Shown here: one piece after another, positions 1-64,000 of the stretch
Layout: the number at the start of each line of letters is the position of its first letter
How positions within the stretch are numbered: the stretch's first letter is position 1
Source: Thermodesulfobacteriota bacterium
Lineage (GTDB): Bacteria > Desulfobacterota_D > UBA1144 > Nemesobacterales > Nemesobacteraceae
Length of the DNA stretch: 64,000 bases
Assembly: GCA_965263275.1 (NCBI GenBank)
Contig: OZ253668.1
Location: 388,486 to 452,485, forward strand
Direction of reading: 5' to 3'
The notes under the pieces: generated by a model
The model's database searches: none
What the model saw: the letters and a program-made list of their open reading frames with translations, nothing else
Told to the model about the DNA's origin: nothing
Position numbers and translations under genes: made by a program

Positions 1-2
1 TC

Positions 3-881
3 GTGACGGACTTTTTCGGAAAGGACCCAAGCAAGGGGATAAACCCGGACGAGGTGGTTGCTCTGGGAGCCGCCATCCAGGCGGGCGTGCTCGGCGGAGA
101 CGTAACCGACATGCTTCTTCTCGACGTGGTTCCTCTCTCTCTTGGGATCGAGACCCTCGGAGGGGTCATGACCGCCATCATCGAGAGAAACACGACCATT
201 CCCACCAAGAAAAGCCAAGTTTTCACCACCGCGGAGGACAGCCAGAGTTCGGTTGAAATACATGTGTTGCAGGGAGAAAGACAGATGGCGGCCGACAACA
301 GGACGCTTGCCAGGTTCATTCTCTCGGGCATTCCCGCTGCGGCAAGGGGCATTCCGCAGATAGAGGTTACTTTCGACACTGACGCCGACGGAATACTCCA
401 TGTTTCAGCGAAGGATAACGCGACTCAGAAAGAGCAGAAAGTAAAGGTTGAGGCTTCAAGCGGGCTTGGAAGCGATGAGATCGATTCAATGGTCGACGAA
501 GCCGAGAAAATGTCCGAGAAGGACAAGGAAAAAAGCGAGCAGGTTAAGAAGAGAAATCAGCTTGACGAGCTTGTCTACAGGACCGATAAAAGTTTCCAGG
601 AACTTGGCGACGGCCTCTCTGATGAGGAGAAAAAGGAGCTTGAGCAGGCCCTTGAGGAAGGAAGGGAAGCGCTTAAATCCGATGATCCGGGCAAAATAGA
701 CCCCGCGACGGAAAGAATAACCGCTGTTTCTCACAAGCTTGCGGAACTGATGTACAAGAAACAGCAGGAGGAGGCTTCGCAGGGTGCCGGGGAGGGCGGA
801 GGGGAAAGCCCTGAATCCGGACAGGGGAATTCTACCTCGGGCGATGACGTGATAGACGCCGAATTTACCGAACAGAAGTAA
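3..881 (+). CDS. dnaK: Molecular chaperone DnaK (Hsp70), C-terminal part; 5' end lies outside the window
   Basis: The translation shows the Hsp70 substrate-binding domain and lid ([17 protein letters not shown]..., [19 protein letters not shown]) and an acidic GGE-rich tail. The ORF is open to the window edge. Confidence 0.95.
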
Positions 882-1186
882 TCGCAGGGGGTTACAAGTT
901 CCGCCCGGTTTCCCGTAAGCGCAACTTTAACCCATCTGGACCGATAGAGGTGAACAAATCTGAAACGGCTTTTGTCAGCCTAATTATTAGTATGGTGAAT
1001 CGAGAAGTGCCAACTTCAAGGAGAAATTAAGATGGAATCTTTTGTATTTGAGGCAAGTTGGGATGACGAGGCGAAGGTATCGTGGGTTTCAAAAACACCC
1101 ATATCAGGATTAGTGACTGAAGCCGAAACTATAGATGAATTGGGAATTGTAGACTTGTTTACCCAAAGAATTATGGAACTACCAAC

Positions 1187-1600
1187 TTAATCTGCTAATT
1201 CTTCTAGCAACTGTCTGAACTTCTTGTTGCTGATGCTGTTCTTCTCTCTGTTAAGTAACAATCTTCTACATTCAACGAAGTTTTCGTACGGCTTATCCCA
1301 CAAGTATTCCGCACATACGGCATAAGTAACAACGGTGGGATTCTTTTCATCATTGAGCATCTGTTCCAGTGCTTTCCCTTCAAATCCCCACTCACTCCAA
1401 ACCTTGTAAAAACACTGCCTTGTCAAGAGTTTTTCTTCTACACATTTCTTGTGGGTACCGGATATTTCACCCACCCATTCAAGTGTACCGTCTCCTTTTT
1501 TTACCCACTCTGCATTCGTTGATTCTGGAAAGACTACACTTGTAAAACAGAAAAAAAGTAGAAATGCAAAGACCACTTTGAAACCTATTCTCATGGGCAC
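1187..1600 (-). CDS. Hypothetical secreted protein (N-terminal signal peptide)
   Basis: 137-aa ORF with a hydrophobic N-terminal leader (FKVVFAFLLFFCFTSVVF) in a low-GC patch. No recognisable domain. Confidence 0.45.
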   Translation of the reverse strand: MPMRIGFKVVFAFLLFFCFTSVVFPESTNAEWVKKGDGTLEWVGEISGTHKKCVEEKLLTRQCFYKVWSEWGFEGKALEQMLNDEKNPTVVTYAVCAEYLWDKPYENFVECRRLLLNREKNSISNKKFRQLLEELAD

Positions 1601-1761
1601 TTTTTCCTGCGTATGCGGGACTCTTTCAACTGCGAACGGTTCGGATTATAGCACGAGGACAGGGTCTAGGCAAAGAATTTTTAGTAGGTATACTTGGGGC
1701 TAAAGAGGGACTGGGAAACCCGATCCCTCTTTACTCTATTTGAAAAGGAGAACAAACGATA

Positions 1762-1911
1762 ATGCCACAGACTGGAGAAATATGTGAGCAATCTGGATTT
1801 TATCGTGGTGATTGCGGTTGTACGCAGATTAAAATGGTGAAAGGAAATAGATTCCCTCCTTGTAGAGTATGCAACAGAGGTGTCAAATGGACTTTCGTAG
1901 GGCTTCGATAA
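1762..1911 (+). CDS. Zinc-ribbon microprotein, 49 aa (CxxC..CxC..CxxC); absent from the supplied ORF track because it is under 60 aa
   Basis: ATG at 1762 is preceded by AAAGGAG at 1745-1751, and the stop is at 1909-1911. The translation is MPQTGEICEQSGFYRGDCGCTQIKMVKGNRFPPCRVCNRGVKW..., with four Cys pairs typical of a zinc ribbon. Confidence 0.4.
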   Translation: MPQTGEICEQSGFYRGDCGCTQIKMVKGNRFPPCRVCNRGVKWTFVGLR

Positions 1912-2306
1912 CATTTACAAGGTGATAGATTTGTAATCGTTGTGTGATCTAAGGGCTTCGGTGCTATATCCGCACAGAAACCCTATTATTATGTCTCTAT
2001 ATCTTTGGAGAATTTTGTTTCCACGTGCCCACTTGTAGGTATTCAGTACCCATAATTCTTTCGCAAATCCGTAAGTAACAAAGCCATCAGAGTCTTCTTG
2101 AACAAAGGGGATTACATCCGGGTAACAGGCAGACGTGTTTTCTAGTTGGGAAAGTAAACAGGAAGGGAAATCTTCACCAGTACTTTTCTGATTCCCGAAA
2201 TGCTTGAAACGGAAATACCAAGAGTTCCTTACCGATCAAAGCAACTTCCTTTAGGGAATGTGCAACGGTCTAGACTTGGCAAACTATGCTCCAAAGCTGA
2301 AAAAGA

Positions 2307-2347
2307 TTCTTCGAGAAAATGTCCGAGAAGGACAAGGAAGAAAGCGA
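2307..2347. repeat. ~41-44 bp direct copy of an internal dnaK segment (508..548), one mismatch; candidate att-like repeat
   Basis: gaaaatgtccgagaaggacaaggaaRaaagcgagcaggtt occurs at 508-548 inside intact dnaK and again at 2307-2347. The flanks diverge immediately on both sides. Confidence 0.7.
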
Positions 2348-2638
2348 GCAGGTTCTTTGAGATTTGGTGTTGCTTCCGGGGGTTTGGAGACTTTTAAAGG
2401 GTAGAAATTCAAGCTGGTTTGTGTTACACTGTTTACTAATAAGGTCGTTCTTCTCCTGTGTTGTAAAGTGTTGTAGTCGCTTATCTTATGACACAAACAG
2501 CGGCTTTTTCTATATCACTTTATGAGAAATTTCGGGCTAGGGATGATATTGACGCAATAGGTCCAAAGAGGAAAAAAGTAGGTATATTTACAACCATACT
2601 TTGGCACGGGCAAGGATCACTTAGCATAGGATTGTAAC

Positions 2639-3361
2639 ATGGCCGACAGATCTGGGATCGAATGGACTGACGCGACATGGAATCCGGTGACGGGTTGCAC
2701 CAAAATCACACGTGGTTGCGAGAACTGCTACGCGGCGCGCTTTGCCGAACGATGGCGTGGAGTCAAGGGCCATCCCTACGAACAAGGCTTCGACCTGCGT
2801 TTATGGCCATCGCGGCTTGATCAGCCATCACGATGGCGAAAATCTCGTATGATTTTTGTCAATTCGATGAGTGATTTGTTTCATAAACGCGTGCCGCGCC
2901 GGTTCATTGACGAAGTTTTCCAGCAGATGGAAAATGTGGATCACCACATCTATCAGATATTGACGAAGCGGAGTTCACTCATGCGGGATTATCTGAAGCG
3001 CAGGTACTCAGATGGTGCGGTTCCGGAGCATATCTGGTGCGGTGTTTCAGTGGAAGACCAAACGGCTACGGCCAGAATTCTGCATCTTCAAACTACACCG
3101 GCTACGGTTCGTTTTTTATCTGTTGAGCCGCTGTTAGGTCCACTAGGTGACATTGACTTGGAAGGGATTTCATGGGTTATTGTCGGCGGAGAAAGCGGTC
3201 CAAATGCTCGTTATTTGCATCTTGATTGGGTTTGCGACATCCGTGACCAATGTGCATCCACAGGCGTACCATTCTTCTTCAAGCAGTGGGGAGGGCGAAC
3301 GCCCAAGGCTGGTGGTCGCGAGCTTGAAGGGGTGGAACATAACGCTATGCCTAACTATTAA
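2639..3361 (+). CDS. DUF5131 / phage Gp37-Gp68 family protein (three-Cys motif)
   Basis: The N-terminus IEWTDATWNPVTGCTKITRGCENCYA is the family signature (WNPxxGC..GCxxCYA, Cx5CxxC). Length of 240 aa is typical. Confidence 0.8.
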   Translation: MADRSGIEWTDATWNPVTGCTKITRGCENCYAARFAERWRGVKGHPYEQGFDLRLWPSRLDQPSRWRKSRMIFVNSMSDLFHKRVPRRFIDEVFQQMENVDHHIYQILTKRSSLMRDYLKRRYSDGAVPEHIWCGVSVEDQTATARILHLQTTPATVRFLSVEPLLGPLGDIDLEGISWVIVGGESGPNARYLHLDWVCDIRDQCASTGVPFFFKQWGGRTPKAGGRELEGVEHNAMPNY

Positions 3362-3376
3362 ACGGAGGAATTATTC

Positions 3377-4630
3377 GTGTCTTCTTTCAAGTGGCATCCT
3401 AATGAGCCACCGCCTCAGATTGAAACACATAGCAAGGCGAAACTGGATGTGTTGCGCAGATACATTCAGGAGTATTTCGACAGGTTGAATGCCAAGCCAC
3501 AACGGGAGGAATTCAAGCTTGATCTAGTCGATGGTTTTGCCGGAGGCGGCACATTTCGTGATGGAAATACTGACCTCTCGGGTACGCCGTTGGTCATGTT
3601 AGAGGAAGCGGAAAAAGCGGAGAAGCGTTTAAACAAGAAGCGAAAAAAGCGACTACATATTAATTGTAAATTCTATTTCGTTGACAAGGAGAGAGCTCAC
3701 ACAGATCACCTTAAAAAAGTTCTCAAGGAACGCGAATATAGGGTTGATGAAGACAAAATTGTTGTCCGAAACGGTCTTTTCGAGAATGAAATCGAAGCTA
3801 TTCTTCGTTCAATTAAACAAAGACAGCCTCGTGCTGGACGTGCAATTTTTCTTCTCGACCAGACCGGTTTCTCTCAGGTGGAATTGTTGCTCGTCTCTAG
3901 GATTTTAAATGAGTTGCCAGCGGCAGAAGTTATACTTACATTTGCTGCGGAGACACTTGTCAATCATCTCGCAACAACACCTGAGATAGTCAAGGCGGTT
4001 TCACCGCTGCAACTGACTGAATCACAGATAGGCGACCTGATACAATATAAGGAAGGGGCTGGCGGAATGGCCTTAGTTCAGAGGACATTGCGCAATCATA
4101 TACGCTTAATGACCGGGGCGGAATATGACACTCCATTTTTCATTCGCCCTGCAATATCTCGCCGCGCATTGTGGTTTCTCCATCTGTCAAGACATCCTAC
4201 CGCGCGAGATGTCATGATTCGACTGCATTGGGATACTCAAAACAGGTTTGAGCATTATGGTCCCGGTGACTTCGGTATGTTGGGATGGGACGCATTAAGA
4301 GACTCCTCAAGTTTGCCTTTGTTTCAATTCGGTGATCTTGACCAGACACAGATGCGAAACCAGCTTCTGAACTCACTTCCAAGGAAGTTATTCAGCTTGG
4401 TATCTGAAGAGCCTGTTACCGTAGACGCGATGCGGCATATATTTGCAAATCAGACTGCCGCTCGATTTTCCGATCTTGATGAGATTATCCTTCAACTTGT
4501 TAGAGAAGAGGAGTTTCAAATTCTAGATCCAGAAGGCAAGGCGCGTTCGCGTTCACTAAAGCGTTTGAAGCCTACGGATCGAATCGGGCTGCCTCCAACC
4601 TTATTGTTTCCGGGGTTTTCCCGCAGGTGA
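3377..4630 (+). CDS. Three-Cys-motif partner protein TcmP-like (regular genomic partner of DUF5131)
   Basis: The 417-aa ORF starts 15 bp after DUF5131, so an operon is likely. Size and adjacency fit the TcmP family. An N-terminal LDLVDGFAGGGTF resembles a Rossmann/SAM motif I; this is inference. Confidence 0.55.
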   Translation: MSSFKWHPNEPPPQIETHSKAKLDVLRRYIQEYFDRLNAKPQREEFKLDLVDGFAGGGTFRDGNTDLSGTPLVMLEEAEKAEKRLNKKRKKRLHINCKFYFVDKERAHTDHLKKVLKEREYRVDEDKIVVRNGLFENEIEAILRSIKQRQPRAGRAIFLLDQTGFSQVELLLVSRILNELPAAEVILTFAAETLVNHLATTPEIVKAVSPLQLTESQIGDLIQYKEGAGGMALVQRTLRNHIRLMTGAEYDTPFFIRPAISRRALWFLHLSRHPTARDVMIRLHWDTQNRFEHYGPGDFGMLGWDALRDSSSLPLFQFGDLDQTQMRNQLLNSLPRKLFSLVSEEPVTVDAMRHIFANQTAARFSDLDEIILQLVREEEFQILDPEGKARSRSLKRLKPTDRIGLPPTLLFPGFSRR

Positions 4631-4752
4631 TGAATTTCCTTTTTGGTAACTGGCCCAGACCGAACTTCCAGACGGAAATCACTTCCTTGTCAGTGCCACG
4701 CTCTGCCCGCCATCTACTTGCTCTTCTCTCAAAAGTACGCTTCACTCTGGGG

Positions 4753-5649
4753 TCAGCTTCTCTTCACCCGTGCAAGCGACTCAATTAATTTACGCGAACG
4801 CCCAGCAATTAACGAACTCTGGTTATATATAATCTCATTAATTCTTCGAATTGTATGATCTCCTGTGATTTCAGCTAGACTCTCCTTTTCCCTAGGATGA
4901 GAGTCATGGTGTGTGACAGTTATATCGTGCGCGATTGGAAGATGCCATTCAGCTCCTGGATCAGAAAGTTTGTGATAGAGCCTTGCTGTGGGATTACTTC
5001 CGATAATAAAACTCTTGTTCGGTTTACGAATTATTCCGATAATGAGACCTCTGCTCTGAAGAATTTGAAATATCTTGCTTTCGGGAGTTAATCTGGCTAC
5101 CGCAGTTGCCCTAAGGTTGTGTTTTGTTCCGTCTATTTGTTTGGGATCATTCGCTTTCTTGATTTCTTCTTCCGTCGGTGGTCCATACTCTTTTTCATGC
5201 TCGGCTATAAGCTCGGGAATCCAATCAAGGTATTTATTCACAATTGGATCAAGGACATCCGGTGTACGAAAGGATTGAATCAGGAAAAATACATCCCATA
5301 TATTTTTTTCATCAGGAGTTAATTTAGGCAGTCTACCAGATCGGGCCGAGTTGATTATTTTTTTGGTTACGGGTGCAGCTTTTGACTCCAATTTAGACAG
5401 AGAGTCTTCAACTGAAACATTCTCCTCCTCGTGACCATCATATTGGGTGTAGAGTTCATCCTCTACGAAGAGTTTCTTTGGAGTTCTGCTTTTAACAACT
5501 CTCTCATGGGGCTTAATAACGGTTCCTTCAGAGGAACCTAAAATGCAGAAATGTAGTTTGTTGTCGTTATCTGTAAATTCTCGTAACAACAGTTGTGGCA
5601 CGTAATGGTGCCGTTTCGGTCGGTTCTCGGATTTGCTCATTAGATTCAC
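4753..5649 (-). CDS. DUF4238 domain protein (Rst_DUF4238-like defence candidate)
   Basis: N-terminal HHYVPQLLLREF matches the DUF4238 'HYVPQ' signature. Low-GC gene immediately downstream of the ATPase on the same strand. Confidence 0.65.
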   Translation of the reverse strand: MNLMSKSENRPKRHHYVPQLLLREFTDNDNKLHFCILGSSEGTVIKPHERVVKSRTPKKLFVEDELYTQYDGHEEENVSVEDSLSKLESKAAPVTKKIINSARSGRLPKLTPDEKNIWDVFFLIQSFRTPDVLDPIVNKYLDWIPELIAEHEKEYGPPTEEEIKKANDPKQIDGTKHNLRATAVARLTPESKIFQILQSRGLIIGIIRKPNKSFIIGSNPTARLYHKLSDPGAEWHLPIAHDITVTHHDSHPREKESLAEITGDHTIRRINEIIYNQSSLIAGRSRKLIESLARVKRS

Positions 5650-5763
5650 CTATTGGCAATGCTTCATGCCATTACAAAGGGATAATTCCCAAAATTTTAG
5701 TCGGCGACTTGCTGAGCACTATCGAGACCTCTTCACCATTAGTTAGTTATTTTCCCAGAAATA

Positions 5764-7929
5764 CTAAAGTTCCCGGACCTCTTCATAAACTTTCTTCAGA
5801 TGTTCATCAGATAAGTCCATAATAGGTTCATACATAAATGAATTGAGGTGAATATTCTCCGGCGTCATAAGAACAACCTTGTCTATAGATGAAATAGCAT
5901 CGCCGTCGTTCGGGTATTTCTCCTTAAACCTGCTCAAAAGCTTTGTTGTTTGAGATTCGTGAATTTCCGCCACGAAATTTGGTTCGTTGATTCGGGTAAT
6001 CATGTATTGTTCCGCCTTCAGTCTAGCCGCGATAGAGAGAACTATCTTGTTCTCCAAGTTTATACCCCCCTCGGCAACTAGACATGCATCGGCTTCTTGA
6101 AAAATGAGATCAAGAACTTTTCCAGTCCCGCCATTTGCGGGTTTGATTTTGGAACTGAACAGGTTTCGATAAATCTCAAAGAGATCGGCCTCTGTCAGAC
6201 TGTTCGTATCGGTTTTTATATGAAGCAGGGAAGTGAGTTTCTTGAAGTGTTCCGAATCTTCTCCAACGGTATACTCTACGAGGTTCCGCATGAATGGTAT
6301 TGACGCAATCCGCTTTCTTGGGTTGGAGGCAAAGTCCGGTTTCCAATCCTTCACGAAAACATTCTTTATCCCCGTCGCAGGTTCGATTTTAATCCCATCC
6401 TCGTTGCGTTTAGCCAAGAAGCAGGAACCGTAGTTAACAAAGCGGCTCTGGACTGTCCGGAAAAAATCAAAATTGTGCGTCAAAATCAATTGGCGGAAAT
6501 TCTTCTTTTCCGAAATATCCTTCAGGTACTGAATTATTGCGTACTTGTTTCTGTAATCAAACGAATCCGCAATATCATCAATAATCATTATAGTTTTCTG
6601 TCCAGAACTAATTCGTACTTGAATCTCGAATATGATGTTCAGGATATAGAAAGCTTTTTTTTCTCCAGTGCTAAGTACTTCAAGAAGGCTGTCTCTTTCT
6701 AAATCTTTACGCTCTTCACCATCTTTGAATGTAAAACCGAGCTTAAGAATCTTCTCCTCTCCGAGCGTGACGGGGATTTTGTTCTTCACGACCAATTCAA
6801 AAGGGACAAAAAAACGTGTGTTAAAAATCTCAATAACCTTCTCCCACTCAGTTCGTTCCCGTCCAGCCACTTCTTCTATTTCTTTTTTCTTTTTGGCTGC
6901 ACCCCGGATTTCCTCAACCAGTTTTTTGAATAGCTCCTTGTTTACACCCAAATAGCTCTTCCAGACATTGTCTTTGAACTCAGTTATATTGGCCAACGCT
7001 GGAAGAATTTCCTCATTTTCCGAAATATAGCTCTGAAATCCTCGCATACCCGCATTCTTTATTAGCAACTTTTCGAGCCCTTGGAATACTTTCCGCAATC
7101 CAGGGTCGGAGGATATCTCCTCCTTCTCTTTCTGAATCAGTTGCTCAAGCTGTTCGCTCGATTCTACTTCCATCGGATCTTGGGCATTGAGACTGACGGT
7201 ATGTTTAGCTTTGAAAAATCCGTTATCAGCAAGAGTTTTCGCAATGACTGAAGCATTGTAATAGGTGAAAACCCCTCTTTTGAAGTAAGTCGAACGATCG
7301 ATTAGTTCATTGTATCTCTTTATATAATCCTCAATGGTATCTTTAGCTCCTCCAGTGTTTAGAAACTCGAGAACTCTATTATCAAAGACCACATCATAGC
7401 GAATGTCTGCAAAAGGAAAGCTTGTTTCAGACATTACTTCCTCATATATACCAGAGATAGCACGCGTAAACTTGTCTTCTAAGGCAGTAAACGTTAAGGA
7501 GATCTCTTTTTCCAAGTTCTTCTTAGATCCAGATTGTTGCTTCATCGCATCCAGAAATTGCCTCTTCGCGTCTTCTACACTGGAGTTGAGTTCCTCATAT
7601 TTTTTGCGAAGCTGGGCATTGACTAAGAGTGTAGACGTCTTCTCGGTACTACCTAGGTCCTCATCATAAGGTCGAACGACCAAGATCGATGCGGGCTCCA
7701 AGGAAACGTCTTTCTCATCGGTTATAAGACATTTCGTATCTCTATCTGGAAATACCAGATCAGCAGATTCCTTACCTTCGCTTATATCCTGAAATGTCTT
7801 GGCGAGGGAGGATTTCATTGCTCCGTTTGGAGCGTATACAGCGACGGCCGGACAATGGTTAAAACTGAATTGCTTTTCCAGTCGACGGATACCGTAACAG
7901 TGTTCCAGATCCAACTTCAAAGTTCGCAT
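5764..7929 (-). CDS. ABC/SMC-fold ATPase (AAA_15/AAA_21-like) with a long helical insert and an extra C-terminal domain of ~230 aa
   Basis: Walker A (VAVYAPNGAMKSSLAKTF) is near the N-terminus. The ABC signature LSTGEKKAF, Walker B IMIIDDIADSFD and H-loop LILTHNFDF lie ~400 aa later. The spacer is charged and coil-like. Confidence 0.65.
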   Translation of the reverse strand: MRTLKLDLEHCYGIRRLEKQFSFNHCPAVAVYAPNGAMKSSLAKTFQDISEGKESADLVFPDRDTKCLITDEKDVSLEPASILVVRPYDEDLGSTEKTSTLLVNAQLRKKYEELNSSVEDAKRQFLDAMKQQSGSKKNLEKEISLTFTALEDKFTRAISGIYEEVMSETSFPFADIRYDVVFDNRVLEFLNTGGAKDTIEDYIKRYNELIDRSTYFKRGVFTYYNASVIAKTLADNGFFKAKHTVSLNAQDPMEVESSEQLEQLIQKEKEEISSDPGLRKVFQGLEKLLIKNAGMRGFQSYISENEEILPALANITEFKDNVWKSYLGVNKELFKKLVEEIRGAAKKKKEIEEVAGRERTEWEKVIEIFNTRFFVPFELVVKNKIPVTLGEEKILKLGFTFKDGEERKDLERDSLLEVLSTGEKKAFYILNIIFEIQVRISSGQKTIMIIDDIADSFDYRNKYAIIQYLKDISEKKNFRQLILTHNFDFFRTVQSRFVNYGSCFLAKRNEDGIKIEPATGIKNVFVKDWKPDFASNPRKRIASIPFMRNLVEYTVGEDSEHFKKLTSLLHIKTDTNSLTEADLFEIYRNLFSSKIKPANGGTGKVLDLIFQEADACLVAEGGINLENKIVLSIAARLKAEQYMITRINEPNFVAEIHESQTTKLLSRFKEKYPNDGDAISSIDKVVLMTPENIHLNSFMYEPIMDLSDEHLKKVYEEVREL

Positions 7930-8145
7930 TAATCTCCTCCCTACCTATAGACTGAGCTATCATAAGATATCCGATCACTCCGACTGTGTAGCCATTTTCC
8001 ACTTGTTTCTGACCTTATATTAAGATTTGACAGATAGTGCTCGGAATCTTTCGCAAATTAAGAAATGAAGAAGGCGGCATTTCTTTATACATCCGGTTAA
8101 ATAAAACGTGGATTTACAAACTATTTAACAGGAGGAAACACCGCC

Positions 8146-8938
8146 ATGAGAGATTATACAGCGAAGGGCCCTAAAAAAAAGGTAATTCAGATAAACGAGA
8201 AGGAACTGCAGCAACACCTCAGCCCCCTTGTCACGGATACAGTACAGGAAGTTCTGAATCAGGTTCTCGACGCGGAAGCGGACGAGATGGTCGGGGCGGC
8301 TCGATACGAACGAAGCGCCGATCGCCAGGATTATCGTTACGGGAGCTACACAAGGAAGCTCCAAACCAAGGCAGGAGAAGTTGAGCTGAATATACCCAAG
8401 CTTCGGGAGCAGACGTTTCAGATGGCCATAATAGAGCGTTACAGGCGACGGGAGTCATCGATAAAAGAAGTTTTGGTGGAGATGTATCTTGCGGGAGTGT
8501 CGACGCGTCGGGTGGCGGATATCACCGAGGCGCTGTGGGACACGCGGGTGAGTTCGGCTACCGTATCGAAGCTTAACCAAAGCGTGTACGAGCACATAGA
8601 GAAGTGGAGAAACAGGTCGATAGAAGGAGAGTTTCCGTATGTATATCTTGACGGGGTGAGTCTCAAGGCAGGGGTGTGTAGATGAGACGCTCACGTACTA
8701 CGGGTTTCCGTCGTCGCACTGGCGGAGGATCCGGACGAACAATTCTATGGAGAGGATAATCAGGGAGATCAGGCGAAGATCCAGGGTGGTGGGAGCTTTC
8801 CCTGACGGGCAAAGCGCGTTGATGTTGTGTGCGGCGAGGTTAAGGCATGTATCGGGGACGAAGTGGGGGAGCAGGAGATATCTGGATATGGAGTTGTTAA
8901 GGGAAATGGACAGAAAGGAGGGAGTTAAGGTAGGGTGA
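8146..8938 (+). pseudogene. IS256-family (mutator) transposase remnant with an internal deletion
   Basis: 8146-8685 encodes the N-terminal ~179 aa of an IS256-type transposase (YERSADRQDYRYGSYTRKLQTKAGEVELNIPKLRE...). 8747-8938 encodes only the C-terminal tail (ERIIREIRRRSRVVGAFPDGQSALML). The DDE core is missing. Confidence 0.75.
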
Positions 8939-8985
8939 TTGACAAAGCAGTATCTGGAATTTCTCAAGATCTGAGATCTCAGATA

Positions 8986-11900
8986 CTACTTGTTGGTAAC
9001 CCTGAATTGATCCAGTTTCGGTAGTGATTTCACTATTTTCATGGTTTCGAGACTCACCGTGATTATACGTCGAAACAGATCCAGAGGATAAGCTGCTGAG
9101 TTTACTGTTTCTTTTGCGTATAGGTTTGCGTTGTTTACAATACCGCTGTCTTTGTCAGTTCTCACACCTTGTCTTTCCATCACCCACTCAAGCGCCGGTT
9201 TTCCGTTGACCATATACTCGTAGGTTTCCAGCGGAATACCCGTCATGGTGATTTTATGATTGTAGGCCACGGTAGTTCGATCCTTATTTTTGCCGCTGCC
9301 GCCAAATTTCATTTTTTCTACCCTGAAGTTTTCGGGGTTAGGTTGCATAGAGTATGGATCACCTTCTTTGAAGTTAACGGGGTAGGGTTCTATTCTTTCG
9401 TAATCTACGTGTATATCCGCTAGTTCACGACCTGCATTGGAAAATGCCCAGAAATCCTTGGATTTTTTCACGCAAGGGATTCGCGGCAGTTGCTTGCTTA
9501 GATTATTGGCGTAACTCTTGCGGTAATCTTCTGAGTGAAACAGGCCATAGATGTAATAAAACACGTCTTCTTTGGAGATTCTTTCTTCTGGATAAGCTTT
9601 TTGAAAGTGCTCTAGACCTGTGTCACTTATCCCGTCTTTTTCAACATAATCATCTTCGGTGCGCTGGGTTTTATATAGTTCTCCATTAAGGTTTTCGGTT
9701 TTTTCATAAAGCTTGAGAGGAAAGCATTGACTGTCTCCTACCATATGTAAGTCGGGCAAATGATCTGTCATCAAAACGGAGAAACCACTTTTTTGACCGA
9801 CACTTGTCATTACAATCACTCGGTTTCTCACTTCAGGCTTCGGAAAAATACTGGGCATTTGAAAAACCCTTTTATTCATATCTCGGCTGAAGTAGGTCCA
9901 TTGCTTGAAAAACGGACGGTACATAGATGGATAAACACACTCAGCAAAATAGCAATGTTTTTTCCTTTTGATTAGATTCCATTTAAGTCCGTCTGTCCAA
10001 CTAATCTGACTTTTGTCAGTATCGATAAGATCATCAATGTTAGTTCTTGTTAGTTCTGAGGAAAATAAACGGTCAATTTCACTATTGTAAAACGAGATCA
10101 TGGATTCCATATTCCTCGTCAAAGTTTCCTTAGAACTGTTGTAACACCATGCGTCACGACTTGTTCCCAACCCAGCTGAATAATTTTCAAAAATCGTTGC
10201 TGAAGATTTGTCTTTCTTGTTTCCAATAGCAATGAATTCACCAAAACTCTTATCCCTCTGTTCAATCCAGTCGTTATGTTCGTCGGGTGTAATCGCTTTC
10301 CAGTTATTTGCTTTCTTGATACCTGAAATACTTTTGAATTCTTTTATATGTGCGAGTTTTTCTTCTCTTGAGAGGTAATTGCCAATATCGTGGTAATAGA
10401 TTCTTCCGAGTTTCTTTTTTGCGGGATTTTTAACTGCAATTGTGATCGCTATAGCTTCCCTGCTACCTTCTCCAAACACATTTCCACTTTCCTTTCGTCT
10501 CTGTTCACCCGAAGTTCTAGCATCTCCCCTCAAATTAAAAACATGGACACTACTAAATTCATCTGCAAGACATTTACGAAGACCATCCATAGACCTAGCT
10601 GTGATAAAGGTTGAGCTGCTCACATAAGCCAGAACCCCACAACTACCTAAACGATCTGATCCCCATCGAAAAGCTCTGACGAAAGAATTATAAAGTGAGT
10701 TTTTTGCTGTAGCGTCCGTATTTGCTACGTAGGTTGATCTAATACTTTTATCAAGACTTTTATACGAGACTTTTTTAAGATTGTCCCCCTCATCTCTTTG
10801 AGATCCTCTGTATGGTGGGTTTGCCATTATGACACGTATATCTTCAAGCTTTTTCTGTTTAATTCGACGATCACTGTTATTGACCAGTATTTCGCTGATC
10901 ATATCATCTTTTTCGTAAAGCTGGAACGTATCTGTAAGGCATATTCCTTCAAACGGTTCATATTTTCCCCCAGCAAGAGCATGATAAGCGGCTTCGATGT
11001 TGATTGCGGCTATATAATAGGCAAGAAGCACTATCTCGTTCGCATGGAGTTCGTTTTTGTATTTGTGCTCAAGTTCTTGCGGCTTTATTAGTCCGCTTTG
11101 CAGAAGACGAGTTATAAATGTCCCAGTACCGACAAAAGGGTCCAGTATATGAACTCCTTTACTGCCAAGGGTCTGTCCAAACTCTGATTGGAGTACATCG
11201 TTAACGGAATTAACAATGAAATCGACAATTTCAACCGGCGTGTAGACGATACCGAGTTTCTGCGTCATACCCGGAAACGCGTTTTTGAAAAACTTCTCGT
11301 AAAGCTGAATTATGATCTGTTGCTTTGCCCCATCGTTGTCAATGCCGGAAGCTCTCATTCTGACGCTCGCGTAAAATTTGTCGAGGCTCTCAGTTTCGTT
11401 ATCAAGGTTGTGCGCTTGAAGAGCATCCAAAACCCCTTGCATTGCTATTGAGACCGGGTTCTGTTGAGAAAAACTGTAACCTTCAAACAGCGCGTCGAAC
11501 ACGGGTTTTGTGATCAGATGCTGAGACAGCATCTCAATCGCGTCTGATTCGCTGATGCTTTCATTCAGGTCATCACGAACTTCTTCAAGAAATTTATCAA
11601 AGGTTTTCCTTTCTTCCGTATCCGGTTTTTTCAGAATAGCCCCAATCCGCGTAATATGGGTTTGAGCGATCTTTGCTACATCGCCCGCCCAGTCTTCCCA
11701 GTATTCCCGGGTTCCGCATTTCTGAACGATCTTTGCCAGTACGGCCTTGTTGAAATCGTCAAGCTCAAAAGACAGTTGTTCGGGTGGTGTAACAGGGACA
11801 GCGTGATTTTCCCGCTGCTCATCCCCGGATACACTGCCTGAACCGATATCGTTTCTCTTGGGGGTTTGTATGGATCTTTGCGGGAGATTTCCTACGACGG

Positions 11901-12282
11901 CGATTATTTCCATACGGTCGCTTACGTCAACTCCCAGATCAATCTTGTTGATCATTGAGTCAAACCGGTCGTCATGGGCTCGAAGAGCGTTAAGTATCTG
12001 CCAGACCGTTTTGTATTTCTCGTTGTTGTTAAGGGCTTGTGATGGAGGTATACCCGCAGGTATGCCGATAGGGAGTATGACGTACCCCATATTCTTGCCG
12101 GGAGCCCGGCGCATTACTCGGCCCACGGACTGGACTACGTCGATTTGAGATTTGCGTGGATGCATGAAAAGGATAGCGTCCAAAGCGGGCACATCCACGC
12201 CTTCGGAAAGACATCTGGCATTGCTCAGAATACGGCATGTATTTTGGTCCACCCCCCCCCCGATTTTTCGGCGCTCAGCCAA
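8986..12282 (-). CDS. Type ISP restriction-modification enzyme, C-terminal fragment (helicase C-lobe, gamma-class N6-adenine methyltransferase, target recognition domain)
   Basis: Helicase motif VI (QSVGRVMRR), methyltransferase motif I (DPFVGTGTF) followed by motif IV (IMANPPYRG), and a long C-terminal TRD-like region. Contiguous with the upstream fragment after a +1/-2 shift at 12252-12261. Confidence 0.75.
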   Translation of the reverse strand: MAERRKIGGGVDQNTCRILSNARCLSEGVDVPALDAILFMHPRKSQIDVVQSVGRVMRRAPGKNMGYVILPIGIPAGIPPSQALNNNEKYKTVWQILNALRAHDDRFDSMINKIDLGVDVSDRMEIIAVVGNLPQRSIQTPKRNDIGSGSVSGDEQRENHAVPVTPPEQLSFELDDFNKAVLAKIVQKCGTREYWEDWAGDVAKIAQTHITRIGAILKKPDTEERKTFDKFLEEVRDDLNESISESDAIEMLSQHLITKPVFDALFEGYSFSQQNPVSIAMQGVLDALQAHNLDNETESLDKFYASVRMRASGIDNDGAKQQIIIQLYEKFFKNAFPGMTQKLGIVYTPVEIVDFIVNSVNDVLQSEFGQTLGSKGVHILDPFVGTGTFITRLLQSGLIKPQELEHKYKNELHANEIVLLAYYIAAINIEAAYHALAGGKYEPFEGICLTDTFQLYEKDDMISEILVNNSDRRIKQKKLEDIRVIMANPPYRGSQRDEGDNLKKVSYKSLDKSIRSTYVANTDATAKNSLYNSFVRAFRWGSDRLGSCGVLAYVSSSTFITARSMDGLRKCLADEFSSVHVFNLRGDARTSGEQRRKESGNVFGEGSREAIAITIAVKNPAKKKLGRIYYHDIGNYLSREEKLAHIKEFKSISGIKKANNWKAITPDEHNDWIEQRDKSFGEFIAIGNKKDKSSATIFENYSAGLGTSRDAWCYNSSKETLTRNMESMISFYNSEIDRLFSSELTRTNIDDLIDTDKSQISWTDGLKWNLIKRKKHCYFAECVYPSMYRPFFKQWTYFSRDMNKRVFQMPSIFPKPEVRNRVIVMTSVGQKSGFSVLMTDHLPDLHMVGDSQCFPLKLYEKTENLNGELYKTQRTEDDYVEKDGISDTGLEHFQKAYPEERISKEDVFYYIYGLFHSEDYRKSYANNLSKQLPRIPCVKKSKDFWAFSNAGRELADIHVDYERIEPYPVNFKEGDPYSMQPNPENFRVEKMKFGGSGKNKDRTTVAYNHKITMTGIPLETYEYMVNGKPALEWVMERQGVRTDKDSGIVNNANLYAKETVNSAAYPLDLFRRIITVSLETMKIVKSLPKLDQFRVTNK

Positions 12283-13874
12283 TCAAGAAGCCTTCCGCGC
12301 TCCTTCGCGTTAAAGGTTCCGTCCACGTGCTCTACCTCGCATCTGAGCGTCGCGCCATTTCCCTGTTTCTGTTCTTCCAGATATTCTGAAACCACCTCGG
12401 CAAATTCTTTTTTGATTAGTTCTGAGCTTTTTATGCTTTTACAGAACGCAACGGCTTGGCTCATAGGTTCTGTGTCGGCGAGCAGATCTTCTTTGAGGTC
12501 GAGCTTGGCCAGAGCCCGATAGCACCCGATGATTTTCGTTACGTCATCCAGAACGAGCTGGGAATCGGTGTCGGTCAGGCGTTTCTGTACGCTTTCGCTT
12601 ACCACCCCTTCGTCCATGGCCAGCACGATAACCTTATAATCGGTGAGGAGGTTATTCTCCACCGCGTATGAAAAGCTGACTTCGTGGAACGTTTCTCCGT
12701 AGAGTTCGGGGTCGTCCATGGAGCATAGGACCGCATCCGCTTCTTTGGCCTTTGTTTTTACCGAGTCGTGGAAAATACGGGGCGTAGCGGTCATGTAGAG
12801 GCGCTTTTTTCCTTTTATGAAATCCTGATAGTGAACCTTGACGAAATTGGATTCATCTTTATTGGCCAAAGTAGCACCGGTGGTGCGATGCGCTTCGTCA
12901 CAGACAATCAGATCAAACTCGGGGAGTCCGTAGTCCGCCTGCGCTTTGAAAATAACCTGTATTGAATGATAGGTAGAGAAAACAACGTTCATCCTGTCCT
13001 CGCTGCAAGCACGGGAAAATTCCTCTCCAAGTTTTTCTGCGTTGGTTGTGGCAGGATACGCAAGATCGTGAATGTTTATATCCGACAGGTCGTCTCTGGC
13101 TTTGCGTTTTCCGACATGAACATCGGAGCAGACGGCAAAAGACCTCAACTCCAGTTCCGCGTCATGGGTCCACTTGCGGATTGTCTGGGACATGAGGGAA
13201 AGCGAGGGGACAAGATATAAAACGCACCCGCCTTTTCCGACTATCTGCTCGGCAATCCTGAGGCTTGTCAGGGTTTTCCCCGTGCCGCACGCCATAAGCA
13301 GCTTGCCGCGGTCAGTTTCCCCGAATTTTTTTTCCACGGCCTTCAAGGCTTCCCGCTGATGCTTGTAAAGATGCTTTCCCTCCAGCAGCTTAATCTTGTT
13401 GTCTCTCGCGTATGTTTCCCAGTCTAACGGACTCAGCTCAAGGTCTCTCAGAGACAAACGTGTAACAGGAACAGTCTGGCCTTTGAGTGCATCCTCTGCA
13501 TGGTTGCTCCACTCAACTGCGGTCGAGTCGACAATAAGACGCATCTTAAAAGACTTCTTCCCCGAAGCAGTAAAAAAAGAGTCAATATCTTTTTTCTGTA
13601 TCTTGTAATTCTCTTGGTAGAACTTGCACTGAATGGCGCAGTGGCCTTCCTCACGGGCAAGCTTCGCGACAAGATCAATCCCAGTGTCGGTTTCATTCAG
13701 ATCTTGTGATCGTGCCCATCCTGCGTATGTCCATACCTGACTGAACAGGTCTGTGTACAAGGGATCGTTCTCAAGAAAATTCTTTACCAGGAGTTCAAAA
13801 TATTCTCCCTTCTCACGCTCTGTTCTGGAGTTTTTGCGATATCTGTCAAGAAGTTTCTGCAGTGCAGAGATCAT
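12225..13874 (-). CDS. Type ISP restriction-modification enzyme, N-terminal fragment (Mrr-like nuclease plus SF2 helicase N-lobe)
   Basis: The Mrr catalytic-like N-terminus (GEYFELLVKNFLEN, GIDLVA, CKFY) is followed by a helicase Walker A (CGTGKT) and DEAH box (VCDEAH). The frame terminates just after the G10 tract. Confidence 0.75.
   Translation of the reverse strand: MISALQKLLDRYRKNSRTEREKGEYFELLVKNFLENDPLYTDLFSQVWTYAGWARSQDLNETDTGIDLVAKLAREEGHCAIQCKFYQENYKIQKKDIDSFFTASGKKSFKMRLIVDSTAVEWSNHAEDALKGQTVPVTRLSLRDLELSPLDWETYARDNKIKLLEGKHLYKHQREALKAVEKKFGETDRGKLLMACGTGKTLTSLRIAEQIVGKGGCVLYLVPSLSLMSQTIRKWTHDAELELRSFAVCSDVHVGKRKARDDLSDINIHDLAYPATTNAEKLGEEFSRACSEDRMNVVFSTYHSIQVIFKAQADYGLPEFDLIVCDEAHRTTGATLANKDESNFVKVHYQDFIKGKKRLYMTATPRIFHDSVKTKAKEADAVLCSMDDPELYGETFHEVSFSYAVENNLLTDYKVIVLAMDEGVVSESVQKRLTDTDSQLVLDDVTKIIGCYRALAKLDLKEDLLADTEPMSQAVAFCKSIKSSELIKKEFAEVVSEYLEEQKQGNGATLRCEVEHVDGTFNAKERGRLLDWLSAEKSGGGWTKIHAVF
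12252..12261. repeat. C10 (coding strand G10) homopolymer tract at the frameshift point of the Type ISP RM gene; candidate phase-variation switch
   Basis: Ten consecutive C on the plus strand. The two RM ORFs overlap exactly here (12225-12282). A tract of 8 or 11 would fuse the frames. Confidence 0.8.
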
Positions 13875-14090
13875 AGCCTAACCTGTAAAGTTCAACAGTT
13901 TTGAAAGTATCCTCCAGTTTCTTGTTTCGCAAGAAACTGCCCGGAAGGATGTTCGTTTTTCTGCTACTTCTCTGAATAATTTTACCAGACCACGTATTGA
14001 TTGTCTTATTCATCAGAAGAGAACCCAAAAACAGGACAGCGTCTTAAGTGTATTCCTGCAGTAGAGTAAAACCAGATACTCGAGGTTCAT

Positions 14091-14780
14091 TATGAGACGT
14101 AAAAGGCGTAATCATTCACCGGGGTTCAAGGCTAAGATAGCCCCGGCGGCAATCAGAGAAGACAAAACGGTTGCTGGGCTTGCCCGGCAGTATGATGTGC
14201 AGCCCAACCAGATTGCCGAGTGGAAGAAACAGTTGTTGGAGGGTGCCGAGAGTGTCTACTAGAGCGCCCGGGATAAAAAGGGTTCAGAACAGGCTCATAA
14301 GAGCGGGCGCGAAGAAAAAAGCTTGTGGATCACAATCACGATCTGAGCGTGGTAAGACAGTGCAAGCTGTTGGAGGTAAACCGCTCAAGTGTCTATTATT
14401 GTCCCAAGGTGTTATCGCGGGAGAATGGGAAACTGATGAGGCTTATCGATGAGATATATCTTGAGTACCCATTCAAGGGTCCCCGAAGGTTGCGGGACGT
14501 GCTTTTGGCAAGGCATGGCATCTGCGTGAATCGTAAGCGGGTGGCCAGGTTATACGGCTGCTGGGGCTTGCGGCATTACATCCCGGGCCCAAGACAACCC
14601 ACAGAGGGAAGGGACATAAGATATATCCTTATCTGCTTGGAGGAATGGACATAGAGCGTGTAAACCAGGTGTGGGCAACTGATGTGACCTTATATTCCTA
14701 TGTCCAGGGGGTTTGTGTACTTAGTGGCTGTCATGGACTGGCACTCAAGGAAGGTGCTGAGCTGGAGGGTGTCGAACACT
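14091..14780 (+). pseudogene. IS3-family transposase remnant (OrfA HTH fragment plus frameshifted OrfB N-terminus)
   Basis: 14091-14270 encodes MRRKRRNHSPGFKAKIAPAAIREDKTVAGLARQYDVQPNQIAEWKK (IS3 OrfA). 14325-14654 encodes the OrfB N-terminus. The integrase core (IERVNQVWATDVT...) then continues in another frame and stops. Confidence 0.7.
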
Positions 14781-15144
14781 AGGGTGTGAAGATTGCGAGC
14801 AACTAGTTGTTCTTCTGGTGAAAAACAGAGTCGGAGGTTAGGCACAAGCCACATGATCTAGTTGAAATTGAAGATCCTTGCGTACTTTAGCTGAACCGAT
14901 GGATTGAACACTTATTTAGGTTCCCAAGGTTGCTTGTCCTTCTCCGGTTTTTGGGGTCCACTTCTTAGCTTCTACTGTTGCTCTATTCAGTAAAACTGAT
15001 CCATCTATTAACTAGTCGGTAATTATCAAATTGAAAGAATCAGAATGTATAAACCTGCAGTGGTTAGTGCAGTGACTATACTTGATCTGCGACTGTAAAG
15101 AATTGCCCTGAACACGTTACTCAATTCCGGTCTTAGAATTAATT

Positions 15145-16338
15145 GTGTTTTTGCGGTTGCTTTATCATACCGATTTAGTATCTTATTGTCTCATGATAGA
15201 CCATAACCATTTCGCAAATGAGCTTCTTCGTATCATTCAGGGGGCTTTACGTCTCGATATTGATAAAGTTAGGAATTATACTGATTTCTTGGCCGACAAT
15301 CTTGAGAAGGAGGGGGAAGAAACCTTGGCCAAGCGTTTGCGAAAACTGCTTGAGGAATCTGACCGCCAAATTCGTCCAACCGATGCTGAATTTGCAAATT
15401 TTCCTCCGGTAGACGGCGAAAGCCGATTTCACTTGGTTGAACTTGTTGATTGCCCAAAAGAACCTCCGCTTATACTGGCAGATGAACAGTGGGAAATTGT
15501 GCATGAATTTGCCAGCGTAGCCAAGAGCTATGCGCAAATTGACAATCGGGGTTACGATGCTTCTCTCAGCCTTGTTGTGCATGGGTCTCCCGGAACGGGT
15601 AAAAACCGACTTGTCCGATACTTGGCGCGAGAACTCGGCCTCGATCTGTACATCGCGCGCCTTGACGGTTTGATTTCTTCTTACCTTGGGAGCACAGCGA
15701 AGAATATCCGCGCTATTTTTGAATTCGCAGCTAAGCGTCCATGTGTGCTTTTTCTGGATGAGTTTGATGCAATCGCGAAGTTGAGAGGGGACTCTCAGGA
15801 ACTTGGTGAGTTGAAGCGAGTCGTAAACAGCTTTATCCAGAACCTCGATACTATCGGACGACAATCAATTGTTGTGGCAGCTACCAATCACGAGGAACTT
15901 CTGGATGCGGCAATCTGGAGGCGTTTTAGCTACAGGATTGAACTAACTCTTCCAGACGAGCAGATGCGCCACCGTATGTGGGTAAATTTCAGCCGACCTA
16001 TTGAATTCACGAAACGTGAACTGGAACTGCTTGTTGATTTGTCAGATGGATTCTCCGGTTCTGACATCCACGATGTGTGTGTTCGGTTAAACAGGTACGG
16101 GTTAAGTTCCAATAAACCTCCAAGCTTCAATAGAGCCTTTTTAACTATACAGAACATGTCAATAGGGGAAGTGACGAAGAACCGGATCGCGTCGCAGACA
16201 CGTGGAGTCAAGCCCGAAGAAGCGGCGTATATACTGAGAACCAGAAATCCACGATTGTACACCCTCTCGGCATTAGCGCATATCCTGGGTGTTTCAAAGG
16301 CAAAAGTGCATCGCTGGACATTAAAAAGGAGAAGTTAG
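15145..16338 (+). CDS. Classical-clade AAA+ ATPase (IetA-like); GTG start at 15145, or ATG at 15193
   Basis: Walker A GSPGTGKNRL, Walker B VLFLDEFD, and SRH/arginine finger ATNHEELLDAAIWRRF. The stop lies 2 nt before the S8 gene start. Confidence 0.75.
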   Translation: MFLRLLYHTDLVSYCLMIDHNHFANELLRIIQGALRLDIDKVRNYTDFLADNLEKEGEETLAKRLRKLLEESDRQIRPTDAEFANFPPVDGESRFHLVELVDCPKEPPLILADEQWEIVHEFASVAKSYAQIDNRGYDASLSLVVHGSPGTGKNRLVRYLARELGLDLYIARLDGLISSYLGSTAKNIRAIFEFAAKRPCVLFLDEFDAIAKLRGDSQELGELKRVVNSFIQNLDTIGRQSIVVAATNHEELLDAAIWRRFSYRIELTLPDEQMRHRMWVNFSRPIEFTKRELELLVDLSDGFSGSDIHDVCVRLNRYGLSSNKPPSFNRAFLTIQNMSIGEVTKNRIASQTRGVKPEEAAYILRTRNPRLYTLSALAHILGVSKAKVHRWTLKRRS

Positions 16339-16340
16339 AC

Positions 16341-18656
16341 ATGAATGAGAAACTGCTGCCTATAAAACTCATTATGCCCAAGCAGGGAAGTGAACGACGC
16401 ATACCGGGTGGTCGCGGCCCTAAAAAGCCATTTCGTCCGATTGATTCCACCTACAGGAACCGATTGTCCAATCAGATTAGGGCAATCCGTAAAAGTTTGC
16501 CAAAACAAATTAAAAATGTCGGTGCTGCTCCTGTCCGGGTTTCTCTGATTCCCCAAGCTATAGCTAAGACACACCGTCCCGAAAAACTGTTTTCAGAGAG
16601 CACCTGTCCGATCATTGGCGCGGGTGGTCTTGGAGAATTGTTTATTAAGGCAACGCCTGCCGGACTTGATGAGTTGGACAACATTGTAGAGGAAGGCGAT
16701 TCTGATCAACTTGTTAAGGAGCTATCTTCTGTGCAGAGCATTGAACCCGTTACTCCGAATTCTCGTCTTGGAAACACATCCACGAGGGAGTTGCTACAAA
16801 ACAGTCCACGCGGAGAAAACGGGTTTATAGTGCGAGTTCGTCTGTTTGATTTTGGCCGAGATGGGGACCAGGAAAAGTTAATGGCTGATTTTAAGCAGAC
16901 ATGTAGAAAACGCCGTATTGCAATTACCCAAGACGGTTATTCTTTAAATAGCTTCATCTACGCGGCTGAATGCAGAAATACAAACGATGTTAAGAGTATT
17001 GCTGATGTAGTGGGAGTTCGTTCAATTCACTATATGCCGTTGATTCAAACCGTACGTCCTAATATCTCCAATACTGAGAAGTTACCTCTTCTAATCGACC
17101 GTACCGAATACTCTGAAGATGTCCCGGTGGTAGTGGTAGTTGACAGTGGGATTTCAGATGAATTGCCTGTATTGGAAAGCTGGGTGCTTGGTCGCGAATC
17201 ATCTGTAGCGCCACCGTATCAAAATACTGACCACGGAACATTTGTTGCCAGTTTGATTTGTTGGGGTCATATACTGAATCCGACTTTAAAGGGACTAAAT
17301 TCTGACCCATGTGGGGTTTTTGACCTGCAAATCATTCCGAACAGCGACCCTGAAAAAGGAGACGTGGAGTCTTTACTCGAATCTGAGTTTTTATGGTCTC
17401 TGGAGAAATCGCTCAAACAGTGGGCGAACAAATACAAAGTATGGAATTTGTCACTTAACACGGATGCAGTTTGTTTGATTGACGAATTCTCGCCACTTGC
17501 GGAAGAACTTGATAATCTGCAGGAAAAGTATCAGGTATCGTTCGTTATCAGCGCGGGAAACTATATATCTCGACCACTTCTGGATTACCCTAGAACTCAG
17601 GAACAGGAAGAAAAGGGCCGTATAACTTCGCCAGCTGATAGCGTGCTTGGCATAACTGTTGGTGCCATCTCCCATGTTGATCACAAGAAATCGGGGGTGA
17701 TTAAAAACCATCCCTCTGCGTTTTCCCGTAACGGTAGTGGGCCAAACTATGTGATTAAACCCGATCTTGTTCATTACGGAGGGGCGTGTTCCACTGACCT
17801 GTCGCACATAGCCGGGATTCATTCAATTAATGGCAGGAAATCTGTCGAAGTTTTCGGAACCAGTTTTTCGGCTCCGCTCGTATCGCGAACATTGGCACAG
17901 ATATATCATTATGTAACTCCTTCTCCTTCTCCGGTGTTGGCAAGAGCTCTGCTTACACATCACTCGCGCGATCCGCGAACGGATGACCGAGTTCCTGACG
18001 GGGAGGAAAAATGCTTCGGATTCGGCCGGCCCGCGCCGGTTCCGTACTGTCTAGAGTGCATGCCATATTCGTCAACGCTTGTATTTGAAGATGTGCTCCG
18101 CCCAGGCTACTTTCTTGAATGGAACAATTTTCCCTATCCGCCATCTCTGAAGCGCGACGGTCGTTATTATGGCGAAATATGGATGACTGTAGCTTTTGTG
18201 CCAGCGAGAGGGGCCCGCTGGGGGACCGAATATTGCGAAACTCATATTGATGCAAGTCTTGGAGTTTATTACGAACAAGTTTCACGCGAAACTGGAGAAG
18301 TCAAAACAAAATTCCGTGGACTGGTACCACCTGAGCACAAAAACCCAGGCCTTCTTTATGAGTCGTCTCAAGTTGCTCAGTTACGCAAGTGGGCGCCTGT
18401 TCGAACCTACCATGGCAAAATGGGTGATAAAGGCGAAAGAGGGTTGCAATGGAGACTAAAGCTAAGGTTGTTGACGCGTCACGGTATAGATAACGAGGAA
18501 ACTTTCAAACCCCAGCCGTTTTCTTTGATCATAACTGTTGCGGACCCACAGAAAAAGGCCCCTGTCTATGATGAAATGTCTCGAATGGTACGGAATCGTT
18601 TTCAATCTGAGAATCTTACAATCAGAGTTCCTGCGCGTATTAGAGCGCGAGGGTAA
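16341..18656 (+). CDS. Subtilisin-like S8 serine peptidase with long N- and C-terminal extensions (IetS-like)
   Basis: Catalytic triad motifs VVVVDSGI (Asp), DHGTFVASLI (His), oxyanion ISAGN and GTSFSAPLVS (Ser). AGGAG RBS 8 nt upstream; tightly coupled to the AAA gene. Confidence 0.8.
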   Translation: MNEKLLPIKLIMPKQGSERRIPGGRGPKKPFRPIDSTYRNRLSNQIRAIRKSLPKQIKNVGAAPVRVSLIPQAIAKTHRPEKLFSESTCPIIGAGGLGELFIKATPAGLDELDNIVEEGDSDQLVKELSSVQSIEPVTPNSRLGNTSTRELLQNSPRGENGFIVRVRLFDFGRDGDQEKLMADFKQTCRKRRIAITQDGYSLNSFIYAAECRNTNDVKSIADVVGVRSIHYMPLIQTVRPNISNTEKLPLLIDRTEYSEDVPVVVVVDSGISDELPVLESWVLGRESSVAPPYQNTDHGTFVASLICWGHILNPTLKGLNSDPCGVFDLQIIPNSDPEKGDVESLLESEFLWSLEKSLKQWANKYKVWNLSLNTDAVCLIDEFSPLAEELDNLQEKYQVSFVISAGNYISRPLLDYPRTQEQEEKGRITSPADSVLGITVGAISHVDHKKSGVIKNHPSAFSRNGSGPNYVIKPDLVHYGGACSTDLSHIAGIHSINGRKSVEVFGTSFSAPLVSRTLAQIYHYVTPSPSPVLARALLTHHSRDPRTDDRVPDGEEKCFGFGRPAPVPYCLECMPYSSTLVFEDVLRPGYFLEWNNFPYPPSLKRDGRYYGEIWMTVAFVPARGARWGTEYCETHIDASLGVYYEQVSRETGEVKTKFRGLVPPEHKNPGLLYESSQVAQLRKWAPVRTYHGKMGDKGERGLQWRLKLRLLTRHGIDNEETFKPQPFSLIITVADPQKKAPVYDEMSRMVRNRFQSENLTIRVPARIRARG

Positions 18657-18888
18657 GGATGAGATTACTGCGTAGCAAGATGGACTGTCTAAGAGAGCTA
18701 GGAAAAGTTAAGAAGGATATTGGCTTTGAACCTATCAAATAATCTTATGGCGATATTCTTGGACGGACCCCAGGTTGGCTCAGCGGGGGGTTTTGTAACG
18801 TTATTGATTCTTTAGCAGACGAAAAAAGTTCTAGCGAAGTTTATTTGATTGAATTTATGAATTTGGAAATTCCGCGGGAAGTAAGCAT

Positions 18889-19500
18889 ATGGAAATCAGC
18901 CTTAATTTTACTAACTATAAACCAGGATTTTTAATTTGTACGATTGGAATACTCTGGCTTCTTTGTTATTGGGCATTGTCCTTTCTTTGGCAGCATGGGG
19001 TTTTTCAAGGAATTGCTCCAACTCTGCTTGTCGCATCTTTCTTGGGATTTTATGACAAGCTGTTATGGAAATTCCCTGTGTTTAGTCTTCTTGTAAAAGT
19101 CCCTGATTTAAACGGAGAGTATGAAGGTACAGTTGAATATCACTGGGACGATAAAAACCAAAACAAAACCTGTAATCTCCAAATTCGACAGACGGCTTCT
19201 TTCATTAAAGTAAAGTGTTCTTTTCAAAAAGAAGGGGAGAACGAGACTTCATCTGAAAGCAAGAAAGCTTTTTTTGATACTGATGAGGTAGGCGGCTGCT
19301 CCCTCTATTTTTACTATCAGAATAGAGGTTCTTGCAAGGATGGCGATACGTTGGACCAGCATGATGGAATGACAATTCTTCAGGTGATCGAGGAGGGTAA
19401 AGATATAAAACTAGAAGGTTCTTATTTTACGAATCGCAACCCACAGACAAAGGGGCGAATTAAAGTTTCAAAAATCATTTTACCGGAGGTAAACAAATGA
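18889..19500 (+). CDS. CBASS effector candidate: two N-terminal TM helices plus a ~110-aa C-terminal domain (Cap15-like)
   Basis: Two hydrophobic helices (LICTIGILWLLCYWALSFLW; IAPTLLVASFLGFYDKLLW) followed by a soluble domain. The stop overlaps the cyclase start (ATGA). Confidence 0.5.
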   Translation: MEISLNFTNYKPGFLICTIGILWLLCYWALSFLWQHGVFQGIAPTLLVASFLGFYDKLLWKFPVFSLLVKVPDLNGEYEGTVEYHWDDKNQNKTCNLQIRQTASFIKVKCSFQKEGENETSSESKKAFFDTDEVGGCSLYFYYQNRGSCKDGDTLDQHDGMTILQVIEEGKDIKLEGSYFTNRNPQTKGRIKVSKIILPEVNK

Positions 19501-20450
19501 ATACCCACAAATTATTTGAGAAGTTCAATGGGGTTATAAGATTGACTGACTCAAAGAGAGAAAAGTTAAAAACCAGCCGTAAAGCGTTAAGAGATAAGAT
19601 AAACAAATTTTTCGAAGAAAAGCGTTTGAAAAAACCTGAATTCCATCCTCAAGGCTCTTTTCCGTTACAAACCAATCTTAACCCTATCAGAGCGGAGGAA
19701 GACGGGGTTATCAAGGAAAAGTATGATATGGATGATGGAGTTTATTTTATCAGCCCTGAATCAGATCGGAAGACCCCTGAGACTTACCATTACCGCATAA
19801 AAGATGCGGTTGAAGGGCATGCGTCGGACGTAATTGATAAAAACACTTGCGTAAGAGTTGTTTTTGCTGACGGACACCACATCGATTTGCCCGCTTACTG
19901 GCTGGAAGATGGAGACAGTGTTCCGCAGTTGGCCCACAAGTCGGAAGGTTTTATAGATAGTGACCCAGTAGAATTCATGGACTGGGTTAGGGAAAAAATA
20001 TCTGAAACGAACTCTACTGGGCAATTGAGGAGAATTATTCGTTACTTAAAAGCGTGGAAAGACTATCGGGAAAACAAGAATTCGAGTCTCAAACTTCCTT
20101 CCGGTTTTATTCTTACCATTTTGGCTTGTAATCATTACAAGCCAAGTGACCGAGACGACTTGGCTTTATGCGATACCGTCGAGAGTATCAGGAATGAATT
20201 GGATTGGAACTTTGTGTGCTACCGTCCCACAACTCCTGAAGGTGAAGAGTTGTTAGGAAAATACGACTCGGAGAAAGTTCTGCGGGAGTTAGAGAAATTT
20301 GTTGAAAATGCCCAGAAAGCGATAGATTCTGATTGCGGGGAAGAATCTTCTAAATATTGGAGAAAAGTGTTCGGAGATCGTTTCCCTCTGGGAGATAAAA
20401 GTAAAAAATCTTTTAAAACATCTGTAGAAAAACCATGGACATCATTTTAA
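19497..20450 (+). CDS. cGAS/DncV-like nucleotidyltransferase (CD-NTase, CBASS cyclase)
   Basis: Pol-beta NTase motifs QGSFPLQT (G-S) and DMDDGVYF ([DE]hD), a third acidic residue in ADGHHIDLP, and the YLKAWKD motif. 317 aa. Confidence 0.7.
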   Translation: MNTHKLFEKFNGVIRLTDSKREKLKTSRKALRDKINKFFEEKRLKKPEFHPQGSFPLQTNLNPIRAEEDGVIKEKYDMDDGVYFISPESDRKTPETYHYRIKDAVEGHASDVIDKNTCVRVVFADGHHIDLPAYWLEDGDSVPQLAHKSEGFIDSDPVEFMDWVREKISETNSTGQLRRIIRYLKAWKDYRENKNSSLKLPSGFILTILACNHYKPSDRDDLALCDTVESIRNELDWNFVCYRPTTPEGEELLGKYDSEKVLRELEKFVENAQKAIDSDCGEESSKYWRKVFGDRFPLGDKSKKSFKTSVEKPWTSF

Positions 20451-21097
20451 CGAATGAAGATATTGAAGAAGTAAAGGAGGTATTCCCACAATTAAATTGC
20501 GAAGTGCAGAATGGCCGCATCTGGGGAACTTTGGACTTTTGCTGTTGGTATGACAACAGTAGCGAAGAATTAGAGCATAATTCACAGCATCGGGAAGCTA
20601 TATATGATTCTTACGAAATAGAAATTAAATTTGGCAGAAAAGACGAATTTGATTTTCCGAGAGTTTATGAACCATCTGAGAAGATATTAAAGTTTTCAAC
20701 TGATTCAGAACTAAAGCTGGAAGACTTCCACGTCAACGAAAAAGATTGTAACAGTTGCTGCTTAGGTATCTTTCCTGATTACCGATGGCAAGGCGCGACA
20801 GATTTTATATTAACAAAAGTCGTTCCATTTTTTTACTGGCAATCCCATAGAAGAATAAAAGGAGAAGAACCTTGGGAAGGATATGCCCATGGGTACAAAG
20901 GTATTGAGAATGCTTTAGCTTCAGTATCTCGTAGAAATAAAGGTCGTAACCGTAATATTTTATGTCTTTGTAATAGTGGTAAGAAATACAAAAAATGTTG
21001 CTATCAGAAAGACTCAATATTGCGATCGAGCTTGTTGAAAGCAAAGATGGATAGGAGAAAACTTAACACTAATCGCTCCGGCAAAGATTCTCAGTGA
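20435..21097 (+). CDS. Cys-rich protein with a C-terminal SEC-C zinc motif, co-operonic with the CD-NTase; function unknown
   Basis: CLCNSGKKYKKCC matches the SecA C-terminal SEC-C motif (CxCxSGxKYKxCC). Additional Cys clusters are FCCWYD and CNSCC. The start overlaps the cyclase end by 16 nt. Confidence 0.5.
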   Translation: MDIILTNEDIEEVKEVFPQLNCEVQNGRIWGTLDFCCWYDNSSEELEHNSQHREAIYDSYEIEIKFGRKDEFDFPRVYEPSEKILKFSTDSELKLEDFHVNEKDCNSCCLGIFPDYRWQGATDFILTKVVPFFYWQSHRRIKGEEPWEGYAHGYKGIENALASVSRRNKGRNRNILCLCNSGKKYKKCCYQKDSILRSSLLKAKMDRRKLNTNRSGKDSQ

Positions 21098-21213
21098 TAG
21101 CCAACTCCTCTAAACACCAGTTCAGCCAGTTTTTAAGTGGCGAGGAGAAACGAAAGGATCAATGTTGTATTTCATAAAACGGCTACTCGGAAACAAGACC
21201 TCTGGAAACTGCC

Positions 21214-21615
21214 ATGGCTGCACAGATCAGGATTAACAAGCGAAACGTCTACCGCTATCAAGTACGACGGCGATCTGCCCCCGGAGTGGTATACGCGGAC
21301 CGCAAGACCGCCATCGTGAAGGTGCTAGGAAAGCGATTCCTCGAAGAGTATGTACTCCACTGTAAGTCGCACACGGCCTATGAATATCGTCCGTCCATGG
21401 AAGTCTTCATTGAACCCAAAATCGGCGCGAGAAAGGTGACCGAGATTCTGCGGAGCGATATCGCTGAATTGCATCATGGCATGCGAAAGACACCCTATCA
21501 GGCCAACCGGACGCTTGGCATTCTTTCCAAGATGCTCAACCTCGCGGAGATGTGGGGCCTACGGTCGGACGGCTTGAACTCCATAACGCATGGGAACCAA
21601 GAAAGGTACAGATAA
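21214..21615 (+). pseudogene. Tyrosine recombinase (phage integrase) N-terminal arm/SAM-like domain only; catalytic domain absent
   Basis: ARKVTEILRSDIAELHHGMRKTPYQANRTLGILSKMLNLAEMWGLR matches integrase N-terminal domains. The ORF ends after 133 aa with no RHRY catalytic region. Confidence 0.6.
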
Positions 21616-22619
21616 TGACCGACTTATTCATCCTCGGTGCGGGTTTCTCCAAGGCCATCAATTATAGAATGCCAACAATGGACGAGCTAAGTTCTGCCGT
21701 CCTAATAAACTTGGAAAATGTCGGCTTGCGCGTACCGGATGCATTACACGATCTTGGCAACAATATCGAACTTTGGATGACTTACTTATCTCAAGCTCAA
21801 CCTTGGCTCAAAGAGTCTGATAACCACTTCAACAAGGCTTTTGCTGGCCAACTACGCAAACAAATAGAGGAGATTATCCATGACCGAACAACGATTGCGT
21901 CTCAGTCTAACCCACCAGTTTGGTTGAACCGTTTGATTAGGTCGTGGCATGAACAACGTGCCACAGTAATCACGCTGAATTACGACACTCTAATTGAAAG
22001 GGCGAGCCGGGAATTGCAGATTACGGATAAGATAAAGCGCATCATGGCTGACCAGATGTATCCCCCATATTTTGCCAATATAGCGTCAAGATCAGGAGTC
22101 GGCCTTTTTGGCGAAGGAAAAGTAGATACCTTTTTATACTTAAAGCTTCATGGTTCCATAAATTGGTACTATTCTGGCAGAGATAATTTCTACGGTGAAA
22201 CAATTTTTTACGCAGATGTACCTCCTCTCGGTTCTGATTATTCGGATCAAGAAAAGGCATTAAGTGCACTATCTAGAGATAAAGAGACGTTAATCATCCC
22301 TCCGGTAAATGAGAAGACCATATACTTCAGCAATGAAACTGTAAAAGGACTTTGGCACGACGCTAGTGTTGCTCTTTCCAACGCGACACGAGTGTTTGTG
22401 ATAGGGTACTCATTACCGATTTCAGATCTTGGTATGCAGTTATTTTTAATCAACAATCAACCTGTTCCGCAAACCCCCGTCTACGTGATAGATACGTGTG
22501 CAGAAGTTGCAAAACGCTACGAGTCCTTGTTACCAAAATTGCAAATAAAGACAGATTTTTCACACGATCAGAATCCTGTCGAAAAATTTAGCGAGCATTA
22601 TCCAAATTTAGGGAATTAG
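21615..22619 (+). CDS. Standalone SIR2-family protein (SIR2_2-like), candidate NAD+-depleting defence effector
   Basis: Rossmann LFILGAGFS, ITLNYDTLIE and the catalytic-His motif YLKLHGSINWY. Its ATG overlaps the TAA of the integrase fragment (TAATG). Confidence 0.7.
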   Translation: MTDLFILGAGFSKAINYRMPTMDELSSAVLINLENVGLRVPDALHDLGNNIELWMTYLSQAQPWLKESDNHFNKAFAGQLRKQIEEIIHDRTTIASQSNPPVWLNRLIRSWHEQRATVITLNYDTLIERASRELQITDKIKRIMADQMYPPYFANIASRSGVGLFGEGKVDTFLYLKLHGSINWYYSGRDNFYGETIFYADVPPLGSDYSDQEKALSALSRDKETLIIPPVNEKTIYFSNETVKGLWHDASVALSNATRVFVIGYSLPISDLGMQLFLINNQPVPQTPVYVIDTCAEVAKRYESLLPKLQIKTDFSHDQNPVEKFSEHYPNLGN

Positions 22620-23056
22620 ATAGGAAAGTTGAGAAATTTATAGATACGGGTCGGGAGGCACAAAAGTGTGAAGAACAATTTTTCTAGACCTAGTCATGAT
22701 AACTCGACCTCCTTAACCAGAAATGTTTTTACTGTCTTCAGCATAACCGGTGTTTTTCAGGATAATTGTCGCATATTATAACATGACGCGCCCTGGTTTT
22801 TACCTCCTCTGAAGTTCTCTCCAATCTCATAATCATAGTCATTCATCAAGCGGCTTCGTCCTTTCTCCGATCCGGATTAAGCCACACTTCCTCTACAGGC
22901 GACCAGTTGCGATAACGTTCTAAATTATTCAATTGTAAGGTCCCCGCAGACTATTTAGAATAGAACTGCTGTATTGGTTATTTCCTGTGACTATAACAGA
23001 TAATGGAAATCTTCACCACGATGAAGCACACATAAGAATTTCTGGCTAGCTATTAT

Positions 23057-23089
23057 GTATATAGTTCCCTAGCGGGGGGAACTATATAC
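23057..23089. other. Perfect 13-bp stem / 7-nt loop hairpin in a 640-bp ORF-free spacer
   Basis: gtatatagttccc-tagcggg-gggaactatatac; the arms are exact reverse complements. Confidence 0.6.
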
Positions 23090-23260
23090 TTTGTTAGCCA
23101 TATGGACGTGTTTATTTGTTTCTTCCGTCAGGCGTTGAAAAGTTGGAAGCCACGTGCCTTCGTTTCGGAGAACGAGGGTGATTCATCGTTCTTACCCTCC
23201 AGTGCTTTTTGTGGTATTATACGCCCTGCAACAATCGATACTTAATCAAAACTTTCTTAA

Positions 23261-23665
23261 ATGACTTTTACCCAATCTATCTCAACTTGCTTCTCAAAAT
23301 ATGTTGACTTCTCAGGTAGAGCGCCGAGAAGCGAATTTTGGTGGTGGCAACTTTTTTTCTTTTTAACACTATTTCTAACAAATTTTACTGACATCTTAAT
23401 ATTTGGAATACCATCATATGACTATATTGTTTACTATTGGTGGTACACACCGTCAGCCAGCCCGCTCACAATTATGTGGATATTAATAACATTTTTACCA
23501 ACTATAGCCGTTAATATAAGAAGATTACATGACGCTGGATATAGTGGTTGGTATTACCTCGTATCCTTTATACCGATAATTGGTATTTTCTGGTTGATTC
23601 TTTTGTGGTTATTAAAATCTGAAGAAAAAGACAACAAATATGGAACTTATCAAAACGCCCCTTGA
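23261..23665 (+). CDS. DUF805 family inner-membrane protein
   Basis: SGRAPRSEFWWW...NIRRLHDAGYSGWYYL...IPIIGIFWLILL and a C-terminal NKYG match DUF805 signatures. Confidence 0.65.
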   Translation: MTFTQSISTCFSKYVDFSGRAPRSEFWWWQLFFFLTLFLTNFTDILIFGIPSYDYIVYYWWYTPSASPLTIMWILITFLPTIAVNIRRLHDAGYSGWYYLVSFIPIIGIFWLILLWLLKSEEKDNKYGTYQNAP

Positions 23666-23766
23666 AAAAGAATCGGGGTTGTGCAGATACTTAAAATCCT
23701 TTTTGATGCCCCGTTCGGCAAGGATATGGTCTTCAAGCGAAGCAAGCTAATGTCGAGGTACGGGAT

Positions 23767-24924
23767 ATGAGCGTTCGGCTGGTCGATGCGGAATGGGGCC
23801 GGGAGCTTAAGGATGCTATTTGCACGCACCCCACTGAGGTATGCATCGTTTGCCCATTCATCAAGAAGCGTGCTCTTGAGCGTCTCCTGTCGCACCGGCC
23901 TTGTGGTGTTCGGGTGATTACCCGATTCAATCTGAAGGATTTCGCTGAAGGTGTCAGCGATGTGGGAGCCTTGCGAATGCTCCTCGATGCCGGGGCCAGT
24001 ATCCGTGGTATCCGGCACCTCCATGCCAAGTTGTATCTCTTCGGGGAAAGCCGAGCGATCATTACTTCGGCCAACCTAACGGAGGCTGCCCTAACCCGAA
24101 ACTGGGAGTTTGGCGTGGTCGCTGATGATATAGCCGTCGTTGCGACCTGCCGGGATTATTTCGAAAAGCTTTGGCGACGCGGAAACTCGGATATATCCAG
24201 CGATCTTCTCGATAGCTGGGAAGAAACAGTTACCCGTCATCATCTTGCTGGCGGAAGGCCCAGCCATGCGAGAGGGCTCGATGATTTTGGCGCGGATGCG
24301 GGGCCTGCAGCCACATTGCCCTATACCCTTCCCGCTGTCGTAGCGGATACAGATCAAGCCTTCGTCAAGTTTCTCGGCACGAATAATAATCGGGTGCCGG
24401 TTTCTTTCGCCACTATCAAGGAGATCAAGAATTCGGGCTGCCATTGGACCCTCGCCTATTCAAAGCGCCCTAGAATAGTCAAAGACGGTGCGGTCATGTT
24501 TATCGCGCGGCTCACGGATGAGCCCGACATTCGAATTTTCGGTCGCGCTATCGGTATGAAGCATCATCCGAGCCGGGACGACGCGTCACCCGAGGACATT
24601 GAGCGTCGCTCGTGGAAAGAGAAGTGGTCGAGGTACATCCGCGTGCATCACGCTGAGTTCGTTGCTGGAACTATGGCAAACGGCATCTCGCTGAACAATT
24701 TGATGGATACGCTTGAAAGCAATTCATTTAAGCGGACTCAGGATAATGCGGTTGCTGGTACCGTCAACACGGATCCTCGGCGTGCATATATGCGGCAAGC
24801 ACATGTCGAACTTTCTTCGCAAGGCACTTCCTGGCTTGGCGAGTGCCTTCAGGCGGCGTTTGACGAACACGGCAAAGTCCCGCAGGGCATGCTCGAGGAA
24901 CTCGACTGGCCTACACTGTCATGA
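23767..24924 (+). CDS. PLD-superfamily (HKD) nuclease domain fused to an uncharacterised ~250-aa C-terminal domain
   Basis: Single HKD-like motif HAKLYLFGESRAIITSANLT (HxK...TSxN). High-GC (~58%) gene, in contrast to the low-GC neighbours. Confidence 0.55.
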   Translation: MSVRLVDAEWGRELKDAICTHPTEVCIVCPFIKKRALERLLSHRPCGVRVITRFNLKDFAEGVSDVGALRMLLDAGASIRGIRHLHAKLYLFGESRAIITSANLTEAALTRNWEFGVVADDIAVVATCRDYFEKLWRRGNSDISSDLLDSWEETVTRHHLAGGRPSHARGLDDFGADAGPAATLPYTLPAVVADTDQAFVKFLGTNNNRVPVSFATIKEIKNSGCHWTLAYSKRPRIVKDGAVMFIARLTDEPDIRIFGRAIGMKHHPSRDDASPEDIERRSWKEKWSRYIRVHHAEFVAGTMANGISLNNLMDTLESNSFKRTQDNAVAGTVNTDPRRAYMRQAHVELSSQGTSWLGECLQAAFDEHGKVPQGMLEELDWPTLS

Positions 24925-25405
24925 AGCAGGGAACTTTGACCCCTGAAAATCGAATGCTATCAAAGATCTGGTACCGGTCAATGCCGTTATGACTCCTCTA
25001 GATTCTCAAAAACCGCGATGATGAGACTGATGTCTCATCATCGTTACTAGCCAAATGTCTGAATCCGAGCTCAGCACCTAAGTATAGCACTACAATTAAG
25101 ATGAACTATAGTACGGTTAAACCCTGAGGCATTTGCGCTGTAGCGATTTTTGGGGTTCTGGTTTCGGTAATGAGAGCGGGGTCTGCGCGGCATCAGCCCG
25201 CATTGCCGTAATCCGACGGCCAGATTGCCTGATTCAGACGGAACGCAGTACTGATTTCCGCAGAACCGACAGTCCTGACCAACCGAGGACGCAACAATAC
25301 CTTCGGGGTTATTTACCGCTAAAATTGTTTTTTAAGCGGAACTTCATAGGTATTTCAAGCTGATTTCCCAGCGCAACTTACTGTAAACAAACAATTTTTC
25401 TTACC

Positions 25406-25429
25406 AAATACAGGTTTAAACCTGTATTT
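25406..25429. repeat. 24-bp perfect palindrome upstream of the IS1634 transposase (possible IS terminus or operator)
   Basis: aaatacaggttt|aaacctgtattt; flanked by a further imperfect inverted repeat (aaacaaacaattttt / ttttttgttcc). Confidence 0.5.
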
Positions 25430-25508
25430 TTTGTTCCCATGTTTTTGGGGAGCCTTAATTTCTTCATTTATCCTTGACATAACCATATATTGATATTATC
25501 ATGTTCCC

Positions 25509-27284
25509 ATGTCTTTACATGTAGATATAATCCCCAACCGCAAGAGCAGACCCACCATACTCCTGCGCGAGGCGCGGCGCGAAGGAAAAAGAATCAGAAA
25601 GAAAACGCTGTGCAACCTCACCCACGTGCCCTCGATAATCGTTGACGGCATACGAGCCATGCTAAAAGGCGGGGTGGTGTATAAAGACCTCAAGGAGGCT
25701 TTTTCCATAAAGCGCACGTTGCCCCACGGACATGTCGTCGCCGCGCTTGGTGTCTCCAGGGATCTGGGGCTGGATCGCATTCTGCACAGAAAAAACAGCC
25801 GCGCGCGGGATCTGGCTCTGGGGGCAGTTGTCTTGGGGGTGCTGAAGCCCAATTCAAAGCTGGCGGCTTCCCGGGGCCTGTCCCCCGAGAGCGCGAGCAC
25901 GAGTCTGGGAGCTGTTATGGGTCTGGGGCCGGTTACGGGCAACGAGATGCTCTCCATGCTTGACTGGCTTGTGGAGCGCCAGAGGTGGATTGAGCGAAGC
26001 CTGGCCAACCGTCATCTCAAGGGAGGCACTCTTGTGCTCTACGACGTGACCTCAAGCTACATGGAGGGACAGAGCTGCCCGCTGGCTTTCTTCGGTCACA
26101 ACAGAGACAAAAAGAAGGGGAAGAAGCAGATCGTGTACGGGCTGCTTTGCTCCGCCGACGGCTGTCCGGTGGCCGTGGAGGTGTTTTGCGGCAACACCGG
26201 GGACCCGGCGACGGTGGGAGCTCAGGTTGAGAAGATTCAGCGGCGCTTTGGGGTTGAGAACCTGGCGTTGGTCGGAGACCGCGGGATGATCACCACCGCG
26301 CGCATCAGGGAGGATATCGAATCTTGCGGTCTTCAGTGGATATCGGCACTCAAGTCAACCGACATCCGTAAGCTGCTGAAAAAGCCTGAGGACGGCGAAG
26401 CGCCGCTTAGCCCCGAAGCTTTGGTTCCCGACGGGGTCGGTGAGATAGTCAGTCCCGAGTTTCCGGGCGAGCGTCTGATAGTGTGTCTTAACCCTCGTCT
26501 GAGGGAGCAGAGGGCGCGCAAGCGCGAAGAGCTTCTGGTTTCCACGGAGCGGATTCTTGAGGACATCAAAAAAGCGGTCCGCCGCAAAGGCTCCTCGCTG
26601 CGAGGCAAAGACAATATCAATCGGCGCGTGGGACGCGAAGCGAACCGCAGGAAGGTGGAGAAGCACTTTGAGATCACCGTTACGGACGATGATATCTCAT
26701 GGTCTCGTGACCGGGAGAGAATAGAGGCGGAGGCCCGTCTTGACGGCATCTACATCATACGAACCAGTCTTGACGGTTCGGCTCTTGGAGCGGCGGGGGT
26801 GGTATCGGCGTACAAGAGCCTCTCTGTGGTGGAGCGGGCGTTTCGTTCGATCAAGACCACTTCTTTGCGGATACGTCCCTTCTACGTGTACAGCGAACCT
26901 CACGTGCGCGGACATGTTCTGCTCTGCATGCTCGCTTATTACGTTCAGTGGCACCTTCGCAGGCTGCTGGCGCCGCTATTGTTTGAGGATTGTGACCGCG
27001 AGGGGGCGGAGAGGAAGCGGAGGACGCCGGTGGAGAGAGCCATGGTATCTGACAGCGCCAAGGCGAAAAGCGACACGAAAAAGACTCCTGAGGGGTTCTG
27101 CGTGCATAGCTTCGAGACGCTTATGGAGGATCTGGCCACCTTCTGCCTCAATGAAGTGGCGCTGCCTGGGGATTCTGAGCATGGTTTCGTCGTTATGCCC
27201 GAACCGACGCCCCTGCAGAAAAAAGCGTTTGAATTGCTAGGCATAGACCTCGGCAAATTTGTTCCCAGTAAACTGACAGGTTGA
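25509..27284 (+). CDS. IS1634-family (IS4 superfamily) DDE transposase
   Basis: 591 aa. LVLYDVTSSYMEG, LVGDRGM and YKSLSVVERAFRSIKTTSLRIRPFYV are characteristic of IS1634-type transposases. Confidence 0.7.
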   Translation: MSLHVDIIPNRKSRPTILLREARREGKRIRKKTLCNLTHVPSIIVDGIRAMLKGGVVYKDLKEAFSIKRTLPHGHVVAALGVSRDLGLDRILHRKNSRARDLALGAVVLGVLKPNSKLAASRGLSPESASTSLGAVMGLGPVTGNEMLSMLDWLVERQRWIERSLANRHLKGGTLVLYDVTSSYMEGQSCPLAFFGHNRDKKKGKKQIVYGLLCSADGCPVAVEVFCGNTGDPATVGAQVEKIQRRFGVENLALVGDRGMITTARIREDIESCGLQWISALKSTDIRKLLKKPEDGEAPLSPEALVPDGVGEIVSPEFPGERLIVCLNPRLREQRARKREELLVSTERILEDIKKAVRRKGSSLRGKDNINRRVGREANRRKVEKHFEITVTDDDISWSRDRERIEAEARLDGIYIIRTSLDGSALGAAGVVSAYKSLSVVERAFRSIKTTSLRIRPFYVYSEPHVRGHVLLCMLAYYVQWHLRRLLAPLLFEDCDREGAERKRRTPVERAMVSDSAKAKSDTKKTPEGFCVHSFETLMEDLATFCLNEVALPGDSEHGFVVMPEPTPLQKKAFELLGIDLGKFVPSKLTG

Positions 27285-27420
27285 TTTTACGGATCTCCCC
27301 GCTACCATTGAGCAATCCGTGGATTTGTATAGCGCGACAAACAAGATTGAACGGTTGCGACAAACAAGATTGAACTTTCATGTCGCAGCGAAAGAGACAA
27401 TACCGGGATAATTCAGGGGA

Positions 27421-27445
27421 CGCAACCCCGGAATCCGGGGTTGCG
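27421..27445. other. Perfect 11-bp stem / 3-nt loop hairpin just downstream of istB
   Basis: cgcaaccccgg-aat-ccggggttgcg. Confidence 0.55.
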
Positions 27446-27460
27446 CGGGTGGGGTGGGGG

Positions 27461-28288
27461 TCAGCCGGATGTGTCGCTTTCGGTGGCGAACTTCGCGGGT
27501 CTTCCCTGTTTTTTCTTCTGTTCCATGGCTTGACGGCGTCTGTAGCTCTCCACGTTCATCTCAAGTATCACGCAGTGATGCACAAGGCGATCCACCGCTG
27601 CCACCGCGGTGTTTTCGTCAGGAAACACCTTTGTCCATTCGGTAAACGGCTGATTGGCGGTAATGAGCACGGAACGTTGCTCATAACGGACCGATATCAG
27701 TTCGAACAGCACGCTTGTTTCGGCGTGATCTTTGCGCACGTAGGCCAGATCGTCAAGAATCAGCAGGTCGTAGCGGTCAAGCCTGTTGAGCATATTCTCA
27801 AGGGACAGTTCCCTTTGAGCCGTCTGGAGCTTCTGAACAAGATCCGTCGTACGGGTGAACAGCACCCGTTTCTCCTTCTCCACCAGAGACAAGCCGATTG
27901 CCGAAGCCAGATGACTCTTGCCCGCCCCCGGAGGGCCGAAGATTATCACATTGTGTCCGCCTCTTAGCCACGAATCGTTTGAAGCCAGGGCCATGACCGT
28001 GGGTTTGGATATAGTGGGAACCGCGTCAAAGTCGAAGTTCTCAAGGGTTTTTCCTGGAAGAAGACGGGCTTCGCCCAAGTGGCGGCGTATCCTGCGCCGT
28101 TGCCGCTCGGCAAGTTCAAGATCCGCGAGAGTTGCGAGCAGCCGGGCCGCGGGCCACCCCTCGGTATCCGCCCGTTCGGCGAACCGCTCCCACATCTGCC
28201 TGATCGCGGGCAGCCGAAGTTCGCGGAACATGAGGTCAAGGTCGGCTTTTCCGATCTCCACCACCTTTTCATTGGGTTTCGTATTCAT
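27461..28288 (-). CDS. istB: IS21 helper ATPase IstB
   Basis: Walker A IIFGPPGAGKSHLA and Walker B LLILDDLAY; DnaC-like AAA+ typical of IstB. Confidence 0.85.
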   Translation of the reverse strand: MNTKPNEKVVEIGKADLDLMFRELRLPAIRQMWERFAERADTEGWPAARLLATLADLELAERQRRRIRRHLGEARLLPGKTLENFDFDAVPTISKPTVMALASNDSWLRGGHNVIIFGPPGAGKSHLASAIGLSLVEKEKRVLFTRTTDLVQKLQTAQRELSLENMLNRLDRYDLLILDDLAYVRKDHAETSVLFELISVRYEQRSVLITANQPFTEWTKVFPDENTAVAAVDRLVHHCVILEMNVESYRRRQAMEQKKKQGRPAKFATESDTSG

Positions 28289-29787
28289 CTCTGTCCTCCC
28301 GTTTCAAATAAAGAGCCGTAATTGTCGAGGCGGCCTCTATGGACGTCGACTCCGGGCATAGGCCCCGTTTTCACCGTGAACCGTTCTTTGAGCTCATCGA
28401 TGTCGGGAAGTTCTCCCACAGAAACGCATTTCCCTATCGCCGAAGCCAGCTGGGCTTCGCAACTGTAATCATGGGCCAGAGCCAGAAGCTTTACCGCGAC
28501 TCCGCATGCCTCCCGCCCCGAGAGAAGTTCAACAGCAAGCTCAAAACAACGCTTGCACTCCTCCCGGGGAAACAGCTCATCACGGTAAACCAGATTCATA
28601 AACGCCCCCGGCTTGCGCCGAAGCGAATGAATCACGTGATGATAATTGACCGCGTAAGCCGTTTTCTCCGAAGATCCTCTTCTCCTGCGCTCAAGGGTAA
28701 GCAGATGACGGTCTCCCAGGTACAACTCTACTCTCTCATCGTAAAGACGCGCCGCGAGACGATGCCCTATGAGACGAGAGGGGACCGTGTAGAACACTCC
28801 CTTGAGCATGAAACCGCCGGAAGAAGTAACCCTTACGCTTTCACGCCGATAAAACTCCCCGTCCTGGGGCGGAAGAGACCCAAGCACCTTGCGCTCGGTC
28901 TCTATGCGCTCCACGCGCCGGGCGTTTAGACCGCTTAGCAGTTCCGCTATGAAGTCGCGGTAAGAATCAAGATCTGCAAAGTCCCGGGAACCCCGAAGCG
29001 CCAAAGCGTCCCCTATCTCCCTTTTCAGGTGACCGTGAGAACTCTCTATCGCCCCGTTTTCGTGGGCGACCCCGCGGTTGTTGCGCGTCGGCGCCATCCC
29101 GTAATGGGCGCAAAACTCCCTGTAGCTTGCGGTCATGTCCTCGACCTCGTCCTTGCTGAGATTGCGGAGAGCCGCCGAGAGACTGTCGGTGCGGCACTCC
29201 CGAGGAACGCCGCCCAGCATCCCCAAAGCTTCGCTGAGACCCCGGGAGAAAGCGGCGAAGCTCTCCCCTCCAAGCACTGCCGTGGCGTGAACGAACCCCG
29301 ACCAGGGAAGGCGGAAGTGATAGAGCTTGTGATCAAATCTCTTTCGGGCAATCGTGATCTCAAGGGAGTTCATGGTGGTGAAGTCGGAGATCCCCACGCG
29401 CCCCGGCTCCTTTTTCTGACGGAATATGACGTCCTTGTCAGCGCCATGTTCCGCTCTCCACGCCCTTATACGCCTCTCAAGAGTCCTGCGAACTCCCGGG
29501 TCAAGCTGGGGATTTTCTCTCATTATTTCGCGGAACACCGCGACGGAACGTATATCCGGACAGTTCTTGAGAATGGGAACTACCCGGGAATCGAAAATGC
29601 CATCCAGAGGATCGGGACGTCGGCTCCCCCGGGGCTTGTTTTTAGTTCCTGATTGCGGGTCCTTGGAGATTCGGAAACCGGTAGAGCGGCTGAAACCCGC
29701 TTTGGCAGCCGCGGTTTCCGTAGAACAAGTTTGTTTGAGCTTCATGAATTTCCTCCTTTGTTCATCAGTGATATGTTGCCCTGCCAT
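28285..29787 (-). CDS. istA: IS21 transposase IstA
   Basis: An HTH N-terminus is followed by a DDE core. Start chosen at MAGQHITDEQ (ATG 29787), preceded by GGAGG. Confidence 0.75.
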   Translation of the reverse strand: MAGQHITDEQRRKFMKLKQTCSTETAAAKAGFSRSTGFRISKDPQSGTKNKPRGSRRPDPLDGIFDSRVVPILKNCPDIRSVAVFREIMRENPQLDPGVRRTLERRIRAWRAEHGADKDVIFRQKKEPGRVGISDFTTMNSLEITIARKRFDHKLYHFRLPWSGFVHATAVLGGESFAAFSRGLSEALGMLGGVPRECRTDSLSAALRNLSKDEVEDMTASYREFCAHYGMAPTRNNRGVAHENGAIESSHGHLKREIGDALALRGSRDFADLDSYRDFIAELLSGLNARRVERIETERKVLGSLPPQDGEFYRRESVRVTSSGGFMLKGVFYTVPSRLIGHRLAARLYDERVELYLGDRHLLTLERRRRGSSEKTAYAVNYHHVIHSLRRKPGAFMNLVYRDELFPREECKRCFELAVELLSGREACGVAVKLLALAHDYSCEAQLASAIGKCVSVGELPDIDELKERFTVKTGPMPGVDVHRGRLDNYGSLFETGGQR

Positions 29788-30020
29788 CGTGAACCTCCCG
29801 CTCGATAGATTGAGCGGGGTTCTTACCCGGCCGGTCGTGAACACCGAAAGAAATTCAAAAAAATCTGGGGAGATGCTGTCTGAAACGGAAGGAGGGCGTA
29901 GCCCGACTGGAGTTTCAGACAGCATCTCCCCAGAGTCTCATCTTGTTTGTCGCAAAAGTTCAAAGTTGATTGACGCAGGATATTGTTAAATGAAGTTCCG
30001 TTTAAGTTAGTAGAGAAGCG

Positions 30021-31568
30021 CTATCCCGCTTGAGCGTAACACCCGGAAACAAGCGACCTCATCTTCTCGGGCCGCCCGGCCTTTATGTGGCCAACAGCCA
30101 ACGCCATCATCACCGCCACCGCGAGACCCGCCCGGGCGGTCATACGAGCCTTGCCCCTGATATAATGTCTTTCAAATCCAAAACTGTTGTCAATCCTGGA
30201 GTTGATACGCTCAATAGCGTTTCTACGCCTGTAAGCGCGCTTCCATGATGCGCAACCACATGGGGTCGGAGTAAAAATACGACGGTCCTTCTCAAGCGGG
30301 ACACGGACGACTCTGCCATAACCATTGGTCTTGCAGCCGGCATCACTGTGACACTTCTCCCAGCCTTTGCAATGCAGACCGAACGCGGCTGCCGGACAGC
30401 GGAATTTCAAAGCGCCCCGTTTGTCTTCACTGCCCCATGGCGCCATCTTGCGTTCCGTCCCGCTTACGGGACAGCGACACCAAAGCTCCGCCTTTTCCGT
30501 ATAAAAGACATTATCGTGAACACTGTCCAGAGGTCTCATAATCCGCTGCCCGGGCACATAGCTTTGGTTCTGCTTCTCCTCTCTCCACAGTTCTCTGTTG
30601 TCAATAACCGGACGGATTCGGTAATCATCCCACAGTTTCTTTTTCAAAGCGCCGCTGTCAAGCCCCCGGTCCGCGCTGAAGTATCTGCATCGCTTCGCCA
30701 ACCCGGGGTCTTGGGTAAACAACTTGTCTATCATGCAATCCAGTTCCACGACCTCAGAGACCGAAGCCCTGGTCACGCTGAAAGCAACGGGTATCTCATA
30801 TTTCGTCTCGGCAATAATATGCAGCTCATAACCGAACCAGGCTTTTATGCGTGACCATGTTTTGCCGGTACCGGAGTCAACCCCGGAGGTTTCGTGTTTT
30901 CCCCAGTCCGCGTCCGGGTCTGATGTTTCAGCTGTACCGCGGTTCTTCCGTCCCGTGGAATTACTCCTTATGGCCTTGCCGTCATAACCCAGGTTCTCCC
31001 CGAAGTCAGGACACAGTTCCATCAACTCTTTCCCCATACCGCCAATCATCTGTGAAACAAGACCCTGGCGCTCCTCCAGCCTGGCTACGTTTGAGAGGAA
31101 TCGGGAGAAATTGGAACTTCCCGGCGCGGGACTGCGAGGAGGAAGGTCTATAACTGTCACTTTGGCTCCACCACCGCCGGTACCCGGTTTGATTCCGTAC
31201 CTGCCGCGACTTTGCACAGGTACGGGACTGAACCCGCAGATGACAAGCAGTGATGAGTTCCGGTTAAGTTCCCGTATGAGTGAAGAAATGGATTCGTGCT
31301 GGAAGACTATGCCCGCGATCAGCGCTTTCCACATTGCAGACACCGGGTATTCGTTACGGCCGTTTTTACGCATGCTTCCAAGAGCACGGATGATATCGCC
31401 GTCGGGCAAGGCATCCAGTTCGAGCTGAAGACGGTTGAGGTCAGAAATCCTGTCGACTTCATCCCATGAAAATGGTAGGTTAGTTTGTGTCGCCACGGGG
31501 TTGCTCCTCCGGGAGAATGGATTTTTGTTGCTAACTTTAATTCTAACCTGTGGCGACATTAAAAACAA
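30021..31568 (-). CDS. IS4/IS5-superfamily DDE transposase (IS1182/ISNCY-like)
   Basis: 515 aa. The C-terminal NAIERINSRIDNSFGFERHYIRGKARM is the typical DDE_Tnp_1 tail. Confidence 0.6.
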   Translation of the reverse strand: MFLMSPQVRIKVSNKNPFSRRSNPVATQTNLPFSWDEVDRISDLNRLQLELDALPDGDIIRALGSMRKNGRNEYPVSAMWKALIAGIVFQHESISSLIRELNRNSSLLVICGFSPVPVQSRGRYGIKPGTGGGGAKVTVIDLPPRSPAPGSSNFSRFLSNVARLEERQGLVSQMIGGMGKELMELCPDFGENLGYDGKAIRSNSTGRKNRGTAETSDPDADWGKHETSGVDSGTGKTWSRIKAWFGYELHIIAETKYEIPVAFSVTRASVSEVVELDCMIDKLFTQDPGLAKRCRYFSADRGLDSGALKKKLWDDYRIRPVIDNRELWREEKQNQSYVPGQRIMRPLDSVHDNVFYTEKAELWCRCPVSGTERKMAPWGSEDKRGALKFRCPAAAFGLHCKGWEKCHSDAGCKTNGYGRVVRVPLEKDRRIFTPTPCGCASWKRAYRRRNAIERINSRIDNSFGFERHYIRGKARMTARAGLAVAVMMALAVGHIKAGRPEKMRSLVSGCYAQAG

Positions 31569-32052
31569 GTAATATCAGTAAGTTATCTGTCTTTCTGATA
31601 AGTTTTTCCGAGAAAGATTCCCCGTAATTTGGGCTTGGGGTGGAATTTGTGGTTTCTGGTGGGAATCAGCCGGTTTTCAAGGGTTTTTATGGAAATCCTG
31701 GGGTAAAAAGTTTTTTGCCCCATGCGAAAACCCTTGATCTATATGCCTATATTCAACAGCGTAAATGCCTCAAAGACCATAAAAGTATCGGCTGAAAGCG
31801 AAAGGACAAGCGATAAAGAATTGTGCTTGTACAAAGACAAGAAAGTAATCGCTGAATTCAGGCTGTCAGAAATCCTAGGCTGGGTGAAAGTGCTGAAAGA
31901 CGCCAGTTAATCGGTGCTACAAATATAATGGGTTTCTGCCTCTATCCCCAAACCCCCTTCTGGTAAGAATTTAATATTATACTGTGCCATGGTTGTCCTC
32001 CTTGGGTAACCAAGTATATAAATCCCGATTTTTATTCTTGAAATAACAAGAA

Positions 32053-32078
32053 GAGGAATCAGTTTTTTCTGGACGTGC
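32053..32078. repeat. 26-bp direct repeat, copy 1 (gaggaatcagttttttctgRRcgtgc); the adjacent short inverted repeat is aaatcccgattttta at 32020-32034
   Basis: Matches 33445-33470 with a 2-nt swap. Together with the inverted repeat at 33499-33510 it brackets the three-gene cassette. Confidence 0.7.
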
Positions 32079-32218
32079 GGATTTCCGGCAAATTGGATAG
32101 TTAAGTACATAATTCCCCGAAAGCTCTATTGACTTTCCTGTCCGCAATTGGTTTAATTGCCCTGCGTGTGAAGTTGTCCCTGTGCGTATAATCAGCTACA
32201 AGGGGAAATAGTGCGTGG

Positions 32219-32680
32219 GTGAAAATAATGGAAGAAAAACACAGTCTGCAACTTTGTCCTATTGTTTTCTGTCAACAAGTATTATGGTCAGAGTTGTTGT
32301 CTAGCGGTGATTCTCTGCCAAGCTTGATAAATGTATTCGACGGCATTGTAGACGGCATTGAAGAGATAACACCTTCTGGTGCTTACTTGGCTGAGATTTA
32401 TCTATTTGCGAAAGCAGAAGCACTTGGAAATGTAGAGAAAAACTACGAAGTGCTTATTGAGGTGTCCAATCCTTCTAACAGAAGGATTGCAAGCGTCAAA
32501 GGACATGCAGAAATAAAACACATCCAGATGGGCAATCGTGTTGGAGAGATAGTACAACCCTTGACTCTTCTAATTTTCGAAGATGGTTACTATCTGGTAA
32601 CCATTAAGTTTCAAGATGAGGTCATTGGAACGGCAACATTGTACATTAACAGAAATTTTGTACCTGATTCTAATTCCTAG
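32219..32680 (+). CDS. Hypothetical protein
   Basis: 153-aa ORF with no recognised motif, first gene of the repeat-bounded cassette. Confidence 0.35.
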   Translation: MKIMEEKHSLQLCPIVFCQQVLWSELLSSGDSLPSLINVFDGIVDGIEEITPSGAYLAEIYLFAKAEALGNVEKNYEVLIEVSNPSNRRIASVKGHAEIKHIQMGNRVGEIVQPLTLLIFEDGYYLVTIKFQDEVIGTATLYINRNFVPDSNS

Positions 32681-32693
32681 CAAGAGGTGATTT

Positions 32694-33107
32694 ATGGGTC
32701 TTTGTACACTCAAATTAAGGCAAGAACCGTATCAGTTCCAAAGTCCTGCAAGCCTTGCGACAAAGAGGGGGCTTAATCCTCTAAGAGAAATCTTTAGAGT
32801 TCTTCAAGATTCTCTGGTTGTAACATCGTTTCTTTGGAAAGGCCAACCATGTTTTGTTTCACCTCCGCTTCTGTTTAAGTGGAACAGGGATGAAGAAACA
32901 GGGATGTTCGAGTTGGTCGGAACAGATGTATATGAAGATCTGAGAACATACGGGGAAACATTAAGTGAAGCTTTAGAGGCATTGCAAGAAGGTGTCCTTC
33001 CAGTTCTCTGTGAAGACTATATTAACAGAGGCAATCTCAAGCTAACCAGAAGAGCCGAAGAAATGGCAGTTGATTTTGGAAGGCGTGTAGACGCATCATG
33101 CCCTTAA
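32694..33107 (+). CDS. HicB-like (UPF0150) antitoxin candidate
   Basis: GMFELVGTDVYEDLRTYGETLSEALEALQEGV resembles the HicB motif P.hPGC.tQGeT.EEA..NA.EAL. Overlaps the downstream HicA-like gene by 10 nt. Confidence 0.4.
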   Translation: MGLCTLKLRQEPYQFQSPASLATKRGLNPLREIFRVLQDSLVVTSFLWKGQPCFVSPPLLFKWNRDEETGMFELVGTDVYEDLRTYGETLSEALEALQEGVLPVLCEDYINRGNLKLTRRAEEMAVDFGRRVDASCP

Positions 33108-33388
33108 AGAAAAGGAAAGTTGAGGGAGGACTGGAGAGAAAAGGATTCGAAAAAACGAAAGAGACTCATCATATATATTTTCGATATGTCACAATGGATG
33201 GTGTTAGGACATCTATACAGACATATACCTCTCACGGTTCATCAGGCAAAGAAATAGACAATAAGATTATTTCACACATGGCTGGACAGTGCTCCCTTTC
33301 CACTCGGCAGTTTAGGGAACTTATAAGTTGCGAACTCTCAAGGGAGAGTTATGAGCAGGTATTAGATCTTCAGGGAAAACTTTCTTGA
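33098..33388 (+). CDS. HicA-family (YcfA-like) mRNA interferase toxin candidate
   Basis: LERKGFEKTKETHHIYFRY ... SHGSSGKEIDNKIISHMAGQ parallels the HicA signature G[FW]..R.KGSHH...H...VP.HG.KDL..G.L..ILKQAG. Confidence 0.5.
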   Translation: MPLKKRKVEGGLERKGFEKTKETHHIYFRYVTMDGVRTSIQTYTSHGSSGKEIDNKIISHMAGQCSLSTRQFRELISCELSRESYEQVLDLQGKLS

Positions 33389-33444
33389 CTGATTCTTTTT
33401 CCCCTCGGATAGTCTCCAAAAACCTCAAAAACTTTTTTTAGGGC

Positions 33445-33470
33445 GAGGAATCAGTTTTTTCTGAGCGTGC
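33445..33470. repeat. 26-bp direct repeat, copy 2
   Basis: See copy 1. Followed at 33499-33510 by aaaaatcgggat, the inverse of the left-end motif. Confidence 0.7.
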
Positions 33471-33578
33471 CAATTTTGCCCAAAAACGTCGAAAACCCAA
33501 AAATCGGGATTCAGTAATTCCAAGCACTTACAAAACACCGGATTTCCAAAATTTCGTTATTTTTTTCGCTCCGCCCAT

Positions 33579-34863
33579 TCAACTCTGAAGTGCAACACCC
33601 TGGTTAAGGATCTAGTTTGGGGAATTTTATAATTTCTCAAACACACTGTAAAAACAGTTAAGCAAAGGTGACAATCTCCGAGACGAGAACAGGAGGTTGT
33701 CATGACCAGGAGTTACAAGCAGTTGGACATTCTCGAGCGTCAGCGGATTTACTTTCTGCGCAAGCAGGGATTTTCGCTTCGGAAGATTGCTGAGGATCTC
33801 AGTCGTTCTCCATCAACCATATCGCGGGAGGTAAAGCGCAACAGCGGCGGGAGGGGTTACCGTTTCGCCCAGGCGCAGCGCAAGGCCAGGCAGCGGGGCA
33901 CCGCGGCGTCCTCCGTGCCCCCCAAGATGACCGAGCGGATGTGGTTCATCGTGGAGAGCAAGCTTGGTCTGCAGTGGAGTCCCGATCAGATATCGGGACG
34001 GCTCAAGCTTTCAGCAGTGGTTTCGGTGAGTGCGGAGTGGATATACCGTCACGTGTGGGAGGACAAGCGCAGCGGAGGGAAGCTTTACAAGCATCTGCGG
34101 CGCCGGGGGAAGAAGCGCAACAGCCGAGGGTCGGGGTATTCGGGCAGGGGGCATATACCGGGCAGGGTGGACATAACGGAGCGTCCACAGATAGTTGAGG
34201 ACAAAAGGCGTGTCGGGGACTGGGAGGCCGATACAATCGTCGGCGCTGGACATAGAGGCGCTTTGGTGTCCGTGGTGGATCGGGCGTCTAAGTTCACGGT
34301 TCTTCATCCCGTGAGTTCAAGGAGCGCGGGGGAAGTGGGAGAGGCCATGATGGAGAGGCTTATGCCCTACGTAGAGATTGTACATACGATTACTTCTGAT
34401 AACGGAAAGGAGTTTACGGGTCACGGGGAGATAACCGAAGCGCTGGGGGCGGGGTTTTTCTTCGCTACCCCTTATCACTCGTGGGAGAGGGGGCTTTGTG
34501 AGCATACAAATGGACTTGTACGTCAGTACTTTGCGAAGGGGACGGATTTTCGGGAGGTTCGGGGAGATGAGGTAAGGAGGGTCGAGGGGCTGCTCAACGG
34601 GAGGCCTCGGAAGGTTCTGGGGTACCGGACGCCGGAGGAGGTTTTCAAAGAGGCCTTGGCCCTCGGGGGTTGATCCGGAAGAACAGGGAGAGAGGGGTCG
34701 GAGAGGAGTCCGGGGGCGCCATGGCGTTTGCCTTCGGTCGGGCTACGCCCTCCCTTCGGCAACCGCCATCCAGATGTCTTGATAATCCGGTGCCGGGGAA
34801 TATAATCTTTTCCCTAAACGGAGAGCATCATCTTTTGCTGAAAGTGTTGCACTTCAGAGTTGA
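33579..34863 (+). mobile_element. IS30-family insertion sequence with 20-bp terminal inverted repeats
   Basis: Left IR tcaactctgaagtgcaacac (33579-33598); right IR gtgttgcacttcagagttga (34844-34863). The transposase ORF occupies 33702-34673. Confidence 0.8.
33702..34673 (+). CDS. IS30-family transposase
   Basis: N-terminal HTH (LRKQGFSLRKIAEDLSRSPSTISREVKRN) and a DDE core (DWEADTIVG...TSDNGKEF...HSWERGLCEHTNGLVRQYF). Confidence 0.85.
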   Translation: MTRSYKQLDILERQRIYFLRKQGFSLRKIAEDLSRSPSTISREVKRNSGGRGYRFAQAQRKARQRGTAASSVPPKMTERMWFIVESKLGLQWSPDQISGRLKLSAVVSVSAEWIYRHVWEDKRSGGKLYKHLRRRGKKRNSRGSGYSGRGHIPGRVDITERPQIVEDKRRVGDWEADTIVGAGHRGALVSVVDRASKFTVLHPVSSRSAGEVGEAMMERLMPYVEIVHTITSDNGKEFTGHGEITEALGAGFFFATPYHSWERGLCEHTNGLVRQYFAKGTDFREVRGDEVRRVEGLLNGRPRKVLGYRTPEEVFKEALALGG

Positions 34864-34891
34864 TAAGAGGGTTACATGAAAGGAGGCAACA

Positions 34892-36583
34892 ATGAGCAAG
34901 AAAATTAGCGGAGCCGAATACAATCTGGCGAAAATATTCAGTTCTGATTTTGAATACGTGATTCCTTCCTACCAGCGTCCGTACGCGTGGACGGTAGATC
35001 AGGCGTCGGAGCTTTTTGACGACTTGTTTGATTTCCACAAGTCTGAAGCCGAAGAAGAATATTTTCTTGGCAGCATAGTTCTTATTAAGCGGGAGTCGGA
35101 CCCTTACTCGGAGGTAATAGACGGTCAGCAGAGGTTAACCACTTTGACTATTCTCCTATCCGCATTGGCTTCGATATTTAAAGGAGGGCAACGAGACATA
35201 TTACGTAAGTACATACAGGAACCCGGCAATGAGTTCACTGGACTGGAACCCAAACCGCGCTTGACCCTCAGGGACCGGGACAAAGAGTTTTTCCTTAAAT
35301 ATGTTCAAGAACTGAATTTTGACGGCCTTCTTAAGTTGGATGAAAAACGTCTTGATAACGAGGCGCAAATAAACATCCAGAAAAATAGCGGGCTTTACCT
35401 GCAGCGCATATCGGAGCAACTGGAAAACGATCTCCCGCGAATAAAGGAATTTGTTAAGTTTTTATTGCAACGCTGTTTTCTAGTTGCCGTATCAACACCT
35501 AGCCAGCAGTCGGCGTTCCGTGTTTTTTCCGTCATGAACAGCAGGGGTCTGGAACTTCAGCCGACTGATATCATCAAGGCTGACATCATCGGACAACTGA
35601 GTACGGAAAAAGAAAGGGAGGAATACAGCCAGCGCTGGGAAGATATGGAAGTCGAACTCGATCGAAGCGGTTTTAACGATTTGTTCTCTTACGTGAGAAT
35701 GATATATGCGAAGGAGAAGGCGAAAAGATCCTTGCTCGACGAGTTTAGAACCCATGTTCTGACGAGAGTAAGGGAACCGAAGGAACTGATTAGTGAAGTT
35801 TTGGAGCCATTTTCAGATACCTTGGCCACCGTTTGGAATTTTAACTACGAGGCGACATCCCATGCGGAAGAAGTCAATACTTATCTTCGATGGTTAAACC
35901 GGATAGACAACTCGGACTGGATTCCTGCCGCCATTTTGTTTTTATCAGGAAACAGAAACGATTCCGAATACGCTGCTTGGTTCTTCAGAAGGTTGGAAAG
36001 ACTGGCTGCCTATATGCATATAAGTGCATTATATGTTAATGAACGTATCGAACGCTATAATGAGGTCATCAAAGCTTTAGAGAGAAAGCACAGTTTCGAG
36101 TTGCCTGTGCGAGCCGTTGAGCTAATCGATGAGGAAAAAGAAAGAATGCGGAGCGCTTTAAGCGGAAATATCTACGAACTGACGCCTAGACGAAGAAATT
36201 ATCTTATTCTGCGGCTGGACGCCTTTCTCTCCGACGGTGCCGCATCTTATGATCCGAGCGTTTTAACCATAGAACACGTACTGCCTCAAACCGTGGATCC
36301 GGGCAGCGAGTGGGCGTCGGTCTGGCCGGATGAGCAATTTAGGAAGGATTGGGTACATAAACTGGCTAATCTAGTCCCGCTCAATCGCCGAAGAAATTCG
36401 CAAGCGCAGAATTATGATTTCGAAAGAAAGAAAACCGCTTATTTTTCCGGGAAAAAAGGCGTTTCATCGTATGCACTGACTACTCAAGTGCTCAAAAGCT
36501 CCGAATGGACACCGGAACACTTAGCCGATAGGCAGAGGGAACTTTTGGATGTGCTTGAGGAAAGCTGGGAACTAACCCCTTAA
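34892..36583 (+). CDS. GmrSD/BrxU-like type IV restriction endonuclease (DUF262 ParB-like NTPase plus DUF1524 His-Me nuclease)
   Basis: DUF262 DGQQRLTT near the N-terminus; DUF1524 IEHVLPQ ... WVHKLANLVPLNRRRNSQAQN near the C-terminus. AGGAGG RBS. Confidence 0.75.
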   Translation: MSKKISGAEYNLAKIFSSDFEYVIPSYQRPYAWTVDQASELFDDLFDFHKSEAEEEYFLGSIVLIKRESDPYSEVIDGQQRLTTLTILLSALASIFKGGQRDILRKYIQEPGNEFTGLEPKPRLTLRDRDKEFFLKYVQELNFDGLLKLDEKRLDNEAQINIQKNSGLYLQRISEQLENDLPRIKEFVKFLLQRCFLVAVSTPSQQSAFRVFSVMNSRGLELQPTDIIKADIIGQLSTEKEREEYSQRWEDMEVELDRSGFNDLFSYVRMIYAKEKAKRSLLDEFRTHVLTRVREPKELISEVLEPFSDTLATVWNFNYEATSHAEEVNTYLRWLNRIDNSDWIPAAILFLSGNRNDSEYAAWFFRRLERLAAYMHISALYVNERIERYNEVIKALERKHSFELPVRAVELIDEEKERMRSALSGNIYELTPRRRNYLILRLDAFLSDGAASYDPSVLTIEHVLPQTVDPGSEWASVWPDEQFRKDWVHKLANLVPLNRRRNSQAQNYDFERKKTAYFSGKKGVSSYALTTQVLKSSEWTPEHLADRQRELLDVLEESWELTP

Positions 36584-36733
36584 TGTTTGGGAATTACCGC
36601 TTTAAGTAACCGGACTCCTTATACCCAACCTCTTTTGAAATTCTAAAAATCTCAACCTTCATCTATGACTTTATATTATTATACCCGTTTGAGCTAATTT
36701 TTTCGAGAATGAGGAACAGATTTTCCAGGAGTA

Positions 36734-37300
36734 TTATTGCCTGAACCACCAATCTGATAAATAATACAACGCACTAACACCATAAAACAGAATCAACCAT
36801 AAAAACGAAATAGAGTGCTTTTGAAAGAAGGCTTTAGAAAACACAGGTAGCGATCCTCTAATCTTCCTCTTTATAATTTTTTCCGCTTCTCTATAACCTT
36901 TCCTTTTAATAGTTCTCCTGCATTCTGTTATGTGAGCAAGGAATTCTGGAGTAAAAAAGTCTGTTGTGGCTTTAAAATTGTCAGGCAGAGAAAACCAAGT
37001 GTTTAAATATCTAGCTATTAGTTCCTTTACGTCACGCAATTCTTTAAAAGTAAAGGGTTTATTATATACCCACTTTTCCGCCATTTTTTCAATTTCTGAC
37101 AAGTGTTTTATCATTTGATCTTCTTTTAGAATATCATTATTATTGTTAGGGCTCCTAGCGAAAAAGACAAAAAGAAAAATCTTTCTGATCCAGTTATAAA
37201 ATGCTGGTATTATAGCGCCCACTATTATCTCCTTGTGCCATTCGGCCCACAAATCTTGTAATAATATGTGAAAGTCCATGTGTATTAATATACACACCAC
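36734..37300 (-). CDS. Hypothetical protein with hydrophobic N- and C-terminal segments; low GC (~35%)
   Basis: 188-aa ORF with no recognised domain, sitting at the island/core boundary next to aceE. Confidence 0.4.
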   Translation of the reverse strand: MVCILIHMDFHILLQDLWAEWHKEIIVGAIIPAFYNWIRKIFLFVFFARSPNNNNDILKEDQMIKHLSEIEKMAEKWVYNKPFTFKELRDVKELIARYLNTWFSLPDNFKATTDFFTPEFLAHITECRRTIKRKGYREAEKIIKRKIRGSLPVFSKAFFQKHSISFLWLILFYGVSALYYLSDWWFRQ

Positions 37301-37531
37301 GCAACTCGTACCTGACTTGGGTAATCCTCGAAAAAAAAGGAGCGCCGAAATAATTCCGTGCCAGTAGTGATATTTTTCTCCCTGCGGTTAAACTGCTTTT
37401 CCGAATTTGGGCTTCTACTTTTGGGTCCAGCGTGCCGTTTTTAGCGCTTGGGGCCGAATTACGAGGACAAAGTAGTTGCTCCATGTTGCAAATTCCCCCG
37501 CGGCCCCGCTTCGTCGCGTTTTGTATCTATA

Positions 37532-40201
37532 ATGGAAGAAGATCCTCAAATATCGGAAGAAGAAGCTGAAGACCGGGAATGGATCGAATCGCTTGAATAC
37601 GTGATTGAGAACTCAGGGCGCGAGAGGGCAACCGAACTGCTCAGAAAGCTCAGGATTTACTCCCAGAAAAAAGGCGTCAGGATTCCCTACGCCGCCAACA
37701 CCCCGTACGTAAACACAATCGCCCTCGAGGACCAGCCGCGCTACCCAGGCGACTACGAAATAGAGCGCAACATAAGAAGCATCATAAGGTGGAACGCCAT
37801 GGCCATGGTGGTGCGCGCGAACAGGATCGATGACGGCATCGGCGGACATATCTCAACTTACGCCTCCGCCGCCACGCTCTACGAGATAGGGTTCCAACAC
37901 TTCTTCAGGGCCGGCGACAAGCGGCGGGAAGGGGACATGATCTACTTCCAGGGACACGCCTCTCCGGGCATATACGCGAGAGCGTTTCTTGAAGGCACCG
38001 TTTCAATCGAGCAAATGCGCAATTTCAGAAGGGAGCTTGGCGGAGACGGGCTCTCCTCCTATCCCCATCCCTGGCTCATGCCGGATTTCTGGCAGTTCCC
38101 AACGGTCTCAATGGGCCTCTCTCCCATAATGGCGATCTACCAGGCTCGTTTCAACAGATACCTTGAGGACAGGGGCCTTAAGCCCCGCACCGACGCCAAG
38201 GTGTGGGCCTTTATCGGGGACGGGGAAACGGACGAGCCCGAAACCCTGGGGGCCATAACCCTCGCGTCAAGGGAGCGCCTTGACAACCTCATATTCGTGA
38301 TCAACTGCAACCTCCAGCGCCTTGACGGTCCCGTGAGGGGAAACGGCAAGATAATACAGGAGCTTGAGAGAATCTTCAGAGGGGCCGGCTGGAACGTCAT
38401 AAAAGTCGTCTGGGGAGCGACCTGGGACCCGATTCTGGCGCAGGATAAAGACGGCTTTCTGGTAGAGAGGATGGAGGCGGCCCTTGACGGAGATTACCAG
38501 AGATACACCATCTCTCCCGGCAGGCACATAAGAGAGCATTTTTTCGGCACCCGCCCGGAAATCCTCGAGATGGTCGAGAATCACTCAGACGAGCAGCTTG
38601 AAAGACTGGCAAGGGGAGGACATGACTCAGAGAAGGTCTATGCCGCCTACAAGGCCGCGGTTGAGAACACAGGGTCTCCCACGGTGATTCTCGCGAAGAC
38701 CATAAAGGGCTACGGCCTGGGGGAAGCGGGGGAAGGCAAGAACATAACGCACCAGCAGAAAAAACTGAATGAAGAGGAACTTAAGCGGTTTCGGTCCCGG
38801 TTCCGCATACCGCTTACGGACGAGGAGGTCCGCAAGGCCCCCTTCTACAGGCCCGCCCCCGACAGCCCAGAGATGAAATATCTTCGCGAAAGGAGGAAGG
38901 CTCTGGGGGGAACCATCCCCAGGCGGACCGTCAAGGCAGAACCCCTCGCGAAACTTCCGGAGAAAATCTTCGAGGAATTCAAAAAGGGTTCGGGACCGCA
39001 AAGAAAAGTGGCTACGACCATGGTAATCGTCCACATGCTCTCAAGACTCATGCGGGACCCCGATATCGGAGAACTCATAGTCCCCATAGTCCCCGATGAG
39101 GCGAGAACTTTCGGGATGGAGTCCCTTTTCCGCCAGGTCGGCATCTACTCAAGCGTGGGGCAGCTCTACGAACCCGTCGACGCCGACACCCTTCTTTACT
39201 ACAGGGAGGCAAAGGACGGGCAGATCCTCGAAGAAGGCATAACCGAGGCTGGCAGTATGTCTTCCTTTATAGCGGCCGGCACGGCCTACTCGACCCACGG
39301 CATAAACACGATTCCCTTTTTCATCTACTACTCAATGTTCGGGTTCCAGAGGATAGGGGATCTTATCTGGGCCGCGGCCGACATGAGATGCAGGGGTTTC
39401 ATGGTAGGAGGCACCGCCGGGAGGACCACGCTTGCGGGCGAGGGTCTTCAGCACCAGGACGGAAACAGCCATCATTTCGCCTACGCCTATCCGAACCTGA
39501 GGGCTTACGACCCGGCTTTCTCCTACGAGATAGCCGTGATAGTCAGGGACGGAATAAAAAGAATGTATCAGGACGGAGAGGACGTCTTTTATTACATAAC
39601 CGTAATGAACGAGCGCTATGAACAGCCCGCCATGCCGGAGGGGGTTACCGAAGGTATAATAAGGGGAATGTACAGGTTCGCGTCTTCTCGGATCGAGGAC
39701 TCAGGAAAAAAAGCCCACCTTTTCGGAAGCGGCGCGATTATGAACGAGGTGCTAAAGGCAAGGGATCTGCTTGAGAGCCGCTACGGGGTTCCCACGGATG
39801 TCTGGAGCATTACCAGTTACAAGGAACTTTATCGCGACATGTGCGAGGTACAGAGACAAAATCGCCTTAACCCCGAAGAGGACAGGAACAAAAGCTATAT
39901 TACCGAGTGCCTGGAAGGGGAAGAGGGCGTTTTCATAGCCGCGACCGACTACTTAAAGAGCCTTCCCGACTCGATCTCAAACAGCTTCCCGAAGCCCCTT
40001 GTCGCCCTTGGGACCGACGGATTCGGAAGAAGCGACACCCGCGAAGCGCTTCGCGATTTCTTTGAAGTTGATTACCGCCATATCGCGTTTGCGGCTCTCT
40101 CCGAGCTTTACAAAGAGGGAAGTATTGACAAGGAAACCGTCTCTGGGGCGGCAAGCGAACTTGGAATCGACCGGAACAGGCCGAGTCCCGTGGTTTCGTG
40201 A
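37532..40201 (+). CDS. aceE: Pyruvate dehydrogenase E1 component (homodimeric type)
   Basis: N-terminus MEEDPQISEEEAEDREWIESLEYVI and overall ~890-aa length with TPP-binding regions. The supplied ORF starts further upstream; a later ATG was chosen by homology. Confidence 0.9.
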   Translation: MEEDPQISEEEAEDREWIESLEYVIENSGRERATELLRKLRIYSQKKGVRIPYAANTPYVNTIALEDQPRYPGDYEIERNIRSIIRWNAMAMVVRANRIDDGIGGHISTYASAATLYEIGFQHFFRAGDKRREGDMIYFQGHASPGIYARAFLEGTVSIEQMRNFRRELGGDGLSSYPHPWLMPDFWQFPTVSMGLSPIMAIYQARFNRYLEDRGLKPRTDAKVWAFIGDGETDEPETLGAITLASRERLDNLIFVINCNLQRLDGPVRGNGKIIQELERIFRGAGWNVIKVVWGATWDPILAQDKDGFLVERMEAALDGDYQRYTISPGRHIREHFFGTRPEILEMVENHSDEQLERLARGGHDSEKVYAAYKAAVENTGSPTVILAKTIKGYGLGEAGEGKNITHQQKKLNEEELKRFRSRFRIPLTDEEVRKAPFYRPAPDSPEMKYLRERRKALGGTIPRRTVKAEPLAKLPEKIFEEFKKGSGPQRKVATTMVIVHMLSRLMRDPDIGELIVPIVPDEARTFGMESLFRQVGIYSSVGQLYEPVDADTLLYYREAKDGQILEEGITEAGSMSSFIAAGTAYSTHGINTIPFFIYYSMFGFQRIGDLIWAAADMRCRGFMVGGTAGRTTLAGEGLQHQDGNSHHFAYAYPNLRAYDPAFSYEIAVIVRDGIKRMYQDGEDVFYYITVMNERYEQPAMPEGVTEGIIRGMYRFASSRIEDSGKKAHLFGSGAIMNEVLKARDLLESRYGVPTDVWSITSYKELYRDMCEVQRQNRLNPEEDRNKSYITECLEGEEGVFIAATDYLKSLPDSISNSFPKPLVALGTDGFGRSDTREALRDFFEVDYRHIAFAALSELYKEGSIDKETVSGAASELGIDRNRPSPVVS

Positions 40202-40214
40202 GGGGGAACGTGAG

Positions 40215-41513
40215 TTGATAGAATTCAGGCTTCCAGAACTTGGAGAAGGAATCGAATCCGGACAGGTAATAGAGGTTCTCGTCGCGCCCGGAGACAGGGT
40301 CTCGGTCGAGCAGCCCCTGCTTGAAGTGGAAACTGACAAGGCCGCCGTTGAAATCCCTTCCCCCGCCGACGGAACGGTCATCGAGGTGTGCGTAAGCACA
40401 GGGGACACCGTGGGGATAAACCAGCTCCTGGTAAGAATAGACGGCGAAGAGAAAAAGCCCTCTTCTGAAAAAAACGCTTCCCCCGGCGCCGCGACCAAAG
40501 AGGAAAACCCCCCGGCGGCTGAAAAACCCGCTCCGAAAACAGAACCCCCGGGGGAAAAACAGCCTCCGCCGCCTGGAGTCTCTGCGGGAAGCGGAGCCGC
40601 GGCCGGACCCCTTGAGGTTCCAGCCGCACCCTCCGTCAGGCGTCTTGCGAGGGAGCTTGGCGTCGGGCTTCGCTCAGTTTCTGGAACCGGTCCCCGGGGG
40701 AGAATACTTGAGAGAGACGTAAAGGCTCACGCAAAGGCCATAATAAAATCCGCATCTTCAGCGCTGGCTGCGCCCGCGGAACCCCCACTTCCCGATTTCT
40801 CAAGATGGGGGGAGACCGCGACCGAGAGTTTCTCTACGGTTAGGAAGCTTACGGCCGAGCGGCTCTCCCAGGCGTGGGCGGCTCCCCACGTAACGCAGTT
40901 TGACAAGGCGTATGTTTCCCGGCTTGAAGATCTAAGGAAACTTAACAAGGAGAAGGTGGCGGCCGCCGGGGGAAACCTGACCGTGACCGCGATTCTCGTA
41001 AAGGCCATCTCCCGGGCGCTTTTGGAATTCCCGAAATTTAATTCAAGCATCCACATGGGCAGCAGCACGATCGTTTACAAGAAGTACATAAACATAGGGA
41101 TCGCGGTTGATACAGAGAGGGGGCTTTTGGTTCCGGTGATAAGGGATGCCGATAAAAAAGACATAACGGAGATATCGGTTGAGCTTACAGATATATCTTC
41201 TGCGGCAAGGGAGAAAAAGCTCTCAGCCGACAGGCTCAGGGGAGGCACTTTCACCATAACCAACCTGGGAGGGATAGGGGGGGTCTTCTTCACCCCGATT
41301 CTTAACCCGCCTGAAGTCGCCATACTGGGAGTCTCAAGATCTTCCGTTGAGCCCGCGTATGTTAAGGGGGAGCTTGTGGGGAAGCTCATGCTTCCGCTCT
41401 CGCTTTCCTACGATCACAGGCTTATAGACGGGGCGGAGGCGGCGAGGTTCCTAAGGTGGCTCTGCGAGACACTCGAGAAGTCCCCCGAGAGCATATTCGA
41501 GCGGGCGGTGTAG
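40215..41513 (+). CDS. aceF: Dihydrolipoamide acetyltransferase E2 (one lipoyl domain, PSBD, catalytic domain)
   Basis: Lipoyl domain (EFRLPELGEGIESGQVIEVLV), Ala/Pro-rich linkers, PSBD (PSVRRLARELGV) and catalytic DHRLIDGA. The start is uncertain: TTG at 40215 follows AGGGGGAA. Confidence 0.85.
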   Translation: MIEFRLPELGEGIESGQVIEVLVAPGDRVSVEQPLLEVETDKAAVEIPSPADGTVIEVCVSTGDTVGINQLLVRIDGEEKKPSSEKNASPGAATKEENPPAAEKPAPKTEPPGEKQPPPPGVSAGSGAAAGPLEVPAAPSVRRLARELGVGLRSVSGTGPRGRILERDVKAHAKAIIKSASSALAAPAEPPLPDFSRWGETATESFSTVRKLTAERLSQAWAAPHVTQFDKAYVSRLEDLRKLNKEKVAAAGGNLTVTAILVKAISRALLEFPKFNSSIHMGSSTIVYKKYINIGIAVDTERGLLVPVIRDADKKDITEISVELTDISSAAREKKLSADRLRGGTFTITNLGGIGGVFFTPILNPPEVAILGVSRSSVEPAYVKGELVGKLMLPLSLSYDHRLIDGAEAARFLRWLCETLEKSPESIFERAV

Positions 41514-41519
41514 TCGGCT

Positions 41520-42953
41520 ATGGAGAGAATAGTAACGGAAGTGGCGGTGATAGGGGCGGGCCCGGGAGGGTATCCCGCGGCGTTTGCGCTTGCGGACAAA
41601 GGAAAAAAAGTCACGCTCATAGATCCCGAGGCTAATCCCGGAGGGGTCTGTCTCTACAGGGGATGCATACCTTCAAAGGCCCTTCTGCACGCGGCGAGGG
41701 TGGCTGAGGAGGCAAGGGACGCCGCGGATTTCGGCCTTACCTACGGGGAGCCCCGGGTTGACCCCGAGAAGCTTTTTTCGTGGAAAGACGGAGTGGTGGC
41801 GAAGCTCACGGGAGGGCTTCGCGCGCTTACGAGGGCAAGGAAGATAAATTACGTGCAGGGAAGGGCGTCTTTTACCTCATCGCGGACCCTTCGCGTCGCG
41901 GCGGCTTCGGGGGAGGAAAAAGAGGTTCTGTTTGAAAGCGCCGTTATCTCCACGGGTTCTGTCTCAAGGAGAATCCCGGGAGTGGATTTCGGTTCCGAAA
42001 ACGTGGTCGATTCTGACGGCGCTCTCTCCATGGGAGAGATCCCGGGGACCCTGCTCGTGGTCGGCGGAGGCTACATAGGTCTTGAACTCGGAACGTTTTT
42101 TTCCTCTCTGGGCACCGAGGTGACGGTCGTCGAGATGCTCCCCGGGCTCCTCCAGGGGGTCGACAGGGACCTTGCGGGGGTGCTTAAAAAGAGGCTCGAT
42201 CGGAAATTCCGCTCCATAATGCTTGGGACAAAACTGGCTTCTGTAAAGGAGTTAGACGACGAAGTTCAAGTTCTGTTTGAAGCCGACGGGAAAAGTTTCC
42301 GGGAAAAATATGAAAAGGTTCTGATCTCGGTTGGAAGAGTGCCGTTTACAGAAGGTCTCGGCCTTGAGAATACCAGGGTCTGTGTGGACGAGAAGGGTTT
42401 TATAGAGACTGACACGCAGAGAAGAACGGCCGATCCGGCCATTTTCGCCGTCGGGGACGTTGCCGGGGAACCCATGCTTGCCCACAAGGCCACTTATGAA
42501 GCCAAGATCGTGGCTGAGGTCATAACGGGAGCCAAGACTCAGTATGACCCCCGGGCCGTTCCGGCAGTCATATTCACCGACCCTGAAATCGCTTGGTGCG
42601 GGATCACGGAAAGTGAGGCGAGGGAGGCCGGGTTGGAGATAGAGGTATCGAAATTTCCCTGGGCAGCCTCGGGAAGAGCGCTTACGCTTAACAGAACCGA
42701 CGGTCTTACGAAGATCATAGTCCACAGGGGGACCGGGAGGGTGGTCGGCGTCGGAATCGTCGGACCGCAGGCGGGAGATCTCATATCGGAATCCGTTCTG
42801 GCAATTGAGATGGGTGCTACGGCCGAGGATATAGCTTTTTCAATACATCCTCACCCAACTCTGACAGAAACCCTGATGGAAGCGGCAGAAGGCGTATACG
42901 GAGCCAGCACGCATCTGATGAAAAGGCGTCCGGGCAAGTCTTCACGAAAGTAA
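41520..42953 (+). CDS. lpdA: Dihydrolipoamide dehydrogenase E3
   Basis: FAD motif VIGAGPGGY, redox CLYRGCIPSK, NAD motif GGGYIGLELG, and C-terminal HPHPTLTE. Confidence 0.9.
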   Translation: MERIVTEVAVIGAGPGGYPAAFALADKGKKVTLIDPEANPGGVCLYRGCIPSKALLHAARVAEEARDAADFGLTYGEPRVDPEKLFSWKDGVVAKLTGGLRALTRARKINYVQGRASFTSSRTLRVAAASGEEKEVLFESAVISTGSVSRRIPGVDFGSENVVDSDGALSMGEIPGTLLVVGGGYIGLELGTFFSSLGTEVTVVEMLPGLLQGVDRDLAGVLKKRLDRKFRSIMLGTKLASVKELDDEVQVLFEADGKSFREKYEKVLISVGRVPFTEGLGLENTRVCVDEKGFIETDTQRRTADPAIFAVGDVAGEPMLAHKATYEAKIVAEVITGAKTQYDPRAVPAVIFTDPEIAWCGITESEAREAGLEIEVSKFPWAASGRALTLNRTDGLTKIIVHRGTGRVVGVGIVGPQAGDLISESVLAIEMGATAEDIAFSIHPHPTLTETLMEAAEGVYGASTHLMKRRPGKSSRK

Positions 42954-43021
42954 TGGCGGGTTTTTTTGTTGGGACCGTTTTTTTCTCCCCCTGTTAAGTC
43001 TATAGTTCCCTTCAGCTTGTA

Positions 43022-43049
43022 TTGACAATGCAGAGAGAAGATGTAAAAT
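43022..43049 (+). promoter_or_regulatory. Putative sigma70 promoter of rpsT
   Basis: TTGACA (43022-43027), 16-nt spacer, TAAAAT (43044-43049); GGAGG RBS at 43072-43076. Confidence 0.5.
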
Positions 43050-43084
43050 TCACCTTTCATTTTTAAACCTTGGAGGACTTTTTT

Positions 43085-43366
43085 ATGGGCCTTAGAACGA
43101 AATCGGCGCAGAAACAGCATCGCCAGAGCCTGAAAAGACGAGAGAGAAACAGGTTCGTAACGTCCACTCTTAAGACTAAGCTTAAGCGTTATTCAGAAGC
43201 TCTTGAGGGTGAGGATATGGAAAAATCGCAGGCCCTTCTCAAGGAACTGGTCTCTCTTACCGACAAGGCCGCCACAAAAGGGGTTCTCCACAAAAAGAAG
43301 GCATCGAGATACGTATCAAGGTTCTCAAAGAGGCTTTCTGATCTTGCCCAGGGCGCCAGCTCCTAG
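43085..43366 (+). CDS. rpsT: 30S ribosomal protein S20
   Basis: MGLRTKSAQKQHRQSLKRRERNR... is a basic ~93-aa protein typical of S20. In-frame ATG at 43085 chosen over the upstream ORF start. Confidence 0.85.
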   Translation: MGLRTKSAQKQHRQSLKRRERNRFVTSTLKTKLKRYSEALEGEDMEKSQALLKELVSLTDKAATKGVLHKKKASRYVSRFSKRLSDLAQGASS

Positions 43367-44325
43367 GTTCTCCGCGCGCAGATTCCAAGAAGAAGTTTCT
43401 CAAGAAGTATGTAATTGTTCCCGGAACTGTTCTTGATCCCGTAGTCCGTCTCCTCTATAAGACCCAGTATCCTGCCCAGGTCGTTCTCCCTGAAATTACG
43501 CACGCTTTTCTTGAGGTAAAAGACGGCCCCGCGGGACGTTTTTATAGCCTTCGCGATCCCTTCGTCAGATTCCCCTTCCTTAAGATATTGCGAAACTTTG
43601 AATATCTGGCGGAATCTCCAGGCTATCATGTACAGAATGGAGAGGGGATCCTCCCTGTTTTTCTCAAGTTCCCTGAGTATTCTGAGAGAACCCCGCAGAT
43701 CCTTGTTTGAAAGCGCTGTAGAAAGGGAAAAGACGTTCTCCGTACTCCGTTTTTCCATAAGCCCCCTTAAATCCTTCTCGCCTATGGCTTTTTTCCCCTC
43801 CCTGTAAAGGGATATCTTCTCAAGCTCGTTCCTGATAAGGTTCATGTCCTCGCCGAGCATGGTTTTTATGAAACCGACCGTCCCGGGGGCAAGGACCATC
43901 CCGAGTCTCTCCGCCAGGCGTTTTATTTCCCGGTCAAAATTGCCGCCGCTGTCAAGGTCAACGAGCTTTATGCTTTTTGCGGGTTTCACTCTGTTTTTCC
44001 GAGACCCCTGCGAGAGGAGAACCAGTACGGAAACAGAAGCCGGAGAGGCGGCGTATTCATTGAGAAGATCAAGATCGTCTTTCCCCAAACCGTCGTATCC
44101 CTTAGCTACGATCAGTTTTTTCTCGTGAAACATTGGGAGGGTCTTTGCGTCCTCGACTATTTCCAAGAGGGATACCTCATCGAGATTTCTGCTCTCAAAG
44201 AGCAGCTTCGGGGAGTTAGTCGCGAGGTCCTCTTTCAGTTTTTCGACGAACTCCTCGATCAGAAGAGAATGGGAACTTTTAAGTACGGTAACAGGATGGA
44301 TGTCGATGTTTTTCTCTGAAGACAT
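43363..44325 (-). CDS. holA: DNA polymerase III delta subunit
   Basis: 320 aa with holA-like conservation (LLYGEE-like region, C-terminal domain). Convergent with rpsT and overlaps it by 4 nt. Confidence 0.7.
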   Translation of the reverse strand: MSSEKNIDIHPVTVLKSSHSLLIEEFVEKLKEDLATNSPKLLFESRNLDEVSLLEIVEDAKTLPMFHEKKLIVAKGYDGLGKDDLDLLNEYAASPASVSVLVLLSQGSRKNRVKPAKSIKLVDLDSGGNFDREIKRLAERLGMVLAPGTVGFIKTMLGEDMNLIRNELEKISLYREGKKAIGEKDLRGLMEKRSTENVFSLSTALSNKDLRGSLRILRELEKNREDPLSILYMIAWRFRQIFKVSQYLKEGESDEGIAKAIKTSRGAVFYLKKSVRNFRENDLGRILGLIEETDYGIKNSSGNNYILLEKLLLGICARRT

Positions 44326-44369
44326 GGCCTGTTTTTCCTCCTCGGCCTAAACGGCTTGCGGGCAGAGCC

Positions 44370-44789
44370 TCATCGGCCGTTTATTTCAAGCTCGCTGAAG
44401 AAATATCCTATTTCGTAGGCGGCCGATTCCTGTGAATCGGACCCGTGCACAATGTTTTTTTCTATCCCTGACGCAAAATCCTTTCTTATGGTTCCGGGTT
44501 CGGCTTTTTCGGGGTCCGTGGCACCCATGGTGGCCCTTACCCCGGAAATCGCCCCGTCCCCCTCAAGAACCATTACTACGCATGGCCCCGAGGACATGAA
44601 GTCCGTAAGACTTCCGAAAAAAGGTCTTTCCCTGTGTACGTTGTAGAACCCTTCGGCCTGTTCTTTTGAGAGGTGTATCATCTTGAGGGCAACGATGCTC
44701 ACCCCCTTCTCTTCGAACCTTCGCAGGACTTCGCCGACGAGATTCCCCCCGACGCCGTCAGGTTTTACTATTGATAATGTTCTTTCCAT
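44370..44789 (-). CDS. ndk: Nucleoside diphosphate kinase
   Basis: LSIVKPDGV ... NIVHGSDS (active-site His) ... YFF. Confidence 0.9.
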
Positions 44790-44895
44790 TTTTTGCCTCC
44801 GTGTGTGTGCGATCTGGAAATGACTGTCTGATTCTTAACTTCGCGGCGGGGTCCGGGACGGGTTGCGCCGCTTAAAGGGGAATCCGGTACCGCGT

Positions 44896-45327
44896 CTAGT
44901 ATTTATTCTTAAGTTCTTCTAGGAGTCTCTTTCTTCTCTTAATGCTTTTTATCCTGAGATATACCATGTGCTTAAGATCAAGAGTGATTGGCAGGCCAAA
45001 TTCCTTGCTTACCATTTCTATGAGTTTTTTTCCTTTAGTTCCGGGTTCCCGGCAGATTGCCTCGTTTATAAAAGTTCTGATTTTCCTTTTCCGGGTGCCC
45101 TCTACCTTGTCTAGAATCTCATCTCTTTGCGAAGCGGTAAGTTTTTTAAGATAAGCCGCCACCTCGCTCAGGGCAGGCCCACTCCTGCCTGATTTCGTCT
45201 TTTCTATCGCTATTCTTATAAATTCACTTGTGCTTATATCTTTTTCCTCGGCACTTGAGTGTACGTAGTCGTAGTCACTCGCGGGAATTCTGAAACTCAG
45301 AAGCATGTCTTTGCGTTCAGGGGCCAT
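44896..45327 (-). CDS. Hypothetical protein (possible RHH-like N-terminus)
   Basis: 143-aa ORF; weak resemblance only. Confidence 0.35.
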   Translation of the reverse strand: MAPERKDMLLSFRIPASDYDYVHSSAEEKDISTSEFIRIAIEKTKSGRSGPALSEVAAYLKKLTASQRDEILDKVEGTRKRKIRTFINEAICREPGTKGKKLIEMVSKEFGLPITLDLKHMVYLRIKSIKRRKRLLEELKNKY

Positions 45328-45574
45328 AAGCTGCTCCGGAGAACCGGATTCCGGTTATTAAGCGAAATCTGCGCCAGCAAGTCCCGCAACCGGTTCTAAA
45401 ACTAGATTCTAATTATTAGGGTATAAAGAATCAAGAGCTTGTTATTATGTCCGTATTAAGAGCGTGTTTGTAACGGCGCTCTGGCACAGGTCGGTTTTCT
45501 AGGGTATTCTCGTGCCGTTTAGTTGTGGTTTCCTTGGAAGCAGAACAAAAGCGCGGTCTGATTAGGGGGCGAAT

Positions 45575-47164
45575 TTGATGTTGCCCGTCATTAAGCAAAG
45601 AAGGGTGGGTGAGTTCTCCTTGGGAACTCTTTTTTTTCTGCTGATTCTCTTTCTCTCGGTTCCATACTGCGGCGCGGTTACAATCAAGGCGCTGTACGTT
45701 GACACTCAGGGAACCGGGTTTAATGATACGACCAGGCTGACAGAAGAGAAAAGGACTCTGTTCGGCGATAACGGCAATAACGCGAGTACGCTCGGGCAGG
45801 CGAGAAGAAACGCTTTTGAGCATGCCGCCCGGTTGCTCGAAAACAGGTTGCCGGGCTCAAATACCATCCGGGTCGAGGTGTCGTTCAGGTTCTTTGAAGA
45901 AGAAACCACGATCGCGACCACTTATATGCTGCGGATTATAAGTTTCGGTCCCAGGGAACTGCTGCACATAGGGTACCCGCCGGCGCTTGCGGAGATAATC
46001 AGGGGAGAGAACTTCCTAGGTGAATCGGCGCCTCATTTTATCGTGGGGTTCTCCCGAGATTCGGACTTTTATTACGGTTTTACCGGAGAAACGCCGGAAT
46101 TTTCCATAGATTTTGTTACCCTCGCCATACATGAGCTTATTCACGGGCTTGGATTTCATTCTTCTCTGAAGAAAGATGGTTCTTTTCCCGCCGCGACGCT
46201 TGACGTGACGGACGGGACCCGGAATTTTTCAATCGATGTAGAGCAATGGCAAAGAATTTACGATGTGCAGATGTATTCTGAGGGAGACGGTGAATTAATC
46301 GTCGATCTTGAACCGCAGCGAAGAGAGCAGGCCGCTACTTCGGGTACCGGTCTTTTGTGGGACGGAACTGCAAGGCCGGGGAAAGAAAATTCATGCAGTT
46401 ACGGCCAGCGCATGGCCGAGCTTAAATCCGCCGCCGTAGCTTCAGACGGAAAACCTCGGCTTCACGCTCCCTCGACTTTTGATGAAGGCAGTTCCATTAC
46501 CCATGTTCATACGGAGGCGGAGGATATCATGGAATATCTTTATCCGTTTCCAAGGGACATGGACCTGAGTCTTGGCATGCTAAAGGACATGGGCTGGGAA
46601 GTTGATGGTAACGACTTTCCGCCGTCTTGCGTGCCGACGGGAATAAGCGTCACTCCGATTTCGGGGCTTGTGACCACTGAAGGGGGTGGAGTTGCGACAT
46701 TTACCGTGGGGCTTGACTCAGAACCGATAAGCGACGTTATAATTCCCCTGCGAAGCAGTGAACCGCAGGAAGGGGTGGCCGATACCGCCACGCTTGAGTT
46801 CACACCCGAGAACTGGGCCGCGGCGCAGACAGTGACGGTGACAGGCGTTAACGACAGGGAAGAAGACGGGCCGAAGCGCTACGTTATCGCTCTTGAGAGG
46901 GCGCAGAGCCGGGATCGGTTTTATGACGGTTTTAATCCGGACGACGTGTCAGTGACGAACCAGGACAATGACCCGGAGCCTGATCCGCCGGACGACTTGG
47001 TACAGCCCCGGATGCCGCAACAGGGGGAAGGGAGTGGAGGATGTGCGCTCGCCATGGAAAAACGGGTGGAAAACAGTTCTGGAAATACGGTGCTTAACCT
47101 GTTCTTGATCGCCGCGTTCCTGTTCTCTGCTACCTTGCGGAGGAGCCCGCTTAAGGAAAAGTAA
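45575..47164 (+). CDS. Secreted HExxH zinc-metalloprotease-like protein with a C-terminal Gly-rich / TM / Arg-Arg anchor
   Basis: Signal peptide; AIHELIHGLGFH (HExxH); C-terminal ...GSGGCALAME...VLNLFLIAAFLFSATLRRSP. Confidence 0.5.
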   Translation: MMLPVIKQRRVGEFSLGTLFFLLILFLSVPYCGAVTIKALYVDTQGTGFNDTTRLTEEKRTLFGDNGNNASTLGQARRNAFEHAARLLENRLPGSNTIRVEVSFRFFEEETTIATTYMLRIISFGPRELLHIGYPPALAEIIRGENFLGESAPHFIVGFSRDSDFYYGFTGETPEFSIDFVTLAIHELIHGLGFHSSLKKDGSFPAATLDVTDGTRNFSIDVEQWQRIYDVQMYSEGDGELIVDLEPQRREQAATSGTGLLWDGTARPGKENSCSYGQRMAELKSAAVASDGKPRLHAPSTFDEGSSITHVHTEAEDIMEYLYPFPRDMDLSLGMLKDMGWEVDGNDFPPSCVPTGISVTPISGLVTTEGGGVATFTVGLDSEPISDVIIPLRSSEPQEGVADTATLEFTPENWAAAQTVTVTGVNDREEDGPKRYVIALERAQSRDRFYDGFNPDDVSVTNQDNDPEPDPPDDLVQPRMPQQGEGSGGCALAMEKRVENSSGNTVLNLFLIAAFLFSATLRRSPLKEK

Positions 47165-47410
47165 CATTTCCAGCTTTTTTAATTATGGCAGCAACCAGGC
47201 AAGCTCTCCGTTTCTCAAGACTACCGTCTAACCGGCAGAAAGCATTCTCTCTCAGCCATGTGGACAACCCCTGTTTTCGTACTGTATAATGTTGCTCCGA
47301 GGGCTTTTAGAGGAAAAAGGAATTAGCGCGAAAAGCCTTGTAGTCTTGGGTTGCTTTTCCTCATCTTTTTTAAATCATATCCGCATCTTACAATCTTGGA
47401 GGCAGCAGAA

Positions 47411-48013
47411 ATGGAAAGGTTTGTTATTCCCCATCAGCATGAAATAACTAAAGAGGACAGAAGGAGACTCAATGGTCACGGTTCTTTGATTCTCTGGTTT
47501 ACGGGACTTCCCAGTTCGGGAAAGTCCACTCTTGCGAATGAACTTGAAAAGGAACTTATACAGGGCGGCCATCGCACCTACATACTGGACGGAGATAATA
47601 TAAGAATGGGTCTCTGCAAGGATCTTGGTTTTTCCGCCGAGGACCGCGAGGAGAATATAAGAAGAATAGGAGAGGTATCGAAGCTTTTCATGGACGCGGG
47701 AATTGTTGTGCTTTCCGCCTTTGTTTCTCCATACCGCGCTGACCGTGACGCCATAAGGGAGCTTGTTGAGGAAGGGGAATTCGTTGAAGTATTCGTCAGC
47801 TGTTCCGTTGAGCAGTGTGAGCAGCGAGACGTTAAGGGACTTTACAAAAAAGCGAGAGCAGGGGTTATAAAGGGATTTACGGGAATTGACGATCCCTACG
47901 AAGAGCCTTCGAGCCCTGAAATCGTAGTTGACACGGAGAAGTTTTCAATTGAGCAGTGCAAGCAGCAGATACTCGATTATCTGATCGGGCGCGATATAGT
48001 AACCATGGGATAA
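47411..48013 (+). CDS. cysC: Adenylyl-sulfate (APS) kinase
   Basis: LWFTGLPSSGKSTLA (P-loop) ... ILDGDNIR ... typical CysC. Start moved to MERFVIP. Confidence 0.85.
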   Translation: MERFVIPHQHEITKEDRRRLNGHGSLILWFTGLPSSGKSTLANELEKELIQGGHRTYILDGDNIRMGLCKDLGFSAEDREENIRRIGEVSKLFMDAGIVVLSAFVSPYRADRDAIRELVEEGEFVEVFVSCSVEQCEQRDVKGLYKKARAGVIKGFTGIDDPYEEPSSPEIVVDTEKFSIEQCKQQILDYLIGRDIVTMG

Positions 48014-48156
48014 GGAGAACCCCAACGCCTCTGTCTTGCCGACGAGGCGGATTTCCCGTTTATCAAGGTCGCCCGGTTTTTCCGTAGCCGCTTCTTTAGA
48101 TTTGCGATTATAAAGCATATAATAAGATTTCATTAAAGTTTTTTGAAGAAACACGG

Positions 48157-49452
48157 ATGTTTCTTTCAAACGATGAATCGGAGACCTTTGACTCGATGAG
48201 CCCGGCGGAGTTAATCAGCGGTATCGCGGAGAATTCAAGAAAAGCCTCAAGAACTCTGGCCACCGCCCCGTCTTCCCAGAAAAACGACTTCCTTCTGCGC
48301 TTCGCGGAAGCTCTGGTGAGGGAAACCGACAATCTGCTCTCGGAAAACGCAAAGGATGTTTCCGACGCCGAAGAAAAAGGTCTTTCCTCTGCCCTTGTGG
48401 ACCGCCTGAGTCTTAACCCTTCAAGGATAAATGCCCTGGCCGACGGGTTGCGGGAAGTATCGCGGCTTGATGACCCGGTGGGCAAGATATCGGGAAAATG
48501 GGAAAGGCCGAACGGAATTTCCGTTGAGAAAAAAAGGATCCCCCTTGGCGTTATAGGAATCATTTACGAATCAAGGCCCGGGGTGACGGCCGATGCCGCG
48601 GGGCTCTGCGTTAAATCGGGCAATTGCGTAATCCTCCGGGGTGGTTCTGAAACGATAAGATCCAACCTGGCCATCTCCCGGCTGATGGCCGATTCCCTTT
48701 CCCGAAGCGGTCTTCCGCCCTATGCGGCCCAGGTTGTTCCGGTTGCCGACAGGGAAGTCGTGACCGAGATGCTGAAACTAGAAGACAAAATAGATCTCAT
48801 TATCCCAAGGGGAGGGGAAGGCCTTATACGCTTTGTAGTGCAGAACTCCCGGATCCCTGTGCTTAAGCACTACAAGGGGGTCTGCCATGTTTACGTGGAT
48901 CGCCACGCCGATCTCAAGATGGCCGGGGAAATCTGCCGAAACGCGAAGGTCCAGAGACCGGGGGTCTGCAACTCGATGGAGACCATGCTGGTGCACTCTT
49001 CGGTGGCTCGTGATTTTCTTCCAGACGCAATAAAAAGACTGGAATCAGAGGGGGTTAGCATAAAGGGCTGTGAGAACACAAGGAAACTCCTTCCCCATGT
49101 GGCCCCGGCGACAGGGGAGGACTGGTATGAGGAGTATCTTGACCTTGTCTTAAACGTAAGGATCGTTCCCACGATTGATGAGGCTATAGACCATATACAG
49201 ACTTACGGCTCCATGCACACAGACGCCATAGTCACGGAGGACGCCGAGAGCTCCGAGAAATTCGTAAAAGAAGTGGATTCCTCCGCGGTCATGGTCAATA
49301 CGTCAACCAGGTTCAATGACGGCTTCGAGCTGGGCCTCGGCGCCGAAATCGGCATAAGCACTTCGAAACTGCACGCGTTCGGTCCCATGGGGCTTGAGGA
49401 ACTGACGACTTCCAAGTTCGTGGTAAGGGGTAACGGTCAGGTAAGAAGCTGA
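48157..49452 (+). CDS. proA: Gamma-glutamyl phosphate reductase
   Basis: 431 aa with an aldehyde-dehydrogenase-like fold and the conserved [12 protein letters not shown] block. Confidence 0.85.
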
Positions 49453-49513
49453 ACCCGGGGGCGGCTCGGGGGAATTTTCGCGGAGCGCCCCGCTCCTGCG
49501 AAGACGCAACGGG

Positions 49514-51205
49514 GTGCTGGAAAAACATATGCTTGTTGAGCTCAGGCTTAAAAATTTCGCCATAATAGACGATATTTCCATTAATTTCGGGGGCAACCTG
49601 AACATAATTACCGGGGAGACGGGCACGGGGAAATCCCTGATCGTTGACGCGATAAACATAATCCTCGGCGACAGGTTTACCGCGGACCACGTTAAATCAA
49701 CCGGAACGCAGACATCCATAGAAGCGCTTTTCGAAGTTCCCGGGGATTGCGGTATCGGTGAGAAGCTCGAGCGGTTAGGCATCGGAGATTTTGAGGGGGA
49801 GCTTCTCATAAAAAGGGTCCTCAATCCGGGCGGGAAGAACAGGGTATACATAAACGGTTCGATAGCGACGCTCGGGACGCTTTCAGGGGTAACCGACGGA
49901 CTCGTTAACATGTTCGGTCAGCATGAACACCAGAGTCTCCTTAAGAAAAACAATTATTTAAGTTATTTAGACACCTTTTCTCAACTTGAACATGAACTCT
50001 CCCGATACAAGGCCGCATACGCCGAACTTGTGCGTGCGGAGAATGAACTTGAGGTTCTTAGAAAAAAAGAGCGTGAGGGGGCGGAGAAAGAGGATTATCT
50101 GAGGTTCCAGGCGGAGGAGATAAAAAAGGTCTCCCCGGCGCCGGATGAGGATTCCGAGCTTGAAACGGAGAAAATCAGGCTTGAGAACTCCGAGAGATTT
50201 TCATCTTCGCTCGGCAACGCGACCGGGCTTGTGTACGAGGGAGAGAGTTCGGCGATAGGTTTTCTGAAACAGGCCCTCTCGCATCTTGAGAAGGTTTCTG
50301 ACCTTGATTCCTCTCTCCGGGAGCTTCGCGACAGAATAGCGTCCATACTGATAGAAACAGAAGATGTTTTCTACGGTCTGAGCGAGTTCGCGGGGAAAAT
50401 CGAACACAATCCCCAAAGGCTTGAAGAGGTGCTCTCTAGGCTTGAGGAGATAGGGAGGCTTAAGAGAAAACACGGGGATTCAATCGAGGAAATAATAAAA
50501 AAGCAGCAGCAGATCGAATCCGAGCTCGAAGGACTTGAGAACTCGGCTGAGATGATGGGAGAAATAGAGCGCAGAAGGGATTTGCTGAAAGAAGAGGTCG
50601 CCGCCGCCGCATCTTCCATATCGGCCGCAAGAAAAGCGGGAGCGAAGCAGCTTCAGGATCTTTTCTGTGAGCAGGCCGAATCGGTGGGGCTTAAAAACGC
50701 GCGTTTCGAGCTGGAATTTACGGAAAAGAAGCTCTCAGCGGACGGCAGAGACAGCGTACAGTATCTTTTCTCCGCCAACCCGGGCCAGGCCCCCAGGCCC
50801 GTTAACAGAGTCGCTTCCGGAGGGGAACTCTCAAGAATAATGCTTTTGCTTAAAAGTTTTGTGTCCACCGGCGATGCTGGCTCGATTTTCATATTTGACG
50901 AAGTGGATGCCGGAATAGGGGGAGTCGTGGCTGAGAGCATAGGGAAGAAAATAAAAAATCTCTCGGATGAAAGCCAGGTCGTGTGCATAACGCATCTCCC
51001 TCAGGTCGCGAAATTCGCGAACACCCACCTGCTTGTGGCAAAGGAGTTCAGCGAGGGCGAAACGGATGTCTCGGTTGATGCTCTCAGTGAAGAGGAGAGA
51101 GTAATGGAAATCGGCAGGATGCTTGCCGGGAAAAGCGTGTCTGAAAAGACTTTTGAAGTTGCTCGCGAGCTCATAAAAAAAGCCAGTCGTGGTGCTCTCT
51201 CGTAA
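49514..51205 (+). CDS. recN: DNA repair protein RecN
   Basis: Walker A ITGETGTGKSL, long coiled coil, and C-terminal signature/Walker B (IFIFDEVDAGIGG). 563 aa. Confidence 0.9.
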   Translation: MLEKHMLVELRLKNFAIIDDISINFGGNLNIITGETGTGKSLIVDAINIILGDRFTADHVKSTGTQTSIEALFEVPGDCGIGEKLERLGIGDFEGELLIKRVLNPGGKNRVYINGSIATLGTLSGVTDGLVNMFGQHEHQSLLKKNNYLSYLDTFSQLEHELSRYKAAYAELVRAENELEVLRKKEREGAEKEDYLRFQAEEIKKVSPAPDEDSELETEKIRLENSERFSSSLGNATGLVYEGESSAIGFLKQALSHLEKVSDLDSSLRELRDRIASILIETEDVFYGLSEFAGKIEHNPQRLEEVLSRLEEIGRLKRKHGDSIEEIIKKQQQIESELEGLENSAEMMGEIERRRDLLKEEVAAAASSISAARKAGAKQLQDLFCEQAESVGLKNARFELEFTEKKLSADGRDSVQYLFSANPGQAPRPVNRVASGGELSRIMLLLKSFVSTGDAGSIFIFDEVDAGIGGVVAESIGKKIKNLSDESQVVCITHLPQVAKFANTHLLVAKEFSEGETDVSVDALSEEERVMEIGRMLAGKSVSEKTFEVARELIKKASRGALS

Positions 51206-51471
51206 AGAGGTTCCGTATTCTCATTGCTCGAAAACCCTTCATGGTTGTCGAAATATGCTATATGAAATCCAAGTATGTCGAATTCCCATATATTTTTTTC
51301 TTTAATGTCGAAAACCGTTCATGTGGCTTGGACTGTGAATCGGGTTCAAGAAATCCTGTAAATAAGGAATTTCAACTTTGGAAAAGATATCAGACCGCAG
51401 TCGATTCAGGTGAAATCCAGAATCTGACCCCCGCAAAACTCTCCTGCTTTACGTCTTATGAGAAATGCAGG

Positions 51472-52035
51472 CTAACCGAGCGCTTTTGCCTCATACGAGC
51501 AGAAAACCACCGCGGTGAGAACCGTTGTCCAGAGTCCGTTTTTATCTCCTACGGCCGTCTGCGTTATGTTTCTGCTTTTTACCTTGTGCCCGCTTATCTC
51601 CCATATGTCTTTCTGCTCGTCATAACTTTTATCGGGGTCAAAGGGAGCGTTAAGGGTGGTGGCGAGCATGTAGGCGGCAAGATCCTCTGCGTATTCTCCC
51701 GCTAGGGTCTCTTTCTGCCCGTAGCTGTGGTGTTCCGAAATGTATCCGTAGTGTGTCTTGTCCTTGGGGATCGCGAGGCCGGTTGACGCGGCAATGAGCC
51801 TGCTGGGCTCGTTTGTGGAATTCTCGCTCATTACCACAAACGCTATCTGTCCGGGGGAGAGCATGGTGAGCCCCTGCTTTCTGGTTACGAGCTGGCAGCC
51901 TGGGGGGAATATGCTTGAAACCTTGACCAAGTTGAACTGGGCGATGCCGGCATCTCTTAGGGCAAGCTCAAAACTTGAGAGCTTTTCTTTGTGTTTACCT
52001 ACGCCTTTTGTGACAAAAGCTTTTGTCGGGGTCAA
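51472..52035 (-). CDS. pdaD: Pyruvoyl-dependent arginine decarboxylase
   Basis: [39 protein letters not shown] matches the PdaD family, including the Ser-Ser self-cleavage region. ~180 aa. Confidence 0.75.
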
Positions 52036-52107
52036 CCCACCGCTCCTTGTAAATCTGCATTCAAGTTATATTTACCGGGTAACTTTGTCAAACGAGGGTT
52101 AACCGAG

Positions 52108-52944
52108 ATGAGATTCGGAGCACATGTTTCAATAGCGGGCGGGATTGAAAACGCACCGCTTAGGGCGAGACAGCTTGGATGCGAATGCTTTCAGATGTTC
52201 ACCCGTTCCCCGAGGGGTGGAAAGCCCCCTGCGCTTGAAGAGCGCCTGCTTGAGGCCTTTTTTCTTAACTGCTCCGAGGCCGCTATAAGCGATTACTACG
52301 TTCACACTCCTTATTTCATAAACCTGGCTTCCGGGAAAGAGGATCTCAGGAAAAAAAGCGTGGCTCTGGTAAGGGAAGAGCTTGAAAGATCAAGTGCCCT
52401 CGGGGTGAAATACATGATGACCCATATAGGAAGTGCGAAAGGGATGGAAAGGGACGTTGCGATAAGCAACGTGGTCGACTCCGTTCTCCGGATCCTCGAG
52501 GATTATCAGGGCGTAACGCAGCTTCTGCTTGAGAACACAGCCGGCCAGGGAGAGACTATAGGAGTGAGTTTCGAGGAGATCTCGCTCATACTGGAGCGCG
52601 CGGCATGTGACGGTCTTGGAGTCTGTATAGATACCGCCCACATGTTTGCCTCAGGGTACGATATAAGGACCTTCGAGGGGGTAGGGGAGCTGGTAGGAAG
52701 CATCAACGCCGTATTTGCTCCCGAAACGGTGAAACTGGTTCACGCGAACGATTCCAAAGTTGGATTTAATTCTCACAAGGACCGCCATGAGCATCTCGGG
52801 CAGGGAGAGATAGGAATCGACTGCTTTCGGGCGATGATCGAGAACCCGTTTTTCGAGAATATTGACATGATAGTGGAGATGCCACCTTCCGAGGTGGCAA
52901 AAGACATCGAACTTCTTAAAAAACTAAGAGACGCGGGCCTCTGA
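52108..52944 (+). CDS. nfo: Endonuclease IV (AP endonuclease, TIM barrel)
   Basis: MRFGAHVSIAGGI...; HxxYxxN-type motifs (MMTHIGS, IDTAHMFASGYD, ENPFFE). Confidence 0.85.
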   Translation: MRFGAHVSIAGGIENAPLRARQLGCECFQMFTRSPRGGKPPALEERLLEAFFLNCSEAAISDYYVHTPYFINLASGKEDLRKKSVALVREELERSSALGVKYMMTHIGSAKGMERDVAISNVVDSVLRILEDYQGVTQLLLENTAGQGETIGVSFEEISLILERAACDGLGVCIDTAHMFASGYDIRTFEGVGELVGSINAVFAPETVKLVHANDSKVGFNSHKDRHEHLGQGEIGIDCFRAMIENPFFENIDMIVEMPPSEVAKDIELLKKLRDAGL

Positions 52945-52946
52945 TT

Positions 52947-53666
52947 TCAGGGCGAGAGCGAAAAGCCACTTTTCCCCGTCTTCAAACCGTCAACATAGAT
53001 ATTGTTTTCCCCGTCAATAGCGACCCTACCGTTTGCGATCAGATCATGGACTGCGAAGGGAAACAATTTCCATTCGCCCTGTTCTCTGATTTTCTCCTCC
53101 ATCGCCGCCACGTCCCCGGTACCGAAGCCCTCAAGGGATATGTCGGCCGACTGGGCTATCACGGTTCCGAACCTTGTTTCGGGGTCGTTTTCAAGATAGA
53201 CGGTGCATCTTATGGCTTCTTCCCCGTTTTCTATCGCCTGGATGCATGCGCTTTTGCCTCTTGCGAGGTAGTCTCTGGTCGTGTCCCCGGGATAGAGGTT
53301 TATGATCCTGTTTGCGAACCTATCGGTGAACAGGCGGCTGAGCTTTCTCCTGTAACCCGCCAGCACCACAAGATCGGGTTCAAAAAGCTCTTCAATAAGC
53401 GAAATCACGGCCGAATCGTAAAGAATTCGTCCGCCTTCGTCGGAAGGGTGTTCTCCCAGGGTGGCAAAGAAACTCTCAGAACTTATCGAAGAGGTTTTGA
53501 TTTTGAGTGTTTCCGCTTTCCTGAGAACCGCTGCCTCGGGGCTGTTTGAAAAGACATGCTCTATGGCTCCGTAGTTTCCTCCGCCGTCCTGTTCGAGTTC
53601 AATCTGTCTTGAATATATTTTCTCGAAGTTTGTTCCTCTGCCCGAGGCAAGCGCAAGAATTCTCAT
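52947..53666 (-). CDS. Formyl-transferase family protein (PurN-like, catalytic His substituted)
   Basis: MRILALASGRGTNFEKI, VVLAGYRR and NLYPGD (the canonical NxHPSLLP with His replaced by Tyr), plus a C-terminal extension. Confidence 0.5.
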   Translation of the reverse strand: MRILALASGRGTNFEKIYSRQIELEQDGGGNYGAIEHVFSNSPEAAVLRKAETLKIKTSSISSESFFATLGEHPSDEGGRILYDSAVISLIEELFEPDLVVLAGYRRKLSRLFTDRFANRIINLYPGDTTRDYLARGKSACIQAIENGEEAIRCTVYLENDPETRFGTVIAQSADISLEGFGTGDVAAMEEKIREQGEWKLFPFAVHDLIANGRVAIDGENNIYVDGLKTGKSGFSLSP

Positions 53667-53756
53667 TGGGCGGTGGGTATCAGCGTAGAGCGGCGTTATT
53701 TGCATTGATTCTCCTATCATTTAATTTTATGCGATTCCACGCAAGGGTAACGCAGG

Positions 53757-54638
53757 ATGAAGGAAAAAAGAAACCTGATCACGAGAATCGCGACCGCCGT
53801 AGTGGCGGTGCCGATACTTCTTCTTATATTCTACCTTGGGGGAGTGTACTATCTCGCTTTTATGTGTCTGCTTGCGGGTCTGTGCTCCTTTGAGTTTTTC
53901 GCGCTTGCGGGCCCCGATATCCGGAAGTCGAGAAAAACTTATATCACGGCTATTTCCCTGCTTCTGATCATAAGCGCGTTTTTCGATTTCGTGCTTATGA
54001 GTCTTTTTTTCACCCTCCTGATATTTCTTTCCATAATACTCGAATTCCGCAAAAAAGAGTTCAGCGACTGCCTGAAAGACCTAGGCATGACTCTTCTGCC
54101 CCTTATATATTTCGGCTGGATGCTGGCCCACGGTGTGCTGTTAAGAAATATCTCGGATAACACAAGCCTGGGGAGTTACGGTTTCCCTGATCGGGGTTTC
54201 GAGGATATAGGCTTTTTCCTTGTGGTGCTTGCTGTTTCCTGCACCTTTCTTAACGATGCCGGGGCATATTTCTTCGGGAAAAGTTTCGGGAGAAAGAAAC
54301 TTGCCCGCCACATAAGCTCAGGCAAGACCATTGCGGGGCTAATAGGCGGGTTCTTTGTTTCAGTCGTAGGCGCCTTCGTGGTGAATCTCATATTCAACAG
54401 CCCTCTTTCCATGACTTGGGTAGTTGTTTACGCGGTAATAATAGTCGGGGCCGCGGTTGCGGGCGATCTTTTCGAATCCACCATAAAAAGGGGGGCGGGG
54501 GTAAAGGACTCAGGTTCTCTGATCCCCGGACACGGCGGGGTGCTTGACAGGTTCGATAGCCTGATATTCGTTTTCCCCTGTACATATTACGCTTCTCTGA
54601 TTTTCTATCGCCTAAGCGAGACAGGCGCTGCTATATAG
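53757..54638 (+). CDS. cdsA: Phosphatidate cytidylyltransferase
   Basis: Multi-TM protein with the C-terminal signature SxxKRxxGVKDSGxLIPGHGGVLDRFDS. Confidence 0.9.
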   Translation: MKEKRNLITRIATAVVAVPILLLIFYLGGVYYLAFMCLLAGLCSFEFFALAGPDIRKSRKTYITAISLLLIISAFFDFVLMSLFFTLLIFLSIILEFRKKEFSDCLKDLGMTLLPLIYFGWMLAHGVLLRNISDNTSLGSYGFPDRGFEDIGFFLVVLAVSCTFLNDAGAYFFGKSFGRKKLARHISSGKTIAGLIGGFFVSVVGAFVVNLIFNSPLSMTWVVVYAVIIVGAAVAGDLFESTIKRGAGVKDSGSLIPGHGGVLDRFDSLIFVFPCTYYASLIFYRLSETGAAI

Positions 54639-54640
54639 GG

Positions 54641-55138
54641 GTGAAGATGGAAATATCGATAGTGGACAGGGAGGAGTTCATTGACGGCCCTGCCAGGGAA
54701 GAACTGGTCCGTCTGGTCGAAAAAGTACTCGTATACCTTGATCTCTCCGCCCGAAGCGAGCTCTGTGTCTCGCTTGTAAACGACAAGGATATGAGGGAAC
54801 TTAACCAGCAGTACAGACAGATTGACAGGGCTACCGATGTGCTCAGTTTTCCGCAGAAAAGCGAAGCAACCCCCGATCTTCTAGGTGATATAGTGATATC
54901 CTACCAGACGGCCGTCCGTCACTCCCGAAGGCTTGAGATCACGGTTGAAGAGGAGTTGCGCCTGCTTGTGGTTCACGCGGTTCTGCACCTGCTCGGGTTC
55001 GATCACAAAAAGAAAAAGCAAAGAGAGGCGATGCGCGAAAAAGAAAAAGAAGTGCTTGACTATCTGGCTAAGGCGGCTCGTCTTGGTACCATGTCCCTTG
55101 GAGAACAGAAAAGCGAACATAACCGTTCTAAATCCTGA
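54641..55138 (+). CDS. ybeY: rRNA maturation endoribonuclease YbeY
   Basis: HAVLHLLGFDH zinc-binding motif. Confidence 0.9.
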   Translation: MKMEISIVDREEFIDGPAREELVRLVEKVLVYLDLSARSELCVSLVNDKDMRELNQQYRQIDRATDVLSFPQKSEATPDLLGDIVISYQTAVRHSRRLEITVEEELRLLVVHAVLHLLGFDHKKKKQREAMREKEKEVLDYLAKAARLGTMSLGEQKSEHNRSKS

Positions 55139-55173
55139 GAATTTATCTTAAAACCCAAAGAAGGGAGAAAGCA

Positions 55174-55491
55174 ATGGCATTAACGCGTAATTTCAGGGAG
55201 ATCTTAAAGGAGCGCGCGATGAGAGACCCCGAGTTCCGCATCGGACTTCTGACCGAAGCGATTGAGTGTGTGCTCAATGATGAAATCAACGTGGCGAAAG
55301 TATTGCTGCGAGACTACGTTAACGCGACAGTCGGTTTTCAGGAGCTTGGAATTCTTACGCAAAAAGACCCGAAGAGCCTGATGCGCATGCTCAGTCCGAG
55401 AGGAAACCCGAGTCTCAAGAATATTTCCTCTCTGCTCGCATCTTTAAAAGAACATGAGGGCGTCAAGCTTCACGTGCGGGCAGCTAGATAA
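55174..55491 (+). CDS. Orphan addiction-module antidote-like protein (HigA/TIGR02684-type HTH)
   Basis: 105 aa; ...GFQELGILTQKDPKSLMRMLSPRGNPSLKNISSLLASL... matches the 'probable antidote' family. No cognate killer gene upstream. Confidence 0.45.
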   Translation: MALTRNFREILKERAMRDPEFRIGLLTEAIECVLNDEINVAKVLLRDYVNATVGFQELGILTQKDPKSLMRMLSPRGNPSLKNISSLLASLKEHEGVKLHVRAAR

Positions 55492-55601
55492 TCAACACGG
55501 CCGCAGATTCACTATCTGACATTTAGATGGTTGCGTAGAGGCGTCTTTGATTTACAACAGGTGCTTAATTAGCTAGCCGAAGCGGGGTAGGCGCCTGTCG
55601 G

Positions 55602-56153
55602 TCATCCAGGTTCATCCAGGTCCTCTTTAATCTTCTCTATTTCCTTTACGGTAGGGAGATCCTTTAGATCTTTAAGGCCGAATGTCTCGAGAAAAAGATT
55701 GGAGGTTCTGTAGAGAAAAGGCTTTCCCGGAACTTCCTTTCTTCCGGCGATCTCAAGGAACCTTCTCTCAAGGAGCACGCTTACGCTGCTTGAGCAGTCA
55801 ACCCCTCTTATCTTTTCAACCTCGATTTTTGTGACGGGCTGCTTGTAGGCGACTATCGCGAGCACTTCGAGGGAAGCTTTTGAGAGCCTGAATTTTTTTA
55901 CTTCCTTGTTAAACTCGACTATGTACTGCGAATACTCGGAGCGGGTTCTGAACTGATATCCTCCTGCGACGCTGCTTAGGACGAAACTCCTTCCCATCTC
56001 TTCCCAGCGCTCTTGGAGTTCATCAAGAGCATCGTTTATCTCTTCTTTTTCGGCGTCTTTTAGAAAGCTGGAAATTTCCTGAATAGTTAAAGGGTTTTTC
56101 GAAACGAATATCAAGCATTCTATTATATTTGCAAGAGAACTTCTATCGTCCAT
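55602..56153 (-). CDS. scpB: Segregation and condensation protein B
   Basis: ScpB winged-helix pair (LEALLF-like ECLIFVS, GGYQF). Confidence 0.85.
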   Translation of the reverse strand: MDDRSSLANIIECLIFVSKNPLTIQEISSFLKDAEKEEINDALDELQERWEEMGRSFVLSSVAGGYQFRTRSEYSQYIVEFNKEVKKFRLSKASLEVLAIVAYKQPVTKIEVEKIRGVDCSSSVSVLLERRFLEIAGRKEVPGKPFLYRTSNLFLETFGLKDLKDLPTVKEIEKIKEDLDEPG

Positions 56154-56916
56154 TTTTCTCTCTCAGGATTATCTTTATCGGTTCTTCGAAGGTCGGCTGA
56201 AAGACATCCAGAATGCCGTCTTTCAGCAGCTCCAGTATGGAGAGAAAGGTTACCACGAGTTCCATGCGGTTTATATCCTCTCCGAAAAGGTCTTCGAAAA
56301 TAACCTCTTTTCTGCTTCTCATTATTTCTATCATCTGGCTTTTTCTTTCTTCAACTGTATATGTCTGCGGGGTCAGGGATATTTCTTCTATTTCCGATTT
56401 CTTTCTGCTCTCATATATATTTGAGAAGGCGTCTACCAGAGACCAGAGGTCGAATTTAACGAATTCCGTTTCTTCCGCAGGTTCTCCGAACACCTCCTTG
56501 CGGTCGTAACCCGCCAGGAAGACGTCTTTTCCGAGGATTTCCATCCCTCCAAGCTCCGCCGCCGCGTCTCTGTACCTTTCATACTCAAGCAGCTGCCTTA
56601 CAAGTTCCTCTCTGGGGTCCTGCCCCTCATCTTCATCCTCATCCTTTATTCTGGGAAGAAGCATCCGCGATTTTATGTACCCCAGTTCTGCCGCCATGGA
56701 CATGTAATCCCCGACGATCTCGAGGTTTACATCTTTTAAAAAGTCCAGATATTCAAGGTACTGCTTGATTATGAGCGCGATGGGTAGGTCGTAGATGTTC
56801 ACCTCATTTCTTTTTATGAGGTGAAGCAGCAGGTCAAGGGGTCCGTTGAATATATCAAGCTCTACGCTGTAGGCTGACTGCGGATCCTCCATTTCCCCGT
56901 TCCTCTCGGTAATCAC
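56143..56916 (-). CDS. scpA: Segregation and condensation protein A
   Basis: LDIFNGPLDLLLHLIKRNEVNIYDLPIA is the ScpA N-terminus. Confidence 0.85.
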   Translation of the reverse strand: MITERNGEMEDPQSAYSVELDIFNGPLDLLLHLIKRNEVNIYDLPIALIIKQYLEYLDFLKDVNLEIVGDYMSMAAELGYIKSRMLLPRIKDEDEDEGQDPREELVRQLLEYERYRDAAAELGGMEILGKDVFLAGYDRKEVFGEPAEETEFVKFDLWSLVDAFSNIYESRKKSEIEEISLTPQTYTVEERKSQMIEIMRSRKEVIFEDLFGEDINRMELVVTFLSILELLKDGILDVFQPTFEEPIKIILREKNGR

Positions 56917-57590
56917 GATGGATTCATTGCCCTTATGACGATCTCAAGTTCGCTGTAGTTAAAATTGCACAGCTTTATAAAGATAACCACCGGGACGCGT
57001 ATGAAGTAACCCAGGAAACTCCCGCCGAAAATAAAGATGGCGAAAAGAATGAATATTCCGTAAGTTTCAAACCTGGCGTACCTAAAGGCGAGGCTGTCGG
57101 GCAGCAGTCCGTAAAGTACCCGTGAGCCGTCAAGCGGCGGAATCGGGATCATGTTGAAAACGGCAAGCACTATCCCTATGTATATGAACCATACGAGCAT
57201 CCGCACGGCCACGTCGACTCCGCTTCCCGGGGGTATGCCCGCGGAGGCGAAGTTCTCGAATACGGCCTTTAGAATCACGGCCGCCGCAATAGCGGTCAGA
57301 ATGTTGGATACCGGACCCGCCAGCGCGACCAGGAGCATGTCTTTTTTCGGGTTCTTGAAGTTTCTCGGGTTCACGGGAACCGGTTTTGCCCATCCGAAAT
57401 GCACGATAAAAAGCAGCAGGGTTCCCAGGAGGTCGAGATGTACCAGCGGGTTAAGGGAGAGTCGTCCCTGATTTTTCGCGGTGTCGTCCCCGAGCCTGTA
57501 GGCCACAAGCGCGTGTGCGTACTCGTGTATGGTAAGGGAAAAAAGGATTACAGGAGCCAGTATTATGAGAAATCCGTAGTTCATATCCAT
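56913..57590 (-). CDS. Site-2 protease family (peptidase M50) membrane metalloprotease
   Basis: HEYAHALVA (HExxH) within a TM helix; multi-TM, 225 aa. Confidence 0.8.
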   Translation of the reverse strand: MDMNYGFLIILAPVILFSLTIHEYAHALVAYRLGDDTAKNQGRLSLNPLVHLDLLGTLLLFIVHFGWAKPVPVNPRNFKNPKKDMLLVALAGPVSNILTAIAAAVILKAVFENFASAGIPPGSGVDVAVRMLVWFIYIGIVLAVFNMIPIPPLDGSRVLYGLLPDSLAFRYARFETYGIFILFAIFIFGGSFLGYFIRVPVVIFIKLCNFNYSELEIVIRAMNPS

Positions 57591-57594
57591 TTGC

Positions 57595-58488
57595 TTAAGC
57601 CCTCGGGTGAGATTTTTTGTGTATGCGTTTCAGCCTTTCCTTTTCAACGTAAGTATATATCTGAGTCGTGGATATGTCAGAGTGGCCGAGCATGGCCTGT
57701 ATGGACCGAAGGTCGGCTCCCCGCTCAAGCAGATGCGTGGCGAAAGAGTGGCGAAGCACGTGAGGGGTTATATGGGAGTGGATGCCGGCGGCAAGCGCGT
57801 AGTCCTTTATGATGCGCCAGAAGCGCTGACGGCTCATCTTGGAGGCGGTTCTCGAGGTTACGAAAAGGTACTCCGAACTCCTGCCGCGAAGAAGTCTGGG
57901 TCTTGCGTCCGAAAGATAGTCCCTTGTTTTCCTGATCGCGGCGTTGCCTATGGGAACTATCCTTTCCTTGCTTCCCTTCCCGAGGGTGATAACGTAGCCA
58001 TGGTCAAGATTGACGCGGTTTAACTCAAGTGAGACCAGTTCGGATACCCTTACCCCCGTGGCGTAAAGAACTTCAAGCATCGCGCGATCCCTGAGCGCTT
58101 TTTCGGATTTGCCTTTTTCAGGTTCCAGAAGAAGCGTCTCGACCTCTGAGAGGGAAAGAGTGTGGGGTAGGGTTTTTGCGGGCTTGGGAGATACCGTGTT
58201 TCTCATGGGATCCTCGGTTATCACCTTCTCTGTAAGGAGGAACCTGAAAAACTGCTTTAAGGAGGCTATGTTTCTCGCTACGCTTCTCGGGGAGAGCTTT
58301 TTTTCCCTCAGGTGTTCAAAAAAGGCGGCGATTTCATGCTCGCTTACCGCAACGGGGTCTGATATCCCCTTTTTGCCGAGAAAAGCCGTGAGGGAGGATA
58401 TGTCCCTTGAGTAGGATTCAATGGTGTTTTTCGAAAGGCCCCTGTTCATCGTGAGGTATACAAGGAACGAATCGAGATGTTCATCCAT
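57595..58488 (-). CDS. xerD: Tyrosine recombinase XerD/XerC
   Basis: Catalytic R..HxxR..Y residues: ATGVRVSEL, HVLRHSFATHLLERGADLRSIQAMLGHSDISTTQIYTYV. Confidence 0.85.
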   Translation of the reverse strand: MDEHLDSFLVYLTMNRGLSKNTIESYSRDISSLTAFLGKKGISDPVAVSEHEIAAFFEHLREKKLSPRSVARNIASLKQFFRFLLTEKVITEDPMRNTVSPKPAKTLPHTLSLSEVETLLLEPEKGKSEKALRDRAMLEVLYATGVRVSELVSLELNRVNLDHGYVITLGKGSKERIVPIGNAAIRKTRDYLSDARPRLLRGRSSEYLFVTSRTASKMSRQRFWRIIKDYALAAGIHSHITPHVLRHSFATHLLERGADLRSIQAMLGHSDISTTQIYTYVEKERLKRIHKKSHPRA

Positions 58489-58494
58489 TTAATC

Positions 58495-59751
58495 TTATGT
58501 TCCAACCTGCCAGGAGCTTAGGTATTTTTTCTGTTCCGCAGTCAGGGTATCTATGGTGACTCCCAGAGTTCTCAGTTTTATCCGGGATATCATACGGTCT
58601 ATATTTTCCGGGACATCGTGAACGTCGTTCCCAAGAGCCTGTGCGTTTTTAACTATATACTCGCAGCAAAGCGCCTGGTTAGCAAAACTCATGTCCATTA
58701 CGCTTGAAGGATGCCCCTCGGCCGCGGCGAGATTTATAAGCCTTCCTCCGCCGAGGATGTTGATTCTCCTTCCGTTCTCAAGCGTGTGTTCTTCAACGTA
58801 CTCCCTTATGACTCTTTTTGATGTTGTTATTTCGGCAAGTGCGTCCAGATCAAGCTCCACGTTGAAATGCCCGGAATTGGCCACAATCGCCCCGTCTCTC
58901 ATTTTCTCGAAATGCTTTTTTCTTATGACGTGTATGTTGCCCGTAACGGTGCAGAAGAAATCTCCGAGCGCCGCCGCCTTCTCCATGGTCATTACCCTGA
59001 ATCCGTCCATCGTGGCCTCAAGTCCCGCAAGCGGTTCAACCTCGGTCACGATCACGTTAGCTCCCATTCCCCTGGCTCTCATGGCAAGCCCTTTTCCGCA
59101 CCATCCGTATCCCGCGACTACGAAGGTAGTACCGGAAATAAGCCTGTTTGTGGCCCGTATGATTCCGTCAAGGGTGCTTTGTCCCGTACCGTAGCGGTTA
59201 TCGAAAAGGTGCTTGGTATCCGCGTCGTTAACGGCGATTATGGGATACTTCAGGACCCCGTCATCCGCCATGCTTTTGAGTCTTATTACTCCCGTTGTCG
59301 TTTCTTCCGTTCCTCCGACTATGTCGTCCATCAGGTCTTCGCTGTCTTTGTGCAGTGTCGATACCAGATCCGCTCCGTCATCCATGGTTACGTGAGGGTG
59401 GGCGCCGAGCACGGCGTTTATGTGCTTGTAATAGGTTTTAGTGTTTTCTCCCTTTATCGCGAAAACGGAAATTTTATGGTTTTTTACGAGATGGGCGGCG
59501 ACGTCATCCTGGGTGCTGAGCGGGTTTGACGCGCAGAGGTAAGGCTCGGCCCCTCCGGCCTTAAGCGTGGTCATCAGGTTTCCCGTCTCCGTGGTAACGT
59601 GAAGACACGCGGCGACTCTTACTCCCTTAAGCGGCTTTTCCTTTCTGAACCTCTCTTCTATCTGCTTCAGAACGGGCATTTCCTGAGCGGCCCATTCGCT
59701 TCTTAGTTTCCCCTGTTTGGAAAGCTTTAAGTCTTTTACGTCGTAATCCAT
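58495..59751 (-). CDS. ahcY: Adenosylhomocysteinase
   Basis: 418 aa with an NAD-binding [10 protein letters not shown] and overall SAHH conservation. Confidence 0.9.
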
Positions 59752-59801
59752 TTATTCCTCCGTCGTTTTTTTGCGGTCTGTGACTCCTAGCCCGGTTCGG
59801 C

Positions 59802-60950
59802 TCAGGTGTCCTCTACAGCTTTTTTAAGTTCCGCGATTCTGTCTGTCCTCTCCCAGGAGAACGTTTCTTCGTTCCTGCCAAAATGCCCGTAAGAAGCGGT
59901 TTTTCTGTAAATGGGTCTTAGGAGCTCGAGGTGCGAGATTATTCCCTCGGGAGTGAGATCGAAAACTTCTCTCACGGCTTCTGATATCTTTTTTTCCGGC
60001 AAAACGGCAGTGCCGAAGGCCTCGATCATTACCGAAACCGGTTCCGCGACTCCGATAGCGTAGGCAATCTGCACTTCGCAACGCGAGGCCAGAGAGGCCG
60101 CGACTATGTTTTTCGCTATGTACCTTGCCATATAGGCCGCGCTCCTGTCGACCTTGGAGGGATCCTTCCCCGAAAACGCCCCCCCGCCGTGCCTTGACCA
60201 TCCGCCGTAGGTGTCAACGATAATTTTTCTTCCGGTAAGGCCGGTGTCTCCCATCGGACCCCCGATTACGAAGTTCCCCGTGGGATTTATATGAATTTTC
60301 GTGTTCTTCGAGATAAGTGTTCCCATGCAGTGGTCTATTACGTTTTGCCTGATCCCCTCAACGAGGTCCTCATGTGAGACGTCCTCTGAGTGCTGAGATG
60401 ATACCACCACCGCGTCTACTCCGACCGGTTCCCCGTTTTCGTACTTGAATGTGACCTGGCTTTTCCCGTCAGGTCTTAAAAAGGGCAGGGTGCCGTCTTT
60501 TCTTACCTCGGAAAGGCGCCTGGCCAGCTTGTGGGCGTAGAGTATGGGGGAGGGCATGAACTCTTCGGTTTCATCGCACGCGTAACCGAACATTAATCCC
60601 TGGTCTCCGGCTCCTTTCCTGTCAACTCCAAGCGCTATATCCGGGGACTGCCTGTCAATCGTCAGGAGAACCGAGCAGGTATTCGCGTCAAATCCCATGG
60701 CGCTGTCGGTATAGCCGATCTCTCTTATCGTGTTTCTTGCCACCTGCTGTATGTCGACTTGGCTTTTAGTCGTTATCTCTGCGGAGATTACCACAAGACC
60801 GGTTGTGATCAGTGTTTCGCACGCGACCCTGCTATCGGGATCCTGCTCGATCATAGCATCGAGGATGGCGTCTGAAATCTGATCCGCAATCTTGTCCGGA
60901 TGGCCTTCCGTTACGGATTCTGAGGTGAATATGAAGTTTTTCGGGGGCAT
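59802..60950 (-). CDS. metK: S-adenosylmethionine synthase
   Basis: [25 protein letters not shown], and [19 protein letters not shown]. Confidence 0.95.
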
Positions 60951-60974
60951 TAAGCGGACCTCAAAAGCCCAAGT

Positions 60975-61002
60975 AATATAATTACTCTGGTCTTTCTGTC
61001 AA
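60975..61002 (-). promoter_or_regulatory. Putative sigma70 promoter of metK (short leader, no riboswitch-sized 5' UTR)
   Basis: On the minus strand: TTGACA (61002-60997), 16-nt spacer, TATATT (60980-60975), about 25 nt before the metK ATG. Confidence 0.45.
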
Positions 61003-61376
61003 CAACTTGGTTTCCAGGTTTTTTTGAGGAAATAATTTGCTTGTGGGGAGATGCATCTCAGTCACAACCTGTTCGCGGAGTTCATCGGGAAAGGGTGAAA
61101 GGAAGCGGAAGTAAATAATGTCTTCGGTTATACCTCTCAGTGTCGGTACGATAAAAAGGCTGTTTCAGATTCTTGTTTCGAAGCCAAGTCAGCAAACTCA
61201 AAAGCTTTGACGAACGAAGAAATCAGGCAATTCGAAAACGAGCTTTCTATAGAGCGCACGGTGGCGATTCCTTTCGCAAGGGAACGCAATGGGTCTAGCA
61301 TGCTGCCCAATGCTTCAGCGGATAAAGACTTTTCGTTTCTAGCCATGTTGCTTGGATATGAGGGTTTTAAGCTTCG

Positions 61377-62837
61377 CTAATTATGTTGTTCAACTACGGA
61401 TTTGATCAGGAATTCGGAGAATTCCTGGCTTAGAGCTTGCCCCAAAGTGAAGCAGAAAAGGCTTGTTGGACAGAACAGAATTTTTTTATCGCTGTATTGC
61501 CGGAGATCATATTTGGTAAGAGTACAGCAAACCAATTGTTTTAAACCGGCATGTTTATTTTCTTCGGCGAAATCAAGCAGTCCTTTGATTTCTGATGAGT
61601 ATTTGAGCGGTCTGTCGGACCACTTGATTTCAACTGCTATTAAGGGGTTTATAGGATTCATGATTACTAGATCCACCTCTCCGTTTTTCCAGCGAGCGTA
61701 ATATGGTTTTTCTGAGTATTCAGTAAAGTGAAAGTAGTGACTGAAAACTGCTGTCTCCGCCAGCTTTCCCAGAACAGTTGTGTTATTCTTGTCCAAAGTG
61801 CCGAACAATGCTGGGTACATTGAGGCGTTTGTAAGATAGACTTTGAATTTGTGCTCTCTTTTGAACTTTTTCGCATTCCTGTCAACCCGGCTGACGCGTT
61901 TTATTAGAAAAGCAGCTTCGAGATATTCCAGATACCTTGATATCGTGCCTTTCGCTACATTCGAGTCTTGAGAGATGCCTGGCAGATCAACTTCCTGCCC
62001 CGTGTTGTGGACAAGAGTCACAAACAGCCGGTTAAGCTCTGGAATATCGCGGATTCCATACAGGCTCGGCAGGTCGCGCAGAAGTACCTTTTCTATAATG
62101 TCGTCCCTGATAAAACGACCTGGGTTTGCTCTGATCTCTTTTGAGAATACGGCTTCAGGGTAGCCCCCGAAGTTTATGTAATCCACAAACTCTTTGTTGA
62201 GATCTTCAATTTTTTCAAGAAGCTTTGAGTAGCTGGAGGGATAGTCTTTTCTTTGAACAGGAAACCTTTTTTCTTCGTCCGAGAACTTAATATATTCATA
62301 AAACGTCAAGGGAGGAAGGATGAAGTCGGTGAACCTTCCGGCGCCAGACTCGTCGCTTTTCAGCTTCAGTGCGGCGGCGGCCGAACCTGTGGCTATGAAG
62401 CGGTGCTGCGGGTAGGAATCAACCAAGGATTTCAGATGTTTTTCCCAGCCGCTTAGATATTGGATCTCGTCAAAAAAAAGATAACAAGACTCCTCTTGCG
62501 TTAGGGTGTTCCGTTCAACGAACATAAGGAGTATTTTTTCAAGCGATAGGCCTGAGTACAGAGGGTTGTCAAGAGGGATATAAAGAATCCGTTTCGGTTT
62601 AACTTTTTGCTTTACAAGTCTAGCAATCGCCTGATAAATCATAACGGTCTTACCAACCCTGCGGGGGCCCATAAGCACGACCGCCCGGTTGATCTTTTTC
62701 TCGTTTACCACTTCAAAAAACGGGGCGAAATAGACTCGTTCAGGAGCTTCTTTCCACCTTATGTTGTTTCGATCTTTCCACCAAGGATTATCGGTGCGGA
62801 GGCGCTGGAGCATCTCCTCTTCTGAGACTTTTAGCAT
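61377..62837 (-). CDS. AAA+ ATPase of the AAA_14 / DUF4143 family
   Basis: Walker A LMGPRRVGKT and Walker B LFFDEIQ; C-terminal DUF4143-like region. Start chosen at MLKVSEEEM. Confidence 0.7.
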   Translation of the reverse strand: MLKVSEEEMLQRLRTDNPWWKDRNNIRWKEAPERVYFAPFFEVVNEKKINRAVVLMGPRRVGKTVMIYQAIARLVKQKVKPKRILYIPLDNPLYSGLSLEKILLMFVERNTLTQEESCYLFFDEIQYLSGWEKHLKSLVDSYPQHRFIATGSAAAALKLKSDESGAGRFTDFILPPLTFYEYIKFSDEEKRFPVQRKDYPSSYSKLLEKIEDLNKEFVDYINFGGYPEAVFSKEIRANPGRFIRDDIIEKVLLRDLPSLYGIRDIPELNRLFVTLVHNTGQEVDLPGISQDSNVAKGTISRYLEYLEAAFLIKRVSRVDRNAKKFKREHKFKVYLTNASMYPALFGTLDKNNTTVLGKLAETAVFSHYFHFTEYSEKPYYARWKNGEVDLVIMNPINPLIAVEIKWSDRPLKYSSEIKGLLDFAEENKHAGLKQLVCCTLTKYDLRQYSDKKILFCPTSLFCFTLGQALSQEFSEFLIKSVVEQHN

Positions 62838-63421
62838 GGTGGTTAATATAATGCGGAGAAGGAAAGATGTCAAATAAGAGTAATTAATAGTTCCTATTTG
62901 ACCACAAGCCAAATAGTTTAGCTATAACAGCAGGTTGCAGTCATCAAATAGTGCTTGCCGTAATTAGCTATGACAGATTTTGTGGTTTTCTACCAACATG
63001 CTAAGGAAGGGATGATCAGGAGTGCTTCTTTTGGGGACTATACAGGAAAGTTTGTCAACTTTCCTGTATAGTCCCTTTACTTTTGTATCATCGGCAATCT
63101 TATTACTAAAAGATAACCGCTTCTGTGCCACCTCTATCTCGGCAGTAATATCTGTCTCCTTCACGGCATTCATATACTTCTGAAGCACTATCTGCACCTA
63201 AGCCGCGGCTAGACTCCCGTTGCGAGACATTATTCCAAGCTTGGGTCATTGCTTCTGTCAGCCGTTATTCTTCCACTGGCATTTTTCAGTACTCAAGATG
63301 AAGCGAGCACCTGCTTTGGTATTCAGTAGGTCGACTCGGGCGGAGATAAAGCACGTGGGTTTTTCCTGCCGTTTGGGTAAAATACCAGATAATCCCACTG
63401 CAGCTTTTCGGAGAAAGTTAA

Positions 63422-64000
63422 ATGAAAAAACTCCTCGCCCCCTCGATACTCTCGTGCGACTATCTTAACCTTGAAAAAGAAGTAACCGCCGTCTGCCAGG
63501 CGGGTGCTGACCTTATACACGTGGACGTTATGGACGGGCATTTCGTTCCGAACATAAGCATAGGAATACCCATAGTGGAAGCGATTGCCCGGATGGAGTC
63601 GCCGCCCCAGATGGACATACATCTGATGATTGATAATCCCGAGAAATTCACGGAAAAATTTATAGACGCGAGCTCTCCTCACGTGAAGATCGTCACTGTG
63701 CAGATGGAGGCCTGCAACCTTCTCTACAGCGCTCTTTCCTCCATCAGGTGGAGAGGGGTTATGGCGGGGGTGGCCCTTAACCCCGCAACCCCTATAGGCG
63801 TGATAGAGGAAAAACTGATGGAGCTTATAGACGTAATAGTGATAATGACCGTGGAACCGGGGTTCGGAGGTCAGAAGTTTATCCCGGAAATGCTGTCGAA
63901 AATAAGCGATCTGAGATCTCTTCTTGACGGAATGGATGGGAAAAAACCGCTTATTGAAGCTGACGGGGGGATAAATCTCGAGAATATAGGGGAAGTGATT
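63422..64000 (+). CDS. rpe: Ribulose-phosphate 3-epimerase (3' end lies outside the window)
   Basis: SILSCDYLNLEKEV ... HVDVMDGHFVPNISIG ... MTVEPGFGGQKF. The ORF runs to the window edge. Confidence 0.85.
   Translation, partial: MKKLLAPSILSCDYLNLEKEVTAVCQAGADLIHVDVMDGHFVPNISIGIPIVEAIARMESPPQMDIHLMIDNPEKFTEKFIDASSPHVKIVTVQMEACNLLYSALSSIRWRGVMAGVALNPATPIGVIEEKLMELIDVIVIMTVEPGFGGQKFIPEMLSKISDLRSLLDGMDGKKPLIEADGGINLENIGEVI

Follow-up and report, generated by a model that had tools for sequence, protein, structure and literature searches.

What kind of DNA occupies the ~36 kb between the heat-shock gene dnaK and the pyruvate-dehydrogenase gene aceE in this uncultivated, sulfate-reducer-type bacterium from the Thermodesulfobacteriota lineage, and how was it assembled? 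The locus was analyzed within a stretch of 64,000 nucleotides (the window), where the original prediction had placed a mosaic defense island at 900-37450. With a probability of roughly 0.85, the segment 882-37362 (~36.5 kb from the dnaK piece to aceE, 46.5% GC) represents the variable cargo of a chromosomal defense hotspot in the former dnaK-aceE intergenic region. This reading draws on domain content, borders, non-conservation of the cargo, and flank-fragment scars in relatives. The island is of an ordinary kind, and its edges bear informative recombination scars.

Borders, composition, and conservation of the island

In a comparison with relatives' contigs, homology ends at 882-892 on the left and resumes at 37334-37365 on the right, with synteny to three related loci (L001, L081, and L090) from 37363-37365; these borders lie 20-90 nt from the predicted ones. 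No tRNA or tmRNA was found at the island border. The right flank begins with the aceE leader and aceE (37363-40201, plus strand, coding region 37529-40201; Pfam PDH_E1_M and related domains), and its other housekeeping genes include aceF, lpd, holA, ndk, cysC, and recN. A composition scan agreed with the predicted mosaic of alternating blocks: 1-kb windows inside the island range from 38 to 59% GC, and individual blocks from 34 to 58%. High-GC blocks comprise the PLD gene (55%) and the IS1634 (58%), IS21 (56%), IS5/IS1182-like (54%), and IS30 (56%) elements, while low-GC blocks comprise the CBASS operon (37-41%), the DUF805 gene (34%), orf188 (34%), and the DUF4238 and PDC-S46 genes (42%). The core value of ~55% GC given in the prediction applies to the immediate flanks (54-56%; dnaK piece 54.1%, aceE-aceF-lpd 56.4%) and is limited to them, since the remainder of the right flank averages 51%.

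The comparison set consisted of seven related loci, namely six strain-level contigs (~92-95% nucleotide identity) and one sister species; the closest species representative is L001, whose aceE product shares 90% amino acid identity with that of the window. In all seven loci, the flanks on the dnaK and aceE sides are retained around unrelated cargo, which includes DruA/DUF87, AbiTii, TIR, a 1234-aa SIR2, HipA, a double-PIN giant, and an MTase-HNH protein. The distance from the dnaK fragment (dnaK′) to aceE is 7.3 kb in L081 and 4.3 kb in L090, with gene content different from that of the window. Sequence shared between the island and the seven loci is limited to four pieces: an IS3 remnant, a gene region of 0.5 kb, a leader-associated segment of 158 nt, and a 45-nt dnaK scar. 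The 158-nt segment (22912-23069, strand unassigned; blastn 82-84% to L001 9662-9822 and L090 7526-7681) lies directly upstream of the leader of aceE or of its fragment (aceE′) in L001 and L090 and 14.3 kb from aceE in the window, and the right 14.3 kb of the island is an insertion relative to both. With shared flanks and almost no shared cargo, the locus is a defense hotspot and not core DNA; the comparison with relatives that the prediction had proposed thus supports an accessory, strain-specific status for the 36 kb.

Defense modules and mobile elements in the cargo

All seven defense modules named in the prediction were located by Pfam, PADLOC, and NCBIfam searches, each where the prediction had put it, and PADLOC added two candidate modules (DUF5131 with TcmP, and PDC-S46). 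The resulting nine defense or candidate modules have strong profile matches and intact catalytic motifs, from which the defense activity of each is predicted. The further expectation that novel systems would be embedded here was not borne out, in that no new defense system was demonstrated.

The leftmost module pairs DUF5131 (2639-3361; Pfam 7e-96) with TcmP (3377-4630; NCBIfam TIGR04474 1.6e-54, over the cut-off) on the plus strand at 2639-4630, a candidate PDC-M41/M30 system (PADLOC PDC-M41B 2e-100, PDC-M30A 9e-19 for the pair). It is followed on the minus strand by a putative single-gene DUF4238 defense protein (4753-5649; Pfam 1.5e-28, full length) and a candidate single-gene system encoding the SMC/ABC-like ATPase PDC-S46 (5764-7929; PADLOC 6.5e-272, full length); PDC-S46 adjoins DUF4238 in none of 33 homologous loci. 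IetA (15145-16338; PADLOC 1.5e-120) and IetS (16341-18656; E=0) occupy 15145-18656 on the plus strand and carry Walker A GSPGTGKN, Walker B LFLDEFD, and the triad Asp268/His298/Ser508. The adjacent plus-strand CBASS operon (18889-21097), which we take to be of the E2-only ("short" type II) class, encodes a Cap15-like 2TM effector (18889-19500), a CD-NTase (19497-20450), and an E2-like protein with SEC-C (20435-21097), with matches to Pfam Cap15_CD_rec, DncV-like_NTFase/SMODS, and SEC-C and to PADLOC Effector 2TM (1.7e-32), Cyclase (4e-109), and E2 (1e-20), and with GS and DxD motifs present. A 334-aa SIR2-like protein (21615-22619, plus strand; PADLOC SIR2 3.6e-12), borderline in Pfam (SIR2_2 at 23.9 bits versus a 24.5 cut-off) and with GAGFS, LNYD, and LHGS motifs, would be expected to deplete NAD+. 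The PLD-family nuclease (23767-24924, plus strand; Pfam PLDc_2 4e-14, HxK motif at residue 86) matches PADLOC DrmC PDLC02599 over its full length (4e-146); assignment to DISARM was rejected, as PADLOC matched no other Drm genes in the island and the gene is a DrmC-like orphan. Upstream of it lies a DUF805 membrane protein gene (23261-23665, plus strand; Pfam 3.4e-28) without a PADLOC match. The rightmost module is a GmrSD-family type IV restriction enzyme (34892-36583, plus strand; Pfam GmrSD_N 5e-40, GmrSD_C 5e-26; PADLOC Orf5 2e-164, HEC-06 1e-65) with DGQQR and HVLP motifs.

The Type ISP restriction-modification gene (8986-13874, minus strand; Pfam Mrr_cat_2, ResIII, Helicase_C, ISP_coupler, N6_Mtase, and Type_ISP_C) is split into halves matching positions 2-544 and 547-1640 of PADLOC PDLC03597. 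The split is due solely to a -1 frameshift in a G10 tract (plus-strand C10, 12252-12261), the sole homopolymer of at least 9 nt in the window, and addition of one G yields a single 1629-aa ORF. In three other alleles the tract is G9, G10, or interrupted, the interrupted one being in frame. As judged from these alleles, the tract-length differences suggest phase variation or else homopolymer miscalls.

All six predicted IS elements or remnants were found in Pfam searches. These are an internally deleted IS256 (Mutator-family) transposase remnant (8146-8938, plus strand; Transposase_mut 8-171 and 338-370 of 379 in two ORFs), an IS3-family remnant (13995-14780, plus strand; HTH_21), an IS1634/IS4-type DDE transposase of 591 aa (25509-27284, plus strand; DDE_Tnp_1 4.6e-15), an IS21 (27334-29976, minus strand; istA 28285-29925, istB 27461-28288; IstB_IS21 2e-62, Mu-transpos_C_2), an IS5/IS1182-type transposase of 515 aa (30021-31568, minus strand; DDE_Tnp_1, DUF772, DDE_Tnp_1_6), and an apparently intact IS30 (33579-34863, plus strand; HTH_38 and rve). 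Inverted repeats are intact in two of the six, IS21 (terminal pair I1) and IS30 (perfect 20-nt pair I7). The IS3 remnant is 92-96% identical at the nucleotide level to the partial IS3 joined to dnaK′ in L082 and L083, and 69-73% to the L001 IS3. The predicted truncated integrase corresponds to a 133-aa ORF (21214-21615, plus strand) whose stop codon coincides with the start of the SIR2 gene; the ORF is present, but its matches to N-terminal and central tyrosine-integrase domains are weak and sub-threshold (Pfam Phage_int_M 6.5e-4, Phage_int_SAM_3 5.8e-3), and the catalytic domain is absent in Pfam searches.

Several small ORFs complete the cargo. A 52-aa DUF1902 (HicB-like) stub (1032-1190, plus strand; Pfam 1.1e-5, 2-35 of 74 profile positions) is followed by a gene for a 137-aa protein with a hydrophobic N-terminus (1187-1600, minus strand), which has no match in Pfam, NCBIfam, PADLOC, or PHROGs; L090 carries a 93% identical copy of this gene region at a different hotspot position. 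The three-gene cassette at 32053-33476 (plus strand; orf153 32219-32680, orf137 32694-33107, orf96 33098-33388) has no family matches in Pfam, PADLOC, or NCBIfam and is rare, with just 2 homologues of orf96 and 9 representatives of orf153. Its shared core (32093-33434) is bracketed by 32-nt direct repeats (family D3) and is 90% identical in L088, where it lies in another context between ~300-nt direct repeats. The 188-aa orphan orf188 (36734-37300, minus strand) has no match in Pfam, PADLOC, NCBIfam, or PHROGs. A predicted toxin-antitoxin pair was unconfirmed, with no significant profile match (best, a PHROG "toxin" family at E=0.05).

Flank-gene fragments and the origin of the island

The dnaK piece at the left edge (3-881, plus strand; 292 codons of the 3′ part, extending past the window start; Pfam HSP70 4e-88, profile positions 347-598) is 92-94% identical at the nucleotide level to the dnaK copies of L081-L091, and the window begins 9 nt within the IS3::dnaK′ junction of L082 and L083. 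The dnaK sequence that adjoins the aceE-side cargo in relatives is a displaced 3′ piece, in some cases joined to a 5′ piece of aceE, and some relatives have the arrangement cargo-aceE′-dnaK′-cargo-aceE. For instance, L082 and L083 each carry, besides a full dnaK, a dnaK′ copy of ~900 nt, L084 and L090 have a common aceE′ (~570-600 nt)-spacer-dnaK′ (~920 nt) junction, and L081 has a 1207-nt dnaK′ and a 220-nt copy of the aceE leader; an internal aceE piece in L083 begins exactly at the end point of the L084 fragment. Thus, the window dnaK is probably also a displaced 3′ relic and not a functional gene, and the island probably continues leftwards, forming a single unit within a larger composite. 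When full and fragment copies of dnaK from one genome are compared, they differ mainly at synonymous positions (31:9 and 47:10 codons) and all frames are open, which fits divergence of the fragments in the functional dnaK of other strains before import. The window copy is incomplete at the window start, and a neighbor-joining tree of the nine dnaK copies is star-like, without resolving full copies from fragments. A further scar inside the island is a 45-nt stretch copied from the interior of dnaK (2312-2356, plus strand; window 503-545, repeat family D1, 98% identity), which matches relatives' dnaK at 93-98%.

These scars point to a route in which turnover would occur mainly via recombination in the conserved flanks. 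Incoming blocks would bring a piece of the donor dnaK 3′ end and/or aceE 5′ end and would either displace the block already resident or stack beside it, yielding dnaK-cargo-aceE′-dnaK′-cargo-aceE, with later erosion by IS activity and deletions. The cargo would then be an accretion of independently acquired blocks, each with a self-contained anti-phage or anti-plasmid module (the Type ISP system would restrict unmodified DNA and GmrSD modified DNA), interleaved with the six IS elements, some of them remnants, and a single dead integrase. As the integrase stub shows, site-specific integration played a part at some time as well.

That the 36 kb is instead one integrative element or degraded prophage, inserted once by site-specific integration at the dnaK 3′ end and then decayed, is unlikely. 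The integrase stub, the 45-nt dnaK repeat 1.8 kb downstream (resembling an att duplication), and the dnaK 3′ duplications in relatives would suit such an event, but the stub is mid-island and lacks a catalytic domain, Pfam and PHROGs searches of the island gave no phage structural, conjugation, or replication genes, and neighboring blocks vary from 34 to 58% GC. Furthermore, the left breakpoints of relatives' dnaK′ fragments fall at three or more distinct places (query positions 1604, 1891, and 1918), and these fragments are paired with aceE 5′ fragments, which is not expected from a dnaK-specific integrase, and the right 14.3 kb was inserted relative to L001 and L090. Still less probable is a mosaic created in part by assembly or binning, with contigs from more than one organism linked through IS copies or repeats. 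Metagenome assemblies supplied the relatives' contigs, some with 3-19x coverage and obvious frameshifts, the window apparently has a similar source and holds several IS copies, and most of its high-GC blocks are IS elements; however, both flanks are collinear with several independent same-lineage contigs that show the same dnaK′...aceE architecture under other cargo, IS21 and IS30 retain both inverted repeats, and long ORFs are intact throughout except at one homopolymer site. The conserved flanks, and nothing beyond them, would fit ordinary core DNA of unusual composition, a view refuted by the four short pieces that are all the island shares with the seven related loci.

Comparison with known systems

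Phase-variable restriction-modification genes with homopolymeric tracts are among the known poly-G contingency loci. Like those of Campylobacter and Neisseria (PMC8355987), the Type ISP gene contains a 9-10 nt poly-G tract inside the ORF, with alleles differing by +/-1 nt; in contrast to these host-adapted pathogens, the window host is of a free-living anaerobe type, and the variation is known from allele comparison, with miscalls as the alternative. Type ISP copies in Helicobacter pylori are likewise split by frameshifts, with the C-terminal half alone being an active methyltransferase, but those frameshifts are stated to be outside repeats (PMC3936762), whereas the window gene is split in a G10 tract that varies between alleles. 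The domain order (Mrr nuclease, SF2 ATPase, coupler, N6-adenine methyltransferase, target-recognition domain) is that of LlaGI/LlaBIII. The CBASS operon has the CD-NTase, E2-like protein, and cyclic-nucleotide-gated effector of E2-only systems (bioRxiv 10.1101/2022.05.25.493364), and differs in having the effector first, a Cap15-type 2TM beta-barrel effector, and a SEC-C zinc motif ending the E2-like protein.

P2-like phages and P4-like satellites carry defense hotspots that include a single-gene DUF4238 system, and a DUF4238 protein protected E. coli against T7 (PMC9122126). Those hotspots are similarly short variable loci with interchangeable defense cargo, but they lie within mobile elements having their own integrases, whereas the window site lies in the chromosome and lacks an intact integrase.

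Core-gene-flanked defense hotspots similar to cDHS1/cDHS2 exist in E. coli. For cDHS1/cDHS2 themselves, in Pseudomonas aeruginosa, whole-region transfer by homologous recombination in the flanks has been proposed (PMC10250203). The present hotspot differs in lineage (uncultivated Thermodesulfobacteriota) and in flanks (dnaK and aceE). Its relatives also contain, within the hotspot, duplicated pieces of both dnaK and aceE, a feature that the study is not known to report for cDHS. The two have in common a fixed chromosomal site, conserved marker genes, strain-varying combinations of defense systems, and a GC content below that of the genome.

Fixed flanks and variable cargo between dnaK and aceE

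The dnaK-aceE locus is a core-gene-flanked defence hotspot, in which unrelated systems are clustered, fixed flanks enclose variable cargo, and deviant GC content is found together with mobile genes. Nine defence or candidate modules, recognised with Pfam, PADLOC and NCBIfam, are packed in 36.5 kb between the 3′ part of dnaK (3-881) and aceE (37529-40201). The island (882-37362) has 46.5% GC, compared with 54% in the dnaK piece and 56% in aceE-aceF-lpd. Low-GC blocks (CBASS, 37-41%; DUF805 and the 188-aa orphan orf188, 34% each; DUF4238 with PDC-S46, 42%) alternate along it with high-GC blocks (PLD, 55%; IS1634, 58%; IS21, 56%; IS5/IS1182-like, 54%; IS30, 56%), so that the original prediction of a compositional mosaic is borne out, the blocks ranging from 34 to 58%. 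The value of about 55% GC put forward for core genes is valid for the immediate flanks only (54-56%), since the right flank beyond aceE-aceF-lpd averages only 51%. Genes of the right flank are housekeeping genes, including aceF, lpd, holA, ndk, cysC, and recN. No tRNA or tmRNA was found at the island borders, no Rfam family reached its gathering score anywhere in the window, and a search of the window for tandem arrays, CRISPR-like or other, returned none.

To delimit the island, the window was compared with seven related loci: that of the closest species representative (L001, a Thermodesulfobacteriota MAG chromosome from a sister species, with an aceE product 90% identical) and those on six strain-level contigs, which were retrieved via DnaK homologues and have flanks at approximately 92-95% nucleotide identity. 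All sequences compared are metagenome assemblies, and some of the relatives have 3-19x coverage and evident frameshifts. The flanks are common to all seven loci at 81-95% nucleotide identity, and the only cargo held in common with the window is the IS3 remnant and one 0.5-kb piece. Homology of the six strain contigs to the window ends at 882-892 on the left and restarts at 37334-37365 on the right, while the sister species is collinear with the window rightwards from 37363. Its upstream cargo differs, comprising a TIR-like protein, a methyltransferase, a Z1-like protein, and IS3, families named from reading ORF translations and not from profile matches. Cargo on the six strain contigs includes ScoMcrA_N, DUF87 with DruA, DUF6119, AbiTii, PLDc_2, PhdYeFM/PIN, TIR_2, DUF4411 with an M78 peptidase, a 1234-aa SIR2_2 protein, HipA, MTase-HNH, a 1982-aa double-PIN protein, AbiEi_3, and SLFN_AlbA_2. 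Comparison with relatives, the check proposed for accessory status, thus found the flanks kept and the cargo unrelated; conservation of the same 36 kb, which would have marked the region as core, was seen in none of the seven loci.

Three further similarities or breaks were recorded in these alignments. A 100-nt stretch (21074-21173) resembles positions 1406-1509 of strain contig L091, and no feature was recognised in it on reading. Another segment (61052-61492), located 24 kb rightwards of the island, matches L091 5112-5557 in inverted orientation at 79% identity; the L091 sequence lies just downstream of a full-length dnaK and near a DUF5677 gene, a hint of rearrangement involving the hotspot and this distant region. 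The sole break in collinearity with the sister species on the right flank (45952-47259, 1.3 kb versus 0.4 kb) falls in a 529-aa ORF (45575-47164) that has no Pfam match.

Defence modules, mobile elements, and orphan genes

All of the defence modules named in the original prediction were recovered by profile searches (Pfam, PADLOC, NCBIfam), as were the six IS elements or remnants (Pfam), with every module function assigned through homology. The catalytic motifs of IetA, IetS, CD-NTase, GmrSD, and the PLD and SIR2-like proteins are all preserved. At the left end, a DUF1902 stub and small orphans (1032-1911) precede adjacent DUF5131 and TcmP genes (2639-4630), which are 15 nt apart and show the pairing of the PADLOC candidate system PDC-M41/M30; the literature located offered no experimental support for this pair, which is a candidate only. 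The DUF4238 gene (4753-5649, minus strand) has a full-length Pfam match (1.5e-28, positions 1-272 of the 281 in the profile) and no PADLOC v2 match; single-gene defence by a DUF4238 protein has been validated by experiment (PMC9122126). Beside it lies the ATPase gene of the PADLOC candidate PDC-S46 (5764-7929, minus strand). A two-gene system formed by these neighbours was considered and rejected: a DUF4238 homologue occurs within 5 kb at 0 of 33 metagenomic PDC-S46 loci, indicating independent modules. The PDC-S46 protein fits its model end to end and has a Walker B-like IMIIDD; in its Walker A region (APNGAMKS), methionine replaces the usual glycine before lysine.

An IS256 remnant separates PDC-S46 from the Type ISP restriction-modification gene (8986-13874, minus strand), and an IS3 remnant separates the latter from ietA. 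The IetAS genes (15145-18656) are 2 nt apart and match PADLOC IetA (1.5e-120) and IetS (E=0), with Walker A/B motifs in IetA and the D/H/S triad in IetS. The CBASS operon (18889-21097) encodes a Cap15-like 2TM effector (Cap15_CD_rec, 7e-21; PADLOC 2TM, 1.7e-32), whose gene overlaps the cyclase gene by 4 nt, a CD-NTase (PADLOC Cyclase, 4e-109, plus Pfam SMODS/DncV-like; GSF at residue 53 and DMD at residue 77), and an E2-like protein of 220 aa (PADLOC E2, 1e-20). Since neither E1 nor JAB, the type II partners, was matched in neighbouring ORFs by Pfam or PADLOC, the operon is assigned to the E2-only subtype. The truncated integrase of the original prediction stands in part: a 133-aa ORF (21214-21615) has matches to N-terminal and central integrase domains, all of them sub-threshold, and lacks the tyrosine-integrase catalytic domain (R..HxxR..Y). 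At its stop codon starts the SIR2-like gene (21615-22619), for which Pfam SIR2_2 scores 23.9 bits (cut-off 24.5) and PADLOC SIR2 3.6e-12, with GAGFS, NYD, and HG motifs seen by eye; no partner gene was identified at the locus.

DUF805 lies between the SIR2-like gene and the PLD nuclease gene (23767-24924). The PLD protein is DrmC-like (4e-146) and is the only match to a Drm model; DrmA, B, D, E, and M were not found by PADLOC in the other island ORFs, excluding DISARM. An IS1634-type element, IS21, and an IS5/IS1182-type element then lead to three orphan ORFs (32219-33388), followed by IS30, GmrSD (34892-36583), and the 188-aa orphan to its right. GmrSD has a DUF262 NTPase domain at its N-terminus and a C-terminal DUF1524 His-Me nuclease domain, both above Pfam cut-offs, with DGQQR at residue 77 and HVLP at residue 462. 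A GC-rich palindromic unit containing GAAACGGAAGGAGGGCGTAGCCCGACTGGAGTTTC occurs near IS21 and IS30 ends (29864-29934 and 34732-34758) and again in the sister species (L001 5711-5753, 100% over 43 nt); it resembles a REP-like repeat or a favoured IS target.

The three orphan ORFs, named orf153 (32219-32680), orf137 (32694-33107), and orf96 (33098-33388), form a 1.34-kb cassette (32093-33434; 32053-33476 with its repeats). A copy 90% identical to it lies in unrelated surroundings in L088 (3537-5513), beside an AAA_15/AAA_21 ATPase. Direct repeats bracket both copies, 32 nt long in the window and approximately 300 nt in L088, and their sequences differ between the loci. An integron gene cassette was discounted on account of these differing repeats, a GTTAAGT at the 5′ edge only, a 3′ edge without an attC-like site, and the lack of IntI. 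The genes are rare, orf96 having two homologues among 5.8 billion clusters and orf153 nine representatives among 1.8 billion. For the predicted toxin-antitoxin pair orf137/orf96, no Pfam, NCBIfam, PADLOC, or PDB match to HicA/HicB folds was obtained, and PDB sequence searches with either protein gave nothing below E=0.4; there is one weak PHROG "toxin" match (E=0.05), the genes overlap, and a palindrome is located at the promoter. From the overlap, the palindrome, and the PHROG match, the best guess is a toxin-antitoxin operon with an accessory gene. Built from a 3-sequence alignment, the AlphaFold model of orf96 is unusable (pLDDT 51), while the good, all-beta model of orf153 (pLDDT 82.5) depicts a putative Ig-like beta sandwich without a functional match, its hits being generic Ig-like or FnIII-like sandwiches at TM <0.5.

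The known content of the island is ordinary. For the expectation that novel systems are embedded in it, no novel one was demonstrated, and the systems found are known or already-listed candidates. Less ordinary are a possible poly-G switch on the Type ISP enzyme and the fragments of flank genes found in this lineage.

A homopolymer tract in the Type ISP gene

The Type ISP gene covers positions 2-1640 of PADLOC PDLC03597 and has six Pfam domains in the Type ISP order (Mrr-like nuclease, SF2 ATPase, coupler, gamma-class N6-MTase, TRD). As assembled, it does not encode a single polypeptide, being split into ORFs of 549 and 1098 aa by a -1 frameshift in a G10 tract (12252-12261). This tract is the sole frameshift in the gene and the only homopolymer of at least 9 nt in the 64-kb window; one added G yields a single ORF of 1629 aa with no other lesion. 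Alleles from other contigs differ at the same place. The window has G10 and needs G11 for an open frame, L085 (85% aa identity; split likewise, into 548 and 1073 aa) has G9 and needs G10, and L086 (96%) has G10 and needs G9, while in L087 (95%) the tract is interrupted (TCGGAGGGGGAGGCAGAC) and the gene is in frame throughout. The tract therefore lies inside the ORF, varies in length among these alleles, and sets the frame; combined with its retention across 15% protein divergence, these properties are the hallmark of a contingency locus. Homopolymer miscalls could also generate such length differences and are a possible explanation, against which stand the short-read-style names of two contigs (L085, a scaffold; L086, a SPAdes-style NODE). 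Weighing the two, phase variation of the enzyme via poly-G is given about even odds on this sequence evidence, and switching within a population is putative. In a frameshifted H. pylori Type ISP locus, the C-terminal half is still an active methyltransferase (PMC3936762), suggesting by analogy that the OFF state of the window gene might lose restriction and keep methylation.

Displaced flank-gene fragments and the assembly of the hotspot

Pieces of the flanking genes recur inside the hotspot. In strain contigs L082 and L083, a full-length dnaK adjoins a sigma-70 gene and is followed by approximately 5-6 kb of cargo, an IS3 fragment fused to a second dnaK 3′ copy of approximately 900 nt (L082 10119-11019; L083 10033-10935), and more cargo. 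L084 and L090 have a common head-to-tail junction (9122-10779 and 7691-9311, respectively), in which an aceE 5′ fragment, made up of the leader and approximately 400 nt of coding sequence, is joined through a short spacer to a dnaK 3′ fragment of approximately 920 nt; in L090, 4.3 kb of cargo and then the full aceE follow. L081 has a displaced dnaK fragment of 1207 nt (9963-11169) and, apart from it, another copy of the aceE leader (6733-6952). The displaced dnaK fragments of the relatives thus measure about 0.9-1.2 kb, and they lie 7.3 kb (L081) and 4.3 kb (L090) from aceE, compared with 36.5 kb for the dnaK piece of the window. An internal aceE piece in L083 starts at the equivalent of window coordinate 37927, and the L084 fragment ends at 37924.

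Five relatives allow the dnaK sequence closest to the aceE-side cargo to be classified, and in each of them it is a 3′ fragment; the window begins 9 nt inside what is the IS3::dnaK fragment junction in L082 and L083. The dnaK of the window is therefore probably also a relic, with more island to its left. Its amino-acid deviations from the dnaK consensus number 8, as against 5-9 in four fragments, 3 in the L081 fragment, and 3-4 in full copies, placing it nearer most fragments than full copies in a manner that is only suggestive; a neighbour-joining tree of the dnaK copies is star-like and does not separate the two classes. A 45-nt dnaK repeat (2312-2356) is kept as a scar only: its reading as attL/attR of a 1.8-kb element was rejected, as no recombinase lies between the copies and dnaK sequence stops after the second.

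Two origins of the fragments can be weighed. Full and fragmentary dnaK copies from the same genome differ mainly by synonymous changes (31:9 and 47:10 codons), and all frames are open, a pattern at odds with in-situ duplicates that decay neutrally and consistent with divergence inside functional dnaK genes of other strains followed by import with cargo. On import from other strains, whole defence blocks would arrive with the donor dnaK 3′ and aceE 5′ ends and be stacked in tandem. A single crossover with a circularised molecule carrying a dnaK fragment, cargo, and an aceE fragment would leave the order dnaK, cargo, aceE fragment, dnaK fragment, cargo, aceE, as would an unequal exchange between strains.

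Addition of cargo is also indicated at the right end. A 158-nt segment (22912-23069) that adjoins the aceE leader, or a displaced copy of it, in L001 and L090 lies 14.3 kb from aceE in the window; the right part of the island, from DUF805 to orf188 (36734-37300, minus strand), is thus an insertion made there later. The left junction (23070) is located in a perfect hairpin, TATATAGTTCCC-TAGCGGG-GGGAACTATATA, and the other junction is at 37363; the segment retains codons 1-7 of a 270-aa gene found in L001 and L090.

Taken jointly, these observations would make dnaK-aceE an integrase-independent capture platform that holds a poly-G-switched Type ISP enzyme and one or more orphans of a perhaps undescribed defence module, candidates being the repeat-flanked cassette, orf188, and the 137-aa protein; this combined reading is tentative, with a probability of about 0.35. 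If it is true, the duplicated open fragments are direct scars of flank-homology transfer, the scar type expected if cargo moves by flank recombination. New immune systems are sought mainly in defence islands, and the locus offers, along with a candidate phase-variable enzyme, a short list of orphan genes. It also adds a well-delimited hotspot from a poorly studied anaerobic lineage, where the cargo at this one site differs among several co-occurring strains.

For core defence hotspots, flank-homology transfer is a proposal not yet shown, and how such hotspots are built is an open question (PMC10250203), on which the flank-gene fragments bear. The dnaK-aceE locus is the same kind of defence hotspot as those of P2/P4 elements (PMC9122126) and resembles cDHS1/2 of P. 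aeruginosa (PMC10250203) in being flanked by core genes.

Follow-up and report, generated by a model that had tools for sequence, protein, structure and literature searches.

Two genes adjoin on the minus strand of the window (the whole 64,000-nt stretch of DNA that was analysed), in a variable defence island located between dnaK and pyruvate dehydrogenase genes. The features of the locus, given in window coordinates, are as follows.

5764 to 7929, minus strand: gene for an ABC/Rad50-fold ATPase of the PDC-S46 family with a fused C-terminal domain, 721 aa
7930 to 8059, minus strand: upstream region with a GGAGGAG ribosome-binding site and a presumed promoter, which moves along with the ATPase gene
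5641 to 5763, minus strand: gap between the two genes, 123 nt, carrying homology break points of both cassettes
4753 to 5640, minus strand: DUF4238 gene, 295 aa from the ATG at 5640, read here as a stand-alone single-gene module
2639 to 4630, plus strand: DUF5131 and TcmP pair (PADLOC candidates PDC-M30/M41), convergent with the DUF4238 gene

Type ISP R-M, CBASS, SIR2 and PLD genes were observed around the ATPase gene in the window, and no RNA genes were returned when the window was scanned with Rfam and for tRNAs.

Both open reading frames named in a preliminary description of this DNA were found on the minus strand. Given that the ATPase had more than 4,900 homologues, at 55–99% identity across its full length, and the DUF4238 protein 27 homologues in 5.8 billion proteins searched, both were considered real genes, chance open reading frames being excluded on this comparative evidence. 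For the DUF4238 protein, these homologues form a small, divergent sub-family. The start of its gene was listed as the GTG at 5649, which lies inside a Shine-Dalgarno-like AGGTGA; for this reason, and because close homologues are also 295 aa long, the ATG at 5640 was preferred. The spacing of 114 bp originally reported between the two genes holds if the GTG is used, but becomes 123 nt from the preferred ATG. The protein matched Pfam family PF14022 at 100.5 bits, above the gathering cut-off of 27 (E = 1.5e-28), with residues 13–279 aligned to model positions 1–272 of 281, and an RHHYVPQ motif was seen in its translation, which confirmed its initial assignment as an HHYVPQ-type DUF4238 protein.

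The ATPase matched the PADLOC family PDC-S46 (model PDLC05023) along its full length (E = 6.5e-272, 902 bits, residues 1–721 on positions 1–718 of 719), as well as PHROG 38705 (E = 4e-178). It is thus a member of an already catalogued single-gene candidate family, from which it differs in nothing; like the family, it behaves as a single gene across genomes. PDC-S46 is one of 145 phage defence candidates, and was selected in PADLOC because it is embedded within known defence systems (Payne et al. 2024, bioRxiv 10.1101/2024.01.29.577857). The family was found in many phyla, on plasmids (27) and in prophages. In the literature, we found nothing under the PDC-S46 name, nor for AAA_13 in an anti-phage context. 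Its C-terminal domain, initially described as novel, is indeed unassigned, but the protein taken as a whole is no new one. The following features, all on the minus strand, were located in its sequence, the four short motifs by translation.

7810 to 7833, minus strand: Walker A-like motif APNGAMKS, residues 33–40
6805 to 7632, minus strand: helical insert of about 275 aa, residues ~100–375, which splits the ATPase head
6655 to 6675, minus strand: signature motif LSTGEKK, residues 419–425
6574 to 6594, minus strand: Walker B motif TIMIIDD, residues 446–452
6472 to 6480, minus strand: H-loop THN, residues 484–486
5767 to 6441, minus strand: all-alpha C-terminal domain, residues 497–721, as modelled

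According to the structural model, the head adopts an ABC/SMC-Rad50 fold with a signature, a Walker B motif and an H-loop; the best Foldseek matches of the model in the PDB were Rad50, SMC and retron PtuA heads (E from 7e-7 to 1e-3). Pfam support for the window protein itself was limited to SMC_N, at 24 bits and below the cut-off of 40, and no match to AAA_13 (PF13166, cut-off 36 bits) was reported. This latter profile was passed by four homologues (P0009, P0012, P0023 and P0048) with 40–51 bits, over residues ~200–560 and profile positions 282–606 of 713. A canonical Walker A motif, GxxxxGK[ST], was absent. In APNGAMKS, the usual Gly of GK[ST] is replaced by Met, whereas the Lys and the Ser/Thr are retained, so that normal ATP hydrolysis is not assured. 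This form is a property of the family: A33, N35, G36, M38 and K39 were invariant in a 65-sequence alignment and, among 85 representatives picked via the C-terminus alone, all 14 of the commonest forms listed corresponded to [AS][PS]NGxMK[ST]; the search pattern gave no match in 11 of the 85. DDIADSFD was present in 64 and THN in 79 of these representatives. The Walker A-like motif and the signature are separated by about 380 aa, mostly helical in the model, compared with the ~390 aa given for the helical insert at the outset. The apical sub-domain of the insert (residues ~200–250) was highly conserved, with invariant columns from Y202 to N248, and no CxxC zinc hook was observed in residues 100–380 of any of the 85 full-length representatives.

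The region past the H-loop comprises about 235 aa, and the model of the C-terminal domain had a pLDDT of 86.9 and a pTM of 0.83. This domain was observed only within proteins of ~720 aa or fragments of them (best 150 of 1,092 representatives). It contains nine invariant polar residues (R548, H570, K628, R636, T689, H694, N696, E701 and D705) and three nearly invariant ones (N549, E552 and E691). One motif reads LMTPENIHLNSFMYEP; the best conserved, PENIHLNSFMYEP, was modelled with low confidence (pLDDT below 50 at residues 695–699). No Pfam family was found for the region past the H-loop, even at E ≤ 5–10, and 26 diverse C-terminal fragments searched against Pfam at E ≤ 10 gave nothing consistent. 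In the PDB, a sequence profile search returned nothing under E = 0.1 and Foldseek nothing under E = 1. Against PADLOC, the C-terminus alone matched PDC-S46 (E = 5e-82) and no other family. The description of this region as a domain of ~230 aa without assignment was thus upheld, and the suggestion that it might be a Toprim or another nuclease received no support from Pfam, PADLOC or Foldseek. Weak, non-significant Foldseek hints (E from 1 to 3) pointed to 2q00 (probability 0.54) and Las1 7y16, both of which are classed as HEPN proteins (PMC3710099).

Two readings of the gene pair had been proposed, a two-component system and two stacked systems. In the former, the ATPase would sense infection and activate the DUF4238 effector, as a lineage-specific variant of the combination of an ABC ATPase and a separate effector that is common among defence systems (Payne et al. 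2024, bioRxiv 10.1101/2024.01.29.577857). The arrangement in the window is in line with such a system, as the two genes lie on the same strand, 123 nt apart, with no predicted terminator between them. The co-occurrence of the two families, which had been suggested as a check, was examined in 80 loci of different species spread over many phyla, with ATPases at 46–61% identity. DUF4238 was directly downstream of the ATPase in none of 78 diverse loci (Pfam scan), the commonest family at this position being DUF2130 (6 of the 78), and a DUF4238-like open reading frame was found within 6 kb of the ATPase in 1 locus out of 80 (one each by phmmer and by motif search). The sole such frame, in locus L012, was 2.8 kb away and convergent. 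No neighbour family was common to more than 7 of the 80 loci, which means that the ATPase has no obligatory partner.

The linkage was already lost among close relatives. ATPases 87% identical to that of the window adjoined SIR2_2 or PDH genes and one 77% identical adjoined DUF6864; conversely, DUF4238 homologues at 79%, 75%, 72%, 44% and 39% identity occurred without the ATPase. The ATPase gene also stood alone on a 39-kb Sphingomonas plasmid, where it was flanked by a PIN/HTH pair on one side and an ars operon on the other. A hidden, distant ATPase partner beside other DUF4238 genes was also considered and rejected, since no similarity to the ATPase was seen either in L090, for a 796-aa gene that overlaps DUF4238, or in L089, for a 1,236-aa gene.

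The edges of the homologous segments likewise separated the two genes. Loci with the ATPase only were homologous to the window from 5708/5716 to 7998/8059: on the downstream side, homology ended at 5708 (L084/85), 5716 (L091) or 5766 (L086), and on the upstream side it extended to 7998 (L084) or 8059–8062 (L091, and likewise L081-83, where both genes are present). Loci with DUF4238 only (L087–L089) were homologous from 4740/4750 to 5646/5677. The gap therefore carries break points of both cassettes. Within one lineage, the pair was kept, together with the DUF5131 and TcmP genes, in a four-gene block (window 2391–8059) shared by at least five contigs (the window, L081-83 and L095), with 93–95% nucleotide identity in L081-83 and L095. 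This conservation is a further point for a two-component system. In L095, however, the ATPase gene was 99.1% identical at the nucleotide level (dS 0.027) and the DUF4238 gene 90.2% (dS 0.167), a six-fold difference in synonymous divergence that indicates a mosaic history of the block. No terminator- or promoter-like site was found on the minus strand of the gap and, since the block was kept, the pair may be co-transcribed, with some local interplay. The DUF5131 and TcmP pair belongs to the lineage-specific block and to neither module; a tie between this pair and DUF4238 was rejected, as the pair was absent beside the DUF4238 homologues in L087–L090 and L093.

The window ATPase resembles Gabija, PARIS, Septu/retron PtuAB and HEC-01 to HEC-03 in being an ABC ATPase with remodelled inserts, and the fold of its head is similar to that of retron PtuA chains 9e8z, 9kjz and 9n69 (Foldseek). 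These two-gene systems, however, depend on an effector gene that is conserved next to the ATPase gene; no such gene was found beside the window ATPase family, which bears a conserved C-terminal domain of its own. Co-occurrence confined to one narrow lineage, the cassette edges and the mosaic divergence thus led us to reject the two-component reading, which we consider very improbable. The lack of co-occurrence outside this lineage also answers to the refuting criterion named in the preliminary description itself. By contrast, absent linkage, break points in the gap and differing divergence all argue for two stacked systems, and it is highly probable that the locus as a whole consists of independent stacked modules, namely an ATPase with a fused C-terminal domain and a DUF4238 protein acting alone. 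The pair as proposed would have meant a new two-gene ABC-ATPase architecture; on this evidence it does not qualify as such, but provides a clean example of defence-island neighbours that look like an operon and yet have separate histories.

For the DUF4238 protein, a model of independent action is available. As correctly stated in the preliminary description, DUF4238 has been reported as a single-gene anti-phage system: a lone DUF4238 protein, Rst_DUF4238, from a P2 hotspot of E. coli, defends this bacterium against T7 (Rousset et al. 2022, PMC9122126). The window protein shares Pfam family PF14022 with Rst_DUF4238 and its family also consists of a single gene that moves alone among defence-island contexts, as homologues with 72–79% identity stood alone elsewhere, with DNA homology confined to the gene. 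The two proteins differ in that they are related at the Pfam level only and that the window protein had no defence-database or phage-borne match: no PADLOC model matched it, even at E ≤ 10, and no tblastn match was found in 50,697 phage records (E ≤ 0.01). The window DUF4238 protein would thus act alone, like its validated E. coli relative.

The ATPase, for its part, probably works like RloC and PrrC, by analogy with which an ABC sensor would be combined with a fused C-terminal effector. Some sign of infection, for example DNA ends, a phage protein or nucleotides, would be perceived by the head together with the insert; once NTP has been bound or hydrolysed, the C-terminal domain would be released as the effector, most likely a metal-independent nuclease, which would halt the growth of the infected cell. 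Whereas the gene identities, the fold, the conservation, the missing linkage and the separate mobility were observed, a defence role for either gene, the sensing step and the chemistry of the effector are inferred. Joining an ABC ATPase to a C-terminal RNase is a solution that recurs among defence systems (PMC3710099, PMC3458546). As in RloC and PrrC, a single polypeptide carries an N-terminal Walker A motif, a long helical insert, a signature and Walker B of the DD-x-x-x-S-x-D type, a THN H-loop and an all-alpha C-terminal domain; homologues pass Pfam AAA_13, and the non-significant fold hints are HEPN-like. The ATPase also stands alone, as RloC does (PMC3710099). On the other hand, the window family lacks the CxxC zinc hook of RloC (0 of 85), Rx4-6H is not among its invariant residues, its P-loop has Met for Gly, no PADLOC PrrC or RloC model matched it, and the gene is not inside a type I R-M operon here. 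Membership of PrrC/RloC was rejected on the lack of a model match, of a zinc hook and of Rx4-6H. The R548-x3-E552...H570 pattern of the C-terminus may recall the PrrC triad. We tentatively suggest that PDC-S46 might be a lone RloC-like ABC sensor with an NGxMK[ST] P-loop, whose all-alpha C-terminus would be a novel type of effector, either a new nuclease fold or a very divergent HEPN domain with R-x3-E...H as its active site.

The C-terminal domain could also be a sensor or oligomerisation module, with protection exerted by the ATPase head, for example by trapping phage DNA or protein, or via a host factor. We regard this as possible, if somewhat doubtful: no catalytic motif of a known nuclease family was recognised in the C-terminus, and the low pLDDT (below 50) at residues 695–699 of PENIHLNSFMYEP is as expected for an interface or a lid, but the dense invariant Arg, His, Lys, Glu, Asn and Asp residues are more typical of an active site, and those ABC defence proteins known to date that consist of one chain (RloC, PrrC, OLD and HEC-04) bear a fused effector. 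It is unlikely that the ATPase is no immune gene at all but a Rad50/SMC-like protein serving DNA handling or maintenance in mobile elements (plasmids, prophages and islands), whose presence in defence islands would reflect mobility only. Its fold is nearest to Rad50/SMC heads, 27 plasmids carry the family and a PHROG includes it, PDC-S46 is a candidate family only, and the deviant P-loop could mean a non-enzymatic function. Such a role is, however, at odds with two observations: no partner of the Mre11/SbcD or kleisin kind is conserved beside the gene, and defence genes are very frequent in its neighbourhood (methylases, Mrr, Fic, nSTAND), with 190 PADLOC families among 78 neighbours. The embedding within known defence systems for which PADLOC chose PDC-S46, as well as the Type ISP R-M, CBASS, SIR2 and PLD genes around the window ATPase, also argues against it. 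For PDC-S46, the comparison provides sharper targets, namely the deviant but conserved P-loop, the conserved apical sub-domain and a short list of invariant C-terminal polar residues.

Two ORFs were present on the minus strand, at 4753–5649 and 5764–7929. The first matched Pfam DUF4238 (PF14022; 100.5 bits versus a cut-off of 27) and contained an RHHYVPQ motif, confirming the preliminary description of a DUF4238 protein with an HHYVPQ motif encoded beside a large ATPase on the same strand. The GTG start listed for DUF4238 falls within the ribosome-binding sequence AGGTGA; the ATG at 5640 gives a 295-aa protein, the same length as in all close homologues. With this start, the gap to the ATPase gene is 123 nt rather than the 114 nt initially reported; the adjacency itself is retained.

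Both genes lie in a long variable island, which begins right after dnaK (3–881) and also contains an IS256 fragment and the following genes:

2639–4630, plus strand: DUF5131 (240 aa) and three-Cys-motif partner protein TcmP (417 aa), matching the PADLOC candidate two-gene systems PDC-M30/M41
8986–12282, minus strand: Type ISP ORF with coupler, methylase and specificity domains (1,098 aa)
12225–13874, minus strand: Type ISP ORF with Mrr_cat_2 and ResIII (549 aa)
15145–18656: AAA ATPase and subtilase S8 pair
18889–19500: CBASS Cap15 receptor
19497–20450: CBASS CD-NTase
20435–21097: SEC-C-motif protein, with CBASS
21552–22619: SIR2_2, weak match
23767–24924: PLD-like gene
25509–31568: three transposase genes after the defence genes (DDE_Tnp_1, Mu-like, DDE_Tnp_1/DUF772)

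Related contigs carried differing selections and orders of these genes. Between them, amino-acid identity was 96–100% for DUF5131 and 87–89% for TcmP. The two overlapping Type ISP ORFs jointly cover PADLOC model PDLC03597 (1,646 positions) and are two pieces of one restriction-modification enzyme, which is either a pseudogene broken by a frameshift or an enzyme naturally made in two parts; part of it recurred in contig L090 at 87% identity. To the right of the transposases, the 32–64 kb stretch contained a phage-type integrase, a GmrSD-like enzyme and AAA_14/DUF4143, as well as, from about 37 kb on, housekeeping genes for pyruvate dehydrogenase E1/E2/E3 (beginning at ~37.4 kb), SAM synthetase, AdoHcyase, ScpA/B and YbeY.

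The ATPase and DUF4238 had been proposed to form either a two-component system or two stacked systems. Four lines of evidence argue against the former, the first being the suggested co-occurrence check. Among 80 ATPase loci from different species of many phyla, no neighbour family was shared by more than 7. In a Pfam scan of the gene immediately downstream of the ATPase, DUF4238 was found in 0 of 78 cases, the commonest family being DUF2130 (6 out of 78). Across the 80 loci, phmmer and the motif HH[YFW][VILT][PS] each picked out one DUF4238-like ORF within 6 kb (L012), located 2.8 kb from the ATPase and convergent with it.

Second, the genes part company in close relatives. The four-gene block, including the convergent TcmP and DUF5131, was kept in L081–L083 (ATPase 91% identical) and L095 (99%). 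Elsewhere, the homologues were found in separate contexts:

L084 and L085: ATPase (87%), neighbouring a SIR2_2 gene
L091: ATPase (87%), adjoining pyruvate dehydrogenase genes
L086: ATPase (77%), neighbouring DUF6864 and others
L087–L090 and L093: DUF4238 (79%, 75%, 72%, 44% and 39%) in other defence or prophage contexts, the ATPase never being present

Third, DNA homology to the window in these separate contexts was limited to the gene concerned, spanning 5708–7998, 5716–8059 and 5766–7933 for the ATPase alone and 4740/4750–5646/5677 for DUF4238 alone. All break points on the side shared by the two cassettes were in the 123-nt gap. The ATPase cassette includes 70–130 nt of its own upstream sequence; that of DUF4238 extends scarcely beyond its ribosome-binding site. 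Fourth, compared with L095, the ATPase gene exhibited 99.1% DNA identity (dS 0.027, dN/dS 0.18), versus 90.2% (dS 0.167, dN/dS 0.53) for the adjoining DUF4238 gene. No terminator-like site was found in the gap, so the two genes may be co-transcribed in the window; this is the only point favouring their coupling. On the four lines of evidence, DUF4238 is not the partner of the ATPase and the pairing is not real, which supports the stacked reading. Both genes belong to catalogued families, to each of which the window supplies a new member; the locus is a clear case of stacked defence genes, and the question worth pursuing is the ATPase family, PDC-S46, rather than the locus itself.

DUF2130 lay directly downstream of the ATPase homologue in L001, L005, L020, L021, L040 and L078, in some cases overlapping or nearly abutting its stop codon on the same strand (−37 to +36 nt), and may be a sub-family-specific partner or one more stacked gene. 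An ORF of 137–140 aa, which matched no family and whose N-terminus resembles a signal peptide, occurs in the window (1187–1600, minus strand) some 3 kb past DUF4238. In L084/L085 it is directly upstream of the ATPase (L084 940–1362; 90% nucleotide identity), and the junction there corresponds to window positions 1140 and 7998. This placement shows that the ATPase cassette was inserted at differing points of the same hotspot. Just upstream of the cassette, a truncated IS256/Mutator-family transposase (8146–8685, plus strand; 179 aa, matching only positions 8–171 of 379) separates it from a 70–120-nt sequence (8817–8939) that is directly upstream of the ATPase in L081–L083 and L091.

The ATPase matched PADLOC model PDC-S46 end to end (E = 6.5e-272), as well as PHROG 38705 (E = 4e-178); by these matches, it is not an orphan but a member of an already catalogued family. 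PDC systems are 145 "phage defence candidates", selected as embedded in known defence systems (bioRxiv 10.1101/2024.01.29.577857). The family is large and remarkably well conserved: the homologues number more than 4,900, and the best 120 share 55–99% identity along their entire length. At least 571 of the 599 pattern matches in a species-representative genome set encode a relative, and 27 plasmids carried a member, their taxa ranging from Proteobacteria to Paenibacillus, Pedobacter, Leptospira and Kocuria; some members are named "phage infection protein" or "AAA family ATPase" by NCBI. The following motifs were read from the translation:

Residues 33–40 (nt 7810–7833, minus strand): Walker A-like APNGAMKS
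Residues 419–425: signature LSTGEKK
Residues 446–452: Walker B TIMIIDD
Residues 484–486: H-loop THN

The spacing of ~390 aa first noted between Walker A and signature holds, at about 380 aa, as does the C-terminal region of ~230 aa with no assigned family (225–235 aa). Pfam SMC_N reached only 24 bits (cut-off 40). Several homologues exceeded the AAA_13 cut-off of 36 (40–51 bits, residues ~200–560), which puts the family close to ABC ATPases of the PrrC/RloC type. The best PDB matches of the AlphaFold model (65-sequence alignment, mean pLDDT 80) were Rad50, SMC/condensin/cohesin and retron PtuA heads (E 7e-7 to 1e-3). The family P-loop is [AS][PS]NGxMK[ST], with Met replacing the usual, near-universal Gly of GK[ST], a substitution for which we know of no precedent. 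This Met was invariant in the 65-sequence alignment and present in all 14 commonest forms listed for 85 full-length representatives, chosen through their C-termini only (the pattern drew a blank in 11). A CxxC zinc hook was found in the insert of 0 of these 85 proteins; the apical stretch from Y202 to N248 was highly conserved.

Modelled alone, residues 497–721 formed a confident all-alpha domain (pLDDT 86.9, pTM 0.83). Searched exhaustively with phmmer, 1.84 billion representatives yielded 1,092 relatives. Each of the best 150 was either a protein of ~720 aa carrying the domain in an equivalent position or a fragment of such a protein; by this distribution, the domain appears to be specific to the ATPase family. 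It matched no Pfam family, even at E ≤ 10 across 26 diverse fragments, no PADLOC model besides PDC-S46, no PDB sequence and, by Foldseek, no PDB structure below E = 1. The only Foldseek matches with any probability were 2q00 (probability 0.54, target TM-score 0.51, 119 columns) and Las1 7y16, both HEPN proteins (PMC3710099), giving a hint, rather than a result, of a HEPN-like fold. Across sequences whose column identity averaged about 38%, R548, H570, K628, R636, T689, H694, N696, E701 and D705 were invariant, and N549, E552 and E691 nearly so; this set looks like an active site, but the canonical HEPN Rx4-6H was not among the invariant residues. The motif LMTPENIHLNSFMYEP was the best conserved yet worst modelled, with pLDDT below 50 at 695–699.

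Encoded by a stand-alone gene and combining an ABC head with a long insert and a C-terminal domain in one chain, the ATPase is built like RloC, in which a DNA-dependent ATPase switches on a C-terminal anticodon nuclease (PMC3458546). Since ABC-plus-HEPN fusions are also recurrent in defence (PMC3710099), we propose that the head would act as a sensor, freeing the C-terminal domain as effector. Membership of PrrC/RloC was rejected, as no PrrC or RloC model matched, the insert has no zinc hook and Rx4-6H is not among the invariant residues; the protein might therefore work like PrrC/RloC rather than be one. The gene is probably defensive; that its effector is a nuclease is a tentative proposal, drawn from this analogy.

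As initially stated, DUF4238 is a reported single-gene anti-phage system: on its own, a DUF4238 protein from the P2 hotspot gives E. coli protection from T7 (PMC9122126). The window protein shares its Pfam family and solitary habit, and by analogy we infer that it would act as a single-protein defence. No closer tie was found by PADLOC or by tblastn in phages, nor any PDB relative. In L090 (3614–6867), a 796-aa gene with hydrophobic stretches and no Pfam family lies upstream of the 44% homologue, which overlaps its stop by 4 nt, so some DUF4238 sub-families may have a partner; no such gene was called beside the 39% homologue in L093. Compared with L081, L095 and L088, the window DUF4238 (4753–5640) exhibited a dN/dS of 0.40–0.54, versus 0.15–0.28 for the ATPase and DUF5131, and a protein identity (83–84%) below its DNA identity (90–91%); such rapid protein evolution fits relaxed or diversifying selection.

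Follow-up and report, generated by a model that had tools for sequence, protein, structure and literature searches.

Homopolymer tracts are well known to switch restriction–modification (RM) genes of the Type I, Type III, Type IIG, and Pgl/BREX systems; most of these cases come from host-adapted pathogens. In Campylobacter jejuni NCTC11168, Cj0031/Cj0032 encodes a phase-variable Type IIG RM enzyme with an intragenic G9 tract (Anjum et al. 2016, PMC4889913). Indels in that tract yield two annotated ORFs and abolish both activities at once; the switching, the methylation motif, and the restriction of phage were shown experimentally, and another strain carries an interrupted, locked 4G-A-4G allele (PMC4889913). 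In the Pgl system of Streptomyces coelicolor, which is related to BREX, length variation of a G tract switches pglX ON and OFF at frequencies of 1e-2 to 1e-4 (PMC4365076). Repeat-mediated ON/OFF switching of an RM methyltransferase is also described for the phasevarions of Type III mod and Type I hsd genes (Srikhanta et al. 2010, as cited in PMC12707154). The Type ISP enzymes LlaGI and LlaBIII are known to translocate from an asymmetric site by ATP hydrolysis, to cleave on head-to-head collision, and to methylate one strand (Chand et al. 2015). A broken gene of this type is known from Helicobacter pylori: HP0667-HP0669 is a Type ISP gene frameshifted into several ORFs, its frameshifts being "not due to sequence repeats", and overexpression of only its C-terminal fragment, with methyltransferase (MTase) and target recognition domain (TRD), yields methyltransferase activity (Krebes et al. 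2014, PMC3936762). In the full-text literature that we searched, homopolymer switching of a Type ISP enzyme is not described, and this H. pylori locus is the one frameshifted Type ISP gene discussed. The locus reported here, located in a window of 64 kb (the whole stretch of DNA analysed), would add a Type ISP enzyme to the already known class of homopolymer-controlled RM systems.

A Type ISP Gene Split at a Poly-G Tract

The gene and its surroundings comprise the following features.

8986 to 13874, minus strand: whole Type ISP RM gene, split as sequenced (1629 aa if G11, 1628 aa if G8)
12252 to 12261, minus strand: G10 homopolymer on the coding strand (C10 on the plus strand), frameshift site and proposed slippage switch
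12225 to 13874, minus strand: ORF A, ATG start, 549 aa (Mrr-type nuclease, RecA1 lobe, first part of the RecA2 lobe)
8986 to 12282, minus strand: ORF B, a mechanical ORF of 1098 aa, really coding only downstream of the tract (rest of RecA2, coupler, MTase, TRD)
13395 to 13769, minus strand: Mrr_cat_2 nuclease domain, aa 36-160 (Pfam PF13156, E=1.8e-43)
12777 to 13373, minus strand: N-lobe of the helicase-like ATPase (ResIII/DEAD; Pfam PF04851, E=1.8e-24, and PF00270) with motifs GTGKT and DEAH (CDEAHRTTG)
12106 to 12252, minus strand: Helicase_C motifs V-VI, SNARCLSEGVDVP ... QSVGRVMR, directly after the tract (Pfam PF00271 and homologue alignment)
11332 to 11703, minus strand: Type ISP coupler domain, ISP_coupler (Pfam PF22240, E=9.3e-53)
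10534 to 11319, minus strand: N6-adenine methyltransferase domain (Pfam PF02384, N6_Mtase, and PF07669, Eco57I), motif I DPFVGTGTF and motif IV NPPY (MANPPYRG)
9082 to 10194, minus strand: C-terminal specificity (target recognition) domain, Type_ISP_C (Pfam PF18135, E=1.5e-108)
13875 to 14012, minus strand: upstream region common to relatives, part of a conserved cassette (limits from blastn)
8146 to 8685, plus strand: IS256-family transposase fragment (Transposase_mut; Pfam PF00872, E=1.5e-47), profile positions 8-171 of 379, flank outside the cassette
14092 to 14654, plus strand: IS3-family remnant (Pfam PF13276), a truncated orfA reading from 14092 and an HTH_21 orfB N-terminus at 14325-14654, flank outside the cassette

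A sequence-only reading of this DNA had described one polypeptide with Mrr nuclease, DEAH helicase, NPPY methyltransferase, and TRD, split into two ORFs exactly at a 10-nt poly-G tract, with the upstream frame ending 8 codons past the tract and continuity restored by 11 or 8 G. All of this was borne out by the letters, the ORFs, the Pfam matches, and the motifs in the translations; the single protein also stood, and only its length, put at about 1640 aa, was slightly high. The plus strand reads CCCCCCCCCC at the tract. ORF A ends in LLDWLSAEKSGGG-WTKIHAVF and a stop 8 out-of-frame codons past it, and ORF B overlaps ORF A across the tract; a search for a Shine–Dalgarno-linked internal start for ORF B found none. 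Adding one G gives a single 1629-aa ORF and removing two gives one of 1628 aa, and elsewhere in the gene there was neither stop nor frameshift across 1619 codons. Type ISP enzymes are encoded by one continuous ORF. Because the window gene is interrupted at G10 but continuous at G11 or G8, and is continuous in the relatives P0001-P0003, it counts as an out-of-frame Type ISP gene.

The domain content identifies the product, on its predicted translation, as a single-polypeptide Type ISP RM enzyme consisting of an Mrr-family (PD-(D/E)xK) nuclease, a two-lobe SF2 ATPase acting as translocase, a coupler, and an NPPY N6-adenine MTase followed by the TRD. The repaired protein aligned end to end with LlaBIII (4xqk, E=0, residues 16-1621 vs 27-1574) and with LlaGI (5ffj, E=0), and the nuclease motif DTGIDLVAK...AIQCKFY aligned with DTGVDLVAE...AIQAKFY of LlaBIII (D...QxK). 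In the PADLOC fused REase_MTase models, ORF A covered positions 2-544 and ORF B positions 547-1640 of one 1646-position profile. Of the 498 columns with conservation of at least 98% across 114 homologues, the window has private residues at just two (I888V and L1446F).

The tract sits between helicase motifs IV and V, in a loop of the second helicase lobe. According to the homologue alignment this loop is length-variable, and the tract encodes part of a clade-specific insertion of 4-5 residues, a Gly run. In an AlphaFold model of the relative P0257 the tract corresponds to a coil (396-406) that connects helix 384-395 to strand 407-412 and has a pLDDT below 50 at 399-401. At ten bases the tract is long enough to slip (about 7 or more for a homopolymer), and no other G/C run of the window exceeds 7: there are 11 of length 6, 2 of length 7, and none of 8-9. 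Since at least one G10 arose in 13 of 100 dinucleotide shuffles (mean 0.15), the tract alone carries no decisive statistics; it is non-random because the same codon position is conserved in relatives. Furthermore, only 20-28% of the Gly codons here are GGG, and codon usage would not lead one to expect three of them in succession with G's on either side.

The flanking IS256 and IS3 remnants noted earlier are real by their Pfam matches and, for the IS3 orfA part, by direct reading of the sequence, and the IS3-family remnant is homologous to an IS3 copy in L015. The suggestion that the gene was probably mobilised by IS elements is unsupported, because the segment common to relatives ends inside both remnants, at ~8939 and ~13959-14014 (blastn); several relatives also carry the gene with no adjacent IS. 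In the upstream region, a weak sigma-70-like match (14007-13979) did not exceed the shuffle expectation.

Tract Alleles in Relatives

Relatives were compared within a clade of at least 83% aa identity, in which the tract occupies the same codon position, and lengths were read from the DNA. The verified lengths in relatives were 7, 7, 10, 10, 10, 11, 11, and 13, and more alleles are implied by the protein tails of database entries. With their 5' flanks, the alleles were as follows.

Flank TC: window, G10; L020, G10; L015, G13; L001, G11 (in frame, 83% aa identity)
Flank AAA: L019, G10
Flank AT: L016 and L017, G7 (possibly two assemblies of the same data); L018, G10
Flank ATT: L023, G11
Interrupted, in frame: L002, GGAGGGGGAGG

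Alleles thus occur in frame, in both wrong frames, and in some A-interrupted, "locked" in-frame versions. Both wrong-frame tails were found (WTKIHAVF followed by a stop, and CCSKYMPYSEQ), and therefore the frameshifts are independent events. The sequence-only reading had named a frameshifted pseudogene fixed among relatives as grounds for abandoning a switch; the relatives instead differ in both tract length and frame. Its proposal of slipped-strand ON/OFF phase variation gains from these lengths of 7, 10, 11, and 13 in all frames, from the locked alleles, and from the intact out-of-frame alleles under purifying selection described below. One set counts against the switch reading: the flank type AT-Gn-TGTTGCTC has 8 out-of-frame entries and none in frame. 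Candidate switch alleles were seen across the clade in metagenomes of an uncultured bacterium, the AceE of which has its best matches in MAGs of Ca. Dadabacteria/Thermodesulfobacteriota.

Selection on the Out-of-Frame Alleles

Apart from the tract, the OFF alleles of the window, L016/L017, L019, and L020 are intact (536 + 1083-1084 codons). Pairwise dN/dS between OFF alleles was 0.13-0.18 at dS 0.10-0.48, and the comparison of L016 (G7) with L018 (G10), which share the flank type and the wrong frame, gave 0.18 and 0.07. Such values, together with the absence of any second lesion in ~1620 codons of four OFF lineages, mean that every frameshift arose very recently compared with the divergence, and this requires that the alleles either revert often or are constantly replaced.

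The tract might nevertheless be an accident of the loop insertion, a mutational hotspot at which a costly, horizontally moving gene most commonly dies; the window would then hold a young pseudogene that does not revert at a useful rate. About 17 entries are out of frame (16 from the database plus the window), against 4 in frame with an uninterrupted Gly run. RM genes turn over fast in defence islands, the L014 gene is broken by IS elements, and interrupted, stable in-frame versions have replaced the tract in some lineages (L002, P0125, and P0128). In L015, to which the N-terminal part in the window is most closely related, the MTase/TRD part has more frame disruptions, and therefore some lineages may be decaying. 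However, a freely drifting tract would already be out of frame in 2/3 of cases, and 17/21 is not significantly above this (estimated p ~0.1, for a non-random sample of non-independent entries). Against simple decay stand the low dN/dS and the lack of second lesions, and also the persistence of an uninterrupted tract over dS ~0.8-1.0 between the window and L001. We therefore regard a hotspot serving no switch as unlikely, and the comparative sequence data support a hypermutable switch over a dead gene.

Reliability of the Tract Length

A 10-base homopolymer is a classic place for consensus indel errors, and the errors that remain in long-read metagenome assemblies typically concern the length of homopolymers. 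The real tract could thus be G11, or another in-frame length, from which the consensus lost a G, leaving an intact gene that is ON. An in-frame G11 is present in L001, a relative with the same 5' flank, and no record of the exact 549-aa product was found. The identical Lpd protein of the organism occurs in contigs ctg..._29.35x_l and ctg..._3x_l, names that read as long-read metagenome assemblies; several relatives likewise come from low-coverage contigs (2x-14x by name) whose naming suggests this type of assembly. The near-isogenic pair P0127 (KIGGGADQ, in frame, ON at G10, 539-kb contig) and P0383/L023 (KIGGGGRPKY, OFF at G11) differs at 0/534 aa before the tract and 2/1085 after it, with a tract differing by a single G, although its OFF member is a 2x contig.

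Several observations run the other way. No second split gene turned up among the window's large ORFs, and A/T runs of 8 within them (e.g. 6655-6662, 13326-13333, 45630-45637, and 62472-62479) leave the ORFs intact. Out-of-frame alleles occur in many independent contigs, including ones with short-read-style names (SPAdes NODE_..., scaffold_...) and the easily sequenced G7. The locus would have a polymorphic tract even if the call in the window were wrong. An artefact is unlikely on this evidence.

A Proposed Model of Tract-Dependent Switching

We propose, with a probability of about 0.68, that the hypermutable intragenic poly-G in the RecA2 loop turns the Type ISP gene ON and OFF by slippage, and that the window holds an OFF allele one insertion away from ON. 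Slipped-strand mispairing at replication would alter the number of G's. In the flank type of the window, G11 (or G8/G14) would give the full 1629-aa enzyme, and at other lengths translation would end after the nuclease and ~1.5 helicase lobes. Restriction and modification would then be lost together, since nuclease, motor, and methylase form one chain and a single slip removes everything. G10 would be such an OFF length, and one inserted G would turn the gene ON. We infer that length changes are frequent and reversible within a lineage, as true phase variation implies, and that the OFF state abolishes both activities. The benefit may be bet-hedging, phage defence being set against either the cost of restriction or DNA uptake. 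A phasevarion role, i.e., a regulon controlled by methylation, is speculative for this locus.

Alleles of out-of-frame length may still have some activity. Recoding, in which RNA-polymerase slippage or a -1 ribosomal shift on G GGG GGG keeps the gene expressed and the tract sets the level, would fit frame B lying at -1 relative to frame A in the window, where a shift to -1 would restore the reading frame, and the fact that most sampled alleles are out of frame yet conserved, but a programmed site was rejected and the whole idea is highly improbable, because relatives are out of frame both ways or in frame, with no conserved configuration, no stable RNA structure follows the tract (MFE z = -0.09 vs shuffles), and the bacterial examples of efficient transcriptional slippage are mainly A/T runs. 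Quite doubtful, too, is a dimmer, in which RNA-polymerase slippage on G10-G13 would leave a little enzyme, or a re-initiated MTase-TRD fragment like H. pylori HP0669 a little methylation. If true, a dimmer would account for ~4/5 of the sampled alleles being out of frame while still under purifying selection, and for the survival of cells in which restriction comes back on.

If ON/OFF switching by slippage is confirmed, contingency-locus control of defence would extend to a further RM type and reach bacteria of environmental or symbiotic habit, and the alleles, as a naturally occurring set of ON and OFF states, would help to assign a methylation motif to a Type ISP TRD. Moreover, annotation presents such genes as two ORFs or as pseudogenes, and therefore active defence systems may be under-counted.

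Comparison with Known Systems

The closest counterparts of the protein are the prototype Type ISP enzymes LlaBIII and LlaGI of Lactococcus lactis, with the same domain order, a full-length collinear match, and a gamma-type N6-A MTase with NPPY. By homology, the window enzyme probably shares their translocation, cleavage, and one-strand methylation. Compared with LlaBIII, the loop that joins the helix ending in LDWL to the motif V strand has 4 extra residues here; compared with other database homologues it has 4-5. At the aligned position the prototypes have no G tract (LDWLANPNK, a four-column gap, PADEARIVSN), whereas the window loop is encoded by the G run. H. pylori HP0667-HP0669 is likewise a broken Type ISP gene, but the window has a single lesion, which lies at a homopolymer.

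The mod and hsd phasevarions have demonstrated regulon control by differential methylation, and their repeats are usually in mod or hsdS/hsdM, whereas here the repeat is in the helicase domain. Like pglX, the locus has its G tract within a methyltransferase gene that belongs to phage defence. The MTase-TRD modules of PglX-like proteins are related to those of Type ISP/IIL enzymes, and the C-terminal part of the window protein matches the adenine MTase chain 7lo5 (E=4e-147). However, Pgl comprises several genes, and its PglX is toxic when PglZ is missing, whereas here all activities reside in one polypeptide.

Cj0031 differs in being a Type IIG enzyme without helicase/translocase or Mrr domain, and its switching was shown by experiment, whereas that of the window gene is predicted from sequence. 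Campylobacter jejuni is a pathogen not known to have mismatch repair, whereas the host here is an uncultured bacterium. Both are nevertheless single polypeptides that combine restriction and modification and carry an intragenic poly-G, and the locked 4G-A-4G allele of Cj0031 parallels the interrupted allele of L002.

A Type ISP gene divided at a poly-G tract

The restriction-modification (RM) gene was read on the minus strand (13874..8986) as two overlapping open reading frames.

13874..12225, minus strand: ORF A, the upstream part, 549 aa
12282..8986, minus strand: ORF B, the downstream part, 1098 aa, overlapping ORF A across the tract
12252-12261, C10 on the plus strand: the tract, ten consecutive G's on the coding strand

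ORF A ended in ...RGRLLDWLSAEKSGGG WTKIHAVF*, with its stop 8 codons past the tract, and the frame of ORF B across the tract was ...IGGGVDQNTCRILSNARCLSEGVDVP... By frame arithmetic, one additional G produced a single ORF of 1629 aa, and the removal of two G's a single ORF of 1628 aa. The coordinates and frame arithmetic given for this split by the sequence-only reading were all correct; it had also expected one polypeptide of ~1640 aa, and one polypeptide was indeed obtained on repair, although that length was slightly high. An exact look-up of the ORF A product gave no record.

The Pfam matches were Mrr_cat_2 and ResIII/DEAD in ORF A, and Helicase_C, ISP_coupler, N6_Mtase/Eco57I and Type_ISP_C in ORF B. 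The repaired protein, joined by a change of tract length, aligned end-to-end with LlaBIII (4xqk; E=0), its residues 16-1621 against 27-1574 of LlaBIII, and also matched LlaGI (5ffj; E=0); these are the two prototype Type ISP enzymes of Lactococcus lactis, both of solved structure. On the PADLOC profile for fused REase-MTase proteins (1646 positions), ORF A covered positions 2-544 and ORF B positions 547-1640. The motifs D...QxK, GTGKT, DEAH, V/VI, DPFVGTGTF and NPPY were all retained. In 498 alignment columns with conservation of at least 98% across 114 homologues, the only changes private to the window were I888V and L1446F, both conservative. Each of the remaining 16 deviations was shared by one or more in-frame proteins of the window's own clade, and 14 of these 16 were common to most or all of the six in-frame clade members. 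Because domains, motifs and conserved columns were kept, tract length is the sole lesion of this Type ISP gene; every sequence-testable feature of the family was present except ORF continuity, which was broken at the tract alone.

G/C runs of length 6 occurred 11 times in the 64-kb window and runs of length 7 twice, one of them a G7 at 41277; there were none of length 8-9, and the G10 tract was the sole run longer than 7. A G10 was present in 13 of 100 dinucleotide shuffles, so the shuffle test by itself is not decisive. All of the nearest proteins in the databases (83-90% identity) derived from metagenome assemblies. When genome contigs were scanned with the repaired protein, the top full-length relatives reached just 45-57% identity, and one partial match (78%, L007) lay at a contig end; the source species is apparently missing from these representative genomes. 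Plasmid megablast with window 8700-14200 gave no match, and the DNA pattern GAAAAATCGG N{3,25} AAAATACATGCCG returned two matches from JGI metagenome contigs, both unrelated and due to chance. No Rfam match was found across the whole window.

Tract alleles in relatives

DNA was recovered for eleven relative loci (L numbers), and the orthologous site was read in each. Samples that carried relatives included ERZ25067264, ERZ25069191, ERZ25071132, ERZ23495182 and ERZ23495189.

Tract alleles at the orthologous site (locus; allele; frame)
Window; TC-G10-TGGACC; out of frame
L020; TC-G10-TGGCCGACC; out of frame
L015; TC-G13-TGGACC; out of frame
L001 (83% aa identity); TC-G11-TTGGGC; in frame
L019; AAA-G10-TAGCGCTC; out of frame, opposite direction
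L016, L017; AT-G7-TGTTGCTC; out of frame
L018; AT-G10-TGTTGCTC; out of frame, frame as in the G7 alleles
L023; ATT-G11-CAGACC; out of frame
L002; TC-GGAGGGGGAGG-CAGACC; interrupted, in frame
L013; G5; in frame
L014; tract absent; gene additionally disrupted by IS elements

For cluster members available only as proteins, alleles were deduced from the protein sequence. KIGGGADQ in P0123, P0127 and P0130 indicated in-frame alleles, KSGGRADQ and RSEGEADQ interrupted in-frame alleles, and KSGGGWAKIHAVF, KMGGGVLLKIHAVF and KRGGVVLKIHAVF out-of-frame alleles, as did TKKGGGCGQIPVVF from an 85%-identity clade. Considering that both wrong frames were seen among the relatives, the frameshifts were independent events. 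The in-frame protein P0127 (539-kb contig) and P0383/L023, which carries one more G, differed at none of 534 residues before the tract and at 2 of 1085 after it; they are a nearly isogenic pair of ON (in-frame) and OFF (out-of-frame) alleles, with L023 lying on a 2x contig. Altogether, about 17 entries were out of frame (window included) and 4 were in frame with an uninterrupted Gly run, in a non-random sample for which 15 of the P0001 cluster's 34 members were listed; by our own estimate this is no significant excess over the two-thirds expected to be out of frame for a freely drifting tract.

Loci L020 and L023 both came from sample ERZ25069191, with TC-G10-TGGCCGACC at 13x and ATT-G11-CAGACC at 2x, and their genomic surroundings differed, so this sample contains several coexisting strains or copies. 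L016 (5522-5531) and L017 (5340-5349) carried a second G10 some 210 bp past the RM stop codon, within the intergenic region ahead of a convergent 350-aa gene, and L014 had a G11 between transposase genes (3345-3355). Such long G runs may recur in these islands.

Selection on OFF alleles

Lineages that have been non-functional since their divergence are expected to approach a dN/dS of 1 and to gather secondary stops and indels. The OFF alleles of the window, L016/L017, L019 and L020 had complete frames apart from the tract (536 + 1083-1084 codons), and pairs of OFF alleles gave Nei-Gojobori dN/dS values of 0.13-0.18 at dS 0.10-0.48 in both gene halves. L016 (G7) and L018 (G10), which have a common flank type and are shifted into the same wrong frame, gave 0.18 for the N-terminal part and 0.07 for the C-terminal part. 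Neither secondary stops or indels nor dN/dS near 1 were found in the compared OFF alleles (window, L016/L017, L019 and L020); thus, each frameshift is young relative to the divergence. Such young frameshifts would fit frequent back-and-forth slipping. The tract also remained free of interruptions in both the window and L001, which are separated by dS ~0.8-1.0, although only 20-28% of the Gly codons here are GGG.

Continual replacement by recombination could likewise keep OFF alleles young, and the unequal dS of the gene halves suggests mosaicism, but this explanation is less parsimonious than slipping. When the halves (13874-12262 and 12251-8986) were compared with L016-L020, synonymous divergence was strongly unequal for the same pairs, with N-terminal and C-terminal dS of 0.07 vs. 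0.35 for L016/L018 and 0.13 vs. 0.36 for window/L020. This pattern suggests recombination or exchange of TRD/MTase modules among alleles.

L015 was the nearest relative of the window's N-terminal half (7/534 aa differences). At L015 positions 8974-12268 it had the G13 and many extra single-base insertions relative to the window, dividing the MTase/TRD part into four ORFs, which may be either real decay or errors of a 10x contig. Since many of these insertions lay in the divergent TRD region, L015 was unusable downstream for full-length dN/dS.

A possible sequencing error

A miscalled G10 in the window is unlikely, and the locus would in that case still carry a polymorphic tract. A G10 is a classic indel site, and an identical Lpd occurred in contigs (ctg..._29.35x_l) whose names suggest long-read metagenome assemblies. 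However, the window's large ORFs showed no further split gene, A/T runs of 8 left the ORFs containing them unbroken, and out-of-frame alleles, including the easily sequenced G7, were also present in contigs named by short-read assemblers.

Position of the tract in the protein

The tract codes for the Gly run in LDWLSAEK-S-GGG-VDQNTCRILSN; this run follows the helix that ends in LDWL and precedes the beta-strand leading to helicase motif V. More than 100 homologues (60-75% identity) had a loop 4-5 residues shorter and without the Gly run (e.g., LSWLKEDTPENTCRILSN), and LlaBIII showed a 4-residue gap opposite it. In the AlphaFold model of P0257, a fragment from a close relative (mean pLDDT 74.9), the equivalent residues formed a coil (396-406) between a helix (384-395) and a strand (407-412), with pLDDT <50 at 399-401. 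This presumably insertion-tolerant loop could host a Gly run of variable length without damage to the fold.

Defence island and IS flanks

The RM gene sits within a dense defence island (window 2639-7929 and 15145-24924).

2639-4630: PDC-M41/M30-like pair (DUF5131 protein and partner)
4753-5649: DUF4238 protein
5764-7929: PDC-S46, 721 aa, full-length profile match
15145-18656: IetA/IetS (AAA ATPase and subtilase)
18889-19500: CBASS Cap15-type 2TM effector
19497-20450: CBASS CD-NTase, followed by a SEC-C-motif protein
Beyond CBASS: SIR2_2-like protein, adjoining an integrase fragment
Beyond CBASS: PLD-like protein
25509-27284: IS4-type (DDE_Tnp_1) transposase, 591 aa, apparently intact, between the defence island and housekeeping genes
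37448-42953: housekeeping genes aceE, aceF and lpd

The best matches of AceE were unnamed metagenome proteins (94%), and named Ca. Dadabacteria/Thermodesulfobacteriota MAGs reached ~70-76%. A suspected second frameshift at 37448-40201 / 39999-41513 was rejected: the two ORFs are aceE and aceF, and they overlap because the mechanical ORF takes in a TTG further upstream.

The flanking remnants of IS256 and IS3 are real, but the comparison with relatives gave no support for the probable mobilisation by IS proposed in the sequence-only reading. The block common to relatives ran from ~8939 to ~13959-14014, ending inside both IS remnants, and in L019, L020 and L023 the gene stood in other neighbourhoods with no IS called adjacent. 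Judged by these comparisons, it behaves as a cassette moving among defence islands. In the window (3-881), a C-terminal Hsp70 fragment was found 8 kb past the RM gene on its 3' side; in L013 (5328-6208) it lay directly downstream of the gene, and in L015 (5687-6585) it lay upstream, fused to the IS3 HTH_21 fragment. Its shifting position indicates repeated rearrangement and insertion in the island.

Proposed mechanism and known systems

From the directly observed architecture, frame logic, polymorphism and selection on OFF alleles, we infer the kind of phase variation that the sequence-only reading had proposed. Slipped-strand mispairing would alter the number of G's; in-frame lengths would yield the full enzyme, whereas with out-of-frame lengths translation would end once the nuclease and roughly 1.5 helicase lobes had been made, and translocation, cleavage and methylation would therefore be lost together. 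For the Type IIG enzyme Cj0031, joint loss was argued in the same way (PMC4889913). No convincing Shine-Dalgarno-linked internal start was found for a separate MTase-TRD half; in Helicobacter pylori HP0669, an MTase-TRD fragment was an active methylase on overexpression (PMC3936762). Programmed frameshifting at a conserved recoding site is argued against by the mixed frames among relatives and by the lack of any RNA structure downstream of the tract able to stimulate it. In a promoter and terminator scan, the promoter signal was not above shuffle expectation and no terminator was found. The methylome phasevarion role suggested for this gene is a speculative possibility.

The full-text literature searched, incomplete in its coverage, contained no description of a Type ISP enzyme under repeat control, which is an absence of evidence and no more. 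The main interest lies in the comparative allele series across metagenomes, which makes the switch directly testable on existing read data. Among known systems, Cj0031 is a homopolymer-controlled RM enzyme with locked interrupted alleles as here (PMC4889913). The G tract of the known defence gene pglX (PMC4365076) and the repeat-controlled RM systems of Type I/III phasevarions match the mechanism proposed for this tract.

Follow-up and report, generated by a model that had tools for sequence, protein, structure and literature searches.

The model system for E2-CBASS, also termed type II-short CBASS, is CdnG-E2 of Serratia marcescens (PDB 8HSB; bioRxiv 10.1101/2022.05.25.493364; PMC12948482). 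Its cyclase SmcGAS belongs to clade G and comprises about 400 aa, of which a C-terminal helix together with a three-stranded sheet recruits the E2 protein SmE2 of about 160 aa. The mechanism depends on a conserved C-terminal glycine of the cyclase, and in SmcGAS linkage was lost when this residue was replaced (G406V, G406L) (bioRxiv 10.1101/2022.05.25.493364; PMC12948482). Residues H87, C101 and H152 of SmE2 were reported to be conserved only in E2 proteins of E2-CBASS (bioRxiv 10.1101/2022.05.25.493364). As about 26% of the cyclases of E2-CBASS are not members of clade G (bioRxiv 10.1101/2022.05.25.493364; PMC12948482), a clade G cyclase has to be regarded as a subclass feature and not as a requirement for E2-CBASS. 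A second group of described systems is type II CBASS with the E1-E2 fusion protein Cap2 and the JAB protein Cap3, exemplified by Cap2-CdnD of Enterobacter cloacae (PDB 7TO3). The active-site histidine pair was reported to be absent from Cap2 E2 domains (bioRxiv 10.1101/2022.05.25.493364).

Here we describe a CBASS operon located in a window of 64,000 nucleotides on contig OZ253668.1 (GCA_965263275.1) of a Thermodesulfobacteriota bacterium. Unlike the Cap2- and Cap3-containing systems, the operon carries neither an E1 nor a JAB gene.

Organisation of the operon

Three overlapping open reading frames of the plus strand, spanning positions 18889-21097, constitute the operon (Table 1); their positions and lengths in the ORF list (203, 317 and 220 aa) agree with the three overlapping genes of the initial annotation. 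The first two genes share 4 nt (ATGA), and 16 nt are common to the second and the third. Searches with Pfam, PADLOC and NCBIfam found no E1 adenylation and no JAB/Cap3 domain in the operon or in the flanking ORFs, a promoter and terminator scan of 18400-21500 gave nothing above shuffle expectation and no tRNA was present in the window. The same three-gene cassette was found again in other genomes with unrelated flanks. The operon lies in a dense defence island, in which several IS elements occur together with an integrase fragment and a Type ISP restriction gene that is split.

Table 1. Positions of the genes, domains and putative functional sites of the operon within the window
Feature	Position	Strand	Evidence
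Cap15-like effector gene (203 aa), N-terminal membrane region and C-terminal cyclic-dinucleotide receptor beta-barrel	18889..19500	+	Pfam, PADLOC
Effector transmembrane region, residues ~12-56	18922..19056	+	Hydrophobicity, PADLOC '2TM' models aligning from residue 7
Effector Cap15 cyclic-dinucleotide receptor domain, residues 69-194	19093..19470	+	Pfam PF18153, profile positions 1-121 of 122
CD-NTase gene (317 aa), CdnB-like	19497..20450	+	PADLOC, NCBIfam, PDB relative
CD-NTase catalytic residues G53-S54, D77-x-D79, D130	19653..19886	+	Read from sequence
CD-NTase C-terminal tail, residues 300-317, proposed E2 recognition/processing site	20394..20447	+	C-termini from 14 loci
E2-like CBASS accessory gene (220 aa) with C-terminal SEC-C tail	20435..21097	+	PADLOC E2 models
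Putative E2 active-site triad H99 (20729-20731), C109 (20759-20761), H152 (20888-20890)	20729..20890	+	Family conservation
SEC-C zinc-knuckle motif, residues 173-190 (C177, C179, C188, C189)	20951..21004	+	Pfam SEC-C

The Cap15-like 2TM effector proposed by the initial annotation was confirmed by matches of the gene 1 product to Pfam Cap15_CD_rec (E = 6.9e-21, residues 69-194) and to 16 PADLOC '2TM effector' models (best E = 1.7e-32). Its N-terminal segment is strongly hydrophobic (residues 12-34; Kyte-Doolittle, 19-residue windows > 1.5), and a weaker second hydrophobic stretch can be read from the sequence at about residues 38-56. Described Cap15 effectors, two-TM beta-barrel proteins (PF18153), likewise combine a transmembrane region with a receptor domain and are encoded directly upstream of the cyclase, whereas the pairing with an E2-containing operon sets the window effector apart from them. 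The Cap15-like effector is also one of the differences from the S. marcescens system.

The product of gene 2 matched the PADLOC cyclase model PDLC00774 (E = 4.3e-109), the Pfam families DncV-like_NTFase and SMODS and the NCBIfam model NF041078 'CBASS cGAMP synthase' with 219.6 bits at a cut-off of 150. The closest solved relative (PDB 7LJO; E = 1.2e-43, residues 4-301 aligned) is BfCdnB, also designated CdnB04 (PMC10442399). The GS and DxD motifs, which had been recognised already from the bare sequence, are located at G53-S54 and D77-x-D79 and are completed by D130. Equivalent columns are invariant in nine natural fusions of a CD-NTase with an E2 domain (G53, S54, D78, D80 and D131 in fusion P0067). 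The catalytic residues of the window cyclase are intact, and the enzyme is predicted to be active.

The third gene and its SEC-C tail

The product of gene 3 was matched by six PADLOC models for CBASS E2 or E1-E2 proteins, the best being PDLC00872 (E = 1e-20, residues 6-204). Across 125 diverse family members, no column is invariant other than H99, C109 and H152; judging from their order and spacing, these residues probably correspond to H87, C101 and H152 of SmE2. Of 15 related loci compared, 13 have a CdnB-like CD-NTase gene directly upstream of the E2 gene, so that homologues of the third protein do occur beside other CD-NTases, as the initial annotation had suggested to check. The two genes overlap by 14-16 nt in all five gene-called loci checked (L001-L004, L006). 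Moreover, 15 representatives were classified by length and position as CD-NTase-E2 fusions. All nine fusions scanned with Pfam gave matches to SMODS or DncV NTase domains, and eight of them also had a SEC-C match. For all three genes of the operon, the HMM matches lie far beyond what chance would produce. Gene 3 is accordingly assigned, by sequence relationship, as a putative ubiquitin-E2-fold regulator of CBASS.

Because the PADLOC E2 models, the His-Cys-His triad, the linkage with CD-NTases and the natural fusions identify gene 3 as an E2, we regard the operon as type II-short CBASS and not as minimal CBASS with a novel gene. It contains a CD-NTase with a GS...DxD...D active site and an adjoining effector with a cyclic-nucleotide receptor domain, as expected for CBASS. 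As in E2-CBASS, a stand-alone gene for a predicted UBC-fold E2 with a cysteine and two histidines adjoins the CD-NTase gene, and E1 and JAB are absent. Two features of E2-CBASS are missing, namely a glycine near the C-terminus of the CD-NTase and a clade G cyclase with an extended recruitment tail. Very probably, the operon represents a complete type II-short (E2-only, E2-CBASS) anti-phage CBASS, which would act by the mechanism proposed below. The locus is therefore an ordinary instance of E2-type CBASS, and our result is mostly a correction. Nevertheless, the departures from the studied model are real: the cyclase is short, CdnB-like and ends with KPW-x-x-x instead of glycine, and the E2 carries a very basic zinc-knuckle tail.

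With this tail, the window E2 comprises 220 aa, whereas the shorter SmE2 has no such extension. The SEC-C zinc motif noticed at the C-terminus by the initial annotation, C177-L-C-N-S-G-K-K-Y-K-K-C-C189, was verified with Pfam PF02810 (E = 4e-07; 30.2 bits at a gathering score of 20.4), and profile searches matched the SEC-C peptides of SecA and YchJ in the PDB (E = 1e-5 to 2e-6). The CxC-x8-C[CH] pattern with its SGKKYK core is present, the motif is invariant in alignment A1 and metal binding is predicted. The basic tail of 55 residues contains 18 lysines and arginines as compared with three aspartates and glutamates. SEC-C tails were found in 119 of the 150 best representatives of the E2 clade (about 80%) and are, as far as these sequences indicate, typical of the clade closest to the window E2. 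Outside the foundational classification papers, a full-text search found no paper discussing a SEC-C tail on CBASS E2 proteins.

The SEC-C domains at the C-terminus of SecA and in YecA and YchJ (PF02810) share the consensus CxCxSGKKYKKCC, the four metal ligands and the flanking lysines with the window protein, in which, unlike in these three, the domain is appended to an E2 enzyme. In SecA, the domain interacts with SecB as well as with ribosomes and can carry either Zn or Fe (bioRxiv 10.1101/613315), and the C-terminal SEC-C copy of YchJ provides a redox-switched, lysine-rich DNA-binding dimer interface (PMC13377102). Another SEC-C-bearing defence protein is Rugutis, a lactococcal single-gene antiphage protein (PMC11381338). 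Its SEC-C motif, however, is N-terminal, the remaining fold is unrelated and a CD-NTase partner is lacking.

The C-terminal tail of the cyclase

The CdnB-like cyclase of the window differs from SmcGAS at the very end at which the latter engages its E2. Only 18 residues follow the core, which leaves no room for the helix and the three-stranded sheet recruiting SmE2, and the conserved C-terminal glycine is absent as well. BfCdnB, the closest solved cyclase, has '...RFHLAPD' at this site, and the window tail following FGDRFPLG remained unaligned. This tail starts after the conserved FGDRFPLG, continues with a variable linker and ends with K312-P313-W314 and three further residues (...VEKPWTSF). 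Among 108 stand-alone homologues, 87 contain P[WYF] within the last 14 residues, nearly all of them as W followed by 2-3 residues. The residue after W314 varies between L, S, T, A, I and R, and a terminal glycine is not conserved, with G among the last three residues in only 3 of the 108 sequences. The glycine of FPLG is disfavoured as a processing site, since L003 and several homologues lack it (FPVD, FPSS, FSCS).

Related motifs were identified in other family members. The natural fusions keep ATKP[YF]x 10-20 residues ahead of the E2 domain, the 364-aa cyclases of a sister group carry F-Y-G-[ED], which resembles Y405-G406-E407 of SmcGAS, and locus L017 carries KPVG. Together with a conserved aromatic residue at position -4, the KP[YF]A motif of the fusions, the FYG[ED] of the sister group and the KPVG of L017 suggest that the window cyclase has a homologous site devoid of glycine. 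An AF2 model of the fusion P0067 was of moderate quality (pLDDT 78, pTM 0.54), and the pLDDT was 72 around the ATKPYA motif as compared with 45-64 in its flanks. The ATG of the E2 gene, which lies in the overlap, falls on the conserved W at position -4, so that conservation of this residue may in part reflect a coding constraint.

Proposed mechanism and alternative explanations

By analogy to the S. marcescens model system, the E2 would be a cysteine transpeptidase that uses C109, aided by H99 and H152, and has the flexible tail at the C-terminus of the cyclase as its substrate. Cleavage at or beside the conserved KPW motif would release the last 2-3 residues, and the cyclase would stay bound to the E2 through a thioester or isopeptide linkage. 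Such conjugation is expected to prime or activate the cyclase, which upon phage infection would produce a cyclic dinucleotide; its sequence matches the NCBIfam cGAMP-synthase model. Binding of the signal by the Cap15-like effector would then permeabilise the inner membrane and thereby abort infection. More speculatively, the SEC-C tail might add targeting or sensing by contacting nucleic acid, the ribosome or an anionic membrane, or by metal- or redox-controlled self-association.

One can go further and suppose that SEC-C-tailed E2 proteins with short CdnB-like cyclases (KP[WY]-x-x-x, no glycine) constitute a mechanistically distinct branch of E2-CBASS, although we consider this rather unlikely. 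The E2 would process or conjugate the cyclase at a non-glycine site and the basic Zn/Fe knuckle would serve as an infection-sensing or localising module, which might bind phage nucleic acid or ribosomes or might gather cyclases by redox- or metal-switched dimerisation. If true, this would mean that a receptor for the substrate or for a signal is built into a bacterial E2. In any case, the SEC-C tail is absent from the one biochemically studied E2-only system, and the glycine is present in its partner cyclase. The SEC-C-tailed clade may thus serve as a test bed for the generality of the peptide-exchange, poly-cGASylation model and as a way to learn the role of a SecA-type metal knuckle on an E2.

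The initial annotation had described the operon as minimal (type I) CBASS with an unrelated, uncatalogued Cys-rich SEC-C protein, possibly a new sensor or an antitoxin-like modulator. This impression is understandable because nothing but the SEC-C motif of gene 3 is detected by Pfam and NCBIfam and a homologue is named just 'SEC-C domain-containing protein' by NCBI and UniRef. In addition, no solved E2 could be detected at sequence level, even with profiles, and the Foldseek search suggested at that time yielded nothing stronger than a marginal match to UFC1 (E = 0.02), both of which count against the assignment of gene 3 as an E2. The PADLOC E2 models, however, do place the protein in a catalogued Cap family, an outcome which the initial annotation itself had named as speaking against its proposal. 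The idea is thereby largely refuted, and we give it next to no credence; a regulatory role in cyclic-nucleotide signalling stands in general terms, but it is not of a new kind, as the mechanism class (E2-CBASS) has already been described. Since general annotation labels this E2 family by SEC-C only, type II-short CBASS of this clade will be misread as type I with an unknown gene, and defence-specific HMMs or structures are needed to spot it. Decay of the operon into a non-functional remnant is very improbable, too. Deletions in the close relatives L001 and L008, which removed the effector or the effector together with the cyclase, as well as the transposon-ridden island with its IS elements, integrase fragment and split Type ISP restriction gene, would fit such a fate, but all three window ORFs are full length in comparison with their homologues, none of the catalytic and metal-binding residues is lost and the coupled overlaps are intact.

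Other explanations accept the E2 and differ in what it does to the cyclase. It might mainly restrain its partner in a covalent, inactive or sequestered adduct which SEC-C anchors to ribosome, membrane or nucleic acid until infection releases it. For type II CBASS with Cap2 and Cap3, conjugation of the cyclase to PspA has been proposed to prevent activation (PMC11153139), the repeated effector loss in L001 and L008 suggests a costly system in need of tight control, and SEC-C elsewhere is a binding module for SecB and the ribosome in SecA (bioRxiv 10.1101/613315) and for DNA in YchJ (PMC13377102). Sequence data fit restraint and activation alike, yet E2-mediated poly-cGASylation activates cGAS in the sole E2-only system studied, and we consider restraint the doubtful choice. 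Even less plausible is a non-covalent scaffold without any conjugation, in which the KPW tail would serve for docking only or simply result from the overlap of the genes, and SEC-C would carry the actual regulatory function. The missing glycine, the variable residue after W and the start codon of the downstream gene, an ATG embedded in the cyclase gene that forces W at position -4, are in line with a scaffold. The fusions, however, keep KP[YF]x although they are free of the overlap constraint, a homologous processing site is suggested by the FYG[ED] of the sister-group cyclases and by the KPVG of L017, and invariance of the catalytic cysteine and both histidines over 125 diverse sequences would be unexpected for a pure scaffold. 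Priming or activation of the cyclase by E2-mediated conjugation is the explanation we retain.

The effector is the variable part of the related loci: Cap15 is encoded in most of them, upstream of the cyclase also in L004-L007, L009, L010, L012 and L013, whereas L003 and L017 carry a patatin. The S8 peptidase IetS, encoded upstream, was called in L001 together with the CD-NTase as one protein of 996 aa. Its sequence runs from residues 1-651 of IetS through the 31 C-terminal residues of Cap15 to the intact start of the cyclase. A designed IetS-cyclase fusion was rejected, as a deletion had taken out the effector. A functional link between IetS and the cyclase was rejected as well; the adjacency of IetAS represents island synteny among close relatives because L004, L006 and L007 contain the cassette without IetAS.

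Identity of the three operon genes

The third gene of the operon had been described in the initial annotation as a Cys-rich, uncatalogued addition to a minimal CBASS. Pfam and NCBIfam indeed recognise the SEC-C motif alone (residues 173-190), at the C-terminus where it had been placed. However, six PADLOC models of CBASS E2 or E1-E2 proteins match gene 3, the best of them (PDLC00872, E = 1e-20) aligning residues 6-204 with profile positions 4-200 of 216. As this model spans the E2 core and the tail, the subfamily, tail included, is already part of the CBASS catalogue of defence finders. Ubiquitin-conjugating enzymes carry the signature HPN...C-L-D-I-L, which the block H99-x-N...S-C108-C109-L-G-I-F-P of gene 3, invariant in an alignment of 20 homologues, resembles. 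Over 125 diverse relatives, H99, C109 and H152 are the only invariant columns. In SmE2, the E2 of the Serratia marcescens CdnG-E2 model system, covalent linkage and C-terminal processing require both C101 and H87, bond interconversion requires H152, and the two His residues were reported to be conserved only in E2s of E2-CBASS (bioRxiv 10.1101/2022.05.25.493364). As independent lines of evidence, profile matches, signature, triad and gene linkage show, at the level of sequence, that residues 1-165 constitute a CBASS E2. The CBASS assignment made initially is therefore retained, while the PADLOC matches and the invariant triad remove the uncatalogued extra gene.

No E1 or JAB gene was detected in the operon or the flanking ORFs by Pfam and PADLOC scans. 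The locus is best classified as a new example of a published class, E2-CBASS or type II-short, for which 616 operons were counted in one source and 406 in another.

Gene 1 matches Pfam Cap15_CD_rec (residues 69-194, E = 6.9e-21) and 16 PADLOC "2TM effector" models, which substantiates its first reading as a Cap15-like 2TM protein. Its residues 12-34 are strongly hydrophobic and are followed by a second, weaker hydrophobic stretch. In the Cap15 family, the effector has a beta-barrel that binds the cyclic dinucleotide, and it acts by disrupting the inner membrane. Gene 2, correctly annotated as a CD-NTase with GS/DxD motifs, matches Pfam DncV-like_NTFase and SMODS, the PADLOC cyclase model PDLC00774 (E = 4.3e-109) and NCBIfam "CBASS cGAMP synthase" (219.6 bits, cut-off 150); the catalytic residues G53-S54, D77-x-D79 and D130 are present. 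The nearest solved structure, 7LJO (E = 1.2e-43), is BfCdnB of clade CdnB04 (PMC10442399).

The positions and lengths initially given for the three overlapping plus-strand genes were exact. Genes 1 and 2 overlap by ATGA, genes 2 and 3 by 16 nt. The GC content of the cassette (0.38-0.40) lies below that of the flanks (0.45-0.58), as expected of acquired DNA.

Gene linkage and the SEC-C tail

A search for gene 3 homologues beside CD-NTases, suggested initially as a check, adds gene linkage to the evidence for an E2: a CdnB-like gene lies directly upstream of the E2 in 13 of 15 related loci compared. One exception, L008, is a deletion remnant; in the other, L015, the upstream ORF ends in ...SKPWCV and is too divergent to score. 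The overlap between cyclase and E2 measures 14-16 nt in all five gene-called loci checked (L001-L004, L006). Effectors are mostly Cap15-like, with patatin in L003 and L017. Moreover, 15 cluster representatives are single polypeptides of cyclase and E2; among nine scanned with Pfam, SMODS or DncV NTase was found in all and SEC-C in eight. Thermodesulfobacteriota MAGs are the closest relatives (82% and 79% E2 identity).

A profile of the E2 core without the tail, searched against 1.84 billion cluster representatives, matched 507 proteins at E ≤ 1e-3, of which 222 reached E ≤ 1e-10. A C-terminal CxC...C[CH] knuckle occurs in 119 of the best 150 matches, which makes the SEC-C tail the rule in this E2 clade and not a peculiarity of the locus; among these 150, it is found in 115 of the 134 proteins long enough for a tail. 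C177, C179 and C188 are each at least 90% conserved in the 125-sequence alignment. The 55-residue tail of gene 3 is very basic (18 K+R versus 3 D+E). The one E2-only protein characterised biochemically, SmE2, comprises about 160 aa without a SEC-C tail, whereas gene 3 encodes 220 aa with one. Nothing on SEC-C together with CBASS or SMODS was found in the full texts searched, whose coverage excluded two foundational classification papers. The SEC-C motif of SecA binds Zn or Fe as well as SecB and ribosomes (bioRxiv 10.1101/613315), and the C-terminal motif of YchJ forms a dimer interface that is Lys-rich, redox-switched and DNA-binding (PMC13377102). By analogy, one can hypothesise that the E2 tail serves tethering, nucleic-acid binding or switched self-association.

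Some E2 relatives (P0064, P0087, P0144) contain two tandem knuckles in the tail; they recall YchJ, whose two SEC-C motifs lie one at each end. In L013 of Persicirhabdus sediminis (5001-5621, WP_200311359.1), the E2 homologue is entered in NCBI and UniRef as 'SEC-C domain-containing protein' and the adjoining cyclase as 'CBASS cGAMP synthase'; standard pipelines thus miss the E2 of this clade.

The cyclase terminus and a proposed mechanism

Part identities, catalytic residues and gene linkage are established here; the features of remaining interest are the SEC-C tail and the cyclase end lacking Gly, which a large clade shares. E2-CBASS cyclases were reported to be long and mostly of clade G (73.65%), with a C-terminal helix and three-stranded sheet that recruit the E2 and with conjugation at a conserved Gly. 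In contrast, the product of gene 2 is CdnB-like, comprises 317 aa and has only 18 residues after the conserved FGDRFPLG, ending in VEKPWTSF. Among 108 stand-alone homologues, 87 carry P[WYF] within the final 14 residues, nearly always W plus 2-3 residues, about a dozen more show [PL]-L-W plus 3 residues, and Gly occurs among the final three positions in only 3. W is followed by a variable residue (L, S, T, A, I or R). Part of the W conservation is a coding constraint, since the ATG that starts the E2 gene is embedded at the W codon (CCATGG). Fusions, free of this constraint, nevertheless keep ATKP[YF]-[A/S/Y/C] 10-20 residues ahead of the E2 domain, and F-Y-G-[ED] in a sister group of 364-aa cyclases and KPVG in L017 echo Y405-G406-E407 of SmcGAS, the S. 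marcescens cyclase. From these motifs we infer that the aromatic residue may mark a homologous site where the E2 docks and processes the tail, releasing a short peptide. The chief doubt about the mechanism concerns the non-Gly residue, since linkage in SmcGAS was lost with G406V and G406L, G406A being tolerated.

By analogy with S. marcescens, C109 of the E2, aided by H99 and H152, would catalyse peptide exchange on the cyclase tail and keep the cyclase as a thioester or isopeptide adduct, and conjugation would switch on nucleotide synthesis. As in the Cap15 family, the cyclic dinucleotide would then bind the effector beta-barrel, and inner membrane disruption would lead to abortive infection. 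The E2 may act on the cyclase either as an activator or as a safety catch.

The surrounding defence island

The operon lies inside a dense defence island.

Features of the defence island (window positions)
Feature	Position	Strand	Size	Match or remark
Protein adjoining SMC-like ATPase	3377-4630	+	417 aa	PDC-M30A and PDC-M41A
SMC-like ATPase	5764-7929	-	721 aa	PDC-S46 over full length, E = 6.5e-272
Type ISP/IIG restriction-modification enzyme	8986-13874	-		Two overlapping ORFs; PADLOC PDLC03597 positions 2-544 and 547-1640 of 1646
Insertion sequences flanking defence genes	14171-14654 and 25509-31568
IetA (AAA ATPase) and IetS (S8 peptidase)	15145-18656	+	397 and 771 aa	Complete anti-phage pair, directly upstream of CBASS
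Gene 1, effector	18889-19500	+	203 aa
Gene 2, CD-NTase	19497-20450	+	317 aa
Gene 3, E2-like	20435-21097	+	220 aa
Stretch downstream of CBASS	21214-24924	+
Integrase N-terminal fragment	within 21214-24924	+	133 aa
SIR2-like protein	within 21214-24924	+	355 aa	PADLOC SIR2, E = 3.6e-12
DUF805 membrane protein	within 21214-24924	+
PLD-family protein	within 21214-24924	+	385 aa	Full-length DrmC model, E = 4.2e-146
DUF262-type 'Orf5/HEC-06' defence protein	34892-36583			E = 2.1e-164

PADLOC identified IetA (E = 1.5e-120) and IetS (E = 0), their NCBIfam matches both being under the curated cut-offs. The split of the Type ISP/IIG enzyme may reflect a sequencing error or a frameshift that made the gene a pseudogene. 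The PDC-S46 and PDC-M30A/PDC-M41A proteins are candidate defence systems. No other DISARM genes were found beside the DrmC-like protein among the ORFs scanned. The insertion sequences comprise an IS4-type transposase (591 aa), IS21 IstA and IstB, a DDE_Tnp_1 transposase and, upstream of IetA, putative transposase-like fragments.

Adjacency of IetAS and CBASS was found in the close relatives L001, L005 and L008 and not in L004, L006 and L007. L007, a Thermodesulfobacteriota MAG, has a second, divergent CdnB-like cyclase gene (8070-8951, minus strand, 31% identity) about 3 kb downstream of its cassette, which may belong to another CBASS in the same island. In L001 (2026-5016), IetS residues 1-651 are in frame with the last 31 Cap15 residues, followed by an intact cyclase; in L008 (4604-5587), E2 residues 42-220 come after the C-terminus of IetS, effector and cyclase both being lost. 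These IetS-CBASS junction deletions in two Thermodesulfobacteriota-type loci represent recurrent loss of the toxic effector.
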